Positions 1 through 30,887 are shown, counted from the stretch's first letter. The stretch: DNA of 30,887 nt from a bacterium (GCA_030588935.1 JAUUWR010000001.1:1-30887), one strand, 5' to 3'. A program made the numbers and translations. The notes: a model not told the origin generated them from the letters alone.

Positions 1-308
1 CCGATAATTATTAGGGTGTCTCCCTGATTTGTATCATTAAATTTTGCGATTTCTTCTCCAAATAGTCTTACTCTTATTTGCCCGCTGCCGTCATCCAATG
101 TGATTGATGCAAATTTTCTTTCACCTTCACTTTGGAATTTATCCACAACATTAGCAATTACATTCGTTCTTCGGATTTTTTTGTCTCCAAGTTCAGCAAA
201 GCTAAGTCTTTTGTTTGGGGCTTCTGATTCTTCAAAAATCTGATTTGCTTTAAGCAAGTCTCCTATTCTTAGTTTGTATGCTATTTCTCTTTTGTATTGG
301 TCTGGCAT
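1..308 (-). CDS. RPA-like OB-fold ssDNA-binding protein (RPA32/RPA2-type), 3'-truncated by window edge
   Basis: Not in the ORF track; translated by hand from ATG at 308: MPDQYKREIAYKLRIGDLLKANQIFEE...RTNVIANVVDKF...ASITLDDGSGQIRVRLFG, open to base 1. The LDDGSGQI signature is typical of RPA-type OB folds. Confidence 0.8.
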   Translation of the reverse strand, partial: MPDQYKREIAYKLRIGDLLKANQIFEESEAPNKRLSFAELGDKKIRRTNVIANVVDKFQSEGERKFASITLDDGSGQIRVRLFGEEIAKFNDTNQGDTLIII

Positions 309-460
309 TTTTTTATTATTTTTTTGGAATTTTTACAATTATTTTATTTAATATTATTAACTGGAATTTTATAAAATATTAAGCTTGGTTGATGAGTTTG
401 CTTGCAGTCTTTTTTGTTTGCTTGCGCTTCTCATCTCCAGAACTTTTATCTTGTGAGATT
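309..460 (-). promoter_or_regulatory. Long upstream element copy 1 (rpa)
   Basis: Sense: AAGTTCTGGAGATGAG-AAGCGCAAGCAAAC-AAAAAAGACTGCAAGCAAAC-TCATC...AAATTCCAGTTAATAATATTAA...AAATTCCAAAAAAATAA-ATG. Confidence 0.75.
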
Positions 461-579
461 ATTAGTATAATATTTGTATTATTAGTTATTATATTGTTAA
501 ATTATGAAAAATGTTTTTTAAAGATTTATGTGGTTGAAGTATAGAAAAGGTTTTAAAGGCATATTTTCTAGACTAAAAA

Positions 580-1020
580 ATGCAAAATACAAGATTTTTT
601 GATGTAGAAGGTTTGAATGAATATCTTAGAAATAATTTAAGGGGAAATGTGTTAAATATAAAGCATTATGAGAATAGAGAGAGGTTTTATGCAACGAGAT
701 TTCAAGAGAGGTCTTTTGAAATAATTCCTGAAGAATTATTAGCAAATGATTCAATTACTCAAGGAAACTATTTTGAGAAGGGAGTAAGATATCCTTATGA
801 AGAATTAAGGTTTAGAGTTCATAAATCTTTTTTACTTGCTGGAAATCATTCTATTCCAAAAGGAAAATATAGGGTTAGAGTGACTTCTAGGGGAGTAGAT
901 AAGCCAGTTGTCAAAACTTTTGTTAGAGGTTTTTGCAGATGGAAAAAAAGAAATTTACCTATGAGTTTACCTTTAGATAAGATTCTTAATGGGGAGCTTG
1001 AGGATTATATTATTGAATAA
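580..1020 (+). CDS. hypothetical protein (146 aa ORFan)
   Basis: ORF with TATA-like TTTTAAAG at 551-558 (about -29); stop lies 2 nt from the mcm stop. No family recognised. Confidence 0.7.
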   Translation: MQNTRFFDVEGLNEYLRNNLRGNVLNIKHYENRERFYATRFQERSFEIIPEELLANDSITQGNYFEKGVRYPYEELRFRVHKSFLLAGNHSIPKGKYRVRVTSRGVDKPVVKTFVRGFCRWKKRNLPMSLPLDKILNGELEDYIIE

Positions 1021-1022
1021 TT

Positions 1023-3029
1023 TCAAATCAACTGCACAAACCCAGATTTGGGCTGGAAAACGTCTCCGATTTTCTTGAGTTTTTCAAAAGATTCTTCAAA
1101 TTCAGTATCTGAGATATTGTCGCCTAATTCTTTTCTTAAAATATTCAGGGGAACCATTTTTCCGTGTTTTTCTTCAAGTTTCCTGATAGTTTCTTTTACG
1201 AGAATGATTTTATTTCTTTGACTTGAACTTACTTTTGATGTGAACCTGTCAATATCAAAGGTTTTTGTTTCAGAGTCATAGCCGACCTGCATTAAATAAT
1301 AATTTGTTAGTCTGATTGCCACTTGTGCATCTTGTTTTTCAACTTTGTTGCTTAGTCTTGTTTTTGCATGTGCTTCTGCAAGTCTTATCAAGCCCTGCAG
1401 TTGTCTTGCAGAAATTGGTATTGAGCTTGAATCTCCTGATGCCTGCATGTTTCTTAATTTTACATAAAAACTCTTGATTTCTTCTACTGCTTCGTCTGTT
1501 AATTTTGGGTTAACTTTTTGCTTGGCATAAGCAACATATTTTCTGAATAATTCCCTATCTATTTCTGATTCTCTGCCTTTCATTTGATGGAGGTTTAAAA
1601 CATGAGTTGCAATTGCATCATCTTGTTCTTTATTTGGAAGGTCTCTGAGTATGAAGATGAGATCGAATCTGTTAATTAATGCAGGGGGCAGATCAATTTG
1701 CTGTGTGATTGATTGAAGAGGTTCAAATCTTCCGTATTTAGGATTTCCTGCTGCTAAAACAGAAGTTTGGGCACTTAACGTGGCCTGAACATTAGCTTTA
1801 CTTATTGTAACTGTTTGTTGTTCAAGCGCCTCGTGCATTGCACTTCTATCTTCAGCATTCATTTTTTCAATTTCATCAATACATACAACTCCTTTATTGG
1901 CAAGAACCATTGCTCCTGCTTCCAAGCTCCATCCTTTTAAGAATTCGTCTCTTACAACAGTTGCTGTGATTCCTCTTCCACTTGCTCCCATTCCAACAAC
2001 ATATCTTCCTTTTGGGGCAATATTTGAGATAAATTTTAATGTTACTGATTTGGCTACGCCAGGATCTCCCATTAAAAATAAATGAATATCTCCTCTTGAA
2101 GTGGTTCCATCTGAGCTTACTTTCCTTACCCCCCCAAACATTTGCAAGACTAAAGACTCTTTAATTTCATCATAACCCCAAATACTTGGAGCTATACTTC
2201 CTTTTAATTTATTAAATAATTTAGGGTCTGCTGCTAATTCCTGAATTTGCCTCTCATCTTCTTCATCAATTTCAAAATCTTCATAAGTTGATTCTAAAGG
2301 TATTAGATTGTTTGCTTCAACAGCTAAATCAAATCTTGTTGAAATTGAACCTGATTGCAATGGGACTGGAACTTCTTTTAAAATCCCTAATACTCTTACT
2401 TTGCTTCCAGGGGTTGTTTTTTCTTCCATTCCTGGCTCTACTAAATCTTCTTTTAAAAATACAGGCATTCTTCTTGGTTGTTCTCCTCCAGATAATGATT
2501 CAGGAGATTCTTCAATAACTAATCTTTGAGCATCAACCATTGATTTGCTGATTAATCTGAATTGTCCTTTTCTTCCACAAGAACATCTGCTTGGTTCTCT
2601 GAACTTTTTTTCAATTTGCAATACAGAGATGACTGTCCCGCAAGAAGGGCATTCGAATTTAGCATTAACTACCTGCGGACGGACTTCTGAAGTTTGTCTT
2701 ACTAGTCCTTCAAAAAATATCAGTTGATTAAGATGCTGAGCTCTAATTGTTCTTATTTTTACTTTTTGTGTTTCAGGAAGATTGTTTAATCTGATTCTTG
2801 CATCTTTTATAAGTCCTGTTTCTTCTAAAGCTGTTTCAAGAATTTGCAAGAGTTCTTCTGGATTGCTTATTAATGCTTCTGATAAAATAGGCGAGTGAGA
2901 AGCAAGGTCATTAAAGTGTATAAAAACAACTTTTCTGCCTTTTCTAATGCTTTCACCTATGTCTTTTTTATAAGTTGCAAAAAAAGATTTTGCTTCAATT
3001 ATTAGTTCTTCAGTTCCTTTTGGTGGCAT
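1023..3029 (-). CDS. mcm: Minichromosome maintenance replicative helicase
   Basis: Zn finger CPSC..CSC, Walker A GDPGVAKS, Walker B VCIDEIEKM, SRF-like INRFD, ISARQL sensor; 668 aa, no intein visible. Confidence 0.98.
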   Translation of the reverse strand: MPPKGTEELIIEAKSFFATYKKDIGESIRKGRKVVFIHFNDLASHSPILSEALISNPEELLQILETALEETGLIKDARIRLNNLPETQKVKIRTIRAQHLNQLIFFEGLVRQTSEVRPQVVNAKFECPSCGTVISVLQIEKKFREPSRCSCGRKGQFRLISKSMVDAQRLVIEESPESLSGGEQPRRMPVFLKEDLVEPGMEEKTTPGSKVRVLGILKEVPVPLQSGSISTRFDLAVEANNLIPLESTYEDFEIDEEDERQIQELAADPKLFNKLKGSIAPSIWGYDEIKESLVLQMFGGVRKVSSDGTTSRGDIHLFLMGDPGVAKSVTLKFISNIAPKGRYVVGMGASGRGITATVVRDEFLKGWSLEAGAMVLANKGVVCIDEIEKMNAEDRSAMHEALEQQTVTISKANVQATLSAQTSVLAAGNPKYGRFEPLQSITQQIDLPPALINRFDLIFILRDLPNKEQDDAIATHVLNLHQMKGRESEIDRELFRKYVAYAKQKVNPKLTDEAVEEIKSFYVKLRNMQASGDSSSIPISARQLQGLIRLAEAHAKTRLSNKVEKQDAQVAIRLTNYYLMQVGYDSETKTFDIDRFTSKVSSSQRNKIILVKETIRKLEEKHGKMVPLNILRKELGDNISDTEFEESFEKLKKIGDVFQPKSGFVQLI

Positions 3030-3221
3030 TTTTTATTATGTTTTGAATTTCATGAAAAATTTACTTAATATTATTAACTGGAATCTTAATGGATAGTTAA
3101 GTTATTCAGAGGAGATGCTTAAGCTCTTTCTTGTTTACTTAATCTTCTTATTCGTCCCATAAATATTTTATATATTATTAGTTTTTTATATAAAATATAT
3201 GAGCGAACAAAGTGAGCGAGC
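3030..3221 (-). promoter_or_regulatory. Long upstream element copy 2 (mcm) with tandem-GA hairpin
   Basis: Plus-strand block TTTACTTAATATTATTAACTGGAATCTTAATG 3060-3091; GCTTAAGC 3117-3124; GAGCGAACAAAGTGAGCGAGC 3201-3221. Confidence 0.75.
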
Positions 3222-3387
3222 TATAAGATAATTATTTTCCTCCTTTTGTGCATAAGAGAGAAGAGTTTGATTTATAAATAATTATTTGTTGTGTAGGATA
3301 TAATTAGAAATATGTTATCTAAACAAATGAAGTGATGGGGGGTTATTTTATCTAAATATTTAAATATATTAATAATCTATAATAAAT

Positions 3388-3648
3388 ATGAGAAGTTATA
3401 AGGTTGGTTTGAAGGATTTGAAGTTTTTAGTAGAGGGTTTTGTAGATGGAATGTATTTTACGAGAACGGGGGCTGTTAGATGGTGTAAGGAAAACAAGGA
3501 AATAATAACTCCTGAATTTATGAAGAGAGTTCGTGCTAGTCCTGATGGATTTTTTTATTATGAAAGTCATCTAAGAGAGGATTTAGATGAATTTGAGAAA
3601 ATGTTAAATGAACTTTCTGAAACAGAAGAAATTCTTTCTACTCTTTAA
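3388..3648 (+). CDS. hypothetical protein (86 aa ORFan)
   Basis: ORF with TTTAAATA at 3359-3366 (-29); stop abuts the tbp stop. Confidence 0.65.
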   Translation: MRSYKVGLKDLKFLVEGFVDGMYFTRTGAVRWCKENKEIITPEFMKRVRASPDGFFYYESHLREDLDEFEKMLNELSETEEILSTL

Positions 3649-4209
3649 TTATTTATTCCGATTAGCCTCTCTTATTCTTTTGATTAATTGTGTCATTGAG
3701 TCTTCTAATTGCTGGTTGTTTTTTGTTCCTGTGCAGACTAATTTTCCATTACTGAATAATAAGAAAGTTGCGTTGGGTTCAACAAGCTTATATACTAAGC
3801 CTGGGAATTGTTCTGGTTCATATTCTGTGTTTTCTAATTCTAAAGCCAGGAAATTTAGATTTAATGGAATGTTAATACTTCCAGAAGCAACAATGTTTTG
3901 GACAGTTATTTTTGGTTTTCCAGTTATTTTGATATTTATTTTCCTTAGTGTTTTTATAACCTGTTCAATAACTTGTTTAACTTGCAGAATTGATTTTGTT
4001 CCTGTGCAAACTAAATTTCCTGATGCAAATACAAGAACTGCGGATTTTGGTTTTTTGATTCTTAATATGAGCCCTGGAAATGTTTCAGGATTATATGTCG
4101 TGGTTTGAATTGTTTTTGCTAATTTTGTTAAGGGAACATCTTTTCCTAACGAAGTTGTTGCAACTATGTTTTGAATTTTTAAAGAAGTTTTTGATTTTGT
4201 TTTAGGCAT
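3649..4209 (-). CDS. tbp: TATA-box-binding protein
   Basis: Two TBP repeats: IQNIVATT...YNPETFPGLILR...VLVFASGNLVCTG and VQNIVASG...YEPEQFPGLVYK...FLLFSNGKLVCTG. Confidence 0.98.
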   Translation of the reverse strand: MPKTKSKTSLKIQNIVATTSLGKDVPLTKLAKTIQTTTYNPETFPGLILRIKKPKSAVLVFASGNLVCTGTKSILQVKQVIEQVIKTLRKINIKITGKPKITVQNIVASGSINIPLNLNFLALELENTEYEPEQFPGLVYKLVEPNATFLLFSNGKLVCTGTKNNQQLEDSMTQLIKRIREANRNK

Positions 4210-4383
4210 TTTGTTTATTTTATTTTTTATTGGAATCTAATATTATTTTATTCTGGAATCTCTTATAAATTATTAATCTATTCAGATGACTTGCTTAAGC
4301 TTTTCTTCCGAGTAAATTATATTTTATTTATTATTAGTTTATAATATCGTAAAACAGGTGAGCGAACAAAGTAAGCGAGCCTG
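4210..4383 (-). promoter_or_regulatory. Long upstream element copy 3 (tbp) with tandem-GA hairpin
   Basis: TGGAATCT at 4231 and 4254; GCTTAAGC 4293-4300; GAGCGAACAAAGTAAGCGAGC 4360-4380. Confidence 0.75.
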
Positions 4384-4548
4384 ATATATTTGATATTTTT
4401 ATTGAGTTATTACTTTTGAATAATTAGTAAAGTTTATAAAGGGAGAGAGAGGTTTGGGTTTTTAAAGTTTTGGGTGGTGTTGTGAGAAAAATCAAAATAT
4501 ATCTTATAGATTGATAATATTTTTAAAGATAAATTTTATTTTTATAAT

Positions 4549-4845
4549 ATGAAATCTAAATCTAAAGTTAAACATGAGTTATCAAAGAATATAGTTAATT
4601 ATTTGCATGATACTTTTGGAGAGAATTATAGACAGATTGGAGAAAAGATAGACTTATCAGAGAGTTTTATGTCCCTGGTTAGACATGGAGAAAGAAATTT
4701 GACTCTTGATCATTTATTAAGGATTGAAAGTGTTTATGAAACTCCTCTCCCAACTATTTTAATACAAGCTATTAAAGATAAAAATATTCCAGAAGAATTA
4801 AGAGAGGGATATGAACTTCTTCGTGAGATAGTGATGGAAATTTAA
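4549..4845 (+). CDS. XRE-family helix-turn-helix protein
   Basis: NYRQIGEKIDLSESFMSLVRHGERNLTLDHLLRI matches the XRE/Cro HTH pattern; TTTTAAAG at 4521-4528; overlaps the lig stop by 4 nt. Confidence 0.75.
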   Translation: MKSKSKVKHELSKNIVNYLHDTFGENYRQIGEKIDLSESFMSLVRHGERNLTLDHLLRIESVYETPLPTILIQAIKDKNIPEELREGYELLREIVMEI

Positions 4846-6548
4846 TACCTCACCTTCAACTCATGCCTTTCATAATCATTAGTGATTTCTTTTAAAGTTG
4901 CAACATCTTCTGCTCTTCTGTCAGGCCTAAGCTGGATTATTCTTGGAAATCTTAATGCAAATCCGGACTTATAGGTTGGTGAGCGCTGGATGTTTTGATA
5001 TCTTATTGTCACTACAATTTTGGGTTTGATGTCTACTTTTCTTCCATGCTCTTTTGTGATTAAGGGGTTAAGTTTTTTTGTTAGTTCTGTAAATGAAAGT
5101 CCGAGTTCTTTTTTTTCTTTTAATCCTGATGATTTTCCTATTTCAAGGAATTTGTTTGTTTCGTCATCTTTGCATGATAGGGTGAAAGACGCTAAAGCTC
5201 CAGCTCTTTTTCCTTTTCCATATTCTCCTCCTGTGATAACTAAATCAAGCTCGTTTTCAGCTGGCTTGAGTTTTAGCATGTGCCCGACTCTTGCTCCTGG
5301 CTGATATGCTGATTTTAAGTTTTTAATCATAACTCCTTCTTGATTGTCTTTTAATGCCTGGTTGTAGAATTCTTTTACTTTTTTTTCATCACTTGTTATT
5401 AATTGATGCGCTGTTTTAAGGTGGAATCTCTTGTTTTTGATTATTTTTCTTAAGAGTTTTGTTCTTTTTTCAAAGGGCTGGTCAACTAATGGTTTTCCAT
5501 TATAATACAATAAATCAAATGCATTGATTTCTATTGGGAGTTTTTTGACTAATTCTGGAATATTATGTTTTCTTTTGATTCTCTGGGAAACTGCTTGAAA
5601 AGGAGTGTATTTTTTTGTTTTTCTGTCAAAACCAACTGCTTCTGAGTCAATTATAAATGATTTGGCTTTTATGTGCTGTTTGACATACTGGATAACTTCT
5701 GGGAATTGGGTGGAAACATTGTCTAATCTTCTTGTGAATATTTTTATATTTCCCTGCTCATCTTTGTTTATCATCATTCTAAAGCCATCATATTTATATT
5801 CGAAACAAGCAGGCTTGCCAACTCTTTTAAATCCATCTTCAATATCTTCTGCTTTTAATGCCAGCATTGCTTTTAATGGATGCCCAGGAGTTAAGGTGAT
5901 TGATTTTAATGCTCTTGCTCCTTTGCATGCTTTTTCAAATACTAATGCAAAATCAGTTGCTTTATCATATGCATTTTGGATGAGGCTATGATTTTCTTTT
6001 GTTTTGTCAAGACAAGCCCATACAATAGCATCTCTTATTGTTCCAGAAGCTACTCCTATTCTTAATTTGTTTAATAAAGTTCTGATAATGTATTTTGCTT
6101 CTATTTCTGAGGCAGATGTTAAGAGTTCTGAGATAAGGGAGAGTTTTTTGTCTACTGTTCCTTTGCCTTCTAGTTCTGGAAGTTTTTGCAGGTTTGCGAG
6201 AACTTTTTCAGTTGTTAATTTATGAGAGAATAATGTGTTTTGTTTTTTCTTTAAAATTATTTGTTCTGCTACTTTTCCTAAATCTCCTATTTTTTTGTAT
6301 TTTTGGATAATATCTTTTTTGTCAATTCCAGAGGATTTTGACAGTGCTTTAATGCATAATTGCTCTGAAATTCCAAATTCTCTTTCATCATAATCTGGAA
6401 ATACTTTTCCTTGGATGAGGTAAATTATTTGCTTGTCTTTTTCTTTTTTTAATGTTTTTAGGAAGTCTGCTAAGATTTCTGTTTTTTTTAATCTAGATGG
6501 GTTTTGTTCTAGGTCTTCGTATATTGTGCATAATTGTGAGTATTGCAT
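4842..6548 (-). CDS. lig: ATP-dependent DNA ligase
   Basis: Motif I EYKYDGFR, IIDSEAV, NAFDLLY, EGVMIK, WxK-like MLKLK, ALRFPRI; N-terminal DNA-binding domain. Confidence 0.98.
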   Translation of the reverse strand: MQYSQLCTIYEDLEQNPSRLKKTEILADFLKTLKKEKDKQIIYLIQGKVFPDYDEREFGISEQLCIKALSKSSGIDKKDIIQKYKKIGDLGKVAEQIILKKKQNTLFSHKLTTEKVLANLQKLPELEGKGTVDKKLSLISELLTSASEIEAKYIIRTLLNKLRIGVASGTIRDAIVWACLDKTKENHSLIQNAYDKATDFALVFEKACKGARALKSITLTPGHPLKAMLALKAEDIEDGFKRVGKPACFEYKYDGFRMMINKDEQGNIKIFTRRLDNVSTQFPEVIQYVKQHIKAKSFIIDSEAVGFDRKTKKYTPFQAVSQRIKRKHNIPELVKKLPIEINAFDLLYYNGKPLVDQPFEKRTKLLRKIIKNKRFHLKTAHQLITSDEKKVKEFYNQALKDNQEGVMIKNLKSAYQPGARVGHMLKLKPAENELDLVITGGEYGKGKRAGALASFTLSCKDDETNKFLEIGKSSGLKEKKELGLSFTELTKKLNPLITKEHGRKVDIKPKIVVTIRYQNIQRSPTYKSGFALRFPRIIQLRPDRRAEDVATLKEITNDYERHELKVRY

Positions 6549-6725
6549 TTTTGTTATATTATTTTTCTGGAATCTTTACTTAATATTATTAACTGGAATC
6601 TTAGATTAGATAATGAGATGAGGTTTATTTAGCGCTTATAGGTTCATCTTCAACCTTAATCGTCTTTTCTTTAAACTTACTCAAACTCATCTTTCGAACG
6701 TTTATTCTTGTAAGATTAGTGATAT
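6549..6725 (-). promoter_or_regulatory. Long upstream element copy 4 (lig)
   Basis: TGGAATCTT at 6568 and 6594; GAGATGAG 6615-6622; CTCATCTTTCGAAC 6686-6699; CTTGTAAGATTAG upstream. Confidence 0.75.
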
Positions 6726-6788
6726 TTATTAGTTGGTTCCTTCTTTTATTTAAGAAATCTTTTAGGTTTATTAAGGTTTTTAATTGGA

Positions 6789-7295
6789 TTAGTGATCTTT
6801 TAGTTCTGGGAGATCTGACAAAATTTTTTCTAAATTTTCTTCTAGTTGGGTATTAGAAAGGGATTCTTTTATTCCAATTGTTTTGAATATAAGGGGAGAT
6901 ATAAAGTATGTAATATTAAAATAAGGATTTATTTCAATTCTATTTTTTTTTAATTCAAAAGTTCCATATCCTGTATTCATTATTAAATTATTTTGATTTA
7001 TTAAATCATATGAGATAGAATCAGGTTCATAAAAAGAATCCTTTGGTTTATATTCTTTTAATAATCTATATAGCCCTTCAAATTCAGGTAATACATCTAA
7101 TTTATTCATATTAGTTGGCCAGGACATTCTTATAGTTGGCGATTCGTTATTTTTTTGATAATGAGAATTTACTTGTAGGAAACGAGTAGACTCTATATAA
7201 AAGCTATTCTTTCTAACTACTTCTTTTTTTTCTCCTTTACCAAATTCATTTTCTTTTGTTTTTACTATGATTTGTGTATTTGTTGCAGTTTTCAT
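6789..7295 (-). CDS. hypothetical protein (168 aa ORFan)
   Basis: Long ORF in an AT-rich stretch; no family recognised. Confidence 0.65.
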   Translation of the reverse strand: MKTATNTQIIVKTKENEFGKGEKKEVVRKNSFYIESTRFLQVNSHYQKNNESPTIRMSWPTNMNKLDVLPEFEGLYRLLKEYKPKDSFYEPDSISYDLINQNNLIMNTGYGTFELKKNRIEINPYFNITYFISPLIFKTIGIKESLSNTQLEENLEKILSDLPELKDH

Positions 7296-7340
7296 TTTTT
7301 TAGTATATTTTAATTCTTTTTAAGAATTATTGTGGTAGAG

Positions 7341-7913
7341 TTATTTCCCTCTTCTTTTTCCAGCTCTTACAGAAGGCCTATTTTTATTCATTGGAGATTT
7401 GCTTCTCAATCCTCTGCTCTTTTTTCCTGCAGATGTTAATCCTCTGAAAACTCTGTTTTTGTTTGAAGGTTTGGTTATCCATTTTGTTTTTTTATTATTT
7501 TTAATTTCTGGTCTGCTTGGGTCAATGAGAATAACTTCAAAAAAATAATATTTTCCATCTTTTCCAATATTATAAGAGTTCAAAATTTCAAGATTTTGGA
7601 ATTTTCTTTGGCATCTTTGTTCTGCGACCCATTGATAGCTCATTTTTACTATTTTTTTGTTTGTCTGTCTTTTTGTTCTTCTGCCTTTATTGGGTTTTTT
7701 TCTTTTTCTCCCTCCTCTCGAGATTCTGACTCTTGCCATAACAAAACCTTTTTTAGCTTTATAGCCAAGAGAGTGGGCCCTGTCAAGACGCAGAGGTTTT
7801 TCTACTTTAACAATTGCATTTGATTTTCTCCACTCAATCATTCTTTGCCTGAGTATTTTTTTATCTGGCTTTTTCCATGCTTGTCTTAAATGGTAATGTA
7901 GTCCTTTTGTCAT
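7341..7913 (-). CDS. rpl15e: 50S ribosomal protein L15e
   Basis: RLDRAHSLGYKAKKGFVMARVRISRGGR, QWVAEQR, LNSY, YYFFEVILIDP, RVFRGLTSAGKKSRGL. Confidence 0.97.
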   Translation of the reverse strand: MTKGLHYHLRQAWKKPDKKILRQRMIEWRKSNAIVKVEKPLRLDRAHSLGYKAKKGFVMARVRISRGGRKRKKPNKGRRTKRQTNKKIVKMSYQWVAEQRCQRKFQNLEILNSYNIGKDGKYYFFEVILIDPSRPEIKNNKKTKWITKPSNKNRVFRGLTSAGKKSRGLRSKSPMNKNRPSVRAGKRRGK

Positions 7914-7937
7914 GTTTTGATTAGAAAGAGTTTGTTT

Positions 7938-8825
7938 TTAAATGTTTCTTGGTATTTTTCCAAGCCTATTTATTAATGATTTTCTAGCAGTTCTTTCTTG
8001 TTGAGTATCAATCTCCCAATAAAAAACTTCTTCTGAGTTTATACCAATATCTATATAGCCTGTCCCTAGTATTTTTGGGATCTTCCTTGGAATATTTTTT
8101 ATTATAATAGGAAAATCAAGTTTTCTCTTAAATAAAGGAGCAGGATATAATGTTAAACAATGTTGATCTTTTCTGAATTCATAATATGGCACTATATTAA
8201 AAGGGTTTTTGTTTTCAAATTTTTTTGGTCTTTTTTGGGGTCTTCTTTCATGACTCCAACCCCCTTCTATTAGATTTTTGTAGAATTTTAATGGATTGAT
8301 GGGATCAATCATAATATGAGGGACATTTTTATCTTTTGGAATAAATACACTACTTTGATACCAGTCAGAAATTCTTCCTAATAAAAAAGAATTCCAAAAT
8401 AAAAAATCTTTTGTTTCTTCTATAACAACTCCTCTTATATGAGGTTGATGAAATTCAGAAAAAGGGAATTTAAATTCTTTACAACCTTTTAAACTATGCC
8501 ACCCATCTCCACCCCCATCTAGATGGGACATTGGTTTAACTGTAATAAAACAAGGAATATCTAAACCAAATAGATTAATATTTCTAAGAAGAATTGGGAC
8601 TTCATCCTTAGTCCATACTTGATATTCTTTTTCTCCCTCATATGTTATTTCTCCAGTTTCCCAGTTTCTTATTTGAATTTCATAAGAAATTGTTTTTAAA
8701 TTTTGATTAAAATCTTCTTCGTTATAGACTTTTCTTCCTTCAAAACCTAATTGCCACCATAAAACTTGTTTTTTATTAATAATTCTTTTTTCATTCAGTT
8801 TTTGTAAAAGTTTTTTATTAACCAT
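7938..8825 (-). CDS. hypothetical protein (295 aa, aromatic-rich ORFan)
   Basis: Long ORF immediately downstream of tRNA-Ile; no family recognised. Confidence 0.7.
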   Translation of the reverse strand: MVNKKLLQKLNEKRIINKKQVLWWQLGFEGRKVYNEEDFNQNLKTISYEIQIRNWETGEITYEGEKEYQVWTKDEVPILLRNINLFGLDIPCFITVKPMSHLDGGGDGWHSLKGCKEFKFPFSEFHQPHIRGVVIEETKDFLFWNSFLLGRISDWYQSSVFIPKDKNVPHIMIDPINPLKFYKNLIEGGWSHERRPQKRPKKFENKNPFNIVPYYEFRKDQHCLTLYPAPLFKRKLDFPIIIKNIPRKIPKILGTGYIDIGINSEEVFYWEIDTQQERTARKSLINRLGKIPRNI

Positions 8826-8851
8826 TTTATAACCCCTTTCCCCAGAAAAAA

Positions 8852-8926
8852 TGGTCCTGCTCGGATTTGAACCGAGGACCCCTACCTTATCAGAGTAGTG
8901 CTCTAACCAGGCTGAGCTACAGGACC
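8852..8926 (-). tRNA. tRNA-Ile(GAT), no intron, CCA not encoded
   Basis: Reverse complement GGTCCTG TAGCTCAGCCTGGTTAGAGC A CTACT-CTGATAA-GGTAG GGGTC CTCGG-TTCAAAT-CCGAG CAGGACC A forms a cloverleaf with anticodon GAT, followed by a T-tract. Confidence 0.97.
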
Positions 8927-9016
8927 ATAGAATTGATTATATATTTTGATTTATAAGTGTTTTTGTTTTGATTTATTTTTAGTAACATTTAAATATCTCT
9001 TATGCTTATTTTCTTT

Positions 9017-9231
9017 ATGGAACCTGAAGATATTAAAGGAGGATATGAGCCGAAGCTAGGGTTTATAAATCTAAAGGACCCCCTAAATTTAGAGACCCAA
9101 GTACATTACCACCTGAAGCATTAACTGACCCTGATTATGCTATAAAGCAATTACAAAAATATGCTGAAGAGCTTAATCCTGGAATCAAATTTGATGCTGC
9201 ACTCTGCAGCAGATGTCATCATTGCAGATAA
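9017..9231 (+). pseudogene. Frameshifted small protein ending in CSRCHHCR (pseudogene, assembly error or recoding)
   Basis: ATG at 9017 with TTTAAATA at -29 gives 35 aa (stop 9122-9124). The -1 frame is open 9049-9231 without an ATG: AEARVYKSKGPPKFRDPSTLPPEALTDPDYAIKQLQKYAEELNPGIKFDAALCSRCHHCR*. Confidence 0.6.
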
Positions 9232-9234
9232 TTC

Positions 9235-9879
9235 TTACTTCACTTGCAATTCAAGAATTAAATTTCCTTTATCTAATTCATAATTTATAATCGGCAGATT
9301 TATGTTTAGGGTTTTAGAATAGACTTTGTCTTTTGAAAGAGCTTTTATTTCAATTGAGTTTTCTAATTGGTTGATTAGAACATCATTAATGTCTTGGACG
9401 CCCGGAACTGCAAGTTCATAGACTAATCTTCCTGATAATCTTTTCATTGTTGTTTTTGGTTCTTTTCTTGGAAGTTTTGCAAACATGTCTGCTTTTTCTT
9501 TAGGCAAGTCTTTTCTTATTTTTTGAATTTGCTGTATTTGTTTTTGAGGAGAAATTTTTTGAGGGAGAATTCTTTTACCATTTACAAAAAATTGAATGTC
9601 CATGTTTGGATGATTTGGATTTTGTTTTTGCTGGTTTCCTTCTTGTATGTTTTTCATCATTTTTTCTGTCATTTTCATTGCTGTTTTGAATAATTTATTT
9701 ATTGGAATATTGTTCATCATTGATCCAAAACTGTCATCAAGATCATCTCTGCCTAGAAATCCATAATCTTTATTATTATATTTATCTTTAGAATTTAAAT
9801 TATGTCCGCAAAAAGGACAGAATTTATGGCTTTTTTCTATTTTTTCTTTGCATTGAGGACATTTTTTTTTGAATAACAT
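9235..9879 (-). CDS. N-terminal zinc-ribbon protein with C-terminal Hsp20/alpha-crystallin-like domain
   Basis: CPQC...CPFCG at the N-terminus; C-terminal VYELAVPGV...IEIKA...YSKTLNI...GNLILEL resembles the Hsp20 beta-sandwich. Confidence 0.7.
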   Translation of the reverse strand: MLFKKKCPQCKEKIEKSHKFCPFCGHNLNSKDKYNNKDYGFLGRDDLDDSFGSMMNNIPINKLFKTAMKMTEKMMKNIQEGNQQKQNPNHPNMDIQFFVNGKRILPQKISPQKQIQQIQKIRKDLPKEKADMFAKLPRKEPKTTMKRLSGRLVYELAVPGVQDINDVLINQLENSIEIKALSKDKVYSKTLNINLPIINYELDKGNLILELQVK

Positions 9880-10021
9880 TTTGATTATATTAATTTATTA
9901 ATGAATTTGGTTTAAATAGTTTTTGGGGGAAGTTTTTATGGTTTTAATGAGAAACCGAAATCTTTTTAAAATAGGAGTTTTAATATATATGATTTTTTAT
10001 ATATGATAGAGAAGAAAGAGA

Positions 10022-10681
10022 ATGGAAAGAGAAGAATTAATTAAAAAATATGGTATTGATGTTCCTAAGCTTGAAAAGGAGCAGTTGAAACTGGCGAAGC
10101 AGCTGGAAATAAAGAATAAGATAGATTTTTCTTTGGCTGATAAATTCGGGGCTTTTTTTAATACTTTTATCAGGAATAAGATTCTTTCATGTGTGATTAT
10201 TTGTAACAAGGACTATGAGATTATTGACAGGGCTTATGCTTTTGAGAAAGTTAATTTTCCGTATTTGGCGGGCTTTAGAGCTTATAGGGAGCTGCCTGCA
10301 ATGGTGTTGGCTTTTAATAAATTGAATGAAAAGCCGGATGTTGTTTTTGTTCCAGCTATGGGGCTTGCTCATCCAAGATTAAGCTTGACGAGCCATTTTA
10401 GTTTGTCTGCTAATGTTCCGAGTATTGGTGTTTCAGATTCAGTTTTTGGCTGTGATGTTAAAGAGAAAGATATTTTAAAAGGTAAGAAGAAGGTTGGAAG
10501 AATTTTAGAGACAAAGCCTGGGAGCAGGCCCTTGTATGTTAGTCCTGGAAATTTAATAAGTGTTAAGACAGCTTATGGGCTTTGCAAGAATTTTATTAAT
10601 CTGCCTCATAAGTTGCCAGAGCCCATGCATTTGGCTCGAAAGTATGCGAGGGAAGTTGAAGGGGAGTTGAAAGGGGAATAA
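10022..10681 (+). CDS. nfi: Endonuclease V homolog, catalytic residues degenerate
   Basis: FPYLAGFRAYRELP, PDVVFVPAMGLAHPR, PSIGVS, PLYVSPG, KLPEPM: EndoV fold motifs. Confidence 0.9.
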   Translation: MEREELIKKYGIDVPKLEKEQLKLAKQLEIKNKIDFSLADKFGAFFNTFIRNKILSCVIICNKDYEIIDRAYAFEKVNFPYLAGFRAYRELPAMVLAFNKLNEKPDVVFVPAMGLAHPRLSLTSHFSLSANVPSIGVSDSVFGCDVKEKDILKGKKKVGRILETKPGSRPLYVSPGNLISVKTAYGLCKNFINLPHKLPEPMHLARKYAREVEGELKGE

Positions 10682-10682
10682 G

Positions 10683-10733
10683 TTTAAAAACCCAAAATTC
10701 ATAATAAAACTGCTTTAAGGGGAAAAGAGTTCT
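10683..10733 (+). promoter_or_regulatory. ORFan-associated promoter/leader element copy A
   Basis: TTTAAAAACCCAAAATTCATAATAAAACTGCTTTAAGGGGAAAAGAGTTCT, 11 nt before ATG 10745. Confidence 0.65.
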
Positions 10734-10744
10734 GATAAGATAAG

Positions 10745-11065
10745 ATGGTTAATGAAAATACTATGAGTGATCAAGAAATTAGCAAATATTTTGATAAGCA
10801 ATATAAGTATGTGGATGATAATATAAAACAACTTATAAAGATTTATAGTGATAAATTTGTGATAGTTTATGATAGAAGAGTTGTAGATTCTGATTCTAAT
10901 GAGATTGAATTAGCAAAAAGGCATCATCTAAGGGGTCAATTTGACTTTACTCTGCCTGCTTTAATAACTAAGATTTCAAAGACACTTGAAGAACATTTAG
11001 AGGAAATAAATAGAAGAAAAGAACCTGTTTATTTAGAATCTCCAGAAGAAGAGTGTTTCCGATGA
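10745..11065 (+). CDS. small protein, DUF5678-like
   Basis: YSDKFVIVYDRRVVDSDSNEIELAKR resembles the DUF5678 pattern (recognised from memory only); overlaps the MFS 3' end by 37 nt. Confidence 0.55.
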   Translation: MVNENTMSDQEISKYFDKQYKYVDDNIKQLIKIYSDKFVIVYDRRVVDSDSNEIELAKRHHLRGQFDFTLPALITKISKTLEEHLEEINRRKEPVYLESPEEECFR

Positions 11066-12432
11066 TAATGTGTTTTTCTTATGATTAATTCATGATGGCC
11101 TTCGAAACTTGGGAGTTTGATTCTCCTTGGGATTAATTCTTTTAGTGCTTTTTTAGAATCAAACTCTTTTGTTTTTCTTATTTCTTTGATAAAAGGAGTC
11201 ATAATTAAGCCTACAAACATTCTTGCAATAGCTGAGATTAAGAAAATAAATAAAAGTTTGTTCATAAAACTGATTGTTAGTGTTTTTACTAAAATAGCTC
11301 CAACTCCTGCACCTAAAAAAATTCCGATGCCGTTTAATACATTGTGATATGAAACTGCCAGGCCTCTTTTTTCAGAGCTGACAGAGTCAAAAATAAAATT
11401 TGATGTAGCTAAATTAAATCCTGCAAATGCTATTCCACCTATTAAAGCAGGACCAAGAATCAGGAAGATTGGACGAGGGGAAATTAACCATAGAACAGGA
11501 TGAAGAGGTATGAGGATAGAAGTTATTTTTATAATCCTGTAATTTCCATATTTATCAGCAAATTTGCCCCATAATCTCATTGTTAGCAGGCTGAATATTA
11601 ATTGAGAAAGAACAACTGTCATAAAAATAACATAACTGAAATTAAGATTTCTTAGCATATAAACTGCGAAAAATGGACTTGCAATAGACATTGCAAAATA
11701 CATCAATGCTGTAAAAAATGTGAATCTTCCGAAATTATTTGATTTAGCTTTTTTTATGAATTGCCAGAAAGAAAAATAATATCCTTTTTTGAGTTTTAAT
11801 TTTGGTTCATAAGATTTTTTAAAATAATAACTACAAGTCAATCTCGCTATCATCGCGATAAAAAATAATATCATAAATCCAAACATGGTGTAATTATTTT
11901 TCTTAAAAAAATCTAATAAAAAAGCAGCTAAGATTGTGAATATTAATGTAACTATGCCAATTGTGAAATTTCTTTTTGAAAACCATTTTCCTCTGTAATC
12001 TTTATCAACCACATCCCCCATCCATGAGAACCATGCAGGATAGGAAATCCCATTAAGTATTATAAATAAAGCAAAAAAGATTAGGAGTAATAATGGCAAA
12101 AAAGATATTAAAATTCCTTTATAAAATAAAAGGGCTATGATGATTAAAGGAATCCATGTTAATGCTTCGAAAAGAGTTGCAATTGTTACTATTTTTTTTC
12201 TTGGATATTTTTCAATTAATCTTGAACTTTGCCATTGACTTATCGGCCCTATTAAACCTGCAACAGAACTAATTAAAGCGATTAAGGAATTACTTGCATT
12301 GATTGCAATTGCAAAAGGAGTAATATAAGAATTTCTTAGTACAGTTCTGATTGTTGCAAAACTGCCTTCTTTGATACTTAAGTGCCTTGTTTTTCTCTGC
12401 AAAGCTCTTCTTCTCCTTTTTTTTAAATCCAT
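11029..12432 (-). CDS. Major facilitator superfamily transporter
   Basis: About 12 hydrophobic segments; WGKFADKYGNYR motif-A-like loop; WFSWMGDVV..RGKWFSKRN. Confidence 0.9.
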   Translation of the reverse strand: MDLKKRRRRALQRKTRHLSIKEGSFATIRTVLRNSYITPFAIAINASNSLIALISSVAGLIGPISQWQSSRLIEKYPRKKIVTIATLFEALTWIPLIIIALLFYKGILISFLPLLLLIFFALFIILNGISYPAWFSWMGDVVDKDYRGKWFSKRNFTIGIVTLIFTILAAFLLDFFKKNNYTMFGFMILFFIAMIARLTCSYYFKKSYEPKLKLKKGYYFSFWQFIKKAKSNNFGRFTFFTALMYFAMSIASPFFAVYMLRNLNFSYVIFMTVVLSQLIFSLLTMRLWGKFADKYGNYRIIKITSILIPLHPVLWLISPRPIFLILGPALIGGIAFAGFNLATSNFIFDSVSSEKRGLAVSYHNVLNGIGIFLGAGVGAILVKTLTISFMNKLLFIFLISAIARMFVGLIMTPFIKEIRKTKEFDSKKALKELIPRRIKLPSFEGHHELIIRKTHYHRKHSSSGDSK

Positions 12433-12482
12433 CTTTTTATAATTATTATATTTGGATTAATAAAAGTTACTGAAGAGTATTA

Positions 12483-12553
12483 TGCGCCTTCCGAGAATCG
12501 AACTCGGGTCTAGACCTTGGGAAGGTCTTATTCTGCCACTATACCAAAGGCGC
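12483..12553 (-). tRNA. tRNA-Gly(CCC), no intron, CCA not encoded
   Basis: Reverse complement GCGCCTT TGGTATAGTGGCAGAATA AGACC-TTCCCAA-GGTCT AGAC CCGAG-TTCGATT-CTCGG AAGGCGC A; anticodon CCC. Confidence 0.96.
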
Positions 12554-12605
12554 ATATGATTTATAGTATAATAATTATTTTAAAGGTTATTGTTGTGGGG
12601 GTTTG

Positions 12606-12956
12606 ATGGTTGAGAGGCAATTGTGGTGGAATTTTGTAGGAATTCCTGCTGAGGAAAAGATAAAATGGTTTTTTGTGATTGTGAATGATAAAAGAGAGAT
12701 TAGAAAAATATCGAACAGAATTTTTGGAAGGCTCGCAATGATTGAGGAATTGGTTGAAAGAGAAGGAAAAGCAGATGGTATGAATTATAAACTTCTGGTT
12801 TTTAATTCTGAAAAAAAATTAGAAAAGGATGATATTTCATCTATTTATAGGGGTTATGTGAAAAGAGAAGAAAGATTATACACTAGAAAAAGGTTGGGAA
12901 TAGATGGATTAGAAAATTATGTACAAAGAAAGTTAAAAAGAAATAATAAGCCTTAA
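12606..12956 (+). CDS. hypothetical protein (ORFan)
   Basis: ORF track starts at TTG 12603; ATG 12606 preferred because TTTTAAAG lies at 12578-12585 (-28). Confidence 0.6.
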   Translation: MVERQLWWNFVGIPAEEKIKWFFVIVNDKREIRKISNRIFGRLAMIEELVEREGKADGMNYKLLVFNSEKKLEKDDISSIYRGYVKREERLYTRKRLGIDGLENYVQRKLKRNNKP

Positions 12957-12980
12957 ATATGTTCTTTTTCTTGAATTCTT

Positions 12981-14357
12981 ATGGCAAACAAGAAAAAATT
13001 TTATGTGACAACTGCGATTGATTATGTAAATGCTCCTCCACATTGCGGGCATGCATTTGAGAAAATAATAGCTGATGCTTTAGTGAGATGGCATAAGTTA
13101 AAAGGGGAAAATGTCTGGTTTTTAACTGGGACAGATGAAAATGCTCAAAAAAATGCTCAAGCTGCAAAAGCTGCAGGAATTCCTGTTCAGAAATTTGTAG
13201 ATAAAAATTCTAAGATATTTATTGAATTATGCAAGAAATTGAATATAAATTATGATGATTTTATTAAAACAACTGAAAAAAGACATGTAAAAGTTGCTCA
13301 AGAGATTTTCAAAAAAGTTTATGATAAAGGCGAGATTTACAAGGGGAAATATGAAGGATATTATTGTAAGGGATGTGAGTCTTTTATTACTGAAAGAGAA
13401 TTAGTTGATGGGAAATGTCCTGAGCATGATAAAAAACCTGAATTACTGTCTGAAGATGCTTATTTTTTTAAGTTAAGTAAGTATAAAGATAAAATAATCA
13501 AGTTTGTTGAGGGTTATATTGTTCCTTCTTCAAGGAAGAAAGAGATTTTGTCAAGATTGAAAGGTGATGAATTAAGGGACTTATGTGTTTCTCGTAGTAA
13601 TTTAGATTGGGGTATTGATAGTCCTATTGACAAAAAATTTAAGATTTATGTGTGGTTTGATGCTTTGATAAATTATGTATCTGGTGCAAATGGGAACTGG
13701 CCTGCTGATGTCCATGTTATTGGGAAAGGAATTAACTGGTTTCATTCTGTTATTTGGCCTGGAATTTTAATGTCTGCTGGTTATGAATTGCCTAAAAAAT
13801 TATTAGTTCATGGATATTTGAATTTAAAAGGAAAGAAAATAAGTAAGACTTTGGGTAATGTAATTGACCCAATTAAATTAGCAGATAAATATGGAGCAGA
13901 TGCTGTTAGATATTCTTTGTTAAGAGGTTCTGTATTTGATGATTTTGATTATTCTGAGGAAATTTTGGTTGAGAGGTATAATAATGAACTTGCAAATAAA
14001 CTTGGGAACTTAGTTAGTAGGGTTTGTAGTTTAGCTGAGAAATATGGTTTAGAGAAATGTGAGAATAAGTTATTGAAGAAATTGAAATTAAGAGAGATAG
14101 AAAAATTAATTGATAATTATGAGCTTGATAAAGCTTTGAATTTGATTTTTGAGTTTATTGATGTTTGTAATGAGTATGTTCAGAATAAAAAGCCTTGGGA
14201 GAGTAAGGATAAGAAGGTTTTGTATGAATTAAAAGAATCTATTTTGAAAATTGCTGAACTTTTAAGTCCTTTTATTCCTGAATCTGCTGAGAAAATTAAA
14301 AAACAATTTAGTGCTAAGAAGATTAAGAAGGGGGAGATATTGTTTAGGAAGATTTAA
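12981..14357 (+). CDS. metG: Methionyl-tRNA synthetase, short form lacking the C-terminal tRNA-binding OB domain
   Basis: FYVTTAIDYVNAPPHCGH (HIGH), GTDE, Zn knuckle CKGC..CPEH, YVWFDALINY, GKGINWFH, KISKT (KMSKS), DAVRY. Confidence 0.96.
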   Translation: MANKKKFYVTTAIDYVNAPPHCGHAFEKIIADALVRWHKLKGENVWFLTGTDENAQKNAQAAKAAGIPVQKFVDKNSKIFIELCKKLNINYDDFIKTTEKRHVKVAQEIFKKVYDKGEIYKGKYEGYYCKGCESFITERELVDGKCPEHDKKPELLSEDAYFFKLSKYKDKIIKFVEGYIVPSSRKKEILSRLKGDELRDLCVSRSNLDWGIDSPIDKKFKIYVWFDALINYVSGANGNWPADVHVIGKGINWFHSVIWPGILMSAGYELPKKLLVHGYLNLKGKKISKTLGNVIDPIKLADKYGADAVRYSLLRGSVFDDFDYSEEILVERYNNELANKLGNLVSRVCSLAEKYGLEKCENKLLKKLKLREIEKLIDNYELDKALNLIFEFIDVCNEYVQNKKPWESKDKKVLYELKESILKIAELLSPFIPESAEKIKKQFSAKKIKKGEILFRKI

Positions 14358-14405
14358 AAACCTTAAAATTATATAAAATTAAACCTAAAAGGGAAGAAGA
14401 GTTCT
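14353..14405 (+). promoter_or_regulatory. ORFan-associated promoter/leader element copy B
   Basis: TTTAAAAACCTTAAAATTATATAAAATTAAACCTAAAAGGGAAGAAGAGTTCT, 14 nt before ATG 14420. Confidence 0.7.
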
Positions 14406-15118
14406 TGATAATATTGAAAATGGATTATAAAAAAATTGCAAAGTATGCAGGAAAAACTGCTGCGACAATAGTTTGTCCGCCTTTGGGGTTTGCTTTGTGG
14501 CCGAAGAAAGCAGAAAAGAGATTAGGAGCCGCAGCTGTAGGACTTGTAGTTTCTGGAATGTTTAATGTTGGAATATTATCATGGCAAAAAAAACAAGTTT
14601 ATGATAATATAAGTGTGATTGGAAAAACGCCTGTTTCTGTTGTTAATTGGGGGGAAATTTTTAGTTCTCCTATAGCATTTTATTTTGATGCTCCTAATAA
14701 AACAAGATTAAAAAAAGTTAAAAAATCTTATTTTGTACAAGGGGATGATGTAGTAACTTTTAATAATGGAAAATATAATTTAAATTTCAGTTCTGAGAGG
14801 AAGTTTGGGTCTTTTGCAGGAAAATCTGTTGCACAAGCTCAAGAACAAGTAAAGATGCATGAAAAACAATTTCAAGAAAAGATAACAAAATATGAAAAAA
14901 TACTTGAAGCTTATTTAAAACAAGGAAGTTTGCTTGATGCAAGGAGAGAAAGAGAAAATTTAGATAAATTAAAACTTCTTAAACAAGAGAAATTAGGAAA
15001 ATTAGAAGCTAATTTAGAAGCAGTTACTAAAGAATATATTGAAACAAAAACAGTCTTTCAAGAAGCTGTTGATAAGATGAATTCTGAGTTAGAGTGTCTT
15101 GCGCAAGGGAAAAATTAA
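14405..15118 (+). CDS. hypothetical membrane-anchored coiled-coil protein (probable start ATG 14420)
   Basis: Two N-terminal hydrophobic stretches and a K/E-rich heptad C-terminus; preceded by the GGGAAGAAGAGTTCT element. Confidence 0.7.
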   Translation: MIILKMDYKKIAKYAGKTAATIVCPPLGFALWPKKAEKRLGAAAVGLVVSGMFNVGILSWQKKQVYDNISVIGKTPVSVVNWGEIFSSPIAFYFDAPNKTRLKKVKKSYFVQGDDVVTFNNGKYNLNFSSERKFGSFAGKSVAQAQEQVKMHEKQFQEKITKYEKILEAYLKQGSLLDARRERENLDKLKLLKQEKLGKLEANLEAVTKEYIETKTVFQEAVDKMNSELECLAQGKN

Positions 15119-15168
15119 AAAAGAGTAAATTGTTTTTAATAAGATAAATGTGCAATAATATTAATATT

Positions 15169-15308
15169 GAAAAATTTGGAAGCTTTGCTAACCAAATTTT
15201 TCTTTTAAAATCTATAACGCTAAAAATTATTAAGTTTTGAAGATGAGATGATTAAGCGATAAATAGAAACACTTAAATTATCGGATTAATATTATAGATA
15301 AAAATAAA
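15169..15308 (+). promoter_or_regulatory. Long upstream element copy 5 (tRNA-binding gene), hairpin subtype
   Basis: 11-bp inverted repeat GAAAAATTTGG 15169-15179 / CCAAATTTTTC 15192-15202; GAAGATGAG 15239-15247; ATTAAGCGATAAA; TTATAGATAAA near the ATG. Confidence 0.65.
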
Positions 15309-15647
15309 ATGACAAAAGGAATAGTATCTTTTAAAGACTGGCAAAAATTTGATTTGCGAGTTGGAGAGATTCTTGAAGTTGAAGATATTGAAGGAGCTGA
15401 TAAGCTTTTTAAGTTGAAAATTGATTTAGGGACAGAGACAAGGGTTTTGGTTGCTGGGTTAAAAGGATATTATACAAAACCTGAATTAGAAGGAAAAAGA
15501 GTTATTGTTTTTTGTAATTTAGAGCCTCGAATGATAAGGGGGATTGAGAGCAAGGGAATGGTTTTGGCTGCTGTAAATGGTGATAAAAGTGAAGTGAAGT
15601 TGTTGCAGGCAGATGGGGTTGTTGAGTTGGGTGGGAAGGTTAGTTAG
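15309..15647 (+). CDS. Stand-alone tRNA-binding OB-fold protein (Trbp111/MetRS C-terminal/CsaA-like)
   Basis: FKDWQKFDLRVGEILEVEDIEGADKLFKLKIDLG..R.LVAGLK..Y...EL.GK.VIVFCNLEPR..RGIESKGMVLAA. Confidence 0.93.
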   Translation: MTKGIVSFKDWQKFDLRVGEILEVEDIEGADKLFKLKIDLGTETRVLVAGLKGYYTKPELEGKRVIVFCNLEPRMIRGIESKGMVLAAVNGDKSEVKLLQADGVVELGGKVS

Positions 15648-15649
15648 GT

Positions 15650-16045
15650 TTAATCATCAAGTATACCGCAAGGAAGCTTAACAATTTCACAAATCTTATT
15701 ATAATTAAAATAAGAGTCTAAATAGGACATTATCTGTTGAGGCGAGCGATAAAGATAACTACCAGAGGCTTTAATGCATAAAGAAGAGGTTTTAACCCCT
15801 CTATCTTTTTTTAATCTTAAGCTTAGTCTTGCAGGGATAGAACGATATGATTCGTTCTTAGCATTAACAGAAAATTCAAATCCTCTTTTTTTATATTTAA
15901 TTACTCGAAAACTTCTTTCTGATTCAGGAGCTTCATCTAATGTTTTGATTAATTTATCAGCAAATTCTTTTACTGATCTGTTAGTATTCATCCATCCTTG
16001 AAAATATATTGTCTTAAACTCAAAATCTGGTTTTCTTTTAAACAT
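15650..16045 (-). CDS. hypothetical protein (131 aa ORFan)
   Basis: ORF convergent with the tRNA-binding gene (2 nt gap). Confidence 0.6.
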   Translation of the reverse strand: MFKRKPDFEFKTIYFQGWMNTNRSVKEFADKLIKTLDEAPESERSFRVIKYKKRGFEFSVNAKNESYRSIPARLSLRLKKDRGVKTSSLCIKASGSYLYRSPQQIMSYLDSYFNYNKICEIVKLPCGILDD

Positions 16046-16098
16046 TATAAAAATAAATAATAAATCATTTATAAGGATTTATGTAATAATTAATAGAA

Positions 16099-16866
16099 TT
16101 ATCCCTTCCCAAACAACCTCTTCCAAAATCCAAGCCTGATTGGAGGTTCTATCTCAACATCTTCTCCGAGAAGTCTTCTTGATGTGGTAAGATAAGTTTT
16201 TGCTGCTCTGGATTTTGGATGAGTGTGGATTACTGCGTTTTTCATAGCTTGTGATTTTTTTATTGCAACATCTTCTGGGATAATACCTAAAATAGGGCTT
16301 TCTAACATGTCTTTTATATTTGGAAGAGACATTTCTGTTTCTTTTCCCTGGTATCTTGTTATTATGATTCCCTTTATAGGCTTGTTCATTTCTTGTGTGA
16401 GCTTAATTGTTTTTAGAGCGTCTGTTATGGCAGCTATTTCTGGGTTAGTTATAATTATGATTTCATCAGAAACTTGTATTATGGATTTAACTTCTTTGCC
16501 TAATCCTGCTGCAGAGTCAATTAAAATATGGTCTGTTATTCTTTTTAGTTTTTTTGCAATGTCTGGGAGGGCTTTATAATTTATTTTTCCAATTTCTTTT
16601 AATGAGAGAGAGGCAGGGATGATTTTTGTTCCAGATTCATGCTCATAAATAGCTTCTTCTAATTTTGCCTGCCCATTTAAAACATGATTAAGGGTGATAG
16701 GGACTATAGGAGCTCCTAAGTGAATGCCTATGTTTGGGGTGGATAGGTTTCCATCTATGATGATAACATTTTCTCCTAAGTGGTTTAAAGAGGTTCCTAA
16801 ATTAATTGCACTTGTGGTTTTTCCAGTTCCTCCTTTTCCTGAGATTATTGCGTAGATTTTTGACAT
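16099..16866 (-). CDS. minD: MinD/ParA-family ATPase (archaeal MinD-like)
   Basis: Deviant Walker A SGKGGTGKTT, IIDGNL, ILIDSAAGLG, C-terminal amphipathic FWKRLFG. Confidence 0.92.
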   Translation of the reverse strand: MSKIYAIISGKGGTGKTTSAINLGTSLNHLGENVIIIDGNLSTPNIGIHLGAPIVPITLNHVLNGQAKLEEAIYEHESGTKIIPASLSLKEIGKINYKALPDIAKKLKRITDHILIDSAAGLGKEVKSIIQVSDEIIIITNPEIAAITDALKTIKLTQEMNKPIKGIIITRYQGKETEMSLPNIKDMLESPILGIIPEDVAIKKSQAMKNAVIHTHPKSRAAKTYLTTSRRLLGEDVEIEPPIRLGFWKRLFGKG

Positions 16867-17090
16867 TTTCTTATTTTATGTTGTTTTTTTACCTTCTATT
16901 TTATGGAAAAATTAAGAGCCTTCGGACAACTTAATTTTCCTTTTTTATCTATAAGGTTATAAATTTTTAAGTTATGTGAGTGAGTTCTTTTGTTTTCTCC
17001 TTGTCTGCTTAAGCTTCTCTTCTGAGTAAATTAATATTTTATAAGATATTGGTTTTTTATAATATAAGCGAGCGAACAAAGTGAGTGAGC
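16867..17090 (-). promoter_or_regulatory. Long upstream element copy 6 (minD) with tandem-GA hairpin and proximal stem-loop
   Basis: GCTTAAGC 17007-17014; GAGCGAACAAAGTGAGTGAGC 17070-17090; stem GGAAAAATTAAG 16905 / CTTAATTTTCC 16930-16940. Confidence 0.7.
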
Positions 17091-17117
17091 CAATTATATT
17101 TTAACTTTTTTTGACAA

Positions 17118-17573
17118 TTACTTGGATGTCAAAAAAAGCTTGGTATAATTTATAAACCTTTCGAGAATTTCAGCATATTCTTTTAATTTGTCTAAATCAA
17201 CTCTGATTTCTTCTCCTTTGTATATGATTGTTAAGCAAACTCCTTTTCTAAATTCGTTGGCCTTGGTTTTTTTGAGGATATCAATTAATTTAAACATCTC
17301 GTATAATTTGATGGCTTCTATGACTTCTTCTTGTTTTTTGAAAATTTTTTTTATAGCGTCTACTTTTATTTTTGGGGCTGTTGGGATTTTTTTAATCTTT
17401 TTTTTCTTTTTTGCTTTTCCTAATAGCCCATCAATAGAATAATCAATCATTATTTTCCATCTTTTGAGAAGATTAATCATTACATCGCAGGTTTTTGTGT
17501 ATTTCAAACTAACATAAAGCAAATGGTCTGCACTTATTTTTTCTTTAATTATTTCTTCTAAATTTTCTGACAT
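17118..17573 (-). CDS. conserved-looking helical hypothetical protein (possible HEPN-like), paralog A
   Basis: ADHLLYVSLKY motif shared with ORF 18261-18728; carries the long upstream element. Confidence 0.75.
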   Translation of the reverse strand: MSENLEEIIKEKISADHLLYVSLKYTKTCDVMINLLKRWKIMIDYSIDGLLGKAKKKKKIKKIPTAPKIKVDAIKKIFKKQEEVIEAIKLYEMFKLIDILKKTKANEFRKGVCLTIIYKGEEIRVDLDKLKEYAEILERFINYTKLFLTSK

Positions 17574-17767
17574 GTTTTATTATATTATTTTTTGGAATCT
17601 TACAATTTACTTGATATTATTAACTGGAATCTTAATGAATAATACCTTACTCAGATGAGTAGCTTAAGTTCTCTTTTACTCTCTTACGCTTCTCATATCA
17701 AGCGTTATATTTTATTTATTATGAGTTTTTTATATAAAAGAGGCGAGCGAACAAAGTGAGCGAGCCT
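17574..17767 (-). promoter_or_regulatory. Long upstream element copy 7 (ORF 17118-17573) with tandem-GA hairpin
   Basis: TGGAATCTT 17593 and 17625; block 17606-17637 is 31/32 identical to 3060-3091; GATGAG 17654; CTCAT 17692; hairpin 17741-17767. Confidence 0.8.
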
Positions 17768-17888
17768 GATATATTCCATTTGTTTGTTTTTAGTGTTATA
17801 TACCTCATTTTCTGTTAAAATGGCGAAAAAGAGTTTAAAATAAAGGTAGAACTTCTATATAAATGTTGGTTTTGTTTGTAGAAAGGTT

Positions 17889-17938
17889 TTTAAAAGACAA
17901 ATTTATTATAAATCTACCTAAAAGGGAAGGAGAGTTCT
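17889..17938 (+). promoter_or_regulatory. ORFan-associated promoter/leader element copy C
   Basis: TTTAAAAGACAAATTTATTATAAATCTACCTAAAAGGGAAGGAGAGTTCT, 12 nt before ATG 17951. Confidence 0.7.
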
Positions 17939-17950
17939 AATAAGAGAAAC

Positions 17951-18259
17951 ATGGTATATAAAAAAACATTAAAAGATTTTATATTATATTGTAAATACAG
18001 TTTAAAAGGACAAGTTTTTATAGATATTGGAGCTCCAATAACAATTAAAGGAAATCAGGGTTTAGAACACAAATCTTCTCCAAATAAAGGAGTTCCTTAT
18101 CGTGTGTTAGACATACTTGATAAGGCAAAATGGAATCCAAATCAACTTAGGACAACGCTAATAATAGAGTATGAAAATCAGACAACTGGGGAAACAAAGA
18201 TAGAACAGACATATTTGGATGAGAGACTTAATGATGAGTCTAGGTCGCAGGATTGGTAG
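17951..18259 (+). CDS. hypothetical protein (102 aa ORFan)
   Basis: Preceded by the GGGAAGGAGAGTTCT element; stop lies 1 nt from the convergent gene. Confidence 0.65.
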   Translation: MVYKKTLKDFILYCKYSLKGQVFIDIGAPITIKGNQGLEHKSSPNKGVPYRVLDILDKAKWNPNQLRTTLIIEYENQTTGETKIEQTYLDERLNDESRSQDW

Positions 18260-18260
18260 T

Positions 18261-18728
18261 TTAATTTGTTTTCACCCTCTTATTAACCTCCATCAGCAAT
18301 TCTTTAGCTAATAAGAGATATTCTTTGATTTTATGAATGTCAAGAGTTTGTGTGTGCAGGTTATCTGAAAGAATGACCACTTTGTTTTGCTTGACAAACT
18401 CCATTGCACTTTGTTTGTGTTTTTTATTTAATTCAAGGATTTCGAGGATTTTTTTGATTTGTTCGTTGGTTAAATTATAGGTTTTAGCGCATTTATCTGT
18501 GAAAGTCCTGATGTTTTCTCTGTTATTTGCGTAAAGTTGGATTCTCTTGTATAAATACTCATAATTTAAAATGGCATTTATGCAGTTTATTATTGATTTA
18601 TGGATTTCATCGAAGATTTTTAAAATAAGCCTTTGTTCGTTTACAAGAGGTAATGTAACATATGTCATGTGGTCTGCTATTTGCAGGCTTCTTACAGCTT
18701 GTTTTAAATTTTCCTGGAATTTTTCCAT
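18261..18728 (-). CDS. conserved-looking helical hypothetical protein (possible HEPN-like), paralog B
   Basis: QIADHMTYVTLPL motif shared with ORF 17118-17573; carries the long upstream element. Confidence 0.75.
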   Translation of the reverse strand: MEKFQENLKQAVRSLQIADHMTYVTLPLVNEQRLILKIFDEIHKSIINCINAILNYEYLYKRIQLYANNRENIRTFTDKCAKTYNLTNEQIKKILEILELNKKHKQSAMEFVKQNKVVILSDNLHTQTLDIHKIKEYLLLAKELLMEVNKRVKTN

Positions 18729-18890
18729 AACAAATAGAAGGAAGATTTGTTAATAAAATTATATGTATTGGAATTATTTTATTCTTTATTCTGGAATCCT
18801 TAGAAAATTTTAAGTGTTTAATATTGGTTTATTTAGCGTACTTGAGCATTTCATCTCTCGAACTTATGTTCTTGTAAGATTATTAGTTAA
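18729..18890 (-). promoter_or_regulatory. Long upstream element copy 8 (ORF 18261-18728)
   Basis: TGGAAT 18769 and 18792; TTCATCTCTCGAAC 18850-18863; CTTGTAAGATTATTAG upstream, as in copies 1 and 4. Confidence 0.7.
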
Positions 18891-18895
18891 TGATA

Positions 18896-19063
18896 TTAAC
18901 CACTAATGGGAAAGAAGATTTTTAAGATTACAACAAAAGCTATAATTGCGATTATAAATAAGATTATATGGGAGGGTTTTATTTTGAATCTGCTGTTGTA
19001 TTCTTCACTATAACGCATTAATCCGCCTCCTGAAGAGGGCATGTGTATTCCTTGTTGTGCCAT
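18896..19063 (-). CDS. secG: Preprotein translocase subunit Sec61beta (archaeal SecG)
   Basis: Missing from the ORF track; hand translation MAQQGIHMPSSGGGLMRYSEEYNSRFKIKPSHIILFIIAIIAFVVILKIFFPISG* shows the P-S-x-GGLxRY..E...KI.P pattern plus one C-terminal TM helix. Confidence 0.92.
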   Translation of the reverse strand: MAQQGIHMPSSGGGLMRYSEEYNSRFKIKPSHIILFIIAIIAFVVILKIFFPISG

Positions 19064-19180
19064 TTTATTTGTCTTATTTAATTTATTTGGAATTTAATTA
19101 ATATTTTAAGCTATGTTGATGAGTAGCTTGAGTTTCTGTTGTGTGTATCTCTATTCTTTTTAAGATAATGATATTCTTTT
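19064..19180 (-). promoter_or_regulatory. Long upstream element copy 9 (sec61beta), partial
   Basis: Sense AAGCTACTCATCAACATAGCTTAAAATATT..AAATTCCA, closely similar to copy 1 (CTCATCAACCAAGCTTAATATT..AAATTCCA). Confidence 0.6.
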
Positions 19181-19234
19181 ATTTTGTTAATTTCTACAAT
19201 AAGATATTATTTAAAAAGGTTGTTGTTGTAATAT

Positions 19235-19459
19235 TTAAGCGGCTTGTTTAGAAATTTTAACAAATGTATCTATAGAGCTATGGTATTTTCTACATCTCCT
19301 AGCTATTTGTTTTTGGCTTAATCCTTCTATTGAATCTCCTATATCATTATGTTTTTCCTTAATATTATAATAATCTATTTTATCGAATTCAGTTAGTGTT
19401 TCGTTTGAGTATTTTTCCCAAATTTCTTTAAGTTCTTGTTTATGAAATTCTGCTAACAT
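19235..19459 (-). CDS. hypothetical protein (74 aa ORFan)
   Basis: Short ORF divergent from valS; no family recognised. Confidence 0.5.
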   Translation of the reverse strand: MLAEFHKQELKEIWEKYSNETLTEFDKIDYYNIKEKHNDIGDSIEGLSQKQIARRCRKYHSSIDTFVKISKQAA

Positions 19460-19540
19460 ATTTTATTAATTTATATTTATTTTTTAAGCATTTAGATATA
19501 CAATCACAAGATTTAAAATATAAGTTTATTTAAAAAGGTT

Positions 19541-21970
19541 ATGGATATATATGATGCACAAAAAGTAGAGCAAAAAATTCGTAGATTTTGGGAAAAGGAG
19601 AAAATCTTTAAGTTTGATTTTAAAAGAAAAGGCAGGGTTTTTAGTATAGATACTCCGCCACCATATGTTTCTGGAGCAATGCATATCGGGCATGCTTTTT
19701 CATATGCTCAGCAAGATTTTATAGTAAGATTTAGAAGAATGAGTGGAAATGTCTTTTATCCATTTGGGACAGATGATAATGGACTGCCTACTGAAAGATT
19801 TGTTGAAAAGATAAATAAAATAAAAAGCAAGAGTATGTCAAGAGCAAAATTCATAGAATTATGTCTGAAAACCATTAAAAAAATGACTCCTGGATTTGTG
19901 CAGGATTACAAGGATTTGGGTATTTCTGCTGATTATGATATTTATTATTCTACTATTGATAAAAATGCGCAAAAAGTTTCCCAGAAATCTTTTGTTGATT
20001 TATTTAAAAAAAGAGAAATATATAAAAAAGAATTTCCGACTTTGTGGTGTCCAGAATGCCAGACATCTATTGCCCAGGCAGAATTGGAAGATAAAGAAAA
20101 AGAGACTACATTGAATTATATTAAAGGAAAGATGGAAGATGGTTCGTTTATTATTTATGCAACGACTCGTCCTGAATTGCATCCAGGATGTATTGGTATT
20201 TCTTTGGATCAAAAAGGAGATTATGTTAAAGTGAAAAGAGATGGTGGTGAAACTTGGATTCTGAGCAAGGATGCAGTTAAAGAAATGAAAAAAGAATTTC
20301 CTATGGATATTATTGAAAAGTTTAAGGGAAAAGATTTGCTCGGGAAAAAGGTTGAGATTAAATTTTCTGAGCAACCTGTTTATATTTCTCATGATATTTC
20401 TGCAAAGACAGGTTATGGAACCGGGGTTGTGTACTATTGCAGTTATGGGGGGTTAGATTGTGTTTTGTGGCTGACTCGCCATTCTGAAGCAAAGATAATT
20501 TCTGTTATGAGTGAGTCTGGAATTTATACAAAAGGTCCATGTAAAGGGATGAGATCAGATGCAGCAAGAGAGAAAATTTTAGAGTTGCTGGACAAGGAAG
20601 GATATTTAATTAAGAAAGAGAAAATGAAACATTCTGCTAATGTTCATGATAAGTGCGGGACTCCAGTTGAATATATTCAAACAGAGCAGTGGTTTATTAA
20701 GATTTTAGATAAAAAGAAAAAATTAATTGAGCAAGGGAAGAAAATTAAGTGGTATCCTGAGTTTATGTTTAAGAGGTATGAGAACTGGGTTAATGGATTA
20801 GAATGGAATTGGAGTATTTCAAGAGACAGGCATTTTGGAGTTCCTATTCCTGTTTGGGAGTGCAGGTGTGGGAAGATAATCTTGCCTGAGGAAAATGAAT
20901 TACCTGTAGACCCTTTGCAAGTTAAGAAAAAATGCTCTAAATGCGGAGAAATTGCAAAAGGAGAAGAAAGAGTTTTAGATACTTGGGCAACTTCTTCTTT
21001 AACACCTCAAATTGCTAGTTCTTTAATTAATAATAAAGTTAAGATTCCATATTCTCTTCGTCCGCAAGCTCATGATATAATAAGAACTTGGGCGTTTTAC
21101 ACAATAGTCAAATCTTTGCTTCATGAAAATAAAATTCCTTGGGAAAATATTATGGTTTCTGGTTTTGTTACATTAGGAGGAAAGAAAATGTCAAAAAGCA
21201 AGGGGACTGGTGTTCAGCCTCATGAAGTTTTTGAAAAATATGGTGCAGATGCATTAAGGTTTTGGGCATCTGGAAGCAAATTGGGAGAAGATTTAAATTA
21301 TCAAGAAAAAGATTTAATTGCAGGAAAAAGATTTGCAACTAAATTATGGAATGCTTCTCGGTTTGTTTTTATGAATTTGAAAGATTATGATGGAAAGAAG
21401 CCGAAGAAGTTAGAGAAAATTGATGAGTTGTTTTTGGGAAAGTTAAATTTTTTGATTAGGGATTGCACTAAATATTTTGAGAAATATGAATATTCAAAAG
21501 CAAGAGCAGAGACAGATAAATTTTTTTGGCATGATTTTTGTGATAATTATCTTGAGATTGTTAAGAAGAGGGTTTATAAGGGAAAAGGGGGCAAGAGAGC
21601 TTCTGCACAATATGGCTTATATCAGTCGTTGTTGACTATATTGAAGTTGATTGCTCCGATAATGCCTTTTATTACAGAAGAGATTTATCAGAATTATTTT
21701 AGGAAGTTTGAGAGGAAGAAGAGTGTTCATATTTCAAAATGGCCTGAAGCTGGGAAAATTGGAGATTCAAAAGAATTTGATTTGTTTATTAGAATTTTAA
21801 GTAAAGTTAGGCAAGCAAAAACAAAGGTTAAAAAGTCAATGAATGCTGAGATTGATTTGAGTATTGATAAAAAAGATTATGCCCGGTTGGATGGGATGAT
21901 TGAAGATTTGAAAGATGTTGTGAATGCGAAAGAAATGAAAACTGGGAAGTTTGGGGTGGAATTTATATAA
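19541..21970 (+). CDS. valS: Valyl-tRNA synthetase
   Basis: FSIDTPPPYVSGAMHIGH, FGTDDNGLP, TTRPE, WSISRDRHFGVPIP, LDTWATSS, KMSKS, ADALRFW, FCDNYLE. Confidence 0.96.
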   Translation: MDIYDAQKVEQKIRRFWEKEKIFKFDFKRKGRVFSIDTPPPYVSGAMHIGHAFSYAQQDFIVRFRRMSGNVFYPFGTDDNGLPTERFVEKINKIKSKSMSRAKFIELCLKTIKKMTPGFVQDYKDLGISADYDIYYSTIDKNAQKVSQKSFVDLFKKREIYKKEFPTLWCPECQTSIAQAELEDKEKETTLNYIKGKMEDGSFIIYATTRPELHPGCIGISLDQKGDYVKVKRDGGETWILSKDAVKEMKKEFPMDIIEKFKGKDLLGKKVEIKFSEQPVYISHDISAKTGYGTGVVYYCSYGGLDCVLWLTRHSEAKIISVMSESGIYTKGPCKGMRSDAAREKILELLDKEGYLIKKEKMKHSANVHDKCGTPVEYIQTEQWFIKILDKKKKLIEQGKKIKWYPEFMFKRYENWVNGLEWNWSISRDRHFGVPIPVWECRCGKIILPEENELPVDPLQVKKKCSKCGEIAKGEERVLDTWATSSLTPQIASSLINNKVKIPYSLRPQAHDIIRTWAFYTIVKSLLHENKIPWENIMVSGFVTLGGKKMSKSKGTGVQPHEVFEKYGADALRFWASGSKLGEDLNYQEKDLIAGKRFATKLWNASRFVFMNLKDYDGKKPKKLEKIDELFLGKLNFLIRDCTKYFEKYEYSKARAETDKFFWHDFCDNYLEIVKKRVYKGKGGKRASAQYGLYQSLLTILKLIAPIMPFITEEIYQNYFRKFERKKSVHISKWPEAGKIGDSKEFDLFIRILSKVRQAKTKVKKSMNAEIDLSIDKKDYARLDGMIEDLKDVVNAKEMKTGKFGVEFI

Positions 21971-21978
21971 TGGATAGA

Positions 21979-22030
21979 TTTAAAAATAACAAAATCATAA
22001 TAAAATTGCCTAAATGGGAAAGAGAGTTCT
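21979..22030 (+). promoter_or_regulatory. ORFan-associated promoter/leader element copy D
   Basis: TTTAAAAATAACAAAATCATAATAAAATTGCCTAAATGGGAAAGAGAGTTCT, 8 nt before ATG 22039. Confidence 0.7.
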
Positions 22031-22032
22031 GA

Positions 22033-22380
22033 GTGAAAATGCAAAAAGGATTATTAAGAAAAATTGGATATGGAATATTAATAGCTTTGGCCTCAGGTGT
22101 ATTAAGTGGAAAATTAAGTTACGAAGAAGGTTATAAAAGAGGGGTAGGAAAAGAAAGAAAGGAATATGAAGAAAGAATAATGCACGCAAAGATAAAAGAT
22201 ATAAATTTAGATGGAAAAGGAGATTTAATTCTCCCACATTATGAAGATGATGTGTGGATTCCCAGGTTATTTATCAATGAAGGAGAATTTTTTTGCCCAG
22301 TGGAAACATATGTAAAAGTAAATTCAAGGAAGGAATTATATAAGTTGTATGAAGTTGGATATGAAGAAATTAAAAAATAA
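22033..22380 (+). CDS. hypothetical membrane-anchored protein with DINLDGKGD Ca-binding-like loop (probable start ATG 22039)
   Basis: N-terminal TM segment; DxNxDGxxD motif; preceded by the GGGAAAGAGAGTTCT element. Confidence 0.65.
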   Translation: MKMQKGLLRKIGYGILIALASGVLSGKLSYEEGYKRGVGKERKEYEERIMHAKIKDINLDGKGDLILPHYEDDVWIPRLFINEGEFFCPVETYVKVNSRKELYKLYEVGYEEIKK

Positions 22381-22388
22381 AAAATAAA

Positions 22389-22865
22389 ATGTTTGAAAAT
22401 TTTACAGATAGAAGCAAAAAAGTAATGGCTCTTGCTAATCAAGAAGCTCTTAATTTTAATCATGAATATATTGGGACAGAACATGTTTCATCACAATCAA
22501 AAGTTCAGGAAATTGAAAAACCTTGGAAAATCCCTAGAAAAGATATGGACCTTATAACATTTTTACAAATTCAGAAATATAAAGTAGTTGAAGGGCCGAC
22601 AGATTATTTTGATATATCAAAAGTAGAAGATTCTTCTGATATAAAGATTGGGAAACTTAATTTTGATAGGGATGGATATATAAGGGTTATTTATGATTTA
22701 AACAATGTGAAACAAATAGGGCATGCTCTTGATTTAAGAGACATTTTTGACAACAATGGGGTTAAATACCAAGAAGAGCCTCCTTCTTCAGAAATTCTAG
22801 AAGCATTAAAAAAACCTGTAAAAGATGTAGCTTCTCTTATAGATAGATTAGAAAAAAGAGTTTAG
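22389..22865 (+). CDS. hypothetical protein with an N-terminal Clp_N (ClpC/ClpB N-domain) fragment
   Basis: First 32 aa MFENFTDRSKKVMALANQEALNFNHEYIGTEH match the ClpC N-terminus; the remainder is unrelated. Confidence 0.75.
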   Translation: MFENFTDRSKKVMALANQEALNFNHEYIGTEHVSSQSKVQEIEKPWKIPRKDMDLITFLQIQKYKVVEGPTDYFDISKVEDSSDIKIGKLNFDRDGYIRVIYDLNNVKQIGHALDLRDIFDNNGVKYQEEPPSSEILEALKKPVKDVASLIDRLEKRV

Positions 22866-22897
22866 AAACAATTATAAAACTATTTCTATTTGATTTA

Positions 22898-23030
22898 TTA
22901 TATAAAAAACACCTATAACTTTATAAGAATATAAGTTCGAGAGATGAGGAGCTTAAGCAAACAAAAAAGGCGCAAGCAAACTCATAACATAACTTAATAT
23001 ATTGTAAGATTCCAAAAAAATAAAAACAAA
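22898..23030 (+). promoter_or_regulatory. Long upstream element copy 10 (aRF1)
   Basis: TTATATAAAAAAC 22898; GTTCGAGAGATGAG 22935-22948; GCTTAAGC 22951; CTCAT 22981; AAGATTCCA 23006-23014; near-copy of copy 1. Confidence 0.8.
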
Positions 23031-24125
23031 ATGCCAATAGAACAAGCAGACAAATTAAGACTTGAGGAATTCCTTGAGGAAATGCGGGAGTATAAAGCTC
23101 GGCATACAGAGTTGATTACAGTTTATGTTCCAGCAGGTTTTGATATTAATTTGATTACTAAGCAGTTGGAGAGTGAGAAATCTACTTGTACTAACATTAA
23201 GTCGACTACGACTAGGAAAAATGTTCAGGATGCTCTTGAGAGTTTGATAAGGTTGACTAAGGGGATGAAAAAGACGCCTAAAAATGGGGTCGCATTGTTT
23301 GCTGGAAATGTTTCTAAGACAGAGGGGCAGGATGATTTTATAACAGAGGCTTTTGAGCCTCCTGAAGGACTGAATGTAAGATTGTATAGATGTGACCAGA
23401 CTTTTGTTCTTGAACCTTTAGAGGAGATGTTGGAAGTAAAAGAGGTTTATGGGTTGGTTGCTCTTGATAGAAAAGAAGCTGCTATTGGTTTGCTGGTTGG
23501 GAAAAAAATTAAGGTTTTGCAAAAATTTGATTCTGGGGTTCCTGGAAAAACGCATAAAGGCGGGCAAAGTGCTCAAAGATTTGTAAGGATAAGGGAAGAA
23601 ATAGCTAAAAAGTTTTTTAAGAAAATAGCAGATGTGATGAAGAGAGAATTTTTTGATTTAGAAAATTTAAAAGGGATTTTGCTTGGAGGACCTGGACCTG
23701 CTAAAGAAGATTTTCTTAAGGAAGGAGATTTAGTAACTGCTTTGCAAGATAAAATTTTAGCTGTTAAAGATATTGGCTATGCTGATGAGCATGGGTTGGA
23801 GTTATTAGTTGAAGGGTCAGGAGATATTTTAGCAGAACAGGAAATTATTCATGAAAAAAAAATATTAGAGAAATTTTTTGATATGCTTGGGAAACAAAAA
23901 GATAAAACTGCTTACAAGCAAAAAGCAGTTGAGAAAGCTTTGAATTACGGGGCTGTTGATACTTTATTGCTGTCTAAGAAATTGAAAAAAGCAGATATTA
24001 AGAAGTTTGAGAAAAAAGCAAGTGAGACTGATGTTAAGGTGGAGTTGATTTCAGTTGATACTGAAGAAGGCCAGCAGTTTTGGAATTTGGGAGGGGTTGG
24101 AGGGATTTTGAGGTTTTCTGTTTAG
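23031..24125 (+). CDS. prf1: Archaeal peptide chain release factor aRF1
   Basis: TELITVY, NIKS, YRCD..F, KTHKGGQSAQRF (GGQ), GGVGGILRF. Confidence 0.97.
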   Translation: MPIEQADKLRLEEFLEEMREYKARHTELITVYVPAGFDINLITKQLESEKSTCTNIKSTTTRKNVQDALESLIRLTKGMKKTPKNGVALFAGNVSKTEGQDDFITEAFEPPEGLNVRLYRCDQTFVLEPLEEMLEVKEVYGLVALDRKEAAIGLLVGKKIKVLQKFDSGVPGKTHKGGQSAQRFVRIREEIAKKFFKKIADVMKREFFDLENLKGILLGGPGPAKEDFLKEGDLVTALQDKILAVKDIGYADEHGLELLVEGSGDILAEQEIIHEKKILEKFFDMLGKQKDKTAYKQKAVEKALNYGAVDTLLLSKKLKKADIKKFEKKASETDVKVELISVDTEEGQQFWNLGGVGGILRFSV

Positions 24126-24164
24126 GATAATAATTTTTATAAATGATAGAAATCTATAATTAAT

Positions 24165-24350
24165 ATGAAAGAAGATTATAGTGAGGTAGTTAGGAAATAT
24201 AAGGGTCGTCCTCTTACTTTTGAAGAGGAGAGAGAATTATGTGTTAATTCTATAAAAAGGATAGGGCCTTTTTTGAGAGAATTTGAAAGAGCTCATATAG
24301 AAAGTTTATCTGAAGCTATTAGAAAGGGAGTAACTTGTTATGCTGCTTAG
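24165..24350 (+). CDS. hypothetical protein (61 aa)
   Basis: Short ORF with TTTATAAA at 24136-24143 (-29). Confidence 0.55.
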   Translation: MKEDYSEVVRKYKGRPLTFEEERELCVNSIKRIGPFLREFERAHIESLSEAIRKGVTCYAA

Positions 24351-24394
24351 TCTACTATCAAAATATTTATAATCTGATTCTTATTAGTTAATTA

Positions 24395-24979
24395 ATGGAA
24401 AAAGAGAAATATGTGACATCTGAGACAGTGAAAGAAATGGATGAAGCAGGGGAAAGAGAAGGTTTGAAGAAATTAGAGGCAGCTTTATTTTTGTCTGCAA
24501 AGTTTTTGACATTGCAGGAATTAGTTATGTTGACTGATATTAACCCGCTTATGATTAAGGAATTGCTTAATAAGTTGATTGAGAAATATAATAAAGAGGA
24601 TTCTGCGATTGAGATTGTTGTTAAAGAAAATATGTGGAAAATGGATGTTAGGCAGGAATATGTTCATATGATTAATAAATTAGCAACAGGAAGTGCAGAG
24701 TTTAGCAAAACAGAACAAGAGACATTGGCTGTAATTGCATATAAACAGCCTGTTAAACAATCTGTTGTAATTAAGATAAGAGGGAACAAGGCTTACGAGC
24801 ATGTTAAAAAATTTATCGATGTTGGATTGGTTAGTGCCAAGAAATCTGGGAGAACAAAAGAATTAAAATTAAGTGATGATTTTTTTGAGTATTTCCACTT
24901 GCAGAAAAAAGAAGGAAAGATTATTGGTATTGAAGAGAAAGGGGAAAGAGAAGCAATAATGAATGACAATAATTCTTAA
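24395..24979 (+). CDS. scpB: SMC-Scp complex subunit ScpB
   Basis: LEAALF, FSKTEQETLAVIAYKQPV.QS.V..IRG double winged-helix signature. Confidence 0.93.
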   Translation: MEKEKYVTSETVKEMDEAGEREGLKKLEAALFLSAKFLTLQELVMLTDINPLMIKELLNKLIEKYNKEDSAIEIVVKENMWKMDVRQEYVHMINKLATGSAEFSKTEQETLAVIAYKQPVKQSVVIKIRGNKAYEHVKKFIDVGLVSAKKSGRTKELKLSDDFFEYFHLQKKEGKIIGIEEKGEREAIMNDNNS

Positions 24980-25013
24980 ATAGATAATTTTTATTCTTAA
25001 ACAGAAAAGAAGA

Positions 25014-26255
25014 ATGGAATTTATAGAATTTATTATATATGCGTCGATTTATATTGGATTAATTGCCACAAGTTTTTATGTTTTAAGTTTTATTGCTGGA
25101 AAAAAAGAGAAGCCATTGTTTTTTAAAGATAATGAATTGCCCAAAGTTTCTGTGATAATCCCTGTTTGGAATGAGGAAAAAACCATTAGAAGGACTTTGA
25201 ATTCTATTTTAGCTTCTGATTATCCTAAGGGAAAATTAGAAGTTATTGTTGTAAATGATGGGAGCACAGATAATAGTTTAGCAATTGCAAAAAAATTTGA
25301 ATGCAAAAATGTAAGAGTCTTTTCTAAGAAAAATGGGGGGAAATCTAATGCTCTTAATTTTGGAATTAAGAAGGCTAAAGGAGAAATTATATTCAGTATG
25401 GATGCAGATACTATTGTTGAACCATATAGCTTGAAAAGAATGATTAGATATTTTAAAGATGAAAAAGTCGTGATAGTTAGTCCAGCTATTTTAGTCTATA
25501 ATCCAAAAACTATTTTAGAGAGGATTCAACATATAGAATTTTTATTAGGGCTTTTTTTAAGAAAAACTTTTTCATTTTTAAATGCAATTCATATAACTCC
25601 TGGTGCTTTTTCAGCAGTTAGAAAAAGTTTTTTTGATAAATATGGGGGATATGATGAAAAGAACATAACTGAGGATTTAGAATTAACTTTAAGGGCGCAG
25701 TATCATGGTTATAAGGTTGAAAATGCTCCTAATGCTCCTGCTTATGCAGTTGCTGAAGGAAAATTTATTAGATTAGTAAAACAGAGAAGAAGATGGTATA
25801 GTGGTTTGATGAAAAATTTGTGGGATTATAGGAAAATCATAAGTCCTAAATATGGGGATATGGGATTATTTGTTATACCTATTGCAATAATTAGTATTTT
25901 TTTTGCAATTATTGTTACTCTTTATATGTTTTTTAAAGTTCTTTTTGACATAAAGAATGAATTGCTTTTTTTAAGCAGTGCAAATTTTGACTTTGGCAGT
26001 GTTTGGGAAATAAATAAATATATTGTAGAAAGGTTTTTCTTTTTATTATTTACAAATCCTGTTTTTGTATTTATATTATTTTTTATGATTATCTTTGCAG
26101 GATATTTGTTTTATGCTTCGAAGAAATTAAAAAGAAAATCCAAATGGGTTATTAATCTTCCTTTGTTTATTATGTTTTTTGCAGTTCTTTTTGGATTTTG
26201 GTGGCTTGTTTCTATTGTTTATACAATATTTAATAAAAAAGTTTCTTGGAGATAA
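25014..26255 (+). CDS. GT2 membrane glycosyltransferase (cellulose/hyaluronan synthase-like processive motif set)
   Basis: SVIIPVWNEE, VNDGSTD, GGKSNALN, MDADT (DxD), ITEDLE, QRRRW (QxxRW), C-terminal TM helices. Confidence 0.92.
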   Translation: MEFIEFIIYASIYIGLIATSFYVLSFIAGKKEKPLFFKDNELPKVSVIIPVWNEEKTIRRTLNSILASDYPKGKLEVIVVNDGSTDNSLAIAKKFECKNVRVFSKKNGGKSNALNFGIKKAKGEIIFSMDADTIVEPYSLKRMIRYFKDEKVVIVSPAILVYNPKTILERIQHIEFLLGLFLRKTFSFLNAIHITPGAFSAVRKSFFDKYGGYDEKNITEDLELTLRAQYHGYKVENAPNAPAYAVAEGKFIRLVKQRRRWYSGLMKNLWDYRKIISPKYGDMGLFVIPIAIISIFFAIIVTLYMFFKVLFDIKNELLFLSSANFDFGSVWEINKYIVERFFFLLFTNPVFVFILFFMIIFAGYLFYASKKLKRKSKWVINLPLFIMFFAVLFGFWWLVSIVYTIFNKKVSWR

Positions 26256-26297
26256 AATCATATAAATTTATATAAACTTAAGATAATCATTTCAAAA

Positions 26298-26942
26298 ATG
26301 GAAAAAAGGCAGATTCAAAGTGGAAGGAGATATATCTTGGCATTTTTGATTGGGACATTTATCTTTCTTAATGGTTTTGTTTTGACATATTCTTTTTCTT
26401 ATTTAGAATATCAAAGAGTTTCTAGGATTCAAGCGGAAATTTCCTATCAATTATTCCAAAACAAACTTAAATATTATCTTTTTGATGAAGATATTTGTTC
26501 TGCAGATTTATTAGTTGAACTTTCTGAAGATCTTGGATTTCAGGGAAGAATTATTGATGATTTGGAGAGAAAACTAGGCAAGAATGATAAAAGGGTTTTA
26601 TTTAGAAAAAAATTTTATACTTTAATGGAATTAGAACATTTTGAATTTATAAAAAGGATTAATAAAGAATGTGGGGCTGAAATCCCCACTGTTTTGTTTT
26701 TTTATTCAAATGATGATTTAGATTTAAAGAAAGGTGAAGAATTAGGAGAATTATTGGGTGTGGTTTATCGGAGAAATCCGGAAATAAAAATATATTCTTT
26801 TGATATAAATCTGGATAGCGATTTGATTAAAATGTTAAAAGAGAAATATGAAGTAGAAGAACTTTTGACTGTTGTTATTAATGAAGAAATAAAGGTTGTG
26901 CATCCAAAGAATATTAATGAAATTGAACAGTATTTGGAGTGA
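26298..26942 (+). CDS. membrane-anchored hypothetical protein with a probable C-terminal thioredoxin-like fold lacking CxxC
   Basis: N-terminal TM segment; VLFFYS...IYSFDIN...YEV..L.TVVIN pattern. Confidence 0.7.
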   Translation: MEKRQIQSGRRYILAFLIGTFIFLNGFVLTYSFSYLEYQRVSRIQAEISYQLFQNKLKYYLFDEDICSADLLVELSEDLGFQGRIIDDLERKLGKNDKRVLFRKKFYTLMELEHFEFIKRINKECGAEIPTVLFFYSNDDLDLKKGEELGELLGVVYRRNPEIKIYSFDINLDSDLIKMLKEKYEVEELLTVVINEEIKVVHPKNINEIEQYLE

Positions 26943-27001
26943 TTTTATAATATACATTTAATCACAAATTTATTTAAAAAAGGGGTTATTATAATATTAT
27001 T

Positions 27002-28024
27002 ATGGAAAAATGTGGGATGTGTGGGGTTGATGGCGAAAAAGTAAGACTTTTTGATGCTATTTGTGATGGCAGAATGGAATGTATTTGCGAAAGATGTTCT
27101 ATAATAGAAAATGTTCCAATTATAAAAAAACCAGAAGCATCTCAGTTAAAAGAAGCTGAGAAAGGGTTTGGTGTTTATAAAAGAATGAGGAAGTTATCTG
27201 GGATGAAGGATGTTAAAGAAGAAAAGACTTTTTTTATTGAAGATAAGCTGAAGGAGTTGGACAAAAAGCCAGAACTTGAGCTTCCTGAAAAAGATAAATT
27301 GAATTTGATTGAATATTATCATTGGGAAATTATGAAGAACAGAAGGAGGAAAGGATTTTCTCAGAAACAGTTGGCAGAAGTTTTGGGAGAATCTGAGGCA
27401 GCTATCCAAATGATTGAGAAGGCAAAGCTTCCTGAAAATACTGAGGTTTTAGTGAGGAAATTAGAGCAGTTTTTTCAGATTAAGTTGAGAAGGATTAGTG
27501 AGATGGAAAGAATTATGGAAAAGAAAAGACAAGAACAAAAACCTGTTCTTTTGGATGAGCAGGGAGAGAAATTAGATGTTATTCCTGAACCAGAGATTGA
27601 AGCTCTTGAATTAGAGTCAATTCCTGGATTAGAGATTGAGGAATTTGGAATAATTAGTGAAGAAGGAGGGAAAATTGATGAGATTCAGGAAGAGTCAGAA
27701 GTTGAAGAAGAAAAAGACTTGGAGGGGATGGATATGGAAAAAGGAGAGTTTGATATAAATAAAGCAGATGTTAGTGCTGTTAGGATTGGAGATTTGAAAG
27801 AATTGCATAGAAGAAAAATAGAAGCAACCAAGCAAGAAAGAATTGAGGAACAGAAAAAAATTGAAGAAAGACAGAGACTTGTTGAAGCGAGAAAAGAAGA
27901 GTTTAGATTGAAGAGAGAAAAAGAGTCAAGAAAGTTGGATGAAGTTTTTGGAGGGGCTGAGTTATTGGAAGAGTCAGAAGAGGATTTTGAAAAAAGAGGG
28001 GAGTTTGATGAGGAGTTGGTTTGA
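27002..28024 (+). CDS. MBF1-like protein (Zn ribbon + XRE HTH) with long acidic/coiled C-terminal extension
   Basis: CGMCG...CERC at the N-terminus; IMKNRRRKGFSQKQLAEVLGESEAAIQMIE.A.LP HTH; about 170 aa Glu-rich tail. Confidence 0.8.
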   Translation: MEKCGMCGVDGEKVRLFDAICDGRMECICERCSIIENVPIIKKPEASQLKEAEKGFGVYKRMRKLSGMKDVKEEKTFFIEDKLKELDKKPELELPEKDKLNLIEYYHWEIMKNRRRKGFSQKQLAEVLGESEAAIQMIEKAKLPENTEVLVRKLEQFFQIKLRRISEMERIMEKKRQEQKPVLLDEQGEKLDVIPEPEIEALELESIPGLEIEEFGIISEEGGKIDEIQEESEVEEEKDLEGMDMEKGEFDINKADVSAVRIGDLKELHRRKIEATKQERIEEQKKIEERQRLVEARKEEFRLKREKESRKLDEVFGGAELLEESEEDFEKRGEFDEELV

Positions 28025-28025
28025 G

Positions 28026-28259
28026 ATGAGTGAAAATGAATATGCAAGACGTTTAGTTAAAATAACAAGGGTTATGGTAAATAGTTCAACAGGCATATCT
28101 TTATTTAAATGTGAGGTGTCTAAAAAGGAATCAACTCATACATATGATTTTAATCCTAGTAATCCTGAACATTTTGCAAAATTTGTAAAACAGACCCTTA
28201 ATTATATGAATCCAGATACTGCTAAAAAAATTAAAAAATATTTATTAGAAAACCTTTAA
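28026..28259 (+). CDS. hypothetical protein (77 aa ORFan)
   Basis: ATG at 28026, 1 nt after the upstream stop, preferred over the track start 27939 (which overlaps the MBF1-like gene). Confidence 0.6.
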   Translation: MSENEYARRLVKITRVMVNSSTGISLFKCEVSKKESTHTYDFNPSNPEHFAKFVKQTLNYMNPDTAKKIKKYLLENL

Positions 28260-28283
28260 AAACACACTTTTTCTAACTTATTT

Positions 28284-28547
28284 ATGGAAATAAAGATTCT
28301 TAAAGATGAAAAAAATGAATTAGAAGTTCAGTTAAATAATCAGACAGTGGCTGAGCTTGTTAGGGTTTATTTAAACAAGGATGATTGTGTTGAATTAGGT
28401 GCATGGAAAAGAGAACATTATAGCAAGCCAGTTATTTTGAAGGTTATTAGTAAAGGAAAATCAGCTAAAAAGGCGCTGCATGATGCAATTACTAAAGCTC
28501 AGAAAGATTTGAAGAGATATGGTGAAGAATTTAAAAAGGCTAAATGA
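28284..28547 (+). CDS. rpoL: DNA-directed RNA polymerase subunit L (Rpo11)
   Basis: MEIKILKDEKNELEVQL...TVAELVRVYL...V..GAWKREH...P..L.V...AKKAL..AI; TTTAAAAA at -29. Confidence 0.85.
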   Translation: MEIKILKDEKNELEVQLNNQTVAELVRVYLNKDDCVELGAWKREHYSKPVILKVISKGKSAKKALHDAITKAQKDLKRYGEEFKKAK

Positions 28548-28592
28548 TATTATAGACAAGGATAATATTTGAAAAATTTGGAAGACAAGTCT

Positions 28593-28619
28593 ACAGAAAA
28601 TTCTAATAGAATTTTCTGT
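28593..28619. repeat. 13-bp-arm palindrome ACAGAAAATTCTA-A-TAGAATTTTCTGT
   Basis: Perfect inverted repeat with a 1-nt spacer, read directly from the sequence. Confidence 0.85.
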
Positions 28620-28788
28620 CTATTCAACTCTTACGAGATTGAACATAACCAAATTTTCCTACTTAATCTATAGTGCTAAAATTATCACTTTTGGAAGATG
28701 AGGAGATTAAGCTTGAGAGAAAATATAATTAAGCGATAAAGATAAAAATCCATAAACCCCCAGATAATCATTATAGATAAAGGGGATT

Positions 28789-28809
28789 TTAAGGGGCAAA
28801 GCCCCTTAA
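28789..28809. repeat. Perfect GC-cored hairpin TTAAGGGGC-AAA-GCCCCTTAA
   Basis: 9-bp perfect inverted repeat with a 3-nt loop, 17 nt upstream of ATG 28827. Confidence 0.8.
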
Positions 28810-28826
28810 GTAAATAAAATAATAAA

Positions 28827-29111
28827 ATGGCAGTAAAAAAATTTAGCGAGAGAAAAGAAGCGTGGTTTAGGATTATTGTTCTTATAGTTAGCGGGGTAAT
28901 TTTAGGAATTTGGAAAGCACTGACACAAATATTGGCTATTGTTAATTGGTTTATAACTGTTTTTTCTGGGAAAAGAAATAAGGAATTGGCAGATTTTTGC
29001 GAGTATTGGAATACTGAGATTTATAAATTTATAAGATATATAACTTTTGTTTCAAATAAAAGGCCTTTTCCATTTAGCAATATGGAAAGGATGAGTAAGT
29101 TTGAGAAATAA
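28827..29111 (+). CDS. DUF4389-like small membrane protein
   Basis: FRIIVLIV...ILAIVNWFITVFSGKRNKEL..F...Y....Y..F....RPFPF pattern. Confidence 0.8.
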   Translation: MAVKKFSERKEAWFRIIVLIVSGVILGIWKALTQILAIVNWFITVFSGKRNKELADFCEYWNTEIYKFIRYITFVSNKRPFPFSNMERMSKFEK

Positions 29112-29169
29112 GAAATTATTATTAATTCTGGAATACAATAATGCTTATAATATAATTCTATTTTATTAA

Positions 29170-29290
29170 TAATATAAAAATATTACGCTTGAAAGATGAG
29201 AAGCTTAAAGGATCATAATACTAAAGCTTCTAAGAGCAGAGCTTATTAATTTGTAAGATATAGATAAAAAATAATATAAAAAAATAAAAA
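29170..29290 (+). promoter_or_regulatory. Long upstream element copy 12 (radB)
   Basis: ACGCTTGAAAGATGAGAAGCTT 29185-29206, resembling copy 7 (ACGCTTGATATGAGAAGCGT); TTGTAAGATATAGATAAAAAATAA before the ATG. Confidence 0.6.
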
Positions 29291-30037
29291 ATGGAAGAAA
29301 AAAATAAGACCATGAATAAAATCATGACAGGAAGCCATGACTTGAATAAATGGCTGAATGGAGGTTATGAGAAAGATGTGATAACTTTGTTTTATGGACC
29401 TTATGCAAGCGGGAAAAGTAATTTTGTTATGCTGGCTGCGTGCCATCAGGCAAAAAAAGGAAAGAAAATTATTTATATTGATACAGAAGCAGGGTTTTCT
29501 GTTGATAGGATTAATCAGATTACAGGGAATCTGCCGGAGTTTGTGCTGAAAAATATTGTGATTTTAAAGCCGATAAATTTTCAAGAGCAGAAAAACGCTT
29601 TTTTGAAATTAGTTAAAGAGCTGAAGGAGAGCAAGAATATTGGCTTGATTGTTGTTGATAGTATGACTATGTTGTATAGACTTGAGTTAGCAGAGGCGCG
29701 TAAAAAAAGTGTGGAGGAGGTTCAGAAAGTTAATTCTGATTTAGCTAAACAAATGAGAGCTCTTTTTGAAATTGCCCGGAAGCGCGGGATTCCTGTTTTA
29801 ATTACAAGCCAGGTTTATGCTGAGTTTTTGAGTGATGAGGATTGGCTTGCTGGGAAAGAAGCAGGTGTTAATGTTGTTGGGGGAGATTTACTGAAATATT
29901 GGAGCAAGTGCATAATTGAATTGCAGAATAAAGGCGGAAAAAAGAAAGCGATTATTCGGAAGCATCGCTCGCTTCCTGAAAAAGAATTGAATTTTGAGAT
30001 TGTTGATGAGGGGGTTAGGAAGAGGGGGTGGTTGTGA
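29291..30037 (+). CDS. radB: DNA repair protein RadB
   Basis: TGSHDLNKWLNGGYE, Walker A GPYASGKS, IYIDTE.GFS.DR, LIVVDSM, VLITSQVY, GGDLLKYWSK, KHRS basic patch. Confidence 0.95.
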   Translation: MEEKNKTMNKIMTGSHDLNKWLNGGYEKDVITLFYGPYASGKSNFVMLAACHQAKKGKKIIYIDTEAGFSVDRINQITGNLPEFVLKNIVILKPINFQEQKNAFLKLVKELKESKNIGLIVVDSMTMLYRLELAEARKKSVEEVQKVNSDLAKQMRALFEIARKRGIPVLITSQVYAEFLSDEDWLAGKEAGVNVVGGDLLKYWSKCIIELQNKGGKKKAIIRKHRSLPEKELNFEIVDEGVRKRGWL

Positions 30038-30088
30038 TATATTTTGTATTATAGATTTATTTTTAAAGAGCTTTTATGTTTTATTTTT

Positions 30089-30887
30089 ATGTATCTAGAT
30101 TCACATGTTCATTGTAGAGATGGAAATCAAGCTTATAAGGAAACTATAAAACATGCTTTAAGTGTTGCAGAAAAAGCAGGAGTAGATGCTATTTTTGATA
30201 TGCCTAATACAGATCCTCCAATAACCACAAGATTACAGGTAGAGAAAAGGTTAAGTATTGCAGACTCTTGTAATTCAAATGTTTTTTATGGATTATATGT
30301 TGGTTTAACTTCAAATGAAAATCAAGTTAGAGAAGCTGTTAGAGTTCATAATGATTTATTTCCAAGAGTTGTTGGATTAAAATTATTTGCTGGAAGATCT
30401 GTTGGGGATTTAGCGGTTATTAATGAAGAAGCTCAAGATAAGGTTTATCATGCTCTTAATAATTATAAAGGAGTTTTAGTTGTTCATTGTGAAAAAGAGT
30501 CTTTACTTAAACCTGATTTATGGAATCCTGAAGATCCGAGAACTCATTCTTTTGCAAGACCTTATGAAGCAGGGTTAGAATCAATTAAAGATCAAGTTGG
30601 ATTTGCTTGGGGGAATGAATTTAAGGGAAACTTACATATTGCTCATATACCAGACCCTGAATCTGTTGAATATGTTGATAGTATAAGGAGAAATCTTGGA
30701 AGTAATCAAATTTCTAGATTAAAGATTTCATGCGGAGCAACCCCTCATCATTTATTTTTAAATTATGAGGTGATGAAAGACTTATTATGGAAAGTCAATC
30801 CTCCATTGAGAAGTGAAGAAGAGCAAAAAGGACTTTTAAGATGTTTAAAAGAAGGAAAAATTAATTGGATTGAAACAGATCATGCAC
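30089..30887 (+). CDS. pyrC: Dihydroorotase, 3'-truncated by window edge
   Basis: Not in the ORF track; hand translation MYLDSHVHCRD (HxH), DMPNTDPP, GLKLFAG, VHCE, AHI, CGATPHHLFL, KVNPPLR, IETDHA; open to the window end. Confidence 0.92.
   Translation, partial: MYLDSHVHCRDGNQAYKETIKHALSVAEKAGVDAIFDMPNTDPPITTRLQVEKRLSIADSCNSNVFYGLYVGLTSNENQVREAVRVHNDLFPRVVGLKLFAGRSVGDLAVINEEAQDKVYHALNNYKGVLVVHCEKESLLKPDLWNPEDPRTHSFARPYEAGLESIKDQVGFAWGNEFKGNLHIAHIPDPESVEYVDSIRRNLGSNQISRLKISCGATPHHLFLNYEVMKDLLWKVNPPLRSEEEQKGLLRCLKEGKINWIETDHA

Follow-up and report, generated by a model that had tools for sequence, protein, structure and literature searches.

Related non-coding blocks stand directly before twelve genes in a window of 30,887 nucleotides (the whole stretch of DNA that was analysed) from a 0.96-Mb Pacearchaeota MAG, a DPANN archaeon. 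An earlier note on this DNA had offered three readings of them: a regulon-type operator, a structured 5' leader or a domesticated miniature element. The question is which of these the blocks are, and whether they belong to the control of replication and the cell cycle. The block is a small non-coding element, here called a cassette, that lies directly before the start codons of more than 100 unrelated genes. Because so many unrelated genes carry it, and because it splits a ribosomal-protein operon, it is regarded as a spreading genomic cassette and not as a replication or cell-cycle regulon.

The cassettes of the window

All 12 regions were read. The blocks are present as first described, mutually related and each in the orientation of the adjoining gene (Table 1), and a window search with nhmmer returned the same 12 copies and none beyond. 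The order of the modules is RRGATGAG, AAGC/GCTTAAGC, CTCATC, AAGATTCCA(G), TTAATAATATTAA, an A-rich tract and ATG, in agreement with the earlier description. The gene names MCM, TBP, ATP-dependent ligase, tRNA_bind, MinD/ParA, Sec61beta, aRF1, DUF4389 and Rad51/RadB were upheld by Pfam, as was an OB-fold RPA-like fragment. The near-identity reported between the mcm copy and the copy at 17574 corresponds to a common block of 34 nt with one mismatch. The rpa and aRF1 copies, described as near-copies, align at 76% overall; their cores are near-identical, and the rpa copy has an additional 37-nt ATTCCA unit.

Two features of the window are absent from the earlier note. A GC-rich box of 25 nt, GGCTCGCTCACTTTGTTCGCTCGCC, holding two TCGCTC direct repeats, heads the mcm, tbp, minD and 17574 copies. 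The copies at 15169 and 28571 form a distinct subfamily, designated C.

Table 1. Location of the cassettes, their parts and adjoining ancestral promoters in the window.
Feature	Position	Strand	Remarks
Cassette, RPA-like OB-fold gene (3-308)	309..460	-	B-type core, two ATTCCA units
Cassette, mcm	3030..3221	-	GC-rich box ~3199-3221
mcm cassette core (AGATTAAG...GCTTAAGC...CTCTGA)	~3106-3145	-	
mcm cassette ATTCCAG + TTAATAATATTAA unit	~3049-3088	-	
Ancestral mcm promoter, ATTTATAAAT-type TATA	3262..3290 (approximate)	-	
Cassette, tbp	4210..4383	-	GC-rich box ~4357-4381; core 4283-4300
Cassette, DNA ligase gene	6549..6725	-	Long core, two ATTCCAG units
Ancestral ligase promoter AAACCTTAATAAAC, then SD-like AAGAAGGAA	6766..6779 (approximate)	-	
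Subfamily-C copy, tRNA-binding-domain gene	15169..15308	+	Begins with hairpin GAAAAATTTGG...CCAAATTTTTC
Cassette, minD	16867..17090	-	GC-rich box ~17067-17091; core ~17007-17024
Additional nested hairpin ahead of ATG, minD cassette		-	
Cassette, hypothetical gene 17118-17573	17574..17767	-	GC-rich box 17742-17766; core 17652-17669; two ATTCCA units
Cassette (B-type), hypothetical gene 18261-18728	18729..18890	-	
Short cassette, sec61beta	19064..19180	-	
Cassette (B-type), aRF1	22898..23030	+	Core palindrome ~22941-22958
Subfamily-C copy, DUF4389 gene	28571..28826	+	Nested hairpin inserts
Degenerate cassette, radB	29170..29290	+	

The family in the genome and in relatives

The 12 copies are a sample of a family with about 90-135 members across the genome (about 95-140 per Mb), which makes up 1.45% of the DNA. 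The nhmmer search of the whole genome gave 135 clusters covering 13.9 kb, and a co-oriented ORF start lies at most 150 nt away from 114 of them. Among 90 well-oriented copies, those in tandem gaps are co-oriented in 57 cases and anti-oriented in 7, those in divergent gaps abut the gene to which they point in 16 cases and not in one, and only 4 are found in convergent gaps. The motif AGATTCCA occurs at 133 sites against 35 expected, GCTTAAGC at 67 against about 7.5 (64 of the 67 intergenic) and CACTTTGTTCGCTC at 17 against 0. The core measures about 100 nt and optional modules extend the copies to about 250 nt. Only single cassettes were seen, with the ATTCCA unit occasionally doubled and no tandem VNTR repetition. 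Pairwise identity among copies is about 85% at most, and nothing therefore points to a burst in the very recent past.

The 114 downstream genes have no function in common; they belong to translation, transcription, replication, secretion, membrane and unknown functions. Their products include ribosomal proteins, RNAP subunits, EF-2, SecY, gyrase, aaRS, and membrane and hypothetical proteins. The enrichment for replication and cell-cycle genes suggested from the window does not extend to the genome, where no replication bias is seen among the downstream genes. Core-gene enrichment and conservation in relatives had both been set as tests of the original proposal; the enrichment is largely absent, and most relatives are without the element.

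The element is lineage-restricted and spread inside one sub-clade of a Pacearchaeota genus. Model R1 gave 86 copies in the present genome, G000. In five close relatives it gave 39 (G043), 30 (G018), 24 (G048), 22 (G044) and 17 (G021), and at most one (weak) match in each of about 40 other genomes of the genus. The sampled matches in G048 and G021 all lie just before a co-oriented start (14 of 14). Each species carries its own cassette consensus.

Filled and empty orthologous sites

The comparison of orthologous start regions showed the blocks to be insertions: each species acquired them at its own set of genes, and eight junctions of the ribosomal-protein operon are among the sites. The ligase, tbp, aRF1 and mcm sites and these junctions are empty in outgroups and filled to a varying extent in the nearest species. 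The ligase site is filled in G000, G018 and G044 and empty in G043. In G043 the promoter string AAACCTTAATAAAC is found 35 nt before the ATG, with an SD directly before the ATG, and at the filled sites both promoter and SD remain upstream of the insert. The tbp site is filled only in G000 and is empty in G018, G043, G044, G008 and G010, while the aRF1 site is filled in G000, G043 and G044 and empty in G010 and G008. The mcm gene has a cassette in four species. Its TATA-type box ATTTATAAAT is conserved in all relatives, at 50-65 nt from the ATG where the cassette is absent; in the four species this ancestral promoter is kept about 245 nt upstream because the cassette sits between.

The junctions of the ribosomal-protein operon are 0-8 nt long in the outgroup G010. 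In G000 about 8 of them carry a cassette, in G043 6-7 and in G018 3-4, and at the filled junctions the SD is stranded more than 100 nt from the start. The old promoter, SD or preceding stop codon stays upstream of the inserts. Of the three original readings it is the domesticated miniature element that gains support, since orthologous sites are empty or filled across relatives.

The internal reading frame

A short reading frame, M-A-R-S-R-S-L-S-C-S-S..., is present in the consensus and terminates inside the A-rich tail, immediately ahead of the real ATG. This relay frame (frame 0) is open to between -25 and +15 nt of the real ATG in 15 of 53 copies, compared with 0 and 1 for the other frames. 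It is broken in 38 of the 53 and, by eye, also in most operon copies of G043. Complete relay ORFs occur in the operon copies of G000, touching the stop codon on one side and the start codon on the other, for example ATGA ... TAA-T-ATG at the L6-L32e junction, although the intact frame may simply reflect the young age of these copies.

Ends and transposases

The usual right end is TTGTAAGATTCCAGT; some copies begin with its reverse complement, ACTGGAATCTTACAA, and no copy in G000 has both ends. The arm-to-arm similarity of the cassette is no better than in the direct-orientation control, and neither terminal inverted repeats nor a target-site duplication could be defined with nucleotide precision. 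At the S14 to S8 junction an A-rich string ending in ATG flanks both sides of the insert (AATAAAATG in G018, AAAAATG in G043 and AATG in G000), and an ATG is retained at the left edge of about 8 of 14 filled junctions. The control of a genome-wide ATG k-mer duplication test was biased.

The transposase search covered two families. IS200/IS605 TnpA is present and TnpB (PF07282) was not found; within these two families there was no parent autonomous IS with matching ends. The resident IS200/IS605 element, which is TnpA-only, always abuts an ATGA start codon and has ATGA on both sides. Its ends gave no significant similarity to the cassette with nhmmer or in pairwise comparison. Y1_Tnp is found in 20 of 49 genomes of the genus but not in the cassette-rich G048, G018 and G021. 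A derivation from IS200/IS605 as PATE/REP is not supported, as the ends are unlike the cassette and the presence of the Y1 transposase does not track it.

Alternative explanations

An operator or upstream activating site for a host transcription factor, defining a regulon, is quite improbable. In its favour, many copies have a palindromic core, the core is the best-conserved part, within the genome as well as between orthologous copies of three species, and the GC-rich box has its two direct repeats; yet in the commonest subtype the palindrome has a degenerate left half, and the consensus differs from species to species. The regulon proposed in the earlier note is unsupported because the downstream genes are mixed, with unrelated functions, and because the sites are not conserved at orthologous genes, which in close relatives are often without a cassette. 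In a domesticated variant, which is also conceivable, either the palindromic GCTTAAGC core or the direct repeats of the GC-rich box would by now be bound by such a factor. Still less probable is a structured cis-regulatory leader RNA (riboswitch-like or protein-binding) or a small RNA gene family. Rfam at E<=1 gave two tRNAs in the whole window and no match to the element, in line with the original remark that the family was not a recognised one. RNAalifold predicted zero pairs on alignments of 22 and of 29 copies. Pairing of GATGAG with CTCATC is possible in B-type copies, but the 5' arm of this stem is missing in the commonest subtype, and against a z of about -3 for the aRF1 and mcm copies stand single-copy folds that mostly have z > -2, no better than shuffles, with predicted structures that vary between copies. 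The structured 5' leader of the earlier note is thus retained in one part, since transcription of the element as a leader is probable, but not in the other, as RNAalifold gave no consensus fold.

Unlikely, but less so, is a portable promoter of the Correia type. Every target, even an operon-internal cistron, would then be an independent transcription unit with an A-rich leader of 0-25 nt, driven by a non-canonical archaeal promoter of the cassette with a TTAATAATTTAT-type box just before AGATTCCAG. The argument is that essential operon-internal genes persist after losing SD and coupling, so that the cassette must supply some expression signal. Inspection of the aligned copies by eye places the TATA-like TTTAT at 29-55 nt from the ATG and in no case nearer than 29 nt, the distance of canonical leaderless promoters, and Correia elements (PMC10969869) and 'putative mobile promoters' (PMC3575422) are precedents. 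However, a PWM from the 158 canonical promoters of the genome has no consistent match inside the cassette, the spacing from ATTCCA to ATG is broad (11-34 nt) and not fixed, and many inserts still have a recognisable ancestral promoter upstream. Cassette genes are depleted in canonical leaderless promoters (TATA at -29), which precede 10 of 114 of them compared with 143 of 416 controls, and among cassette genes they are relatively commoner 80-220 nt upstream, i.e. before the insert.

The cassette is probably a lineage-specific, MITE/MIRU-like element that inserts at start codons and is carried along in the mRNA leader. Its mechanism of transposition and its role in expression we infer. Each copy lies in the short space between the gene's own upstream signals (promoter, SD, preceding stop) and the ATG, in the orientation of the gene. 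Landing downstream of the old promoter or SD it would be transcribed as a 5' leader or an intercistronic spacer, and the insertion would be tolerated because the gene-proximal arm, made up of TTTAT, AGATTCCAG and an A-rich, stop-rich tail with no evident SD-like motif, supplies a new start context. The start of the relay frame would be either a conserved ATG within the cassette or the old start codon, where that is retained, and its end would lie a few nucleotides before the real ATG, so that ribosomes could be relayed to the gene, as has been proposed for mycobacterial MIRUs. The strongly conserved palindromic core (GAAGCTTAAGCTnnTCATCTG) and the optional GC-rich box would more likely serve the element itself, as recombination or transposition sites, than act as host operators. 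A bolder version, which is conceivable but doubtful, is that these are start-codon-homing archaeal elements with an expression adaptor of their own, made up of the relay frame, an A-rich start region with no evident SD and possibly a weak promoter, and that their mobilisation may be start-codon-recognising like that of the resident IS200/IS605. If true, the start regions of more than 10% of all genes would have been rewired in one Pacearchaeota lineage, and the tight translational coupling of the universally conserved ribosomal-protein operon would have been dissolved.

Comparison with known systems

The cassette shares with classical MITEs that it is short, non-coding, multicopy and intergenic, with presence/absence polymorphism at orthologous sites. 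Bulk censuses of MITEs in archaea, DPANN included, gave densities of up to 105-146 per Mb, the genomes being those of Altiarchaeum and a Woesearchaeal archaeon (PMC11602168). Dense, short, non-autonomous repeats of taxon-specific families in a small genome are common to these and to the cassette, but such censuses demand TIRs, and placement at gene starts, co-orientation and operon invasion are unreported there. IS200/IS605-derived PATEs and REP-RAYT systems, repeats of the non-TIR kind, are hairpin-bearing and strand-specific like the cassette, and an IS200/IS605 TnpA-only element is found in the same genome; REP elements are, however, mostly downstream of genes and the cassette upstream.

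Correia elements lie upstream of genes and bear promoters, and the Chunjie MITE is inserted into an operon (PMC10969869). Like the cassette, the Correia elements of Neisseria (NEMIS/CREE) are short, about 100-150 nt, multicopy, partly palindromic and mostly just upstream of genes; they are co-transcribed with or drive the neighbouring gene, as the cassette may do, and their site occupancy varies between species. They differ in having clear 26-bp TIRs, a TA duplication and mapped sigma-70 promoters, whereas the cassette is without a canonical archaeal promoter score and points almost always the same way as its gene.

MIRUs carry a coupled ORF and are inserted at start codons (PMC12548453). The cassette is archaeal and unrelated to them in sequence; it is without tandem VNTR units, its frame is broken in the 38 copies mentioned, it has an optional GC-rich box and nested hairpins, and many copies are found at first genes behind an old promoter, not inside operons. 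Both are nevertheless short, non-coding and apparently mobile, and both share the gene's orientation and lie where a gene starts or where two cistrons meet. The end of the small ORF of the MIRUs is coupled to the start of the displaced gene; in the operon copies of the cassette an ORF extends from the preceding stop codon or the old ATG to a few nucleotides short of the new ATG, or overlaps it.

Composition and copy number

Read in gene sense, the modules described in the earlier note are present in all 12 regions of the window, and the gene names assigned there are borne out by Pfam. In its common short form the cassette, as represented by the consensus of alignment A1, begins with an A/T-rich part (AACTAATAATAAATAAAATATT) followed by a conserved ATGG, continues with nTCGAAGTAGAAGCTTAAGCTnnTCATCTG, CTTAATAATTTAT and AGATTCCAG, and ends in an A-rich tail that reaches the ATG. 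Optional modules are a GC box and a TATA-like run at the left, doubled ATTCCA units, and small nested hairpins before the ATG. Four of the 12 window copies (mcm, tbp, minD and 17574, named by downstream gene or coordinate) are headed by the GC-rich 25-mer GGCTCGCTCACTTTGTTCGCTCGCC and then the TATA-like run. The summed contig depth in one source-like metagenome run was about 217 over the GC box of the 17574 copy (window 17740 region) and about 7-10 on the flanking genes, as would be expected if the repeat has many copies in that community.

Perfect hairpins, small and A/T-rich (GAAAAATTTGG...CCAAATTTTTC and GAAAATTTAAG...CTTAAATTTTC), occur inside cassettes or next to them and seem to be a family of their own, made up of tiny palindromic inserts. 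The hairpin loop of the copy at 28571 holds a further 67-nt insert, and in two cassettes an extra, G+C-richer insert of 40 nt (GGGAAGGTGACTTGTTAGGAAACCGTTAGGTTTCATACGA) is found within a hairpin just before the ATG. A second, unrelated motif, CTAAAAGGGAAGRAGAGTTCTGA, stands directly before four window genes; GGGAARRAGAGTTCT has 13 sites genome-wide, of which 11 are co-oriented and 1-23 nt before a start.

The genome holding the window (G000; 959 kb in 121 contigs, 30% G+C, the window being contig C60) contains 133 sites of AGATTCCA against 35 expected, 67 of GCTTAAGC against about 7.5, and 17 of a 14-mer of the GC box against 0. These key words are almost wholly intergenic. Upstream of starts, AGATTCCA is co-oriented in 62 cases versus 13. 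It lies either 11-34 or 44-75 nt from the ATG, and the farther sites belong to copies with two units. Searches with nhmmer using single cassette copies as queries gave dozens of further copies, and with iterated profiles the GC-box module was found 36 times and the core, the conserved palindromic part, 70 times. The merged matches form 135 clusters; for 114 of them a co-oriented ORF begins at most 150 nt away. Among 90 confidently oriented copies, those in tandem gaps are co-oriented in 57 cases and not in 7, those in divergent gaps adjoin the gene they point to in 16 cases versus 1, and convergent gaps hold only 4. Cassettes total 1.45% of the DNA, with between-copy identity of at most about 85%.

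The earlier note had taken the cassette to mark mostly replication and information-processing genes. That enrichment disappears genome-wide, where the 114 downstream proteins span many functions: ribosomal proteins (L18, S5, S8, L6, L32e, L29, L40e, S17, S12 and S15), RNAP subunits, EF-2, SecY, gyrase A and B, Rad50, aminoacyl-tRNA synthetases, and many membrane and uncharacterised proteins. The apparent enrichment reflects the window's own gene content. A tempting but wrong inference is thereby removed: blocks that recur upstream of genes in a DPANN genome are not necessarily signs of a regulon.

Empty and filled orthologous sites

Orthologous sites were compared with the nearest genomes, G043, G018 and G044 (MCM 87-89% identical), and with the more distant G008 and the outgroup G010. 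The ligase site is empty in G043, with promoter, SD-like GAGG and ATG all within 50 nt; in G000, G018 and G044 the same promoter and SD are kept and the cassette lies between them and the ATG. The tbp site is filled in G000 only, among the compared genomes. The aRF1 site is filled in G000, G043 and G044, and is empty in G010 and G008, which have an ordinary promoter there. A conserved promoter box lies 50-65 nt from the ATG of mcm in all distant relatives; in G000 it lies 245 nt from the ATG, with the cassette between.

The clearest case of insertion is the ribosomal-protein operon (contig C7 of G000). All junctions of this operon are overlapping or at most 8 nt in the outgroup, and it is nearly as compact in G044. 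The operon of G000 has gaps of 100-230 nt at eight junctions; at least six are cassettes, and the L32e-L19e gap is without the cassette core. Six or seven junctions are filled in G043 and three or four in G018, and the filled sets are not nested. Where L18-S5 is empty it reads stop-AA-ATG, with the SD within the coding end of L18; where it is filled, 108 nt separate the L18 stop from the unchanged ATG. These sites show that the cassettes are insertions placed directly before start codons. Contigs from four DNA runs, used for a population-level look at empty sites, gave only short pieces and repeat-induced chimeras.

Cassettes are not the only insertions for which the ribosomal-protein operon is a hot spot: extra small ORFs (45-124 aa) lie between its cistrons in G044, G043 and G018, and in G000 a 177-aa gene (C7:3151-3684) lies between S8 and L6. 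Many MCM genes of the same genus (G048, G023, G005, G015, G046, G022 and others) have open frames of 1019-1677 aa in which the match falls into two or three segments, a pattern that one or two putative inteins would give. The window MCM, of 668 aa, has no intein.

Distribution in related genomes

A blastn search of 40 relatives with the whole cassette gave weak A/T-rich matches, none convincing; it took a short pattern and a profile to reveal the copies in relatives. An 18-nt core pattern occurs 2-11 times in each of six genomes of the same genus and once in each of two more; its reversed control gave zero matches. The sequence-only model R1 found 39 copies in G043, 30 in G018, 24 in G048, 22 in G044, 17 in G021, 7 in G002 and 4 in G023, against at least 86 in G000, and at most one in each of the roughly 40 remaining genomes. 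For all 14 sampled matches from G048 and G021, an ORF of the same orientation begins between -13 and +72 nt. The consensus is species-specific, with ATTAC in G048 where G000 has ATTCC.

The GC-rich box (CTCGCTCACTTYGTTCGCTCG, at most 3 mismatches) has 1-3 intergenic copies in each of eight genomes from other genera of the family, so its distribution is wider and older than that of the cassette. Several of these genomes have an inverted GAGCGA-rich partner 100-150 nt from the box.

Coordinates of further motifs, inserts and elements
Feature	Genome	Position
CTAAAAGGGAAGRAGAGTTCTGA sites	G000 (window)	10682-10744, 14358-14419, ~17905-17950, 21971-22038
A/T-rich hairpins	G000 (window)	15169-15205, 28571-28670, ~16900-16945
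A/T-rich hairpins	G000	C75:2613-2754, C101:6373-6514, C108:334-505
Cassettes with GGGAAGGTGACTTGTTAGGAAACCGTTAGGTTTCATACGA insert	G000	C111:9790-10075, C95:8281-8490
IS200/IS605 element	G000	C117:1-640 (locus L128:1-640), with TnpA at C117:78-422; further ends at ends of C24, C31, C92, C37, C68, C91, C99
GC-rich box outside the genus	G083, G143, G147, G095, G240, G074, G216, G263	loci L160-L167

Transcription, RNA structure and reading frame

Ordinary first genes of G000 are leaderless. Of 1182 called genes, 158 have TTTAAA or TTTATA beginning exactly at -29 from the ATG, with AA before it at -33/-32, and other genes have a GGAG peak at -14 to -9. The aligned cassette tails are A-rich, by eye without an SD-like motif, and at cassette genes the canonical promoter is rare. 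With a PWM built from the 158 leaderless promoters, a start is predicted within 3 nt of the ATG in 10 of 114 cassette genes versus 143 of 416 control genes, and predicted starts 80-220 nt upstream, that is before the insert, are relatively commoner at cassette genes. Within the cassette, PWM scores at the conserved internal ATG are negative and there is no consistent match elsewhere, which speaks against a canonical promoter inside it. From this pattern we infer that cassettes would usually be transcribed from the old promoter or the operon promoter, as leader or spacer; their role in expression is likewise putative. A structured leader, which the earlier note had considered, is not borne out: single-copy folds and RNAalifold on two alignments gave no consistent pairing, a GGCUC/GAGCU helix searched for by eye showed none either, and a permissive Rfam scan of the window returned only tRNAs. 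Readings of GATGAG/CTGA as C/D box, k-turn or hammerhead were dropped, as the box consensus is not matched and Rfam is silent.

One reading frame stands out, in which the core reads R-S-R-S-L-S. This frame has an ATG start in 29 of 53 copies, whereas the counts for the other two are 5 and 10, and it is open to within -25 to +15 nt of the real ATG in 15 of 53, versus 0 and 1. In the operon copies of C7 it forms complete bridges between cistrons; at L6-L32e its ATG overlaps the L6 stop (ATGA) and 37 codons lead to TAA-T-ATG of L32e. A conserved uORF peptide is rejected because differences between copies do not follow a codon pattern and the frame can be as short as 8 or as long as 55 codons. This speaks against a general role of the frame, as do premature stops in most copies and operon copies of G043 that by eye look broken, so intact frames may mark only young copies.

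Mobility of the cassette and the resident IS element

The usual right end is found in reverse complement at the start of some copies, a hint of inverted-repeat ancestry. No copies with both TIR-like ends were found, and a global test for full-length palindromes or TIR arms was not above control. The ancestral ATG is kept at the left edge in about 8 of 14 filled junctions, and in three species the insert at S14-S8 has an A-rich string with a terminal ATG on both sides. A genome-wide k-mer duplication test gave an apparent excess for 5-6-mers and none at 7 nt or more, with a biased control that skipped identical k-mers. For the spread of the cassette we infer a mechanism of transposition.

G000 also carries an element of the IS200/IS605 family whose only transposition protein is TnpA (137 aa with HUH and Tyr motifs; Y1_Tnp in Pfam, E=3e-27). 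At least five copies are present and interrupt the assembly. Every right end is ...GGATGTA-ATGA, with a gene behind it that differs between copies (cbf5, L15 and others), and ATGA precedes every left end; the element is thus placed precisely at ATGA start codons, with an ATGA on either side. It shows that start-codon targeting exists in G000. A link between the cassette and this element is not supported: their ends have no significant similarity (only an A/T-rich 10-13-mer in common, z mostly <2), TnpB was not found, and the Y1 transposase does not track the cassette across the genus. An nhmmer search with the element gave IS copies only.

Comparison with known systems

The empty and filled sites mean that a 1-Mb "streamlined" archaeal genome tolerates a repeat family before more than 100 genes, including eight ribosomal-protein operon junctions, where stop and start codons normally overlap. 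Such cassettes in DPANN MAGs lengthen intergenic gaps, fragment assemblies and lead predictions of promoters and 5'-UTRs astray. DPANN genomes rich in MITEs have been described before (PMC11602168). Correia-type MITEs, which lie upstream of genes, are co-transcribed with them and carry promoters, are among the nearest known kinds (PMC10969869), and "putative mobile promoters" are another (PMC3575422). MIRUs "insert themselves at start codons", with a coupled ORF (PMC12548453), and are matched by the cassette in its placement at start codons and in the coupled frame of the C7 operon bridges. If the frame does act as a relay, or the cassette as a leader, the filled sites would be natural experiments in archaeal SD-less translation start after a 100-200-nt insertion, and the cassettes would be an archaeal counterpart of MIRUs.

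Follow-up and report, generated by a model that had tools for sequence, protein, structure and literature searches.

A hairpin built on G.A pairs precedes four genes

We analyzed a window of 30,887 nucleotides from a 0.96-Mb DPANN-type archaeal MAG (121 contigs; completeness 82.6%). Four of its minus-strand genes are each preceded by a copy of an intergenic repeat, hereafter the cassette, with a GC-rich hairpin at its far end (Table 1). The original prediction had placed four such hairpins ~150–205 nt upstream of these genes, and a search allowing up to three mismatches returned exactly four matches, all on the plus strand (3199-3221, 4358-4380, 17068-17090 and 17743-17765), with a chance expectation of 0 (none in 100 dinucleotide-preserving shuffles). 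The gaps to the start codons measured 171, 150, 203 and 171 nt for MCM, TBP, the MinD/ParA-type ATPase and the 151-aa ORF, respectively. The predicted extensions of the outer stem were likewise present (CAGGT..GCCTG at 4355-4383; AGGC..GCCT at 17741-17767), and copy 2 carries a T.G wobble at pair 3-23.

The junction between A/T box and hairpin is precise, and the core TTTATATAAA of the box at 3185..3197 is its own reverse complement. Within the cassette body at 3057..3192, the order of elements is GGAATCT..AGATGAG..GCTTAAGC..AATATTTTAT. The A-rich BRE of this genome was absent on either side of the adjacent TTTATATA box, so the term “promoter cassette” may misdescribe that box. The stop codon of the ORF at 17118-17573 lies 27 nt from hairpin 3. 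For the divergent ORFan at 3388, a separate canonical TATA box stands exactly 29 nt ahead of the ATG.

Table 1 Hairpins, A/T boxes, cassette bodies and associated genes in the window.
Feature	Coordinates	Strand	Description
Hairpin copy 1	3198..3222	+	Core GAGCGAACAAAGTGAGCGAGC intact; outermost three pairs degenerate (TAT...GCT)
Hairpin copy 2	4355..4383	+	G17->A (A.A replacing A.G); outer stem extended CAGGT..GCCTG
Hairpin copy 3	17067..17091	+	C20->T (G.U/G.T wobble, purine strand); position 1 = A
Hairpin copy 4	17741..17767	+	Exact consensus 25-mer GGCGAGCGAAC-AAA-GTGAGCGAGCC plus outer A-T pair
A/T box TTTATATAAAATA	3185..3197		Abuts hairpin 1
A/T box TTTATATAAAAGA	17729..17741		Abuts hairpin 4
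Cassette 1 body	3057..3192	+	mcm start codon to hairpin 1; nhmmer and alignments
Cassette 2 body	4230..4347	+	tbp start codon to hairpin 2; nhmmer and alignment
Cassette 3 body	16919..17062	+	minD-like start codon to hairpin 3; nhmmer and alignment
Cassette 4 body	17595..17736	+	ORF 17118-17573 start codon to hairpin 4; nhmmer and alignment
mcm	1023..3029	-	Served by cassette 1
tbp	3649..4209	-	Served by cassette 2
MinD/ParA-type ATPase gene	16099..16866	-	Served by cassette 3
151-aa ORF	17118..17573	-	No Pfam match; served by cassette 4

The hairpin is an optional end module of a gene-start cassette

Genome-wide, the cassette family comprises ~180 copies, which fill the DNA upstream of gene starts. 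Among 120 well-scored copies, 29 carry the hairpin and 91 lack it, and the two groups do not differ in gene context. Rather than being a free-standing element, the hairpin is a module that only some cassettes have at their distal (upstream) border. Its place is after the upstream gene's stop codon and before the cassette, directly against the self-complementary A/T box. In 24 of 27 cases, the cassette end points toward the start codon of a gene that is read away from it, and in 17 of 27 the hairpin lies 2–56 nt beyond the stop codon of an upstream gene with the same direction. The divergent ORFan originally described beyond the hairpin is found for three of the four copies in the window but does not hold across the genome, where most copies follow such a stop codon.

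Mismatch searches of the whole genome recovered 25 hairpins at up to three mismatches and 30 at up to four. All copies (28–30) are intergenic, and decayed and interrupted copies are also present. The strand preference suspected from the window proved strict, as all hairpins point the same way with respect to cassette and gene (29/29), and in every case the purine (foldable) strand is the antisense strand of the gene downstream.

The genes downstream form a functionally mixed housekeeping set, and a replication-gene regulon was rejected on this ground. A leader peptide starting from the ATG in “...TATTTATGG...” was likewise rejected because many cassette copies lack the ATG. To see from which strand a possible cassette RNA might come, we counted pairing deviations around the GCTTAAGC centre of the cassette; they were of the G.T type in 101 instances and of the A.C type in 104, in an ungapped registration with poor pairing, and favored neither strand. 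We sought a 16S rRNA for pairing with the AGATTCCA box and found none in the MAG.

Hairpin presence on a tree of 104 cassette bodies (~120 nt) required at least 22 changes, compared with a shuffle mean of 25.5. Two diverged metagenomic relatives, L169 and L194, retain the fusion of cassette and hairpin; when foreign loci were searched with the cassette model using nhmmer, weak matches alone were obtained, in these two relatives. The original prediction had missed both the hairpin's place as the end module of a ~180-copy repeat and the cosmopolitan distribution of its core.

Watson–Crick pairs covary around conserved G.A layers

The hairpin is composed of a Watson–Crick stem, a tandem sheared G.A layer, an RY step, a second tandem G.A layer, a further RY step and a GNA/AAA triloop. 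Folded as RNA, the purine strand adopts the proposed structure (-7.6 kcal/mol, z -2.3), and the complementary strand reaches just -3.5 kcal/mol (z -0.3), in agreement with the predicted folding on one strand. With DNA parameters, which may not credit sheared G.A pairs, neither strand beats its shuffles.

Mean identity among copies is 93% within the 25-mer versus 62% and 55% in the flanks, a conservation that could stem from recent spread instead of selection. Variation does not break the pairing at random, as changes are compensatory: pair 11-15 is C-G in 23 genome copies and T-A in 6, and pair 7-19 is T-A in one. The G.A and A.G positions are kept in 26–28 of 29 copies. The loop reads AAA in 23 of 29 copies, and those with a GAA loop are closed by T:A, not C:G.

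A kink-turn or K-loop (L7Ae site) was rejected since each G.A layer forms a symmetric internal loop between Watson–Crick pairs, with no bulge. Rfam 15 at the gathering score returned tRNAs only for the window and 16 foreign loci, and at E up to 10 nothing relevant around two hairpin copies. A search of the accessible literature for the hairpin core and its substrings found no paper.

The core recurs across unrelated prokaryotes and viruses

An identical 21-mer core occurs in more than 230 contigs from haloarchaea, Bacteroidota, Proteobacteria, CPR bacteria, DPANN archaea and viruses. When both positions of the compensatory pair were left free in the search, the combinations across other taxa were C..G (197), T..A (29), T..G (2) and C..A (1), and the loop of this cosmopolitan form is GAA in 184 of 229. 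Among IMG/VR contigs, the core was found in 14, a step-swapped sibling in 13 and an all-GC sibling in 87; neither the reversed sequence nor the Watson–Crick-repaired palindrome was found (0 contigs each). Because these siblings are as common or commoner in viral contigs and the reversed and repaired forms are absent, the hairpin represents a class defined by structure (GA-RY-GA-RY-GNA-RY-GA-RY-GA) rather than one homologous element. At the sequence level, G.A pairs, not Watson–Crick pairs, are shown to be required in this class.

In other taxa, the placement is terminator-like: the hairpin stands mostly after gene ends, most commonly between convergent genes, and in Halostagnicola one copy is located 40 nt past a stop codon. 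A run of T5–7 follows the purine strand in haloarchaea and in a congener, and short matches to the core are present in microviruses and small plasmids. The expansion is genome-specific, with 28 copies here versus at most two in each of 40 relatives; a phylum survey found at most one copy in each of 400 genomes. All-against-all BLAST of 5,603 ORFs around foreign copies revealed no shared neighbour protein, no family being present at more than 12 of ~230 loci.

Interpretation of the hairpin

We tentatively favor, at somewhat less than even chances, the reading that the hairpin is a stem-loop marking, on one strand, the boundary of a terminator/promoter-like cassette that resembles the PeSL elements of T4-type phages. 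In its favor are the position and fixed orientation of the hairpin, its modular occurrence, conservation and covariation, the G.A requirement, the placement in other taxa and the PeSL precedent. It would limit transcription, or another single-strand process, on the gene-antisense strand at the cassette border. The near-identical hairpin patch may also let cassettes swap ends via recombination or gene conversion, and we propose that such exchange would explain the scatter of the hairpin over cassette subfamilies. Several observations count against a boundary role. On the gene-sense strand, T4 follows within 2–6 nt of the hairpin in about half of the copies, but the RNA hairpin there is weak (-3.5 kcal/mol) and no better than shuffles. 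On the purine strand, the hairpin is strong, but T-runs after it in this genome (~11 of 29 copies, hand count) are not clearly above background. Moreover, the 91 cassettes noted above do without it. Archaeal termination generally has no need for a hairpin, which speaks against a terminator. Finally, a G-to-A change at this loop position raises SSB binding in DNA mini-hairpins (review, PMC13037366), which we take as loss of the mini-hairpin, and the loop here is mostly AAA.

It is rather unlikely that the element works as part of a purine-strand RNA, whether as a terminal stabilizing hairpin (5′ or 3′) of an antisense or divergent ncRNA or as a terminator of antisense transcription. The folding energy of this strand, its G-U wobble variants and the terminator-like T5–7 in the congener and haloarchaea would fit such an RNA, but opposite-strand wobble variants are about as frequent (9 versus 7, counted by hand in the pair table). 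A long transcript of the purine strand would be impeded by T-runs inside the cassette, the ORFan at 3388 is equipped with a separate TATA box, Rfam offers no match even at E up to 10, and GNA triloops are a hallmark of DNA, not RNA (PMC13037366).

We also consider it unlikely that the hairpin is a recently spread, essentially neutral passenger without function in the host. Such a passenger would suit the genome-specific expansion, the near-identical copies amid diverged surroundings, the decayed and interrupted copies and the many cassettes lacking a hairpin, but not the absolute orientation, the precise A/T box junction, the cassette-plus-hairpin fusion kept in L169 and L194, or the retention of G.A positions while Watson–Crick pairs covary.

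Quite unlikely is a selfish REP/REPIN-like single-strand DNA element moved by an HUH Y1 enzyme (RAYT or IS200-type TnpA), as the original prediction had suggested. The copies are short imperfect palindromes, intergenic, numerous, expanded in this genome and scattered among cassettes; their one-strand folding suits single-strand recognition, and one Y1_Tnp gene is present (C117:78-422). However, this sole Y1 HUH transposase gene is flanked by its own different, perfectly paired hairpins, and its contig holds no GA hairpin. The resident IS ends form hairpins of the CTCTGCC-TTAA-GGCAGAG and CTCGCCC-TTTA-GGGCG types, which differ from the GA hairpin, and a TnpB zinc-ribbon domain was not found in the genome. 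As the MAG is 82.6% complete, a cognate HUH gene could be missing. Further against mobility of this kind, we observed no REPIN-like inverted doublets, the only oppositely oriented neighbours being ~700 nt apart (C98), and no conserved flanking tetranucleotide; hundreds of unrelated genomes also carry the core, without a neighbour protein in common. Overall, the original interpretation is partly supported.

An ssDNA replication signal, that is, a priming or SSB-exclusion site of the G4 type or an ssiA-like site with mini-hairpins, is very unlikely. The cosmopolitan form does contain C-GAA-G, the extraordinarily stable DNA mini-hairpin found at phage G4 primase sites and ssiA (PMC13037366), and short matches occur in microviruses and small plasmids. 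Against this, thirty sites tied to gene starts are not a replication pattern, orientation follows genes, and the loop here is mostly AAA. To our knowledge, archaeal primase needs no such signal. Highly improbable is a dsDNA operator in which a transcription factor would read the direct repeat GAGCGA-N7-GAGCGA (13 nt apart) to govern a core-gene regulon: the fixed position upstream of housekeeping genes would agree with it, but the compensatory changes suit a hairpin and not a direct repeat, the step-swapped sibling keeps the hairpin, breaks the repeat and is equally common in viral contigs, unrelated taxa and viruses share the core, the genes downstream are of mixed function, and no searched relative has more than two copies.

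A possible structural punctuation mark

Beyond the boundary role that we favor in this genome, the GA-clamped triloop mini-hairpin (GA-RY-GA-RY-GNA-RY-GA-RY-GA) may be a universal, structure-defined punctuation mark, convergent or exchanged across bacteria, archaea and viruses and read by a shared single-strand process, a broad proposal to which we assign roughly a one-in-four standing. We propose that its occurrence across taxa would be due to rapid folding that is confined to one strand. Candidate processes might include SSB exclusion, resistance to Mre11-Rad50/SbcCD-type hairpin nucleases and polymerase pausing, and this archaeon would be one lineage that wired the hairpin into gene-start cassettes.

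If our reading is right, a reduced archaeal genome devotes well over 1% of its DNA to one gene-start cassette family, some of whose members have a strand-specific stem-loop, with a bearing on transcription-unit organisation in small-genome archaea, including inside ribosomal-protein clusters. The core would be a sequence-level constant across unrelated prokaryotes and viruses, with no Rfam 15 match. Its grammar is explicit enough to be tested (G.A pairs required, RY steps covarying, the Watson–Crick version avoided) and would give a handle for genome-wide searches for one-strand-only structures and their readers.

Comparison with known systems

Like REP/REPIN sequences, the hairpin is a short imperfect palindrome, intergenic, multi-copy and lineage-specific. 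REP/REPINs have species-specific sequences, whereas the core described here is common to unrelated phyla, and, unlike them, it has no cognate RAYT, inverted doublets or conserved flanking tetranucleotide.

SantaLucia and Turner reportedly described the tandem sheared G.A motif r(GGCGAGCC)2 in a model duplex. The Y-GA-R context that favors sheared tandem G.A pairs is the same in the outer stem GGCGAGC/GCGAGCC, although r(GGCGAGCC)2 is a model duplex and not a genomic element.

The extraordinarily stable DNA mini-hairpins d(GCGAAGC)/d(GCGAAAGC) of Hirao and colleagues reportedly sit where priming and transcription start on single-stranded phage and plasmid DNA (PMC13037366). The cosmopolitan form of the core likewise ends in C-GAA-G, in which a C:G pair closes a GNA triloop with a sheared G.A. 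Unlike the mini-hairpins, the hairpin here sets its triloop on two tandem G.A layers separated by RY steps; 23 of 29 copies in this genome have an AAA loop, and nothing points to an origin function.

A close parallel is PeSL (promoter-early stem-loop) of T4-type phages (Arbiol et al. 2010, PMC2839356; Comeau et al. 2014, PMC4122927), in which a composite stem-loop and promoter form cassettes that recombine (PMC2839356). Terminator and promoter activity of PeSLs was shown experimentally, whereas for the present cassettes both activities are putative. Cassette exchange of the PeSL kind is a conjecture here, where the hairpin is scattered over a tree built on ~120 nt. The cassette stem-loop differs from that of PeSL in being optional, built on G.A pairs and foldable on the strand antisense to the genes, and PeSLs belong to phages, the cassettes to a cellular archaeon. 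Both are short composite intergenic repeats in many copies, similar enough to recombine, and both set a stem-loop behind one gene and ahead of the next gene's expression signals.

A covarying hairpin that folds on one strand

The GA hairpin, a purine-rich mini-hairpin with tandem sheared G.A pairs, forms a conserved stem-loop with covarying pairs, and only one of its two strands folds. A search of the window at ≤3 mismatches recovered exactly the four copies of the original prediction, all on the + strand, and none of 100 dinucleotide-preserving shuffles gave a match. The sequences of the hairpins agreed with the description, as did both outer-stem extensions given there. Folded as RNA, the purine-rich strand adopted exactly the proposed structure (−7.6 kcal/mol, z = −2.3), and its complement reached only −3.5 kcal/mol (z = −0.3); with DNA parameters, for which credit for sheared G.A pairs is not established, neither strand did better than shuffles. 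The minus-strand genes reading away from the window hairpins encode MCM, TBP, a MinD/ParA-type ATPase and one ORF without a Pfam match, and Pfam likewise gave no match for any of the three divergent ORFs beside these hairpins. The 5′ arm GGCGAGCGAAC (for example, window 17742–17752) probably corresponds to a segment conserved in domain I of bacterial 23S rRNA (..GCGGCGAGCGAAC..); the MAG itself contains no rRNA genes to set beside it.

The window corresponds to contig C60 in a home assembly of 959 kb (121 contigs, 30% G+C, 82.6% completeness); judging by its marker genes, the source is an archaeon with a small genome. Hairpin copies in this assembly number 25 at ≤3 mismatches, rising to 30 when 4 are allowed, and they occur on both strands of the contigs. 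Alignment of 29 copies yielded the 25-mer consensus GGCGAGCGAAC-AAA-GTGAGCGAGCC and revealed compensatory changes: pair 11–15 is C-G in 23/29 copies and T-A in 6/29, and pair 7–19 is T-A in one copy, a double change. Each of the four G.A/A.G positions is retained in 26–28 of these copies, and mean identity falls from 93% across the hairpin to 62% and 55% in the flanks, aligned without gaps. Variants with wobble pairs would place G-U on either strand about equally often and so do not reveal the relevant strand. A scan with a general grammar found 19 exact two-layer hairpins in the genome versus one in the reversed genome, and no second GA-clamped family in the home genome.

Hairpins sit at the distal end of gene-start cassettes

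Aligning first the window's four copies and then the full set of 30 revealed that, to one side of the hairpin, sequence conservation continues for 130–190 nt. This cassette, with the landmarks GGAATCT, AGATGAG, GCTTAAGC and AATATTTTAT, gave 203 matches (181 non-overlapping) in a profile search of the 0.96-Mb genome; genome-wide counts registered both a AAGATTCCA box and the general cassette. The GATGAG/CTCATC inverted repeat was not confirmed as a structure. The GGAATCT end adjoins the start codon of the gene reading away, toward which the cassette is almost always oriented, and the opposite end usually lies just beyond the stop codon of a co-directional upstream gene. The hairpin is joined in one orientation to this distal border, between one gene's end and the next gene's signals. 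Given this placement, the purine strand in every case runs antisense to the served gene, in line with the original prediction.

Among 120 cassettes scoring ≥30 bits, the hairpin is present in 29 and absent in 91, with equal gene context. The genes served by hairpin-bearing cassettes form a mixed housekeeping set (MCM, TBP, MinD; ribosomal proteins L18, L31e, S17 and S8e; OapB, topoisomerase I, an amidase, a DHH/RecJ-like protein and an M50 protease), and several of the encoded proteins had no family match. On contig C7, a cassette stands before gene after gene, including the L18 gene of a ribosomal-protein cluster.

A canonical TTTATATA-type box accompanies 13/30 hairpin copies, its first base 11–13 nt before the hairpin, which is 3–5 nt after it in gene direction; the box core TTTATATAAA is self-complementary. 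The leaderless promoter of the home genome is sharply defined: in 88 ORFs, TTTAWAWA begins exactly 29 nt before the ATG, with an A-rich BRE at −38 to −32. Since this BRE is absent on both sides of the box, the box cannot be called a promoter. At the divergent ORFan at 3388, TTTAAATA lies exactly 29 nt before the ATG (window 3359–3390), which indicates a putative promoter of its own that would make the hairpin unnecessary. Cassette-bearing genes instead have AGATTCCA roughly 20–40 nt upstream of the ATG; the sequence leading to the start codon is very rich in A, and a Shine-Dalgarno sequence is lacking.

Given this position, we consider it possible, at somewhat less than even confidence, that the hairpin acts as a strand-specific boundary at the cassette border. 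A role of the purine strand at the RNA level, the form in which that strand folds well, is a weaker explanation.

Defining REP/RAYT features were not found in the incomplete MAG

The leading idea of the original prediction was a REP-like element served by an HUH nuclease. The genome does contain a single Y1 HUH transposase gene, and a second copy of the IS200-type locus lies at the end of C24. The hairpins on either side of the Y1 gene, CTCTGCC-TTAA-GGCAGAG and CTCGCCC-TTTA-GGGCGGGG, pair perfectly and differ in sequence from the GA hairpin; they recur a few times, the former at about five genome sites. No TnpB zinc-ribbon domain was found in the genome. With different flanking hairpins, no GA hairpin on the Y1 contig C117 and no REPIN-like doublets among the hairpin copies, the features that define REP/RAYT systems are therefore absent from this MAG, itself incomplete (82.6%), and a selfish REP-like element is a weaker reading than the boundary.

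Coordinates of cassette examples and of loci discussed in the text
Feature	Location	Strand
Cassette example	window 339–469	+
Cassette example	window 3057–3192	
Cassette example	window 4230–4347	
Cassette example	window 16919–17062	
Cassette example	window 17595–17736	
Cassette example	window 22902–23026	−
IS200-type Y1 transposase (138-aa frame)	home MAG (G000) C117:1–700 (locus L001)	
Y1 HUH transposase gene (94.7 bits)	C117:78–422	
Congener (G011) hairpin copies	L377:300–400; L378:100–215	
~100-nt GA-tip hairpin	L180, L184, L197, L200, L207, L213, L217, L228	
Near-copy in plasmid pB379_5	L242:380–470	

Patchy distribution and lineage-specific expansion

The distribution of the hairpin among cassettes is patchy. 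A tree of 104 cassette bodies, weak at ~120 nt of sequence, requires at least 22 changes to account for hairpin presence (shuffled labels: mean 25.5; ≤22 in 16/300 shuffles). Decayed, shortened or interrupted hairpins also occur in the home genome. Together, and subject to the weakness of the tree, these results indicate that the hairpin behaves as a module gained, lost or exchanged. A neutral passenger, which such patchiness might also suggest, is again weaker than the boundary reading.

Neither the hairpin nor the exact cassette pattern (GGAATCT...GCTTAAGC) is repeated in any of 24 same-genus and 16 same-order genomes, one same-order genome having a single match to the cassette pattern. Across 400 genomes of the phylum, four others carry one hairpin copy each, versus 28 here. 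L169 and L194, both metagenome contigs, have a diverged cassette to which the same hairpin is attached with unchanged orientation; in one of them the loop is GAA. Thus, the multi-copy expansion is specific to the home lineage, and the cassette–hairpin fusion is kept in at least two relatives. Under a loose grammar, one congener has two copies, each ending a ~60-nt G+C-rich element; they end in GGAGCGAACGAAGTGAGTGA, followed by T6–7 on the purine strand, and resemble the 3′ terminus of a short structured transcript carrying a putative GA-hairpin terminator.

A cosmopolitan core defined by structure

The core, the 21-mer centre of the hairpin, is also met in unrelated taxa. Scanning for the exact pattern GAGCGAA-Y-RAA-R-TGAGCGAGC returned, among the matches listed, >114 stretches in reference genomes and >120 in metagenomes; we estimate roughly that chance alone would yield ~2 in the 596-Gb genome collection. 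Among the hosts are many haloarchaea as well as Bacteroidota, Alphaproteobacteria, Myxococcota, Chloroflexota, Saccharibacteria and Nano-/Woesearchaeota, spanning 27–74% G+C, with flanks that differ by lineage. Among the matches listed, free positions 8/12 covary (C..G 197, T..A 29, T..G 2, C..A 1), flanks add ≥4 pairs to the stem in ~35% of cases versus ~4% in a shifted control, convergent gene pairs are the commonest setting, and no strand bias relative to genes is apparent (85 sense-downstream versus 82 antisense-downstream). Variants within foreign loci retain [stem]-GA-NC-GNA-GN-GA-[stem], the inner steps of which compensate each other (AC/GT, GC/GC, CC/GG and AT/AT). No neighbouring protein is common to the foreign loci, Rfam has no match to hairpin or core, and searchable papers gave none to the core.

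Some copies in haloarchaea lie directly against a tRNA gene's 3′ end, with the gene on the opposite strand (among L015, L061, L063, L076 and L196); others form the tip of long inverted repeats of tRNA T-arm-like sequence (GATTTGAA...TTCAAATC), reminiscent of attachment-site remnants. A ~100-nt hairpin, near-identical between copies and tipped by the GA core, is found in several different metagenomes (31–37% G+C) and probably represents an element present in multiple copies in a single low-G+C lineage. The E. coli plasmid pB379_5 (2.5 kb, RepL) carries a near-copy, GACCGAACGTAGTGAGCGAGC, in its non-coding part, a candidate single-strand initiation site.

Exact sequence counts in IMG/VR viral contigs placed the core on 14 contigs, a sibling with the two RY steps swapped on 13 and an all-GC sibling on 87, a count that repetitive sequence may inflate. 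The core letters read backwards, and a palindrome with the same 5′ arm and Watson-Crick partners replacing G.A, occurred on none. Despite the caveat on the all-GC count, the G.A pairs are required, more than tolerated. The hairpin grammar is GA-RY-GA-RY-GNA-RY-GA-RY-GA, combining a C:G-closed GNA triloop with Y-GA-R, the context for sheared G.A pairs. Because this grammar allows so few good solutions, the same 21-mer could have been reached repeatedly, and convergence would be at least as likely as horizontal spread.

Comparison with known systems

A GNA triloop is the hallmark of DNA mini-hairpins, which sit at primase and transcription start sites in single-stranded phage and plasmid DNA (PMC13037366). 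The loop in the home genome is mostly AAA. G-to-A at that loop position reportedly raises SSB binding (PMC13037366), which we take to mean loss of the mini-hairpin. A priming signal, for which these mini-hairpins offer a parallel, is weaker than a strand-specific boundary, as is a duplex operator, which would act as double-stranded DNA. The boundary reading has its closest counterpart in the PeSL terminator–promoter cassettes of T4-type phages, which recombine with one another (PMC2839356) and in which the stem-loop occupies a position corresponding to that of the hairpin here.

Follow-up and report, generated by a model that had tools for sequence, protein, structure and literature searches.

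A near-invariant leader motif before mostly orphan genes defines a third gene-start class in a Pacearchaeota archaeon

To our knowledge, the translation of archaeal messages that carry a leader but do not use a Shine-Dalgarno (SD) sequence has until now been without any defined sequence signal. The STAB-SD of Bacillus thuringiensis cry3A is a 5′ mRNA stabilizer, and the operators of TrmB and TrmBL1 (TGM motif) are palindromic and tied to promoters. The region from +5 to +25 of the transcript is a classical site of archaeal repressors, such as TrmB, MDR1, and Phr. In Haloferax volcanii most messages are leaderless, and a minority with a 5′ UTR is translated without an SD sequence by an unknown mechanism (Kramer et al. 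2014, PMC3986360). Highly similar upstream sequences that precede nonhomologous genes, in one genome as well as in different ones, have been described as putative mobile promoters (Nijveen, Matus-Garcia and van Passel 2012, PMC3575422).

The DNA analyzed here (the window, a stretch of 30,887 nucleotides) belongs to G000, the 0.96-Mb metagenome-assembled genome (MAG) of a Pacearchaeota (DPANN) archaeon from marine sediment with a GC content of 30%; the sole sequencing run found to contain this DNA is one of marine-sediment DNA. Gene starts in G000 are mostly leaderless, with a TATA pattern that has a sharp peak at -29/-28 from the ATG. About 10% of the genes carry canonical GGAG/GAGG sequences (GGAGG type), with a peak at -15 to -9. 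The tRNA genes begin 22 to 23 nt after the TATA box. Given this leaderless majority and the ~10% of genes with a canonical SD sequence, the motif described below is a third class of gene start in this genome.

An earlier note on the window had reported a promoter/leader shared by four genes, and the four copies were confirmed at the stated places on the same strand, with the GGG of the motif at positions 10719, 14391, 17924, and 22016. The full element consists of a BRE/TATA, a CCY|R start region, a purine run with the GAGAGUUCUGAU core, and the ATG. In the four window copies the TATA box starts 36 to 38 nt upstream of the GGG of the core GGGRRRGAGAGTTCTGAT, and the ATG follows 8 to 11 nt after the core. 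Copy A (plus strand, like all features of the four copies) has the BRE/TATA TTTAAAAA at 10683-10690 (TATA matrix score of 12.3, 36 nt before GGG) and its predicted start region and core, GGGGAAAAGAGTTCTGAT, at 10709-10736 (core 10719-10736; 28.2 bits); it leads gene A (10745-11065, 106 amino acids), which gave a weak DUF5678-like match. The TATA box of copy B (14353-14360, score of 14.0, 38 nt before GGG) contains the metRS stop codon (14355-14357), an overlap with metG that had been noted correctly, and the CCT start region and core GGGAAGAAGAGTTCTTGAT (14381-14409, core 14391-14409; 33.1 bits) precede gene B (14420-15118, 232 amino acids), which lies between metRS and a Trbp-like gene. A TTG at 14405 considered as the start of gene B falls within the motif and is not needed; the ATG at 14420 serves. 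Copy C comprises the TATA box TTTTTAAAA (17887-17895, 37 nt before GGG) and the CCT start region and core GGGAAGGAGAGTTCTAAT (17914-17941, core 17924-17941; 35.0 bits) before gene C (17951-18259, 102 amino acids), a true ORFan. In copy D the TATA box, again TTTAAAAA (21979-21986, score of 12.1, 37 nt before GGG), directly follows the ValRS stop codon, and the CCT start region and core GGGAAAGAGAGTTCTGAG (22006-22033, core 22016-22033; 34.0 bits) lead gene D (22039-22380, 113 amino acids), a true ORFan with a hydrophobic N-terminal region. The transcription start predicted in the earlier note near CCTAAAAGGG agrees with the TATA-to-start distance of leaderless and tRNA genes in G000. The weaker look-alikes listed there are not members of the class: that at 4431-4458 reached 10.5 bits and lacks TTCTGAT, and those at 3254 and 8826 (minus strand) scored below 4 bits.

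When the window was searched for the 16-mer with up to three mismatches, five matches were obtained versus 1.0 expected, and none of 100 shuffles reached five; the fifth of these, at 15490, is located within an ORF and is ascribed to chance. With a 28-nt weight matrix, 46 matches of at least 16 bits were found in the whole of G000 (1 in the shuffled genome) and 32 of at least 20 bits (0 in the shuffled genome). Without exception the motif lies on the sense strand, an ORF is located downstream of 37 of the 46 copies, and the motif-led genes of G000, ~40 in number, are mostly orphans. Among 48 congeners the element occurs in 21, at 0 to 4 copies, again exclusively on the sense strand and upstream of small genes that are unrelated. 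The conserved core has a length of 12 to 18 nt, with GAGAGUUCUGAU as its near-invariant part. The TATA box starts 34 to 39 nt before GGG in 24 of the 46 copies, the four window copies among them, and this distance, combined with the TATA-to-start rule of G000, places the predicted transcription start 5 to 10 nt before GGG. The distance from the end of the core (GAT) to the ATG has a median of 10 nt and amounts to 5 to 13 nt in 33 of 37 copies, a spacing as tight as that of a ribosome-binding site.

The description of promoter and leader as a single unit applies to the 24 of 46 copies that possess an archaeal BRE/TATA promoter, but the two parts proved separable. Ten of the 46 copies, all intercistronic, were scored as TATA-less, an assignment that is soft in a genome of only 30% GC, and the upstream ORF on the same strand ends between -28 and +24 relative to GGG. 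Other species contribute three clear copies between cistrons and one that is linked to a tRNA. In one operon on contig C89, intercistronic sites carrying the motif alternate with sites carrying the SD-like sequences GGGGTGAT or GAGGAGTGA, and both occupy an equivalent position, each before an identical TGAAGATG. Three promoter subfamilies differ in their upstream parts and have the core in common, and subfamilies of nearly identical modules of ~65 nt are also present. Because 10 of 46 copies are TATA-less and intercistronic and because the core also occurs straight after tRNA-Leu, the conserved core itself is not a promoter element; the promoter half is generic.

The genes downstream of the motif are strongly enriched in ORFans. 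At an E value of ≤1e-5, 2 of 36 motif-led proteins matched Pfam, versus 57 families among 110 neighboring control genes, and ~60 motif-led proteins from G000 and its congeners are mutually unrelated, as had been claimed for the four in the window. No homologue of genes C and D was found among 5.8 billion proteins, and a structure model of the gene B product (pLDDT of 81) had no match in the PDB. Comparison with relatives, as suggested earlier, revealed that all four window genes are absent from the collinear regions of four congeners: gene A is missing between endoV and an MFS gene in all four, gene C sits between two minus-strand genes that adjoin each other in congeners, and the Trbp-like gene, present at ~57 of 80 relatives' loci, lies immediately downstream of metRS in most of these. 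The proposal of a shared expression signal for acquired genes was thus supported insofar as the matches of the genome-wide scan mostly precede unrelated, lineage-specific genes, but the signal is not restricted to new acquisitions. Gene A has a motif-led homologue, and gene B with its entire promoter-leader retains its syntenic place behind metRS in two further Pacearchaeota from metagenomes, where the protein identity is 46 to 48% and the leader, judged by eye rather than computed, is ~80 to 85% conserved over ~70 nt; these metRS-adjacent loci (L195 and L201) retain the TTCTTGAT variant of copy B.

Homologues in four gene families switch between leaderless, stop-start-coupled, and motif-led starts. 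For gene B, three orthologues next to metRS have motif-led starts, and those at other locations are leaderless or stop-start coupled; two homologues of gene A are motif-led, two are leaderless, and one overlaps; and a deoxyribosyltransferase-like gene is motif-led in G000 and leaderless in three congeners. The fourth family comprises a gene for a 250-amino acid protein (MKIKADLHNH), which in four species directly follows tRNA-Leu and has (A)AAGAGTTCTGAT 7 to 11 nt before its ATG, whereas the motif is absent in 12 homologues without tRNA linkage. The best TATA-like box is located at -28 to -30 in 7 of these 12 homologues, although only 3 of the 7 boxes score above the random 95th percentile of 6.5. 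The other three families are clean, whereas the tRNA-linked copy of genome G018 has a TATA-like box at -29, with which the core would fall between TATA and start and would thus not be transcribed.

The 3′ end of the 16S rRNA of the genus is canonical (GGAUCACCUCCU). The invariant core has no complementarity to this end, no conserved, convincing 16S site emerged, and the duplex of the core with the 16S tail reaches only -6 kcal/mol, compared to -21.7 kcal/mol for a perfect SD sequence. AGGAG or GGAG is present in only some of the copies, 18 to 24 nt before the AUG, whereas the real SD sequences of the genome start at -14 to -9; a canonical SD sequence, with a 16S complement of at least 4 to 5 nt located ~4 to 9 nt before the start, was not found in the element. 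RNAalifold gave no consensus structure for 37 copies (mean leader z-score of -0.6), and at the Rfam gathering threshold only two tRNAs were matched in the window, so that no riboswitch, attenuator, or other structured cis-regulatory RNA of an Rfam family was recognized.

The switching of start types, the TATA-less intercistronic copies, and the core after tRNA-Leu therefore lead us to interpret the core as a start signal that works at the RNA level and serves non-leaderless messages, a reading to which we give a probability of roughly 0.45; its role in translation is one that we infer from position and comparison. In this Pacearchaeota genus the element would constitute a gene-start cassette of modular build. 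When complete, it would have an ordinary BRE/TATA that sets the transcription start ~28 nt further on at CCY|R, a short unstructured leader composed of the purine run and then GAGAGUUCUGAU, and the AUG 5 to 13 nt after the core. The core would act on the RNA and permit the translation of messages that cannot be leaderless, which would be those of an ORF with a transcribed leader, inside an operon, or after a tRNA. Independently of SD pairing, it might serve as a landing site for the small ribosomal subunit or for a protein of initiation or regulation; alternatively, cleavage directed by it might leave so short a 5′ end that the message is functionally leaderless. Being self-sufficient on this view, the cassette may be the form in which orphan and patchy genes wedged between core genes get expressed, and it would have multiplied to ~40 genes in G000, many of which lie in islands resembling mobile elements. 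The bolder proposal that GAGAGUUCUGAU is a new SD-independent translation-licensing signal in DPANN archaea, portable together with a TATA box for new or orphan genes, is somewhat doubtful. As a docking site, GAGAGUUCUGAU would recruit the ribosome or an initiation factor; as an endonuclease site, it would be the point at which leadered, polycistronic, and tRNA-linked transcripts are trimmed to near-leaderless mRNAs. Several points speak against reading the core as a translation signal: no pairing partner in the 16S 3′ end and no conserved RNA fold were found, the assignment of copies as TATA-less is soft, other internal genes of G000 already use canonical SD sequences, the predicted position of the core coincides with that of archaeal repressor sites, and the G018 copy has its TATA-like box at -29.

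The last two of these fit the main rival explanation, which we consider unlikely, namely that a transcription factor, perhaps TrmB-like, uses the core as its DNA operator, binds just past the start site, and coregulates a regulon of accessory genes, the leader merely housing the operator outside the coding sequence. On the predicted transcript the core would occupy roughly positions +5 to +25, its distance from TATA is fixed in 24 of 46 copies, and the G018 copy could sit between TATA and start. At least nine TrmB-like paralogues are encoded in G000, three of them on the motif-rich contig C26 and one on contig C55 divergent from two motif genes; an island of genome G054 with four motif copies of at least 16 bits and two weaker matches contains three TrmB-like genes, and one gene B homologue lies two genes past a TrmB gene. 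Yet a TrmB gene is found within 15 kb at 4 of 20 congener loci, which is about chance given at least nine paralogues per megabase. Promoter subfamily 1 has a TTATCC-N3-GGATAA palindrome at its TATA box, but the core itself has no dyad symmetry. An operator would also not be expected in the promoter-less intercistronic copies (ten in G000, three or more in congeners) or directly after tRNA-Leu, where there is no room for a promoter; moreover, the distances to the AUG and to TATA are equally constrained, and SD-like sequences take the place of the core at equivalent intercistronic sites.

It is improbable that the purine-rich 5′ end (GGGAAGGAG...) is a stabilizer of the STAB-SD type rather than part of a translation start, with a small ribosomal subunit or a protein held at the 5′ end that shields leadered messages from 5′-to-3′ decay. 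AAGGAG does lie at the predicted 5′ terminus of the best-scoring copies, 18 to 24 nt from the AUG and thus too distant for a start-site SD sequence, and the canonical 16S 3′ end could pair with AGGAG. However, the conserved part is not GGAG, in whose place many copies have GGGAAAGAG, GGGAAGAAG, or CGGAAAGAG; AAGGAG is absent from the tRNA-linked copies of G005 and G018, which retain only AAAGAGUUCUGAU; the invariant GAGAGUUCUGAU has no complement in the 16S 3′ end; and the intercistronic copies are not located at a 5′ end. Little likelihood also attaches to a mainly historical similarity, in which duplication, recombination, or a mobile element distributed a promoter-leader repeat that has no specific function beyond that of a working promoter. 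This would suit the 23 exact 13-mers of G000 compared to 0 to 4 in each of 48 congeners, the nearly identical ~65-nt modules, the clustering of copies on contigs with a VirB4/TraG-PrgI ATPase and DDE transposases, and the documented reuse of promoters before nonhomologous genes in prokaryotes (PMC3575422). But the core persists before unrelated genes and between species with only 50 to 78% identity in their core proteins, in orthologous leaders while the protein falls to 46% identity, and in three promoter subfamilies with different upstream parts. The cassette or retro-type insertion envisaged in the earlier note was not supported either: the 90 nt after the stop codons share no 8-mer except in the promoter of the next copy, no attC-like site or other conserved 3′ boundary follows the genes, terminal repeats are likewise missing, and the four Phage_integrase and four RVT_1 genes of G000 are on other contigs, so that neither the conserved 3′ recombination site nor the linked recombinase of integron-like or other gene cassettes was found. 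A virus-borne promoter class was likewise not recognized, as IMG/VR yielded only three exact matches, on contigs of 44 to 63% GC and none with the architecture, and the 36 motif-led proteins gave no PHROGs match at the default E-value cutoff of 0.001 (three weak ones at E values of 0.002 to 0.01).

On the reading as an RNA-level start signal, a short near-invariant element would mark leadered non-SD starts and swap in and out of orthologues as the start arrangement changes, which gives reporter or cell-free assays a defined target for mutation. A way in which orphan genes between the housekeeping genes of ultrasmall DPANN genomes may acquire expression is suggested as well, and the annotation of gene starts in Pacearchaeota MAGs gains a practical marker. 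Were the core instead an operator, the element would define a large accessory-gene regulon in an uncultivated lineage.

Compared with the known systems, the element resembles TrmB operators in lying just downstream of TATA, in being common to a set of genes, and in having TrmB-family genes nearby in some islands, but its core is asymmetric, strand specific, and found at promoter-less intercistronic and tRNA-linked sites. With the cry3A STAB-SD a subset of its copies would share a purine-rich, SD-like box at the predicted 5′ terminus of the leader, too far from the start codon to be its ribosome-binding site, whereas the conserved part of the element, GAGAGUUCUGAU, does not pair with 16S rRNA, intercistronic copies exist, and the host is archaeal. 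Like integron cassettes, the motif-led genes form arrays of small, unrelated, and often orphan genes, yet each has its own 5′ module, without a conserved 3′ recombination site or an adjacent integrase. Ready-made expression for newly placed genes is a feature common to mobile promoters (PMC3575422), but here the most conserved segment lies downstream of the predicted start site and is also present without the promoter half. A parallel in start usage is H. volcanii, with a leaderless majority and a leadered minority without SD pairing; in contrast to Haloferax, in which the leaders have no common motif (PMC3986360), G000 has a near-invariant 12- to 18-nt core 5 to 13 nt from the AUG, and other genes of G000 also use canonical SD sequences.

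Reading of the sequence bore out the claim of an earlier note that four ORFs of the window, starting at 10745, 14420, 17951, and 22039 (genes A to D), are each preceded by the same promoter-leader module, all copies of which lie on one strand (GGG at 10719, 14391, 17924, and 22016). The module consists of a TATA box, TTTAAAAA or TTTTTAAAA, that begins 36 to 38 nt upstream of the G-run, a CCT 4 to 6 nt upstream of the G-run in copies B to D (CTT in copy A), and the core GGGRRRGAGAGTTCT(G/A/T)A(T/G), followed by 8 to 11 nt to the ATG. A 16-mer search of the window allowing up to three mismatches gave five matches versus 1.0 expected, a number reached in 0 of 100 shuffles; the fifth match (15490) lies within an ORF without the remainder of the module. 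The true copies scored 28 to 35 bits on a 28-nt weight matrix (consensus AACCCAAAAAGGGAAGGAGAGTTCTGAT, cut-off 16 bits), whereas the look-alikes that the note had listed at 3254, 4438, and 8826 (minus strand) reached at most 10.5 bits and are not members.

The source MAG, G000, has a size of 0.96 Mb in 121 contigs, of which C60 is the window, a GC content of 30%, and an estimated completeness of 82.55%. Its closest public genomes carry the labels Candidatus Pacearchaeota, Woesearchaeota, or Nanoarchaeota, which identifies the source as a DPANN archaeon. DNA of the window was present in a marine-sediment metagenome run, and no RNA runs containing it were found. The genome-wide matrix scan suggested in the note yielded 46 sites at or above the 16-bit cut-off, versus 1 in a shuffled genome; 37 of the 46 are located directly 5′ of an ORF with an ATG start and 30 or more codons, in every case on the sense strand. 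Copies are densest on contigs C26, C20, and C89 and in the window. The highest information content resides in the GG of the G-run and in GAGAGTTCTGA, and variation in the columns between them is restricted to A/G. This core is common to at least three promoter subfamilies that differ over the 40 nt upstream. In subfamily 1, a perfect inverted repeat, TTATCC-N3-GGATAA, abuts the TATA box (L005 of contig C22, ~7470-7545; L002 of contig C20, ~14160-14216) and represents a candidate operator separate from the shared leader core. The same C22 locus contains two leader cores in tandem, 75 nt apart.

About 60 motif-led proteins of G000 and its congeners were compared and found to be mutually unrelated, as the note had held for genes A to D, with two exceptions, each a pair of paralogues: one pair in G000 and one, TrmB-like, in G054. 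G000 contains 23 exact copies of the 13-mer RGAGAGTTCTGAT. Among 48 other congeneric species, the count per species is 0 to 4, with at least one copy in 21 of them, and a reversed-pattern control gave about 4 matches in total. Outside the genus but within the family, the 13-mer was only marginally above the control. The copies in congeners have an unchanged architecture, and the genes downstream are again unrelated. These counts and the shared architecture show that the element is a genus-level signal that was multiplied in G000.

A survey of start types in about 1000 crude gene calls revealed a sharp peak of a strict TATA pattern at -29/-28 from the ATG, comprising 145 genes, and purine enrichment was absent before most starts. 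Therefore, most messages in G000 are leaderless. A GGAG/GAGG peak at -15 to -9, seen in about one-tenth of the genes, is canonical Shine-Dalgarno (SD) use. In the two tRNA genes of the window, the TATA box ends 22 to 23 nt upstream of the mature 5′ end. When the spacing of the tRNA and leaderless genes is applied to the module, transcription is predicted to start 5 to 10 nt upstream of the G-run, at the conserved CCY/R, which agrees with the position guessed in the note. The predicted leader of about 35 to 45 nt opens with a purine run and includes GAGAGUUCUGAU.

Core and promoter can be separated. A TATA box begins 34 to 39 nt before the GGG in 24 of the 46 copies; 10 of the 46 have no TATA-like box, and there an upstream ORF on the same strand ends between -28 and +24 of the GGG. 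These 10 copies are intercistronic, and in some of them the motif's own TGA apparently is the upstream stop codon. Three clear intercistronic copies were identified in other species. The last base of GAT and the ATG are separated by a median of 10 nt, and by 5 to 13 nt in 33 of 37 copies. Within a same-strand array of five genes on contig C89 (L003, 14120-15888), the full motif alternates from junction to junction with SD-like GGGGTGAT or GAGGAGTGA, which share its position, and all precede TGAAGATG.

Several gene families switch their start type. A conserved 250-aa gene (MKIKADLHNH...), to which no Pfam family could be assigned, is located directly 3′ of tRNA-Leu(CAA) in G000 and three congeners. 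In G000 (L090, contig C42) the tRNA at 2426-2508 and the gene at 2541-3293 are separated by a 32-nt spacer, and the two are evidently co-transcribed. The short spacer contains (A)AAGAGTTCTGAT 7 to 11 nt before the ATG in all four cases. The motif was absent from 12 homologues that are not tRNA-linked; in 7 of these 12 the best TATA-like box lies at -28 to -30, and only 3 of the 7 boxes exceed the random 95th percentile (6.5). A nucleoside deoxyribosyltransferase-like gene has a motif-led start in G000, and its start is leaderless in three congeners. Gene B has 12 metagenomic homologues, two of which (46 to 48% identity) are situated behind metRS as in the window and retain the promoter-leader in full, down to the unusual TTCTTGAT variant; the leader can thus be better conserved than the protein downstream. 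Among other gene B homologues, one has a leaderless start, two have starts coupled to the upstream stop codon, and one is preceded by a degenerate version of the motif that resembles an SD site. The homologues of gene A comprise one that is motif-led, two that are leaderless, and one that overlaps its upstream gene. In these families the motif was seen only with non-leaderless starts, the tRNA-linked copy of G018 being ambiguous because it also has a TATA-like box at -29.

The association with lineage-specific genes that the earlier note had supposed was corroborated by Pfam searches (E ≤ 1e-5), in which 2 of 36 motif-led proteins had a match versus 57 distinct families in 110 length-matched neighbours. 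The comparison with relatives, likewise proposed there, revealed that all four motif-led genes are missing in four congeners collinear with the window. About 12 other small ORFs of the window, which are motif-less, are also missing in these congeners (580-1020, 3388-3648, 4549-4845, 6789-7295, 7938-8825, 12603-12956, 15650-16045, 19235-19459, 22389-22865, 24165-24350, and 27939-28259). It follows that G000 generally has orphan genes interspersed among its core genes, beyond the motif class as well. No homologue of genes C and D was found among 5.8 billion proteins, and genes B, C, and D have no Pfam match. Gene B follows a metRS gene (12981-14357) without the C-terminal tRNA-binding (Trbp111/EMAP-like, PF01588) domain, for which a separate 112-aa Trbp-like gene is present (15309-15647). 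Of 80 loci in relatives, about 57 have this gene adjacent to metRS, and in most of these its start lies no more than a few bases from the metRS stop codon; in G000, gene B with its module and a 190-nt spacer lie between the two. The model of gene B (pLDDT 81) predicts N-terminal helices, a small beta domain, and a long coiled-coil hairpin, with no PDB match at E ≤ 0.001. Beside the insertion point of gene C, the block ACTTCTATATAAA (17850-17870) is kept in all five species, that is, in G000 and in the syntenic spacers of G005, G020, G004, and G043. A target-site duplication at this insertion was rejected, the A/T-rich TTTGTTT-like similarity alone being no evidence.

Contig C26 carries at least nine motif copies, a VirB4/TraG-PrgI ATPase, three TrmB-like regulators, and a DDE transposase; C89 also has a DDE transposase. 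Locus L001 (G000:C26:7000-26375) encodes a 998-aa PrgI-TraC/VirB4-TraG P-loop ATPase, two of the TrmB-like regulators, the DDE (IS240-type) transposase, and a radical SAM gene (island genes at 717-3713, 7439-8164, 11772-12521, and 16914-17810 of the locus); the third regulator lies at C26:4394-5137. This island adjoins an array of at least nine motif-led small ORFan genes and looks like a conjugative or mobile element. The TrmB-like regulators (~240 aa) form at least nine paralogues, on C26, C114, C50, C97, C55, C113, and C20, and on C55 one is transcribed divergently from two motif-led genes, and the promoters overlap. Co-occurrence of motif and TrmB-like genes is real in some islands, but its frequency is not above chance, because there are at least nine paralogues per genome. 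The note's shared signal before unrelated orphan genes stands, whereas its cassette or retro-type insertion mechanism was not sustained: downstream of the motif-led genes no conserved 3′ boundary motif of the attC kind was found, and the integrase and reverse transcriptase genes of G000 are on other contigs. Four RVT_1 genes (C47:1720-2355, C108:2765-3394, C63:2549-3187, and C106:2190-2825; open frames of 347 to 471 aa), none of them near a motif cluster in the 0.96-Mb genome, may be part of diversity-generating retroelements, a class of element common in DPANN. A viral origin was also rejected, as the IMG/VR matches look like chance and PHROGs gave three weak matches (E of 0.002 to 0.01).

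Strand specificity, the fixed spacing to the AUG, the existence of promoter-less intercistronic and tRNA-linked copies, the replacement of the motif by SD-like sequences at equivalent sites, and its gain and loss in step with start type all argue for an RNA-level role of the core in the translation start of non-leaderless messages, to which we assign a probability of about 0.45. The core might serve as a direct docking site for the small subunit or a factor, or it might direct a cut that leaves a functionally leaderless message with a 5- to 13-nt leader; a haloarchaeal precedent for very short leaders as functionally leaderless is reported (PMC4574771). The main rival, which we consider unlikely, holds that a repressor, possibly a TrmB-like protein, binds the core as its operator at +5 to +25. 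This reading would account for the fixed TATA distance and the island context, but the promoter-less copies are not easily explained by it.

An RNA-level role by extended anti-SD pairing was rejected. No 16S gene was found in MAG G000; in six congeners the 16S gene has the standard 3′ terminus, GGATCACCTCCT, which offers no pairing to the invariant core. Elsewhere in the 16S, the best sites for the core are weak and fall outside regions known to contact mRNA, and a search for a conserved hairpin or pseudoknot in the leader found none. GAA precedes the ATG in 16 of 37 copies versus a background of 13.7%; a 3-bp UUC/GAA pairing that this enrichment alone might suggest is too weak to claim.

In the published literature no description of DPANN start signals was found. 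The element represents a new class of leader in Pacearchaeota that is defined by its sequence, and comparison between genomes lends good support to a predicted function. Its placement ahead of genes that are not homologous is reminiscent of promoter reuse (PMC3575422). Among published systems, the nearest parallel is Haloferax volcanii, in which messages are mostly leaderless and initiation on leadered mRNAs is SD independent (PMC3986360). No defining motif is known for the Haloferax leaders (PMC3986360), whereas those of G000 have a sequence-defined core.
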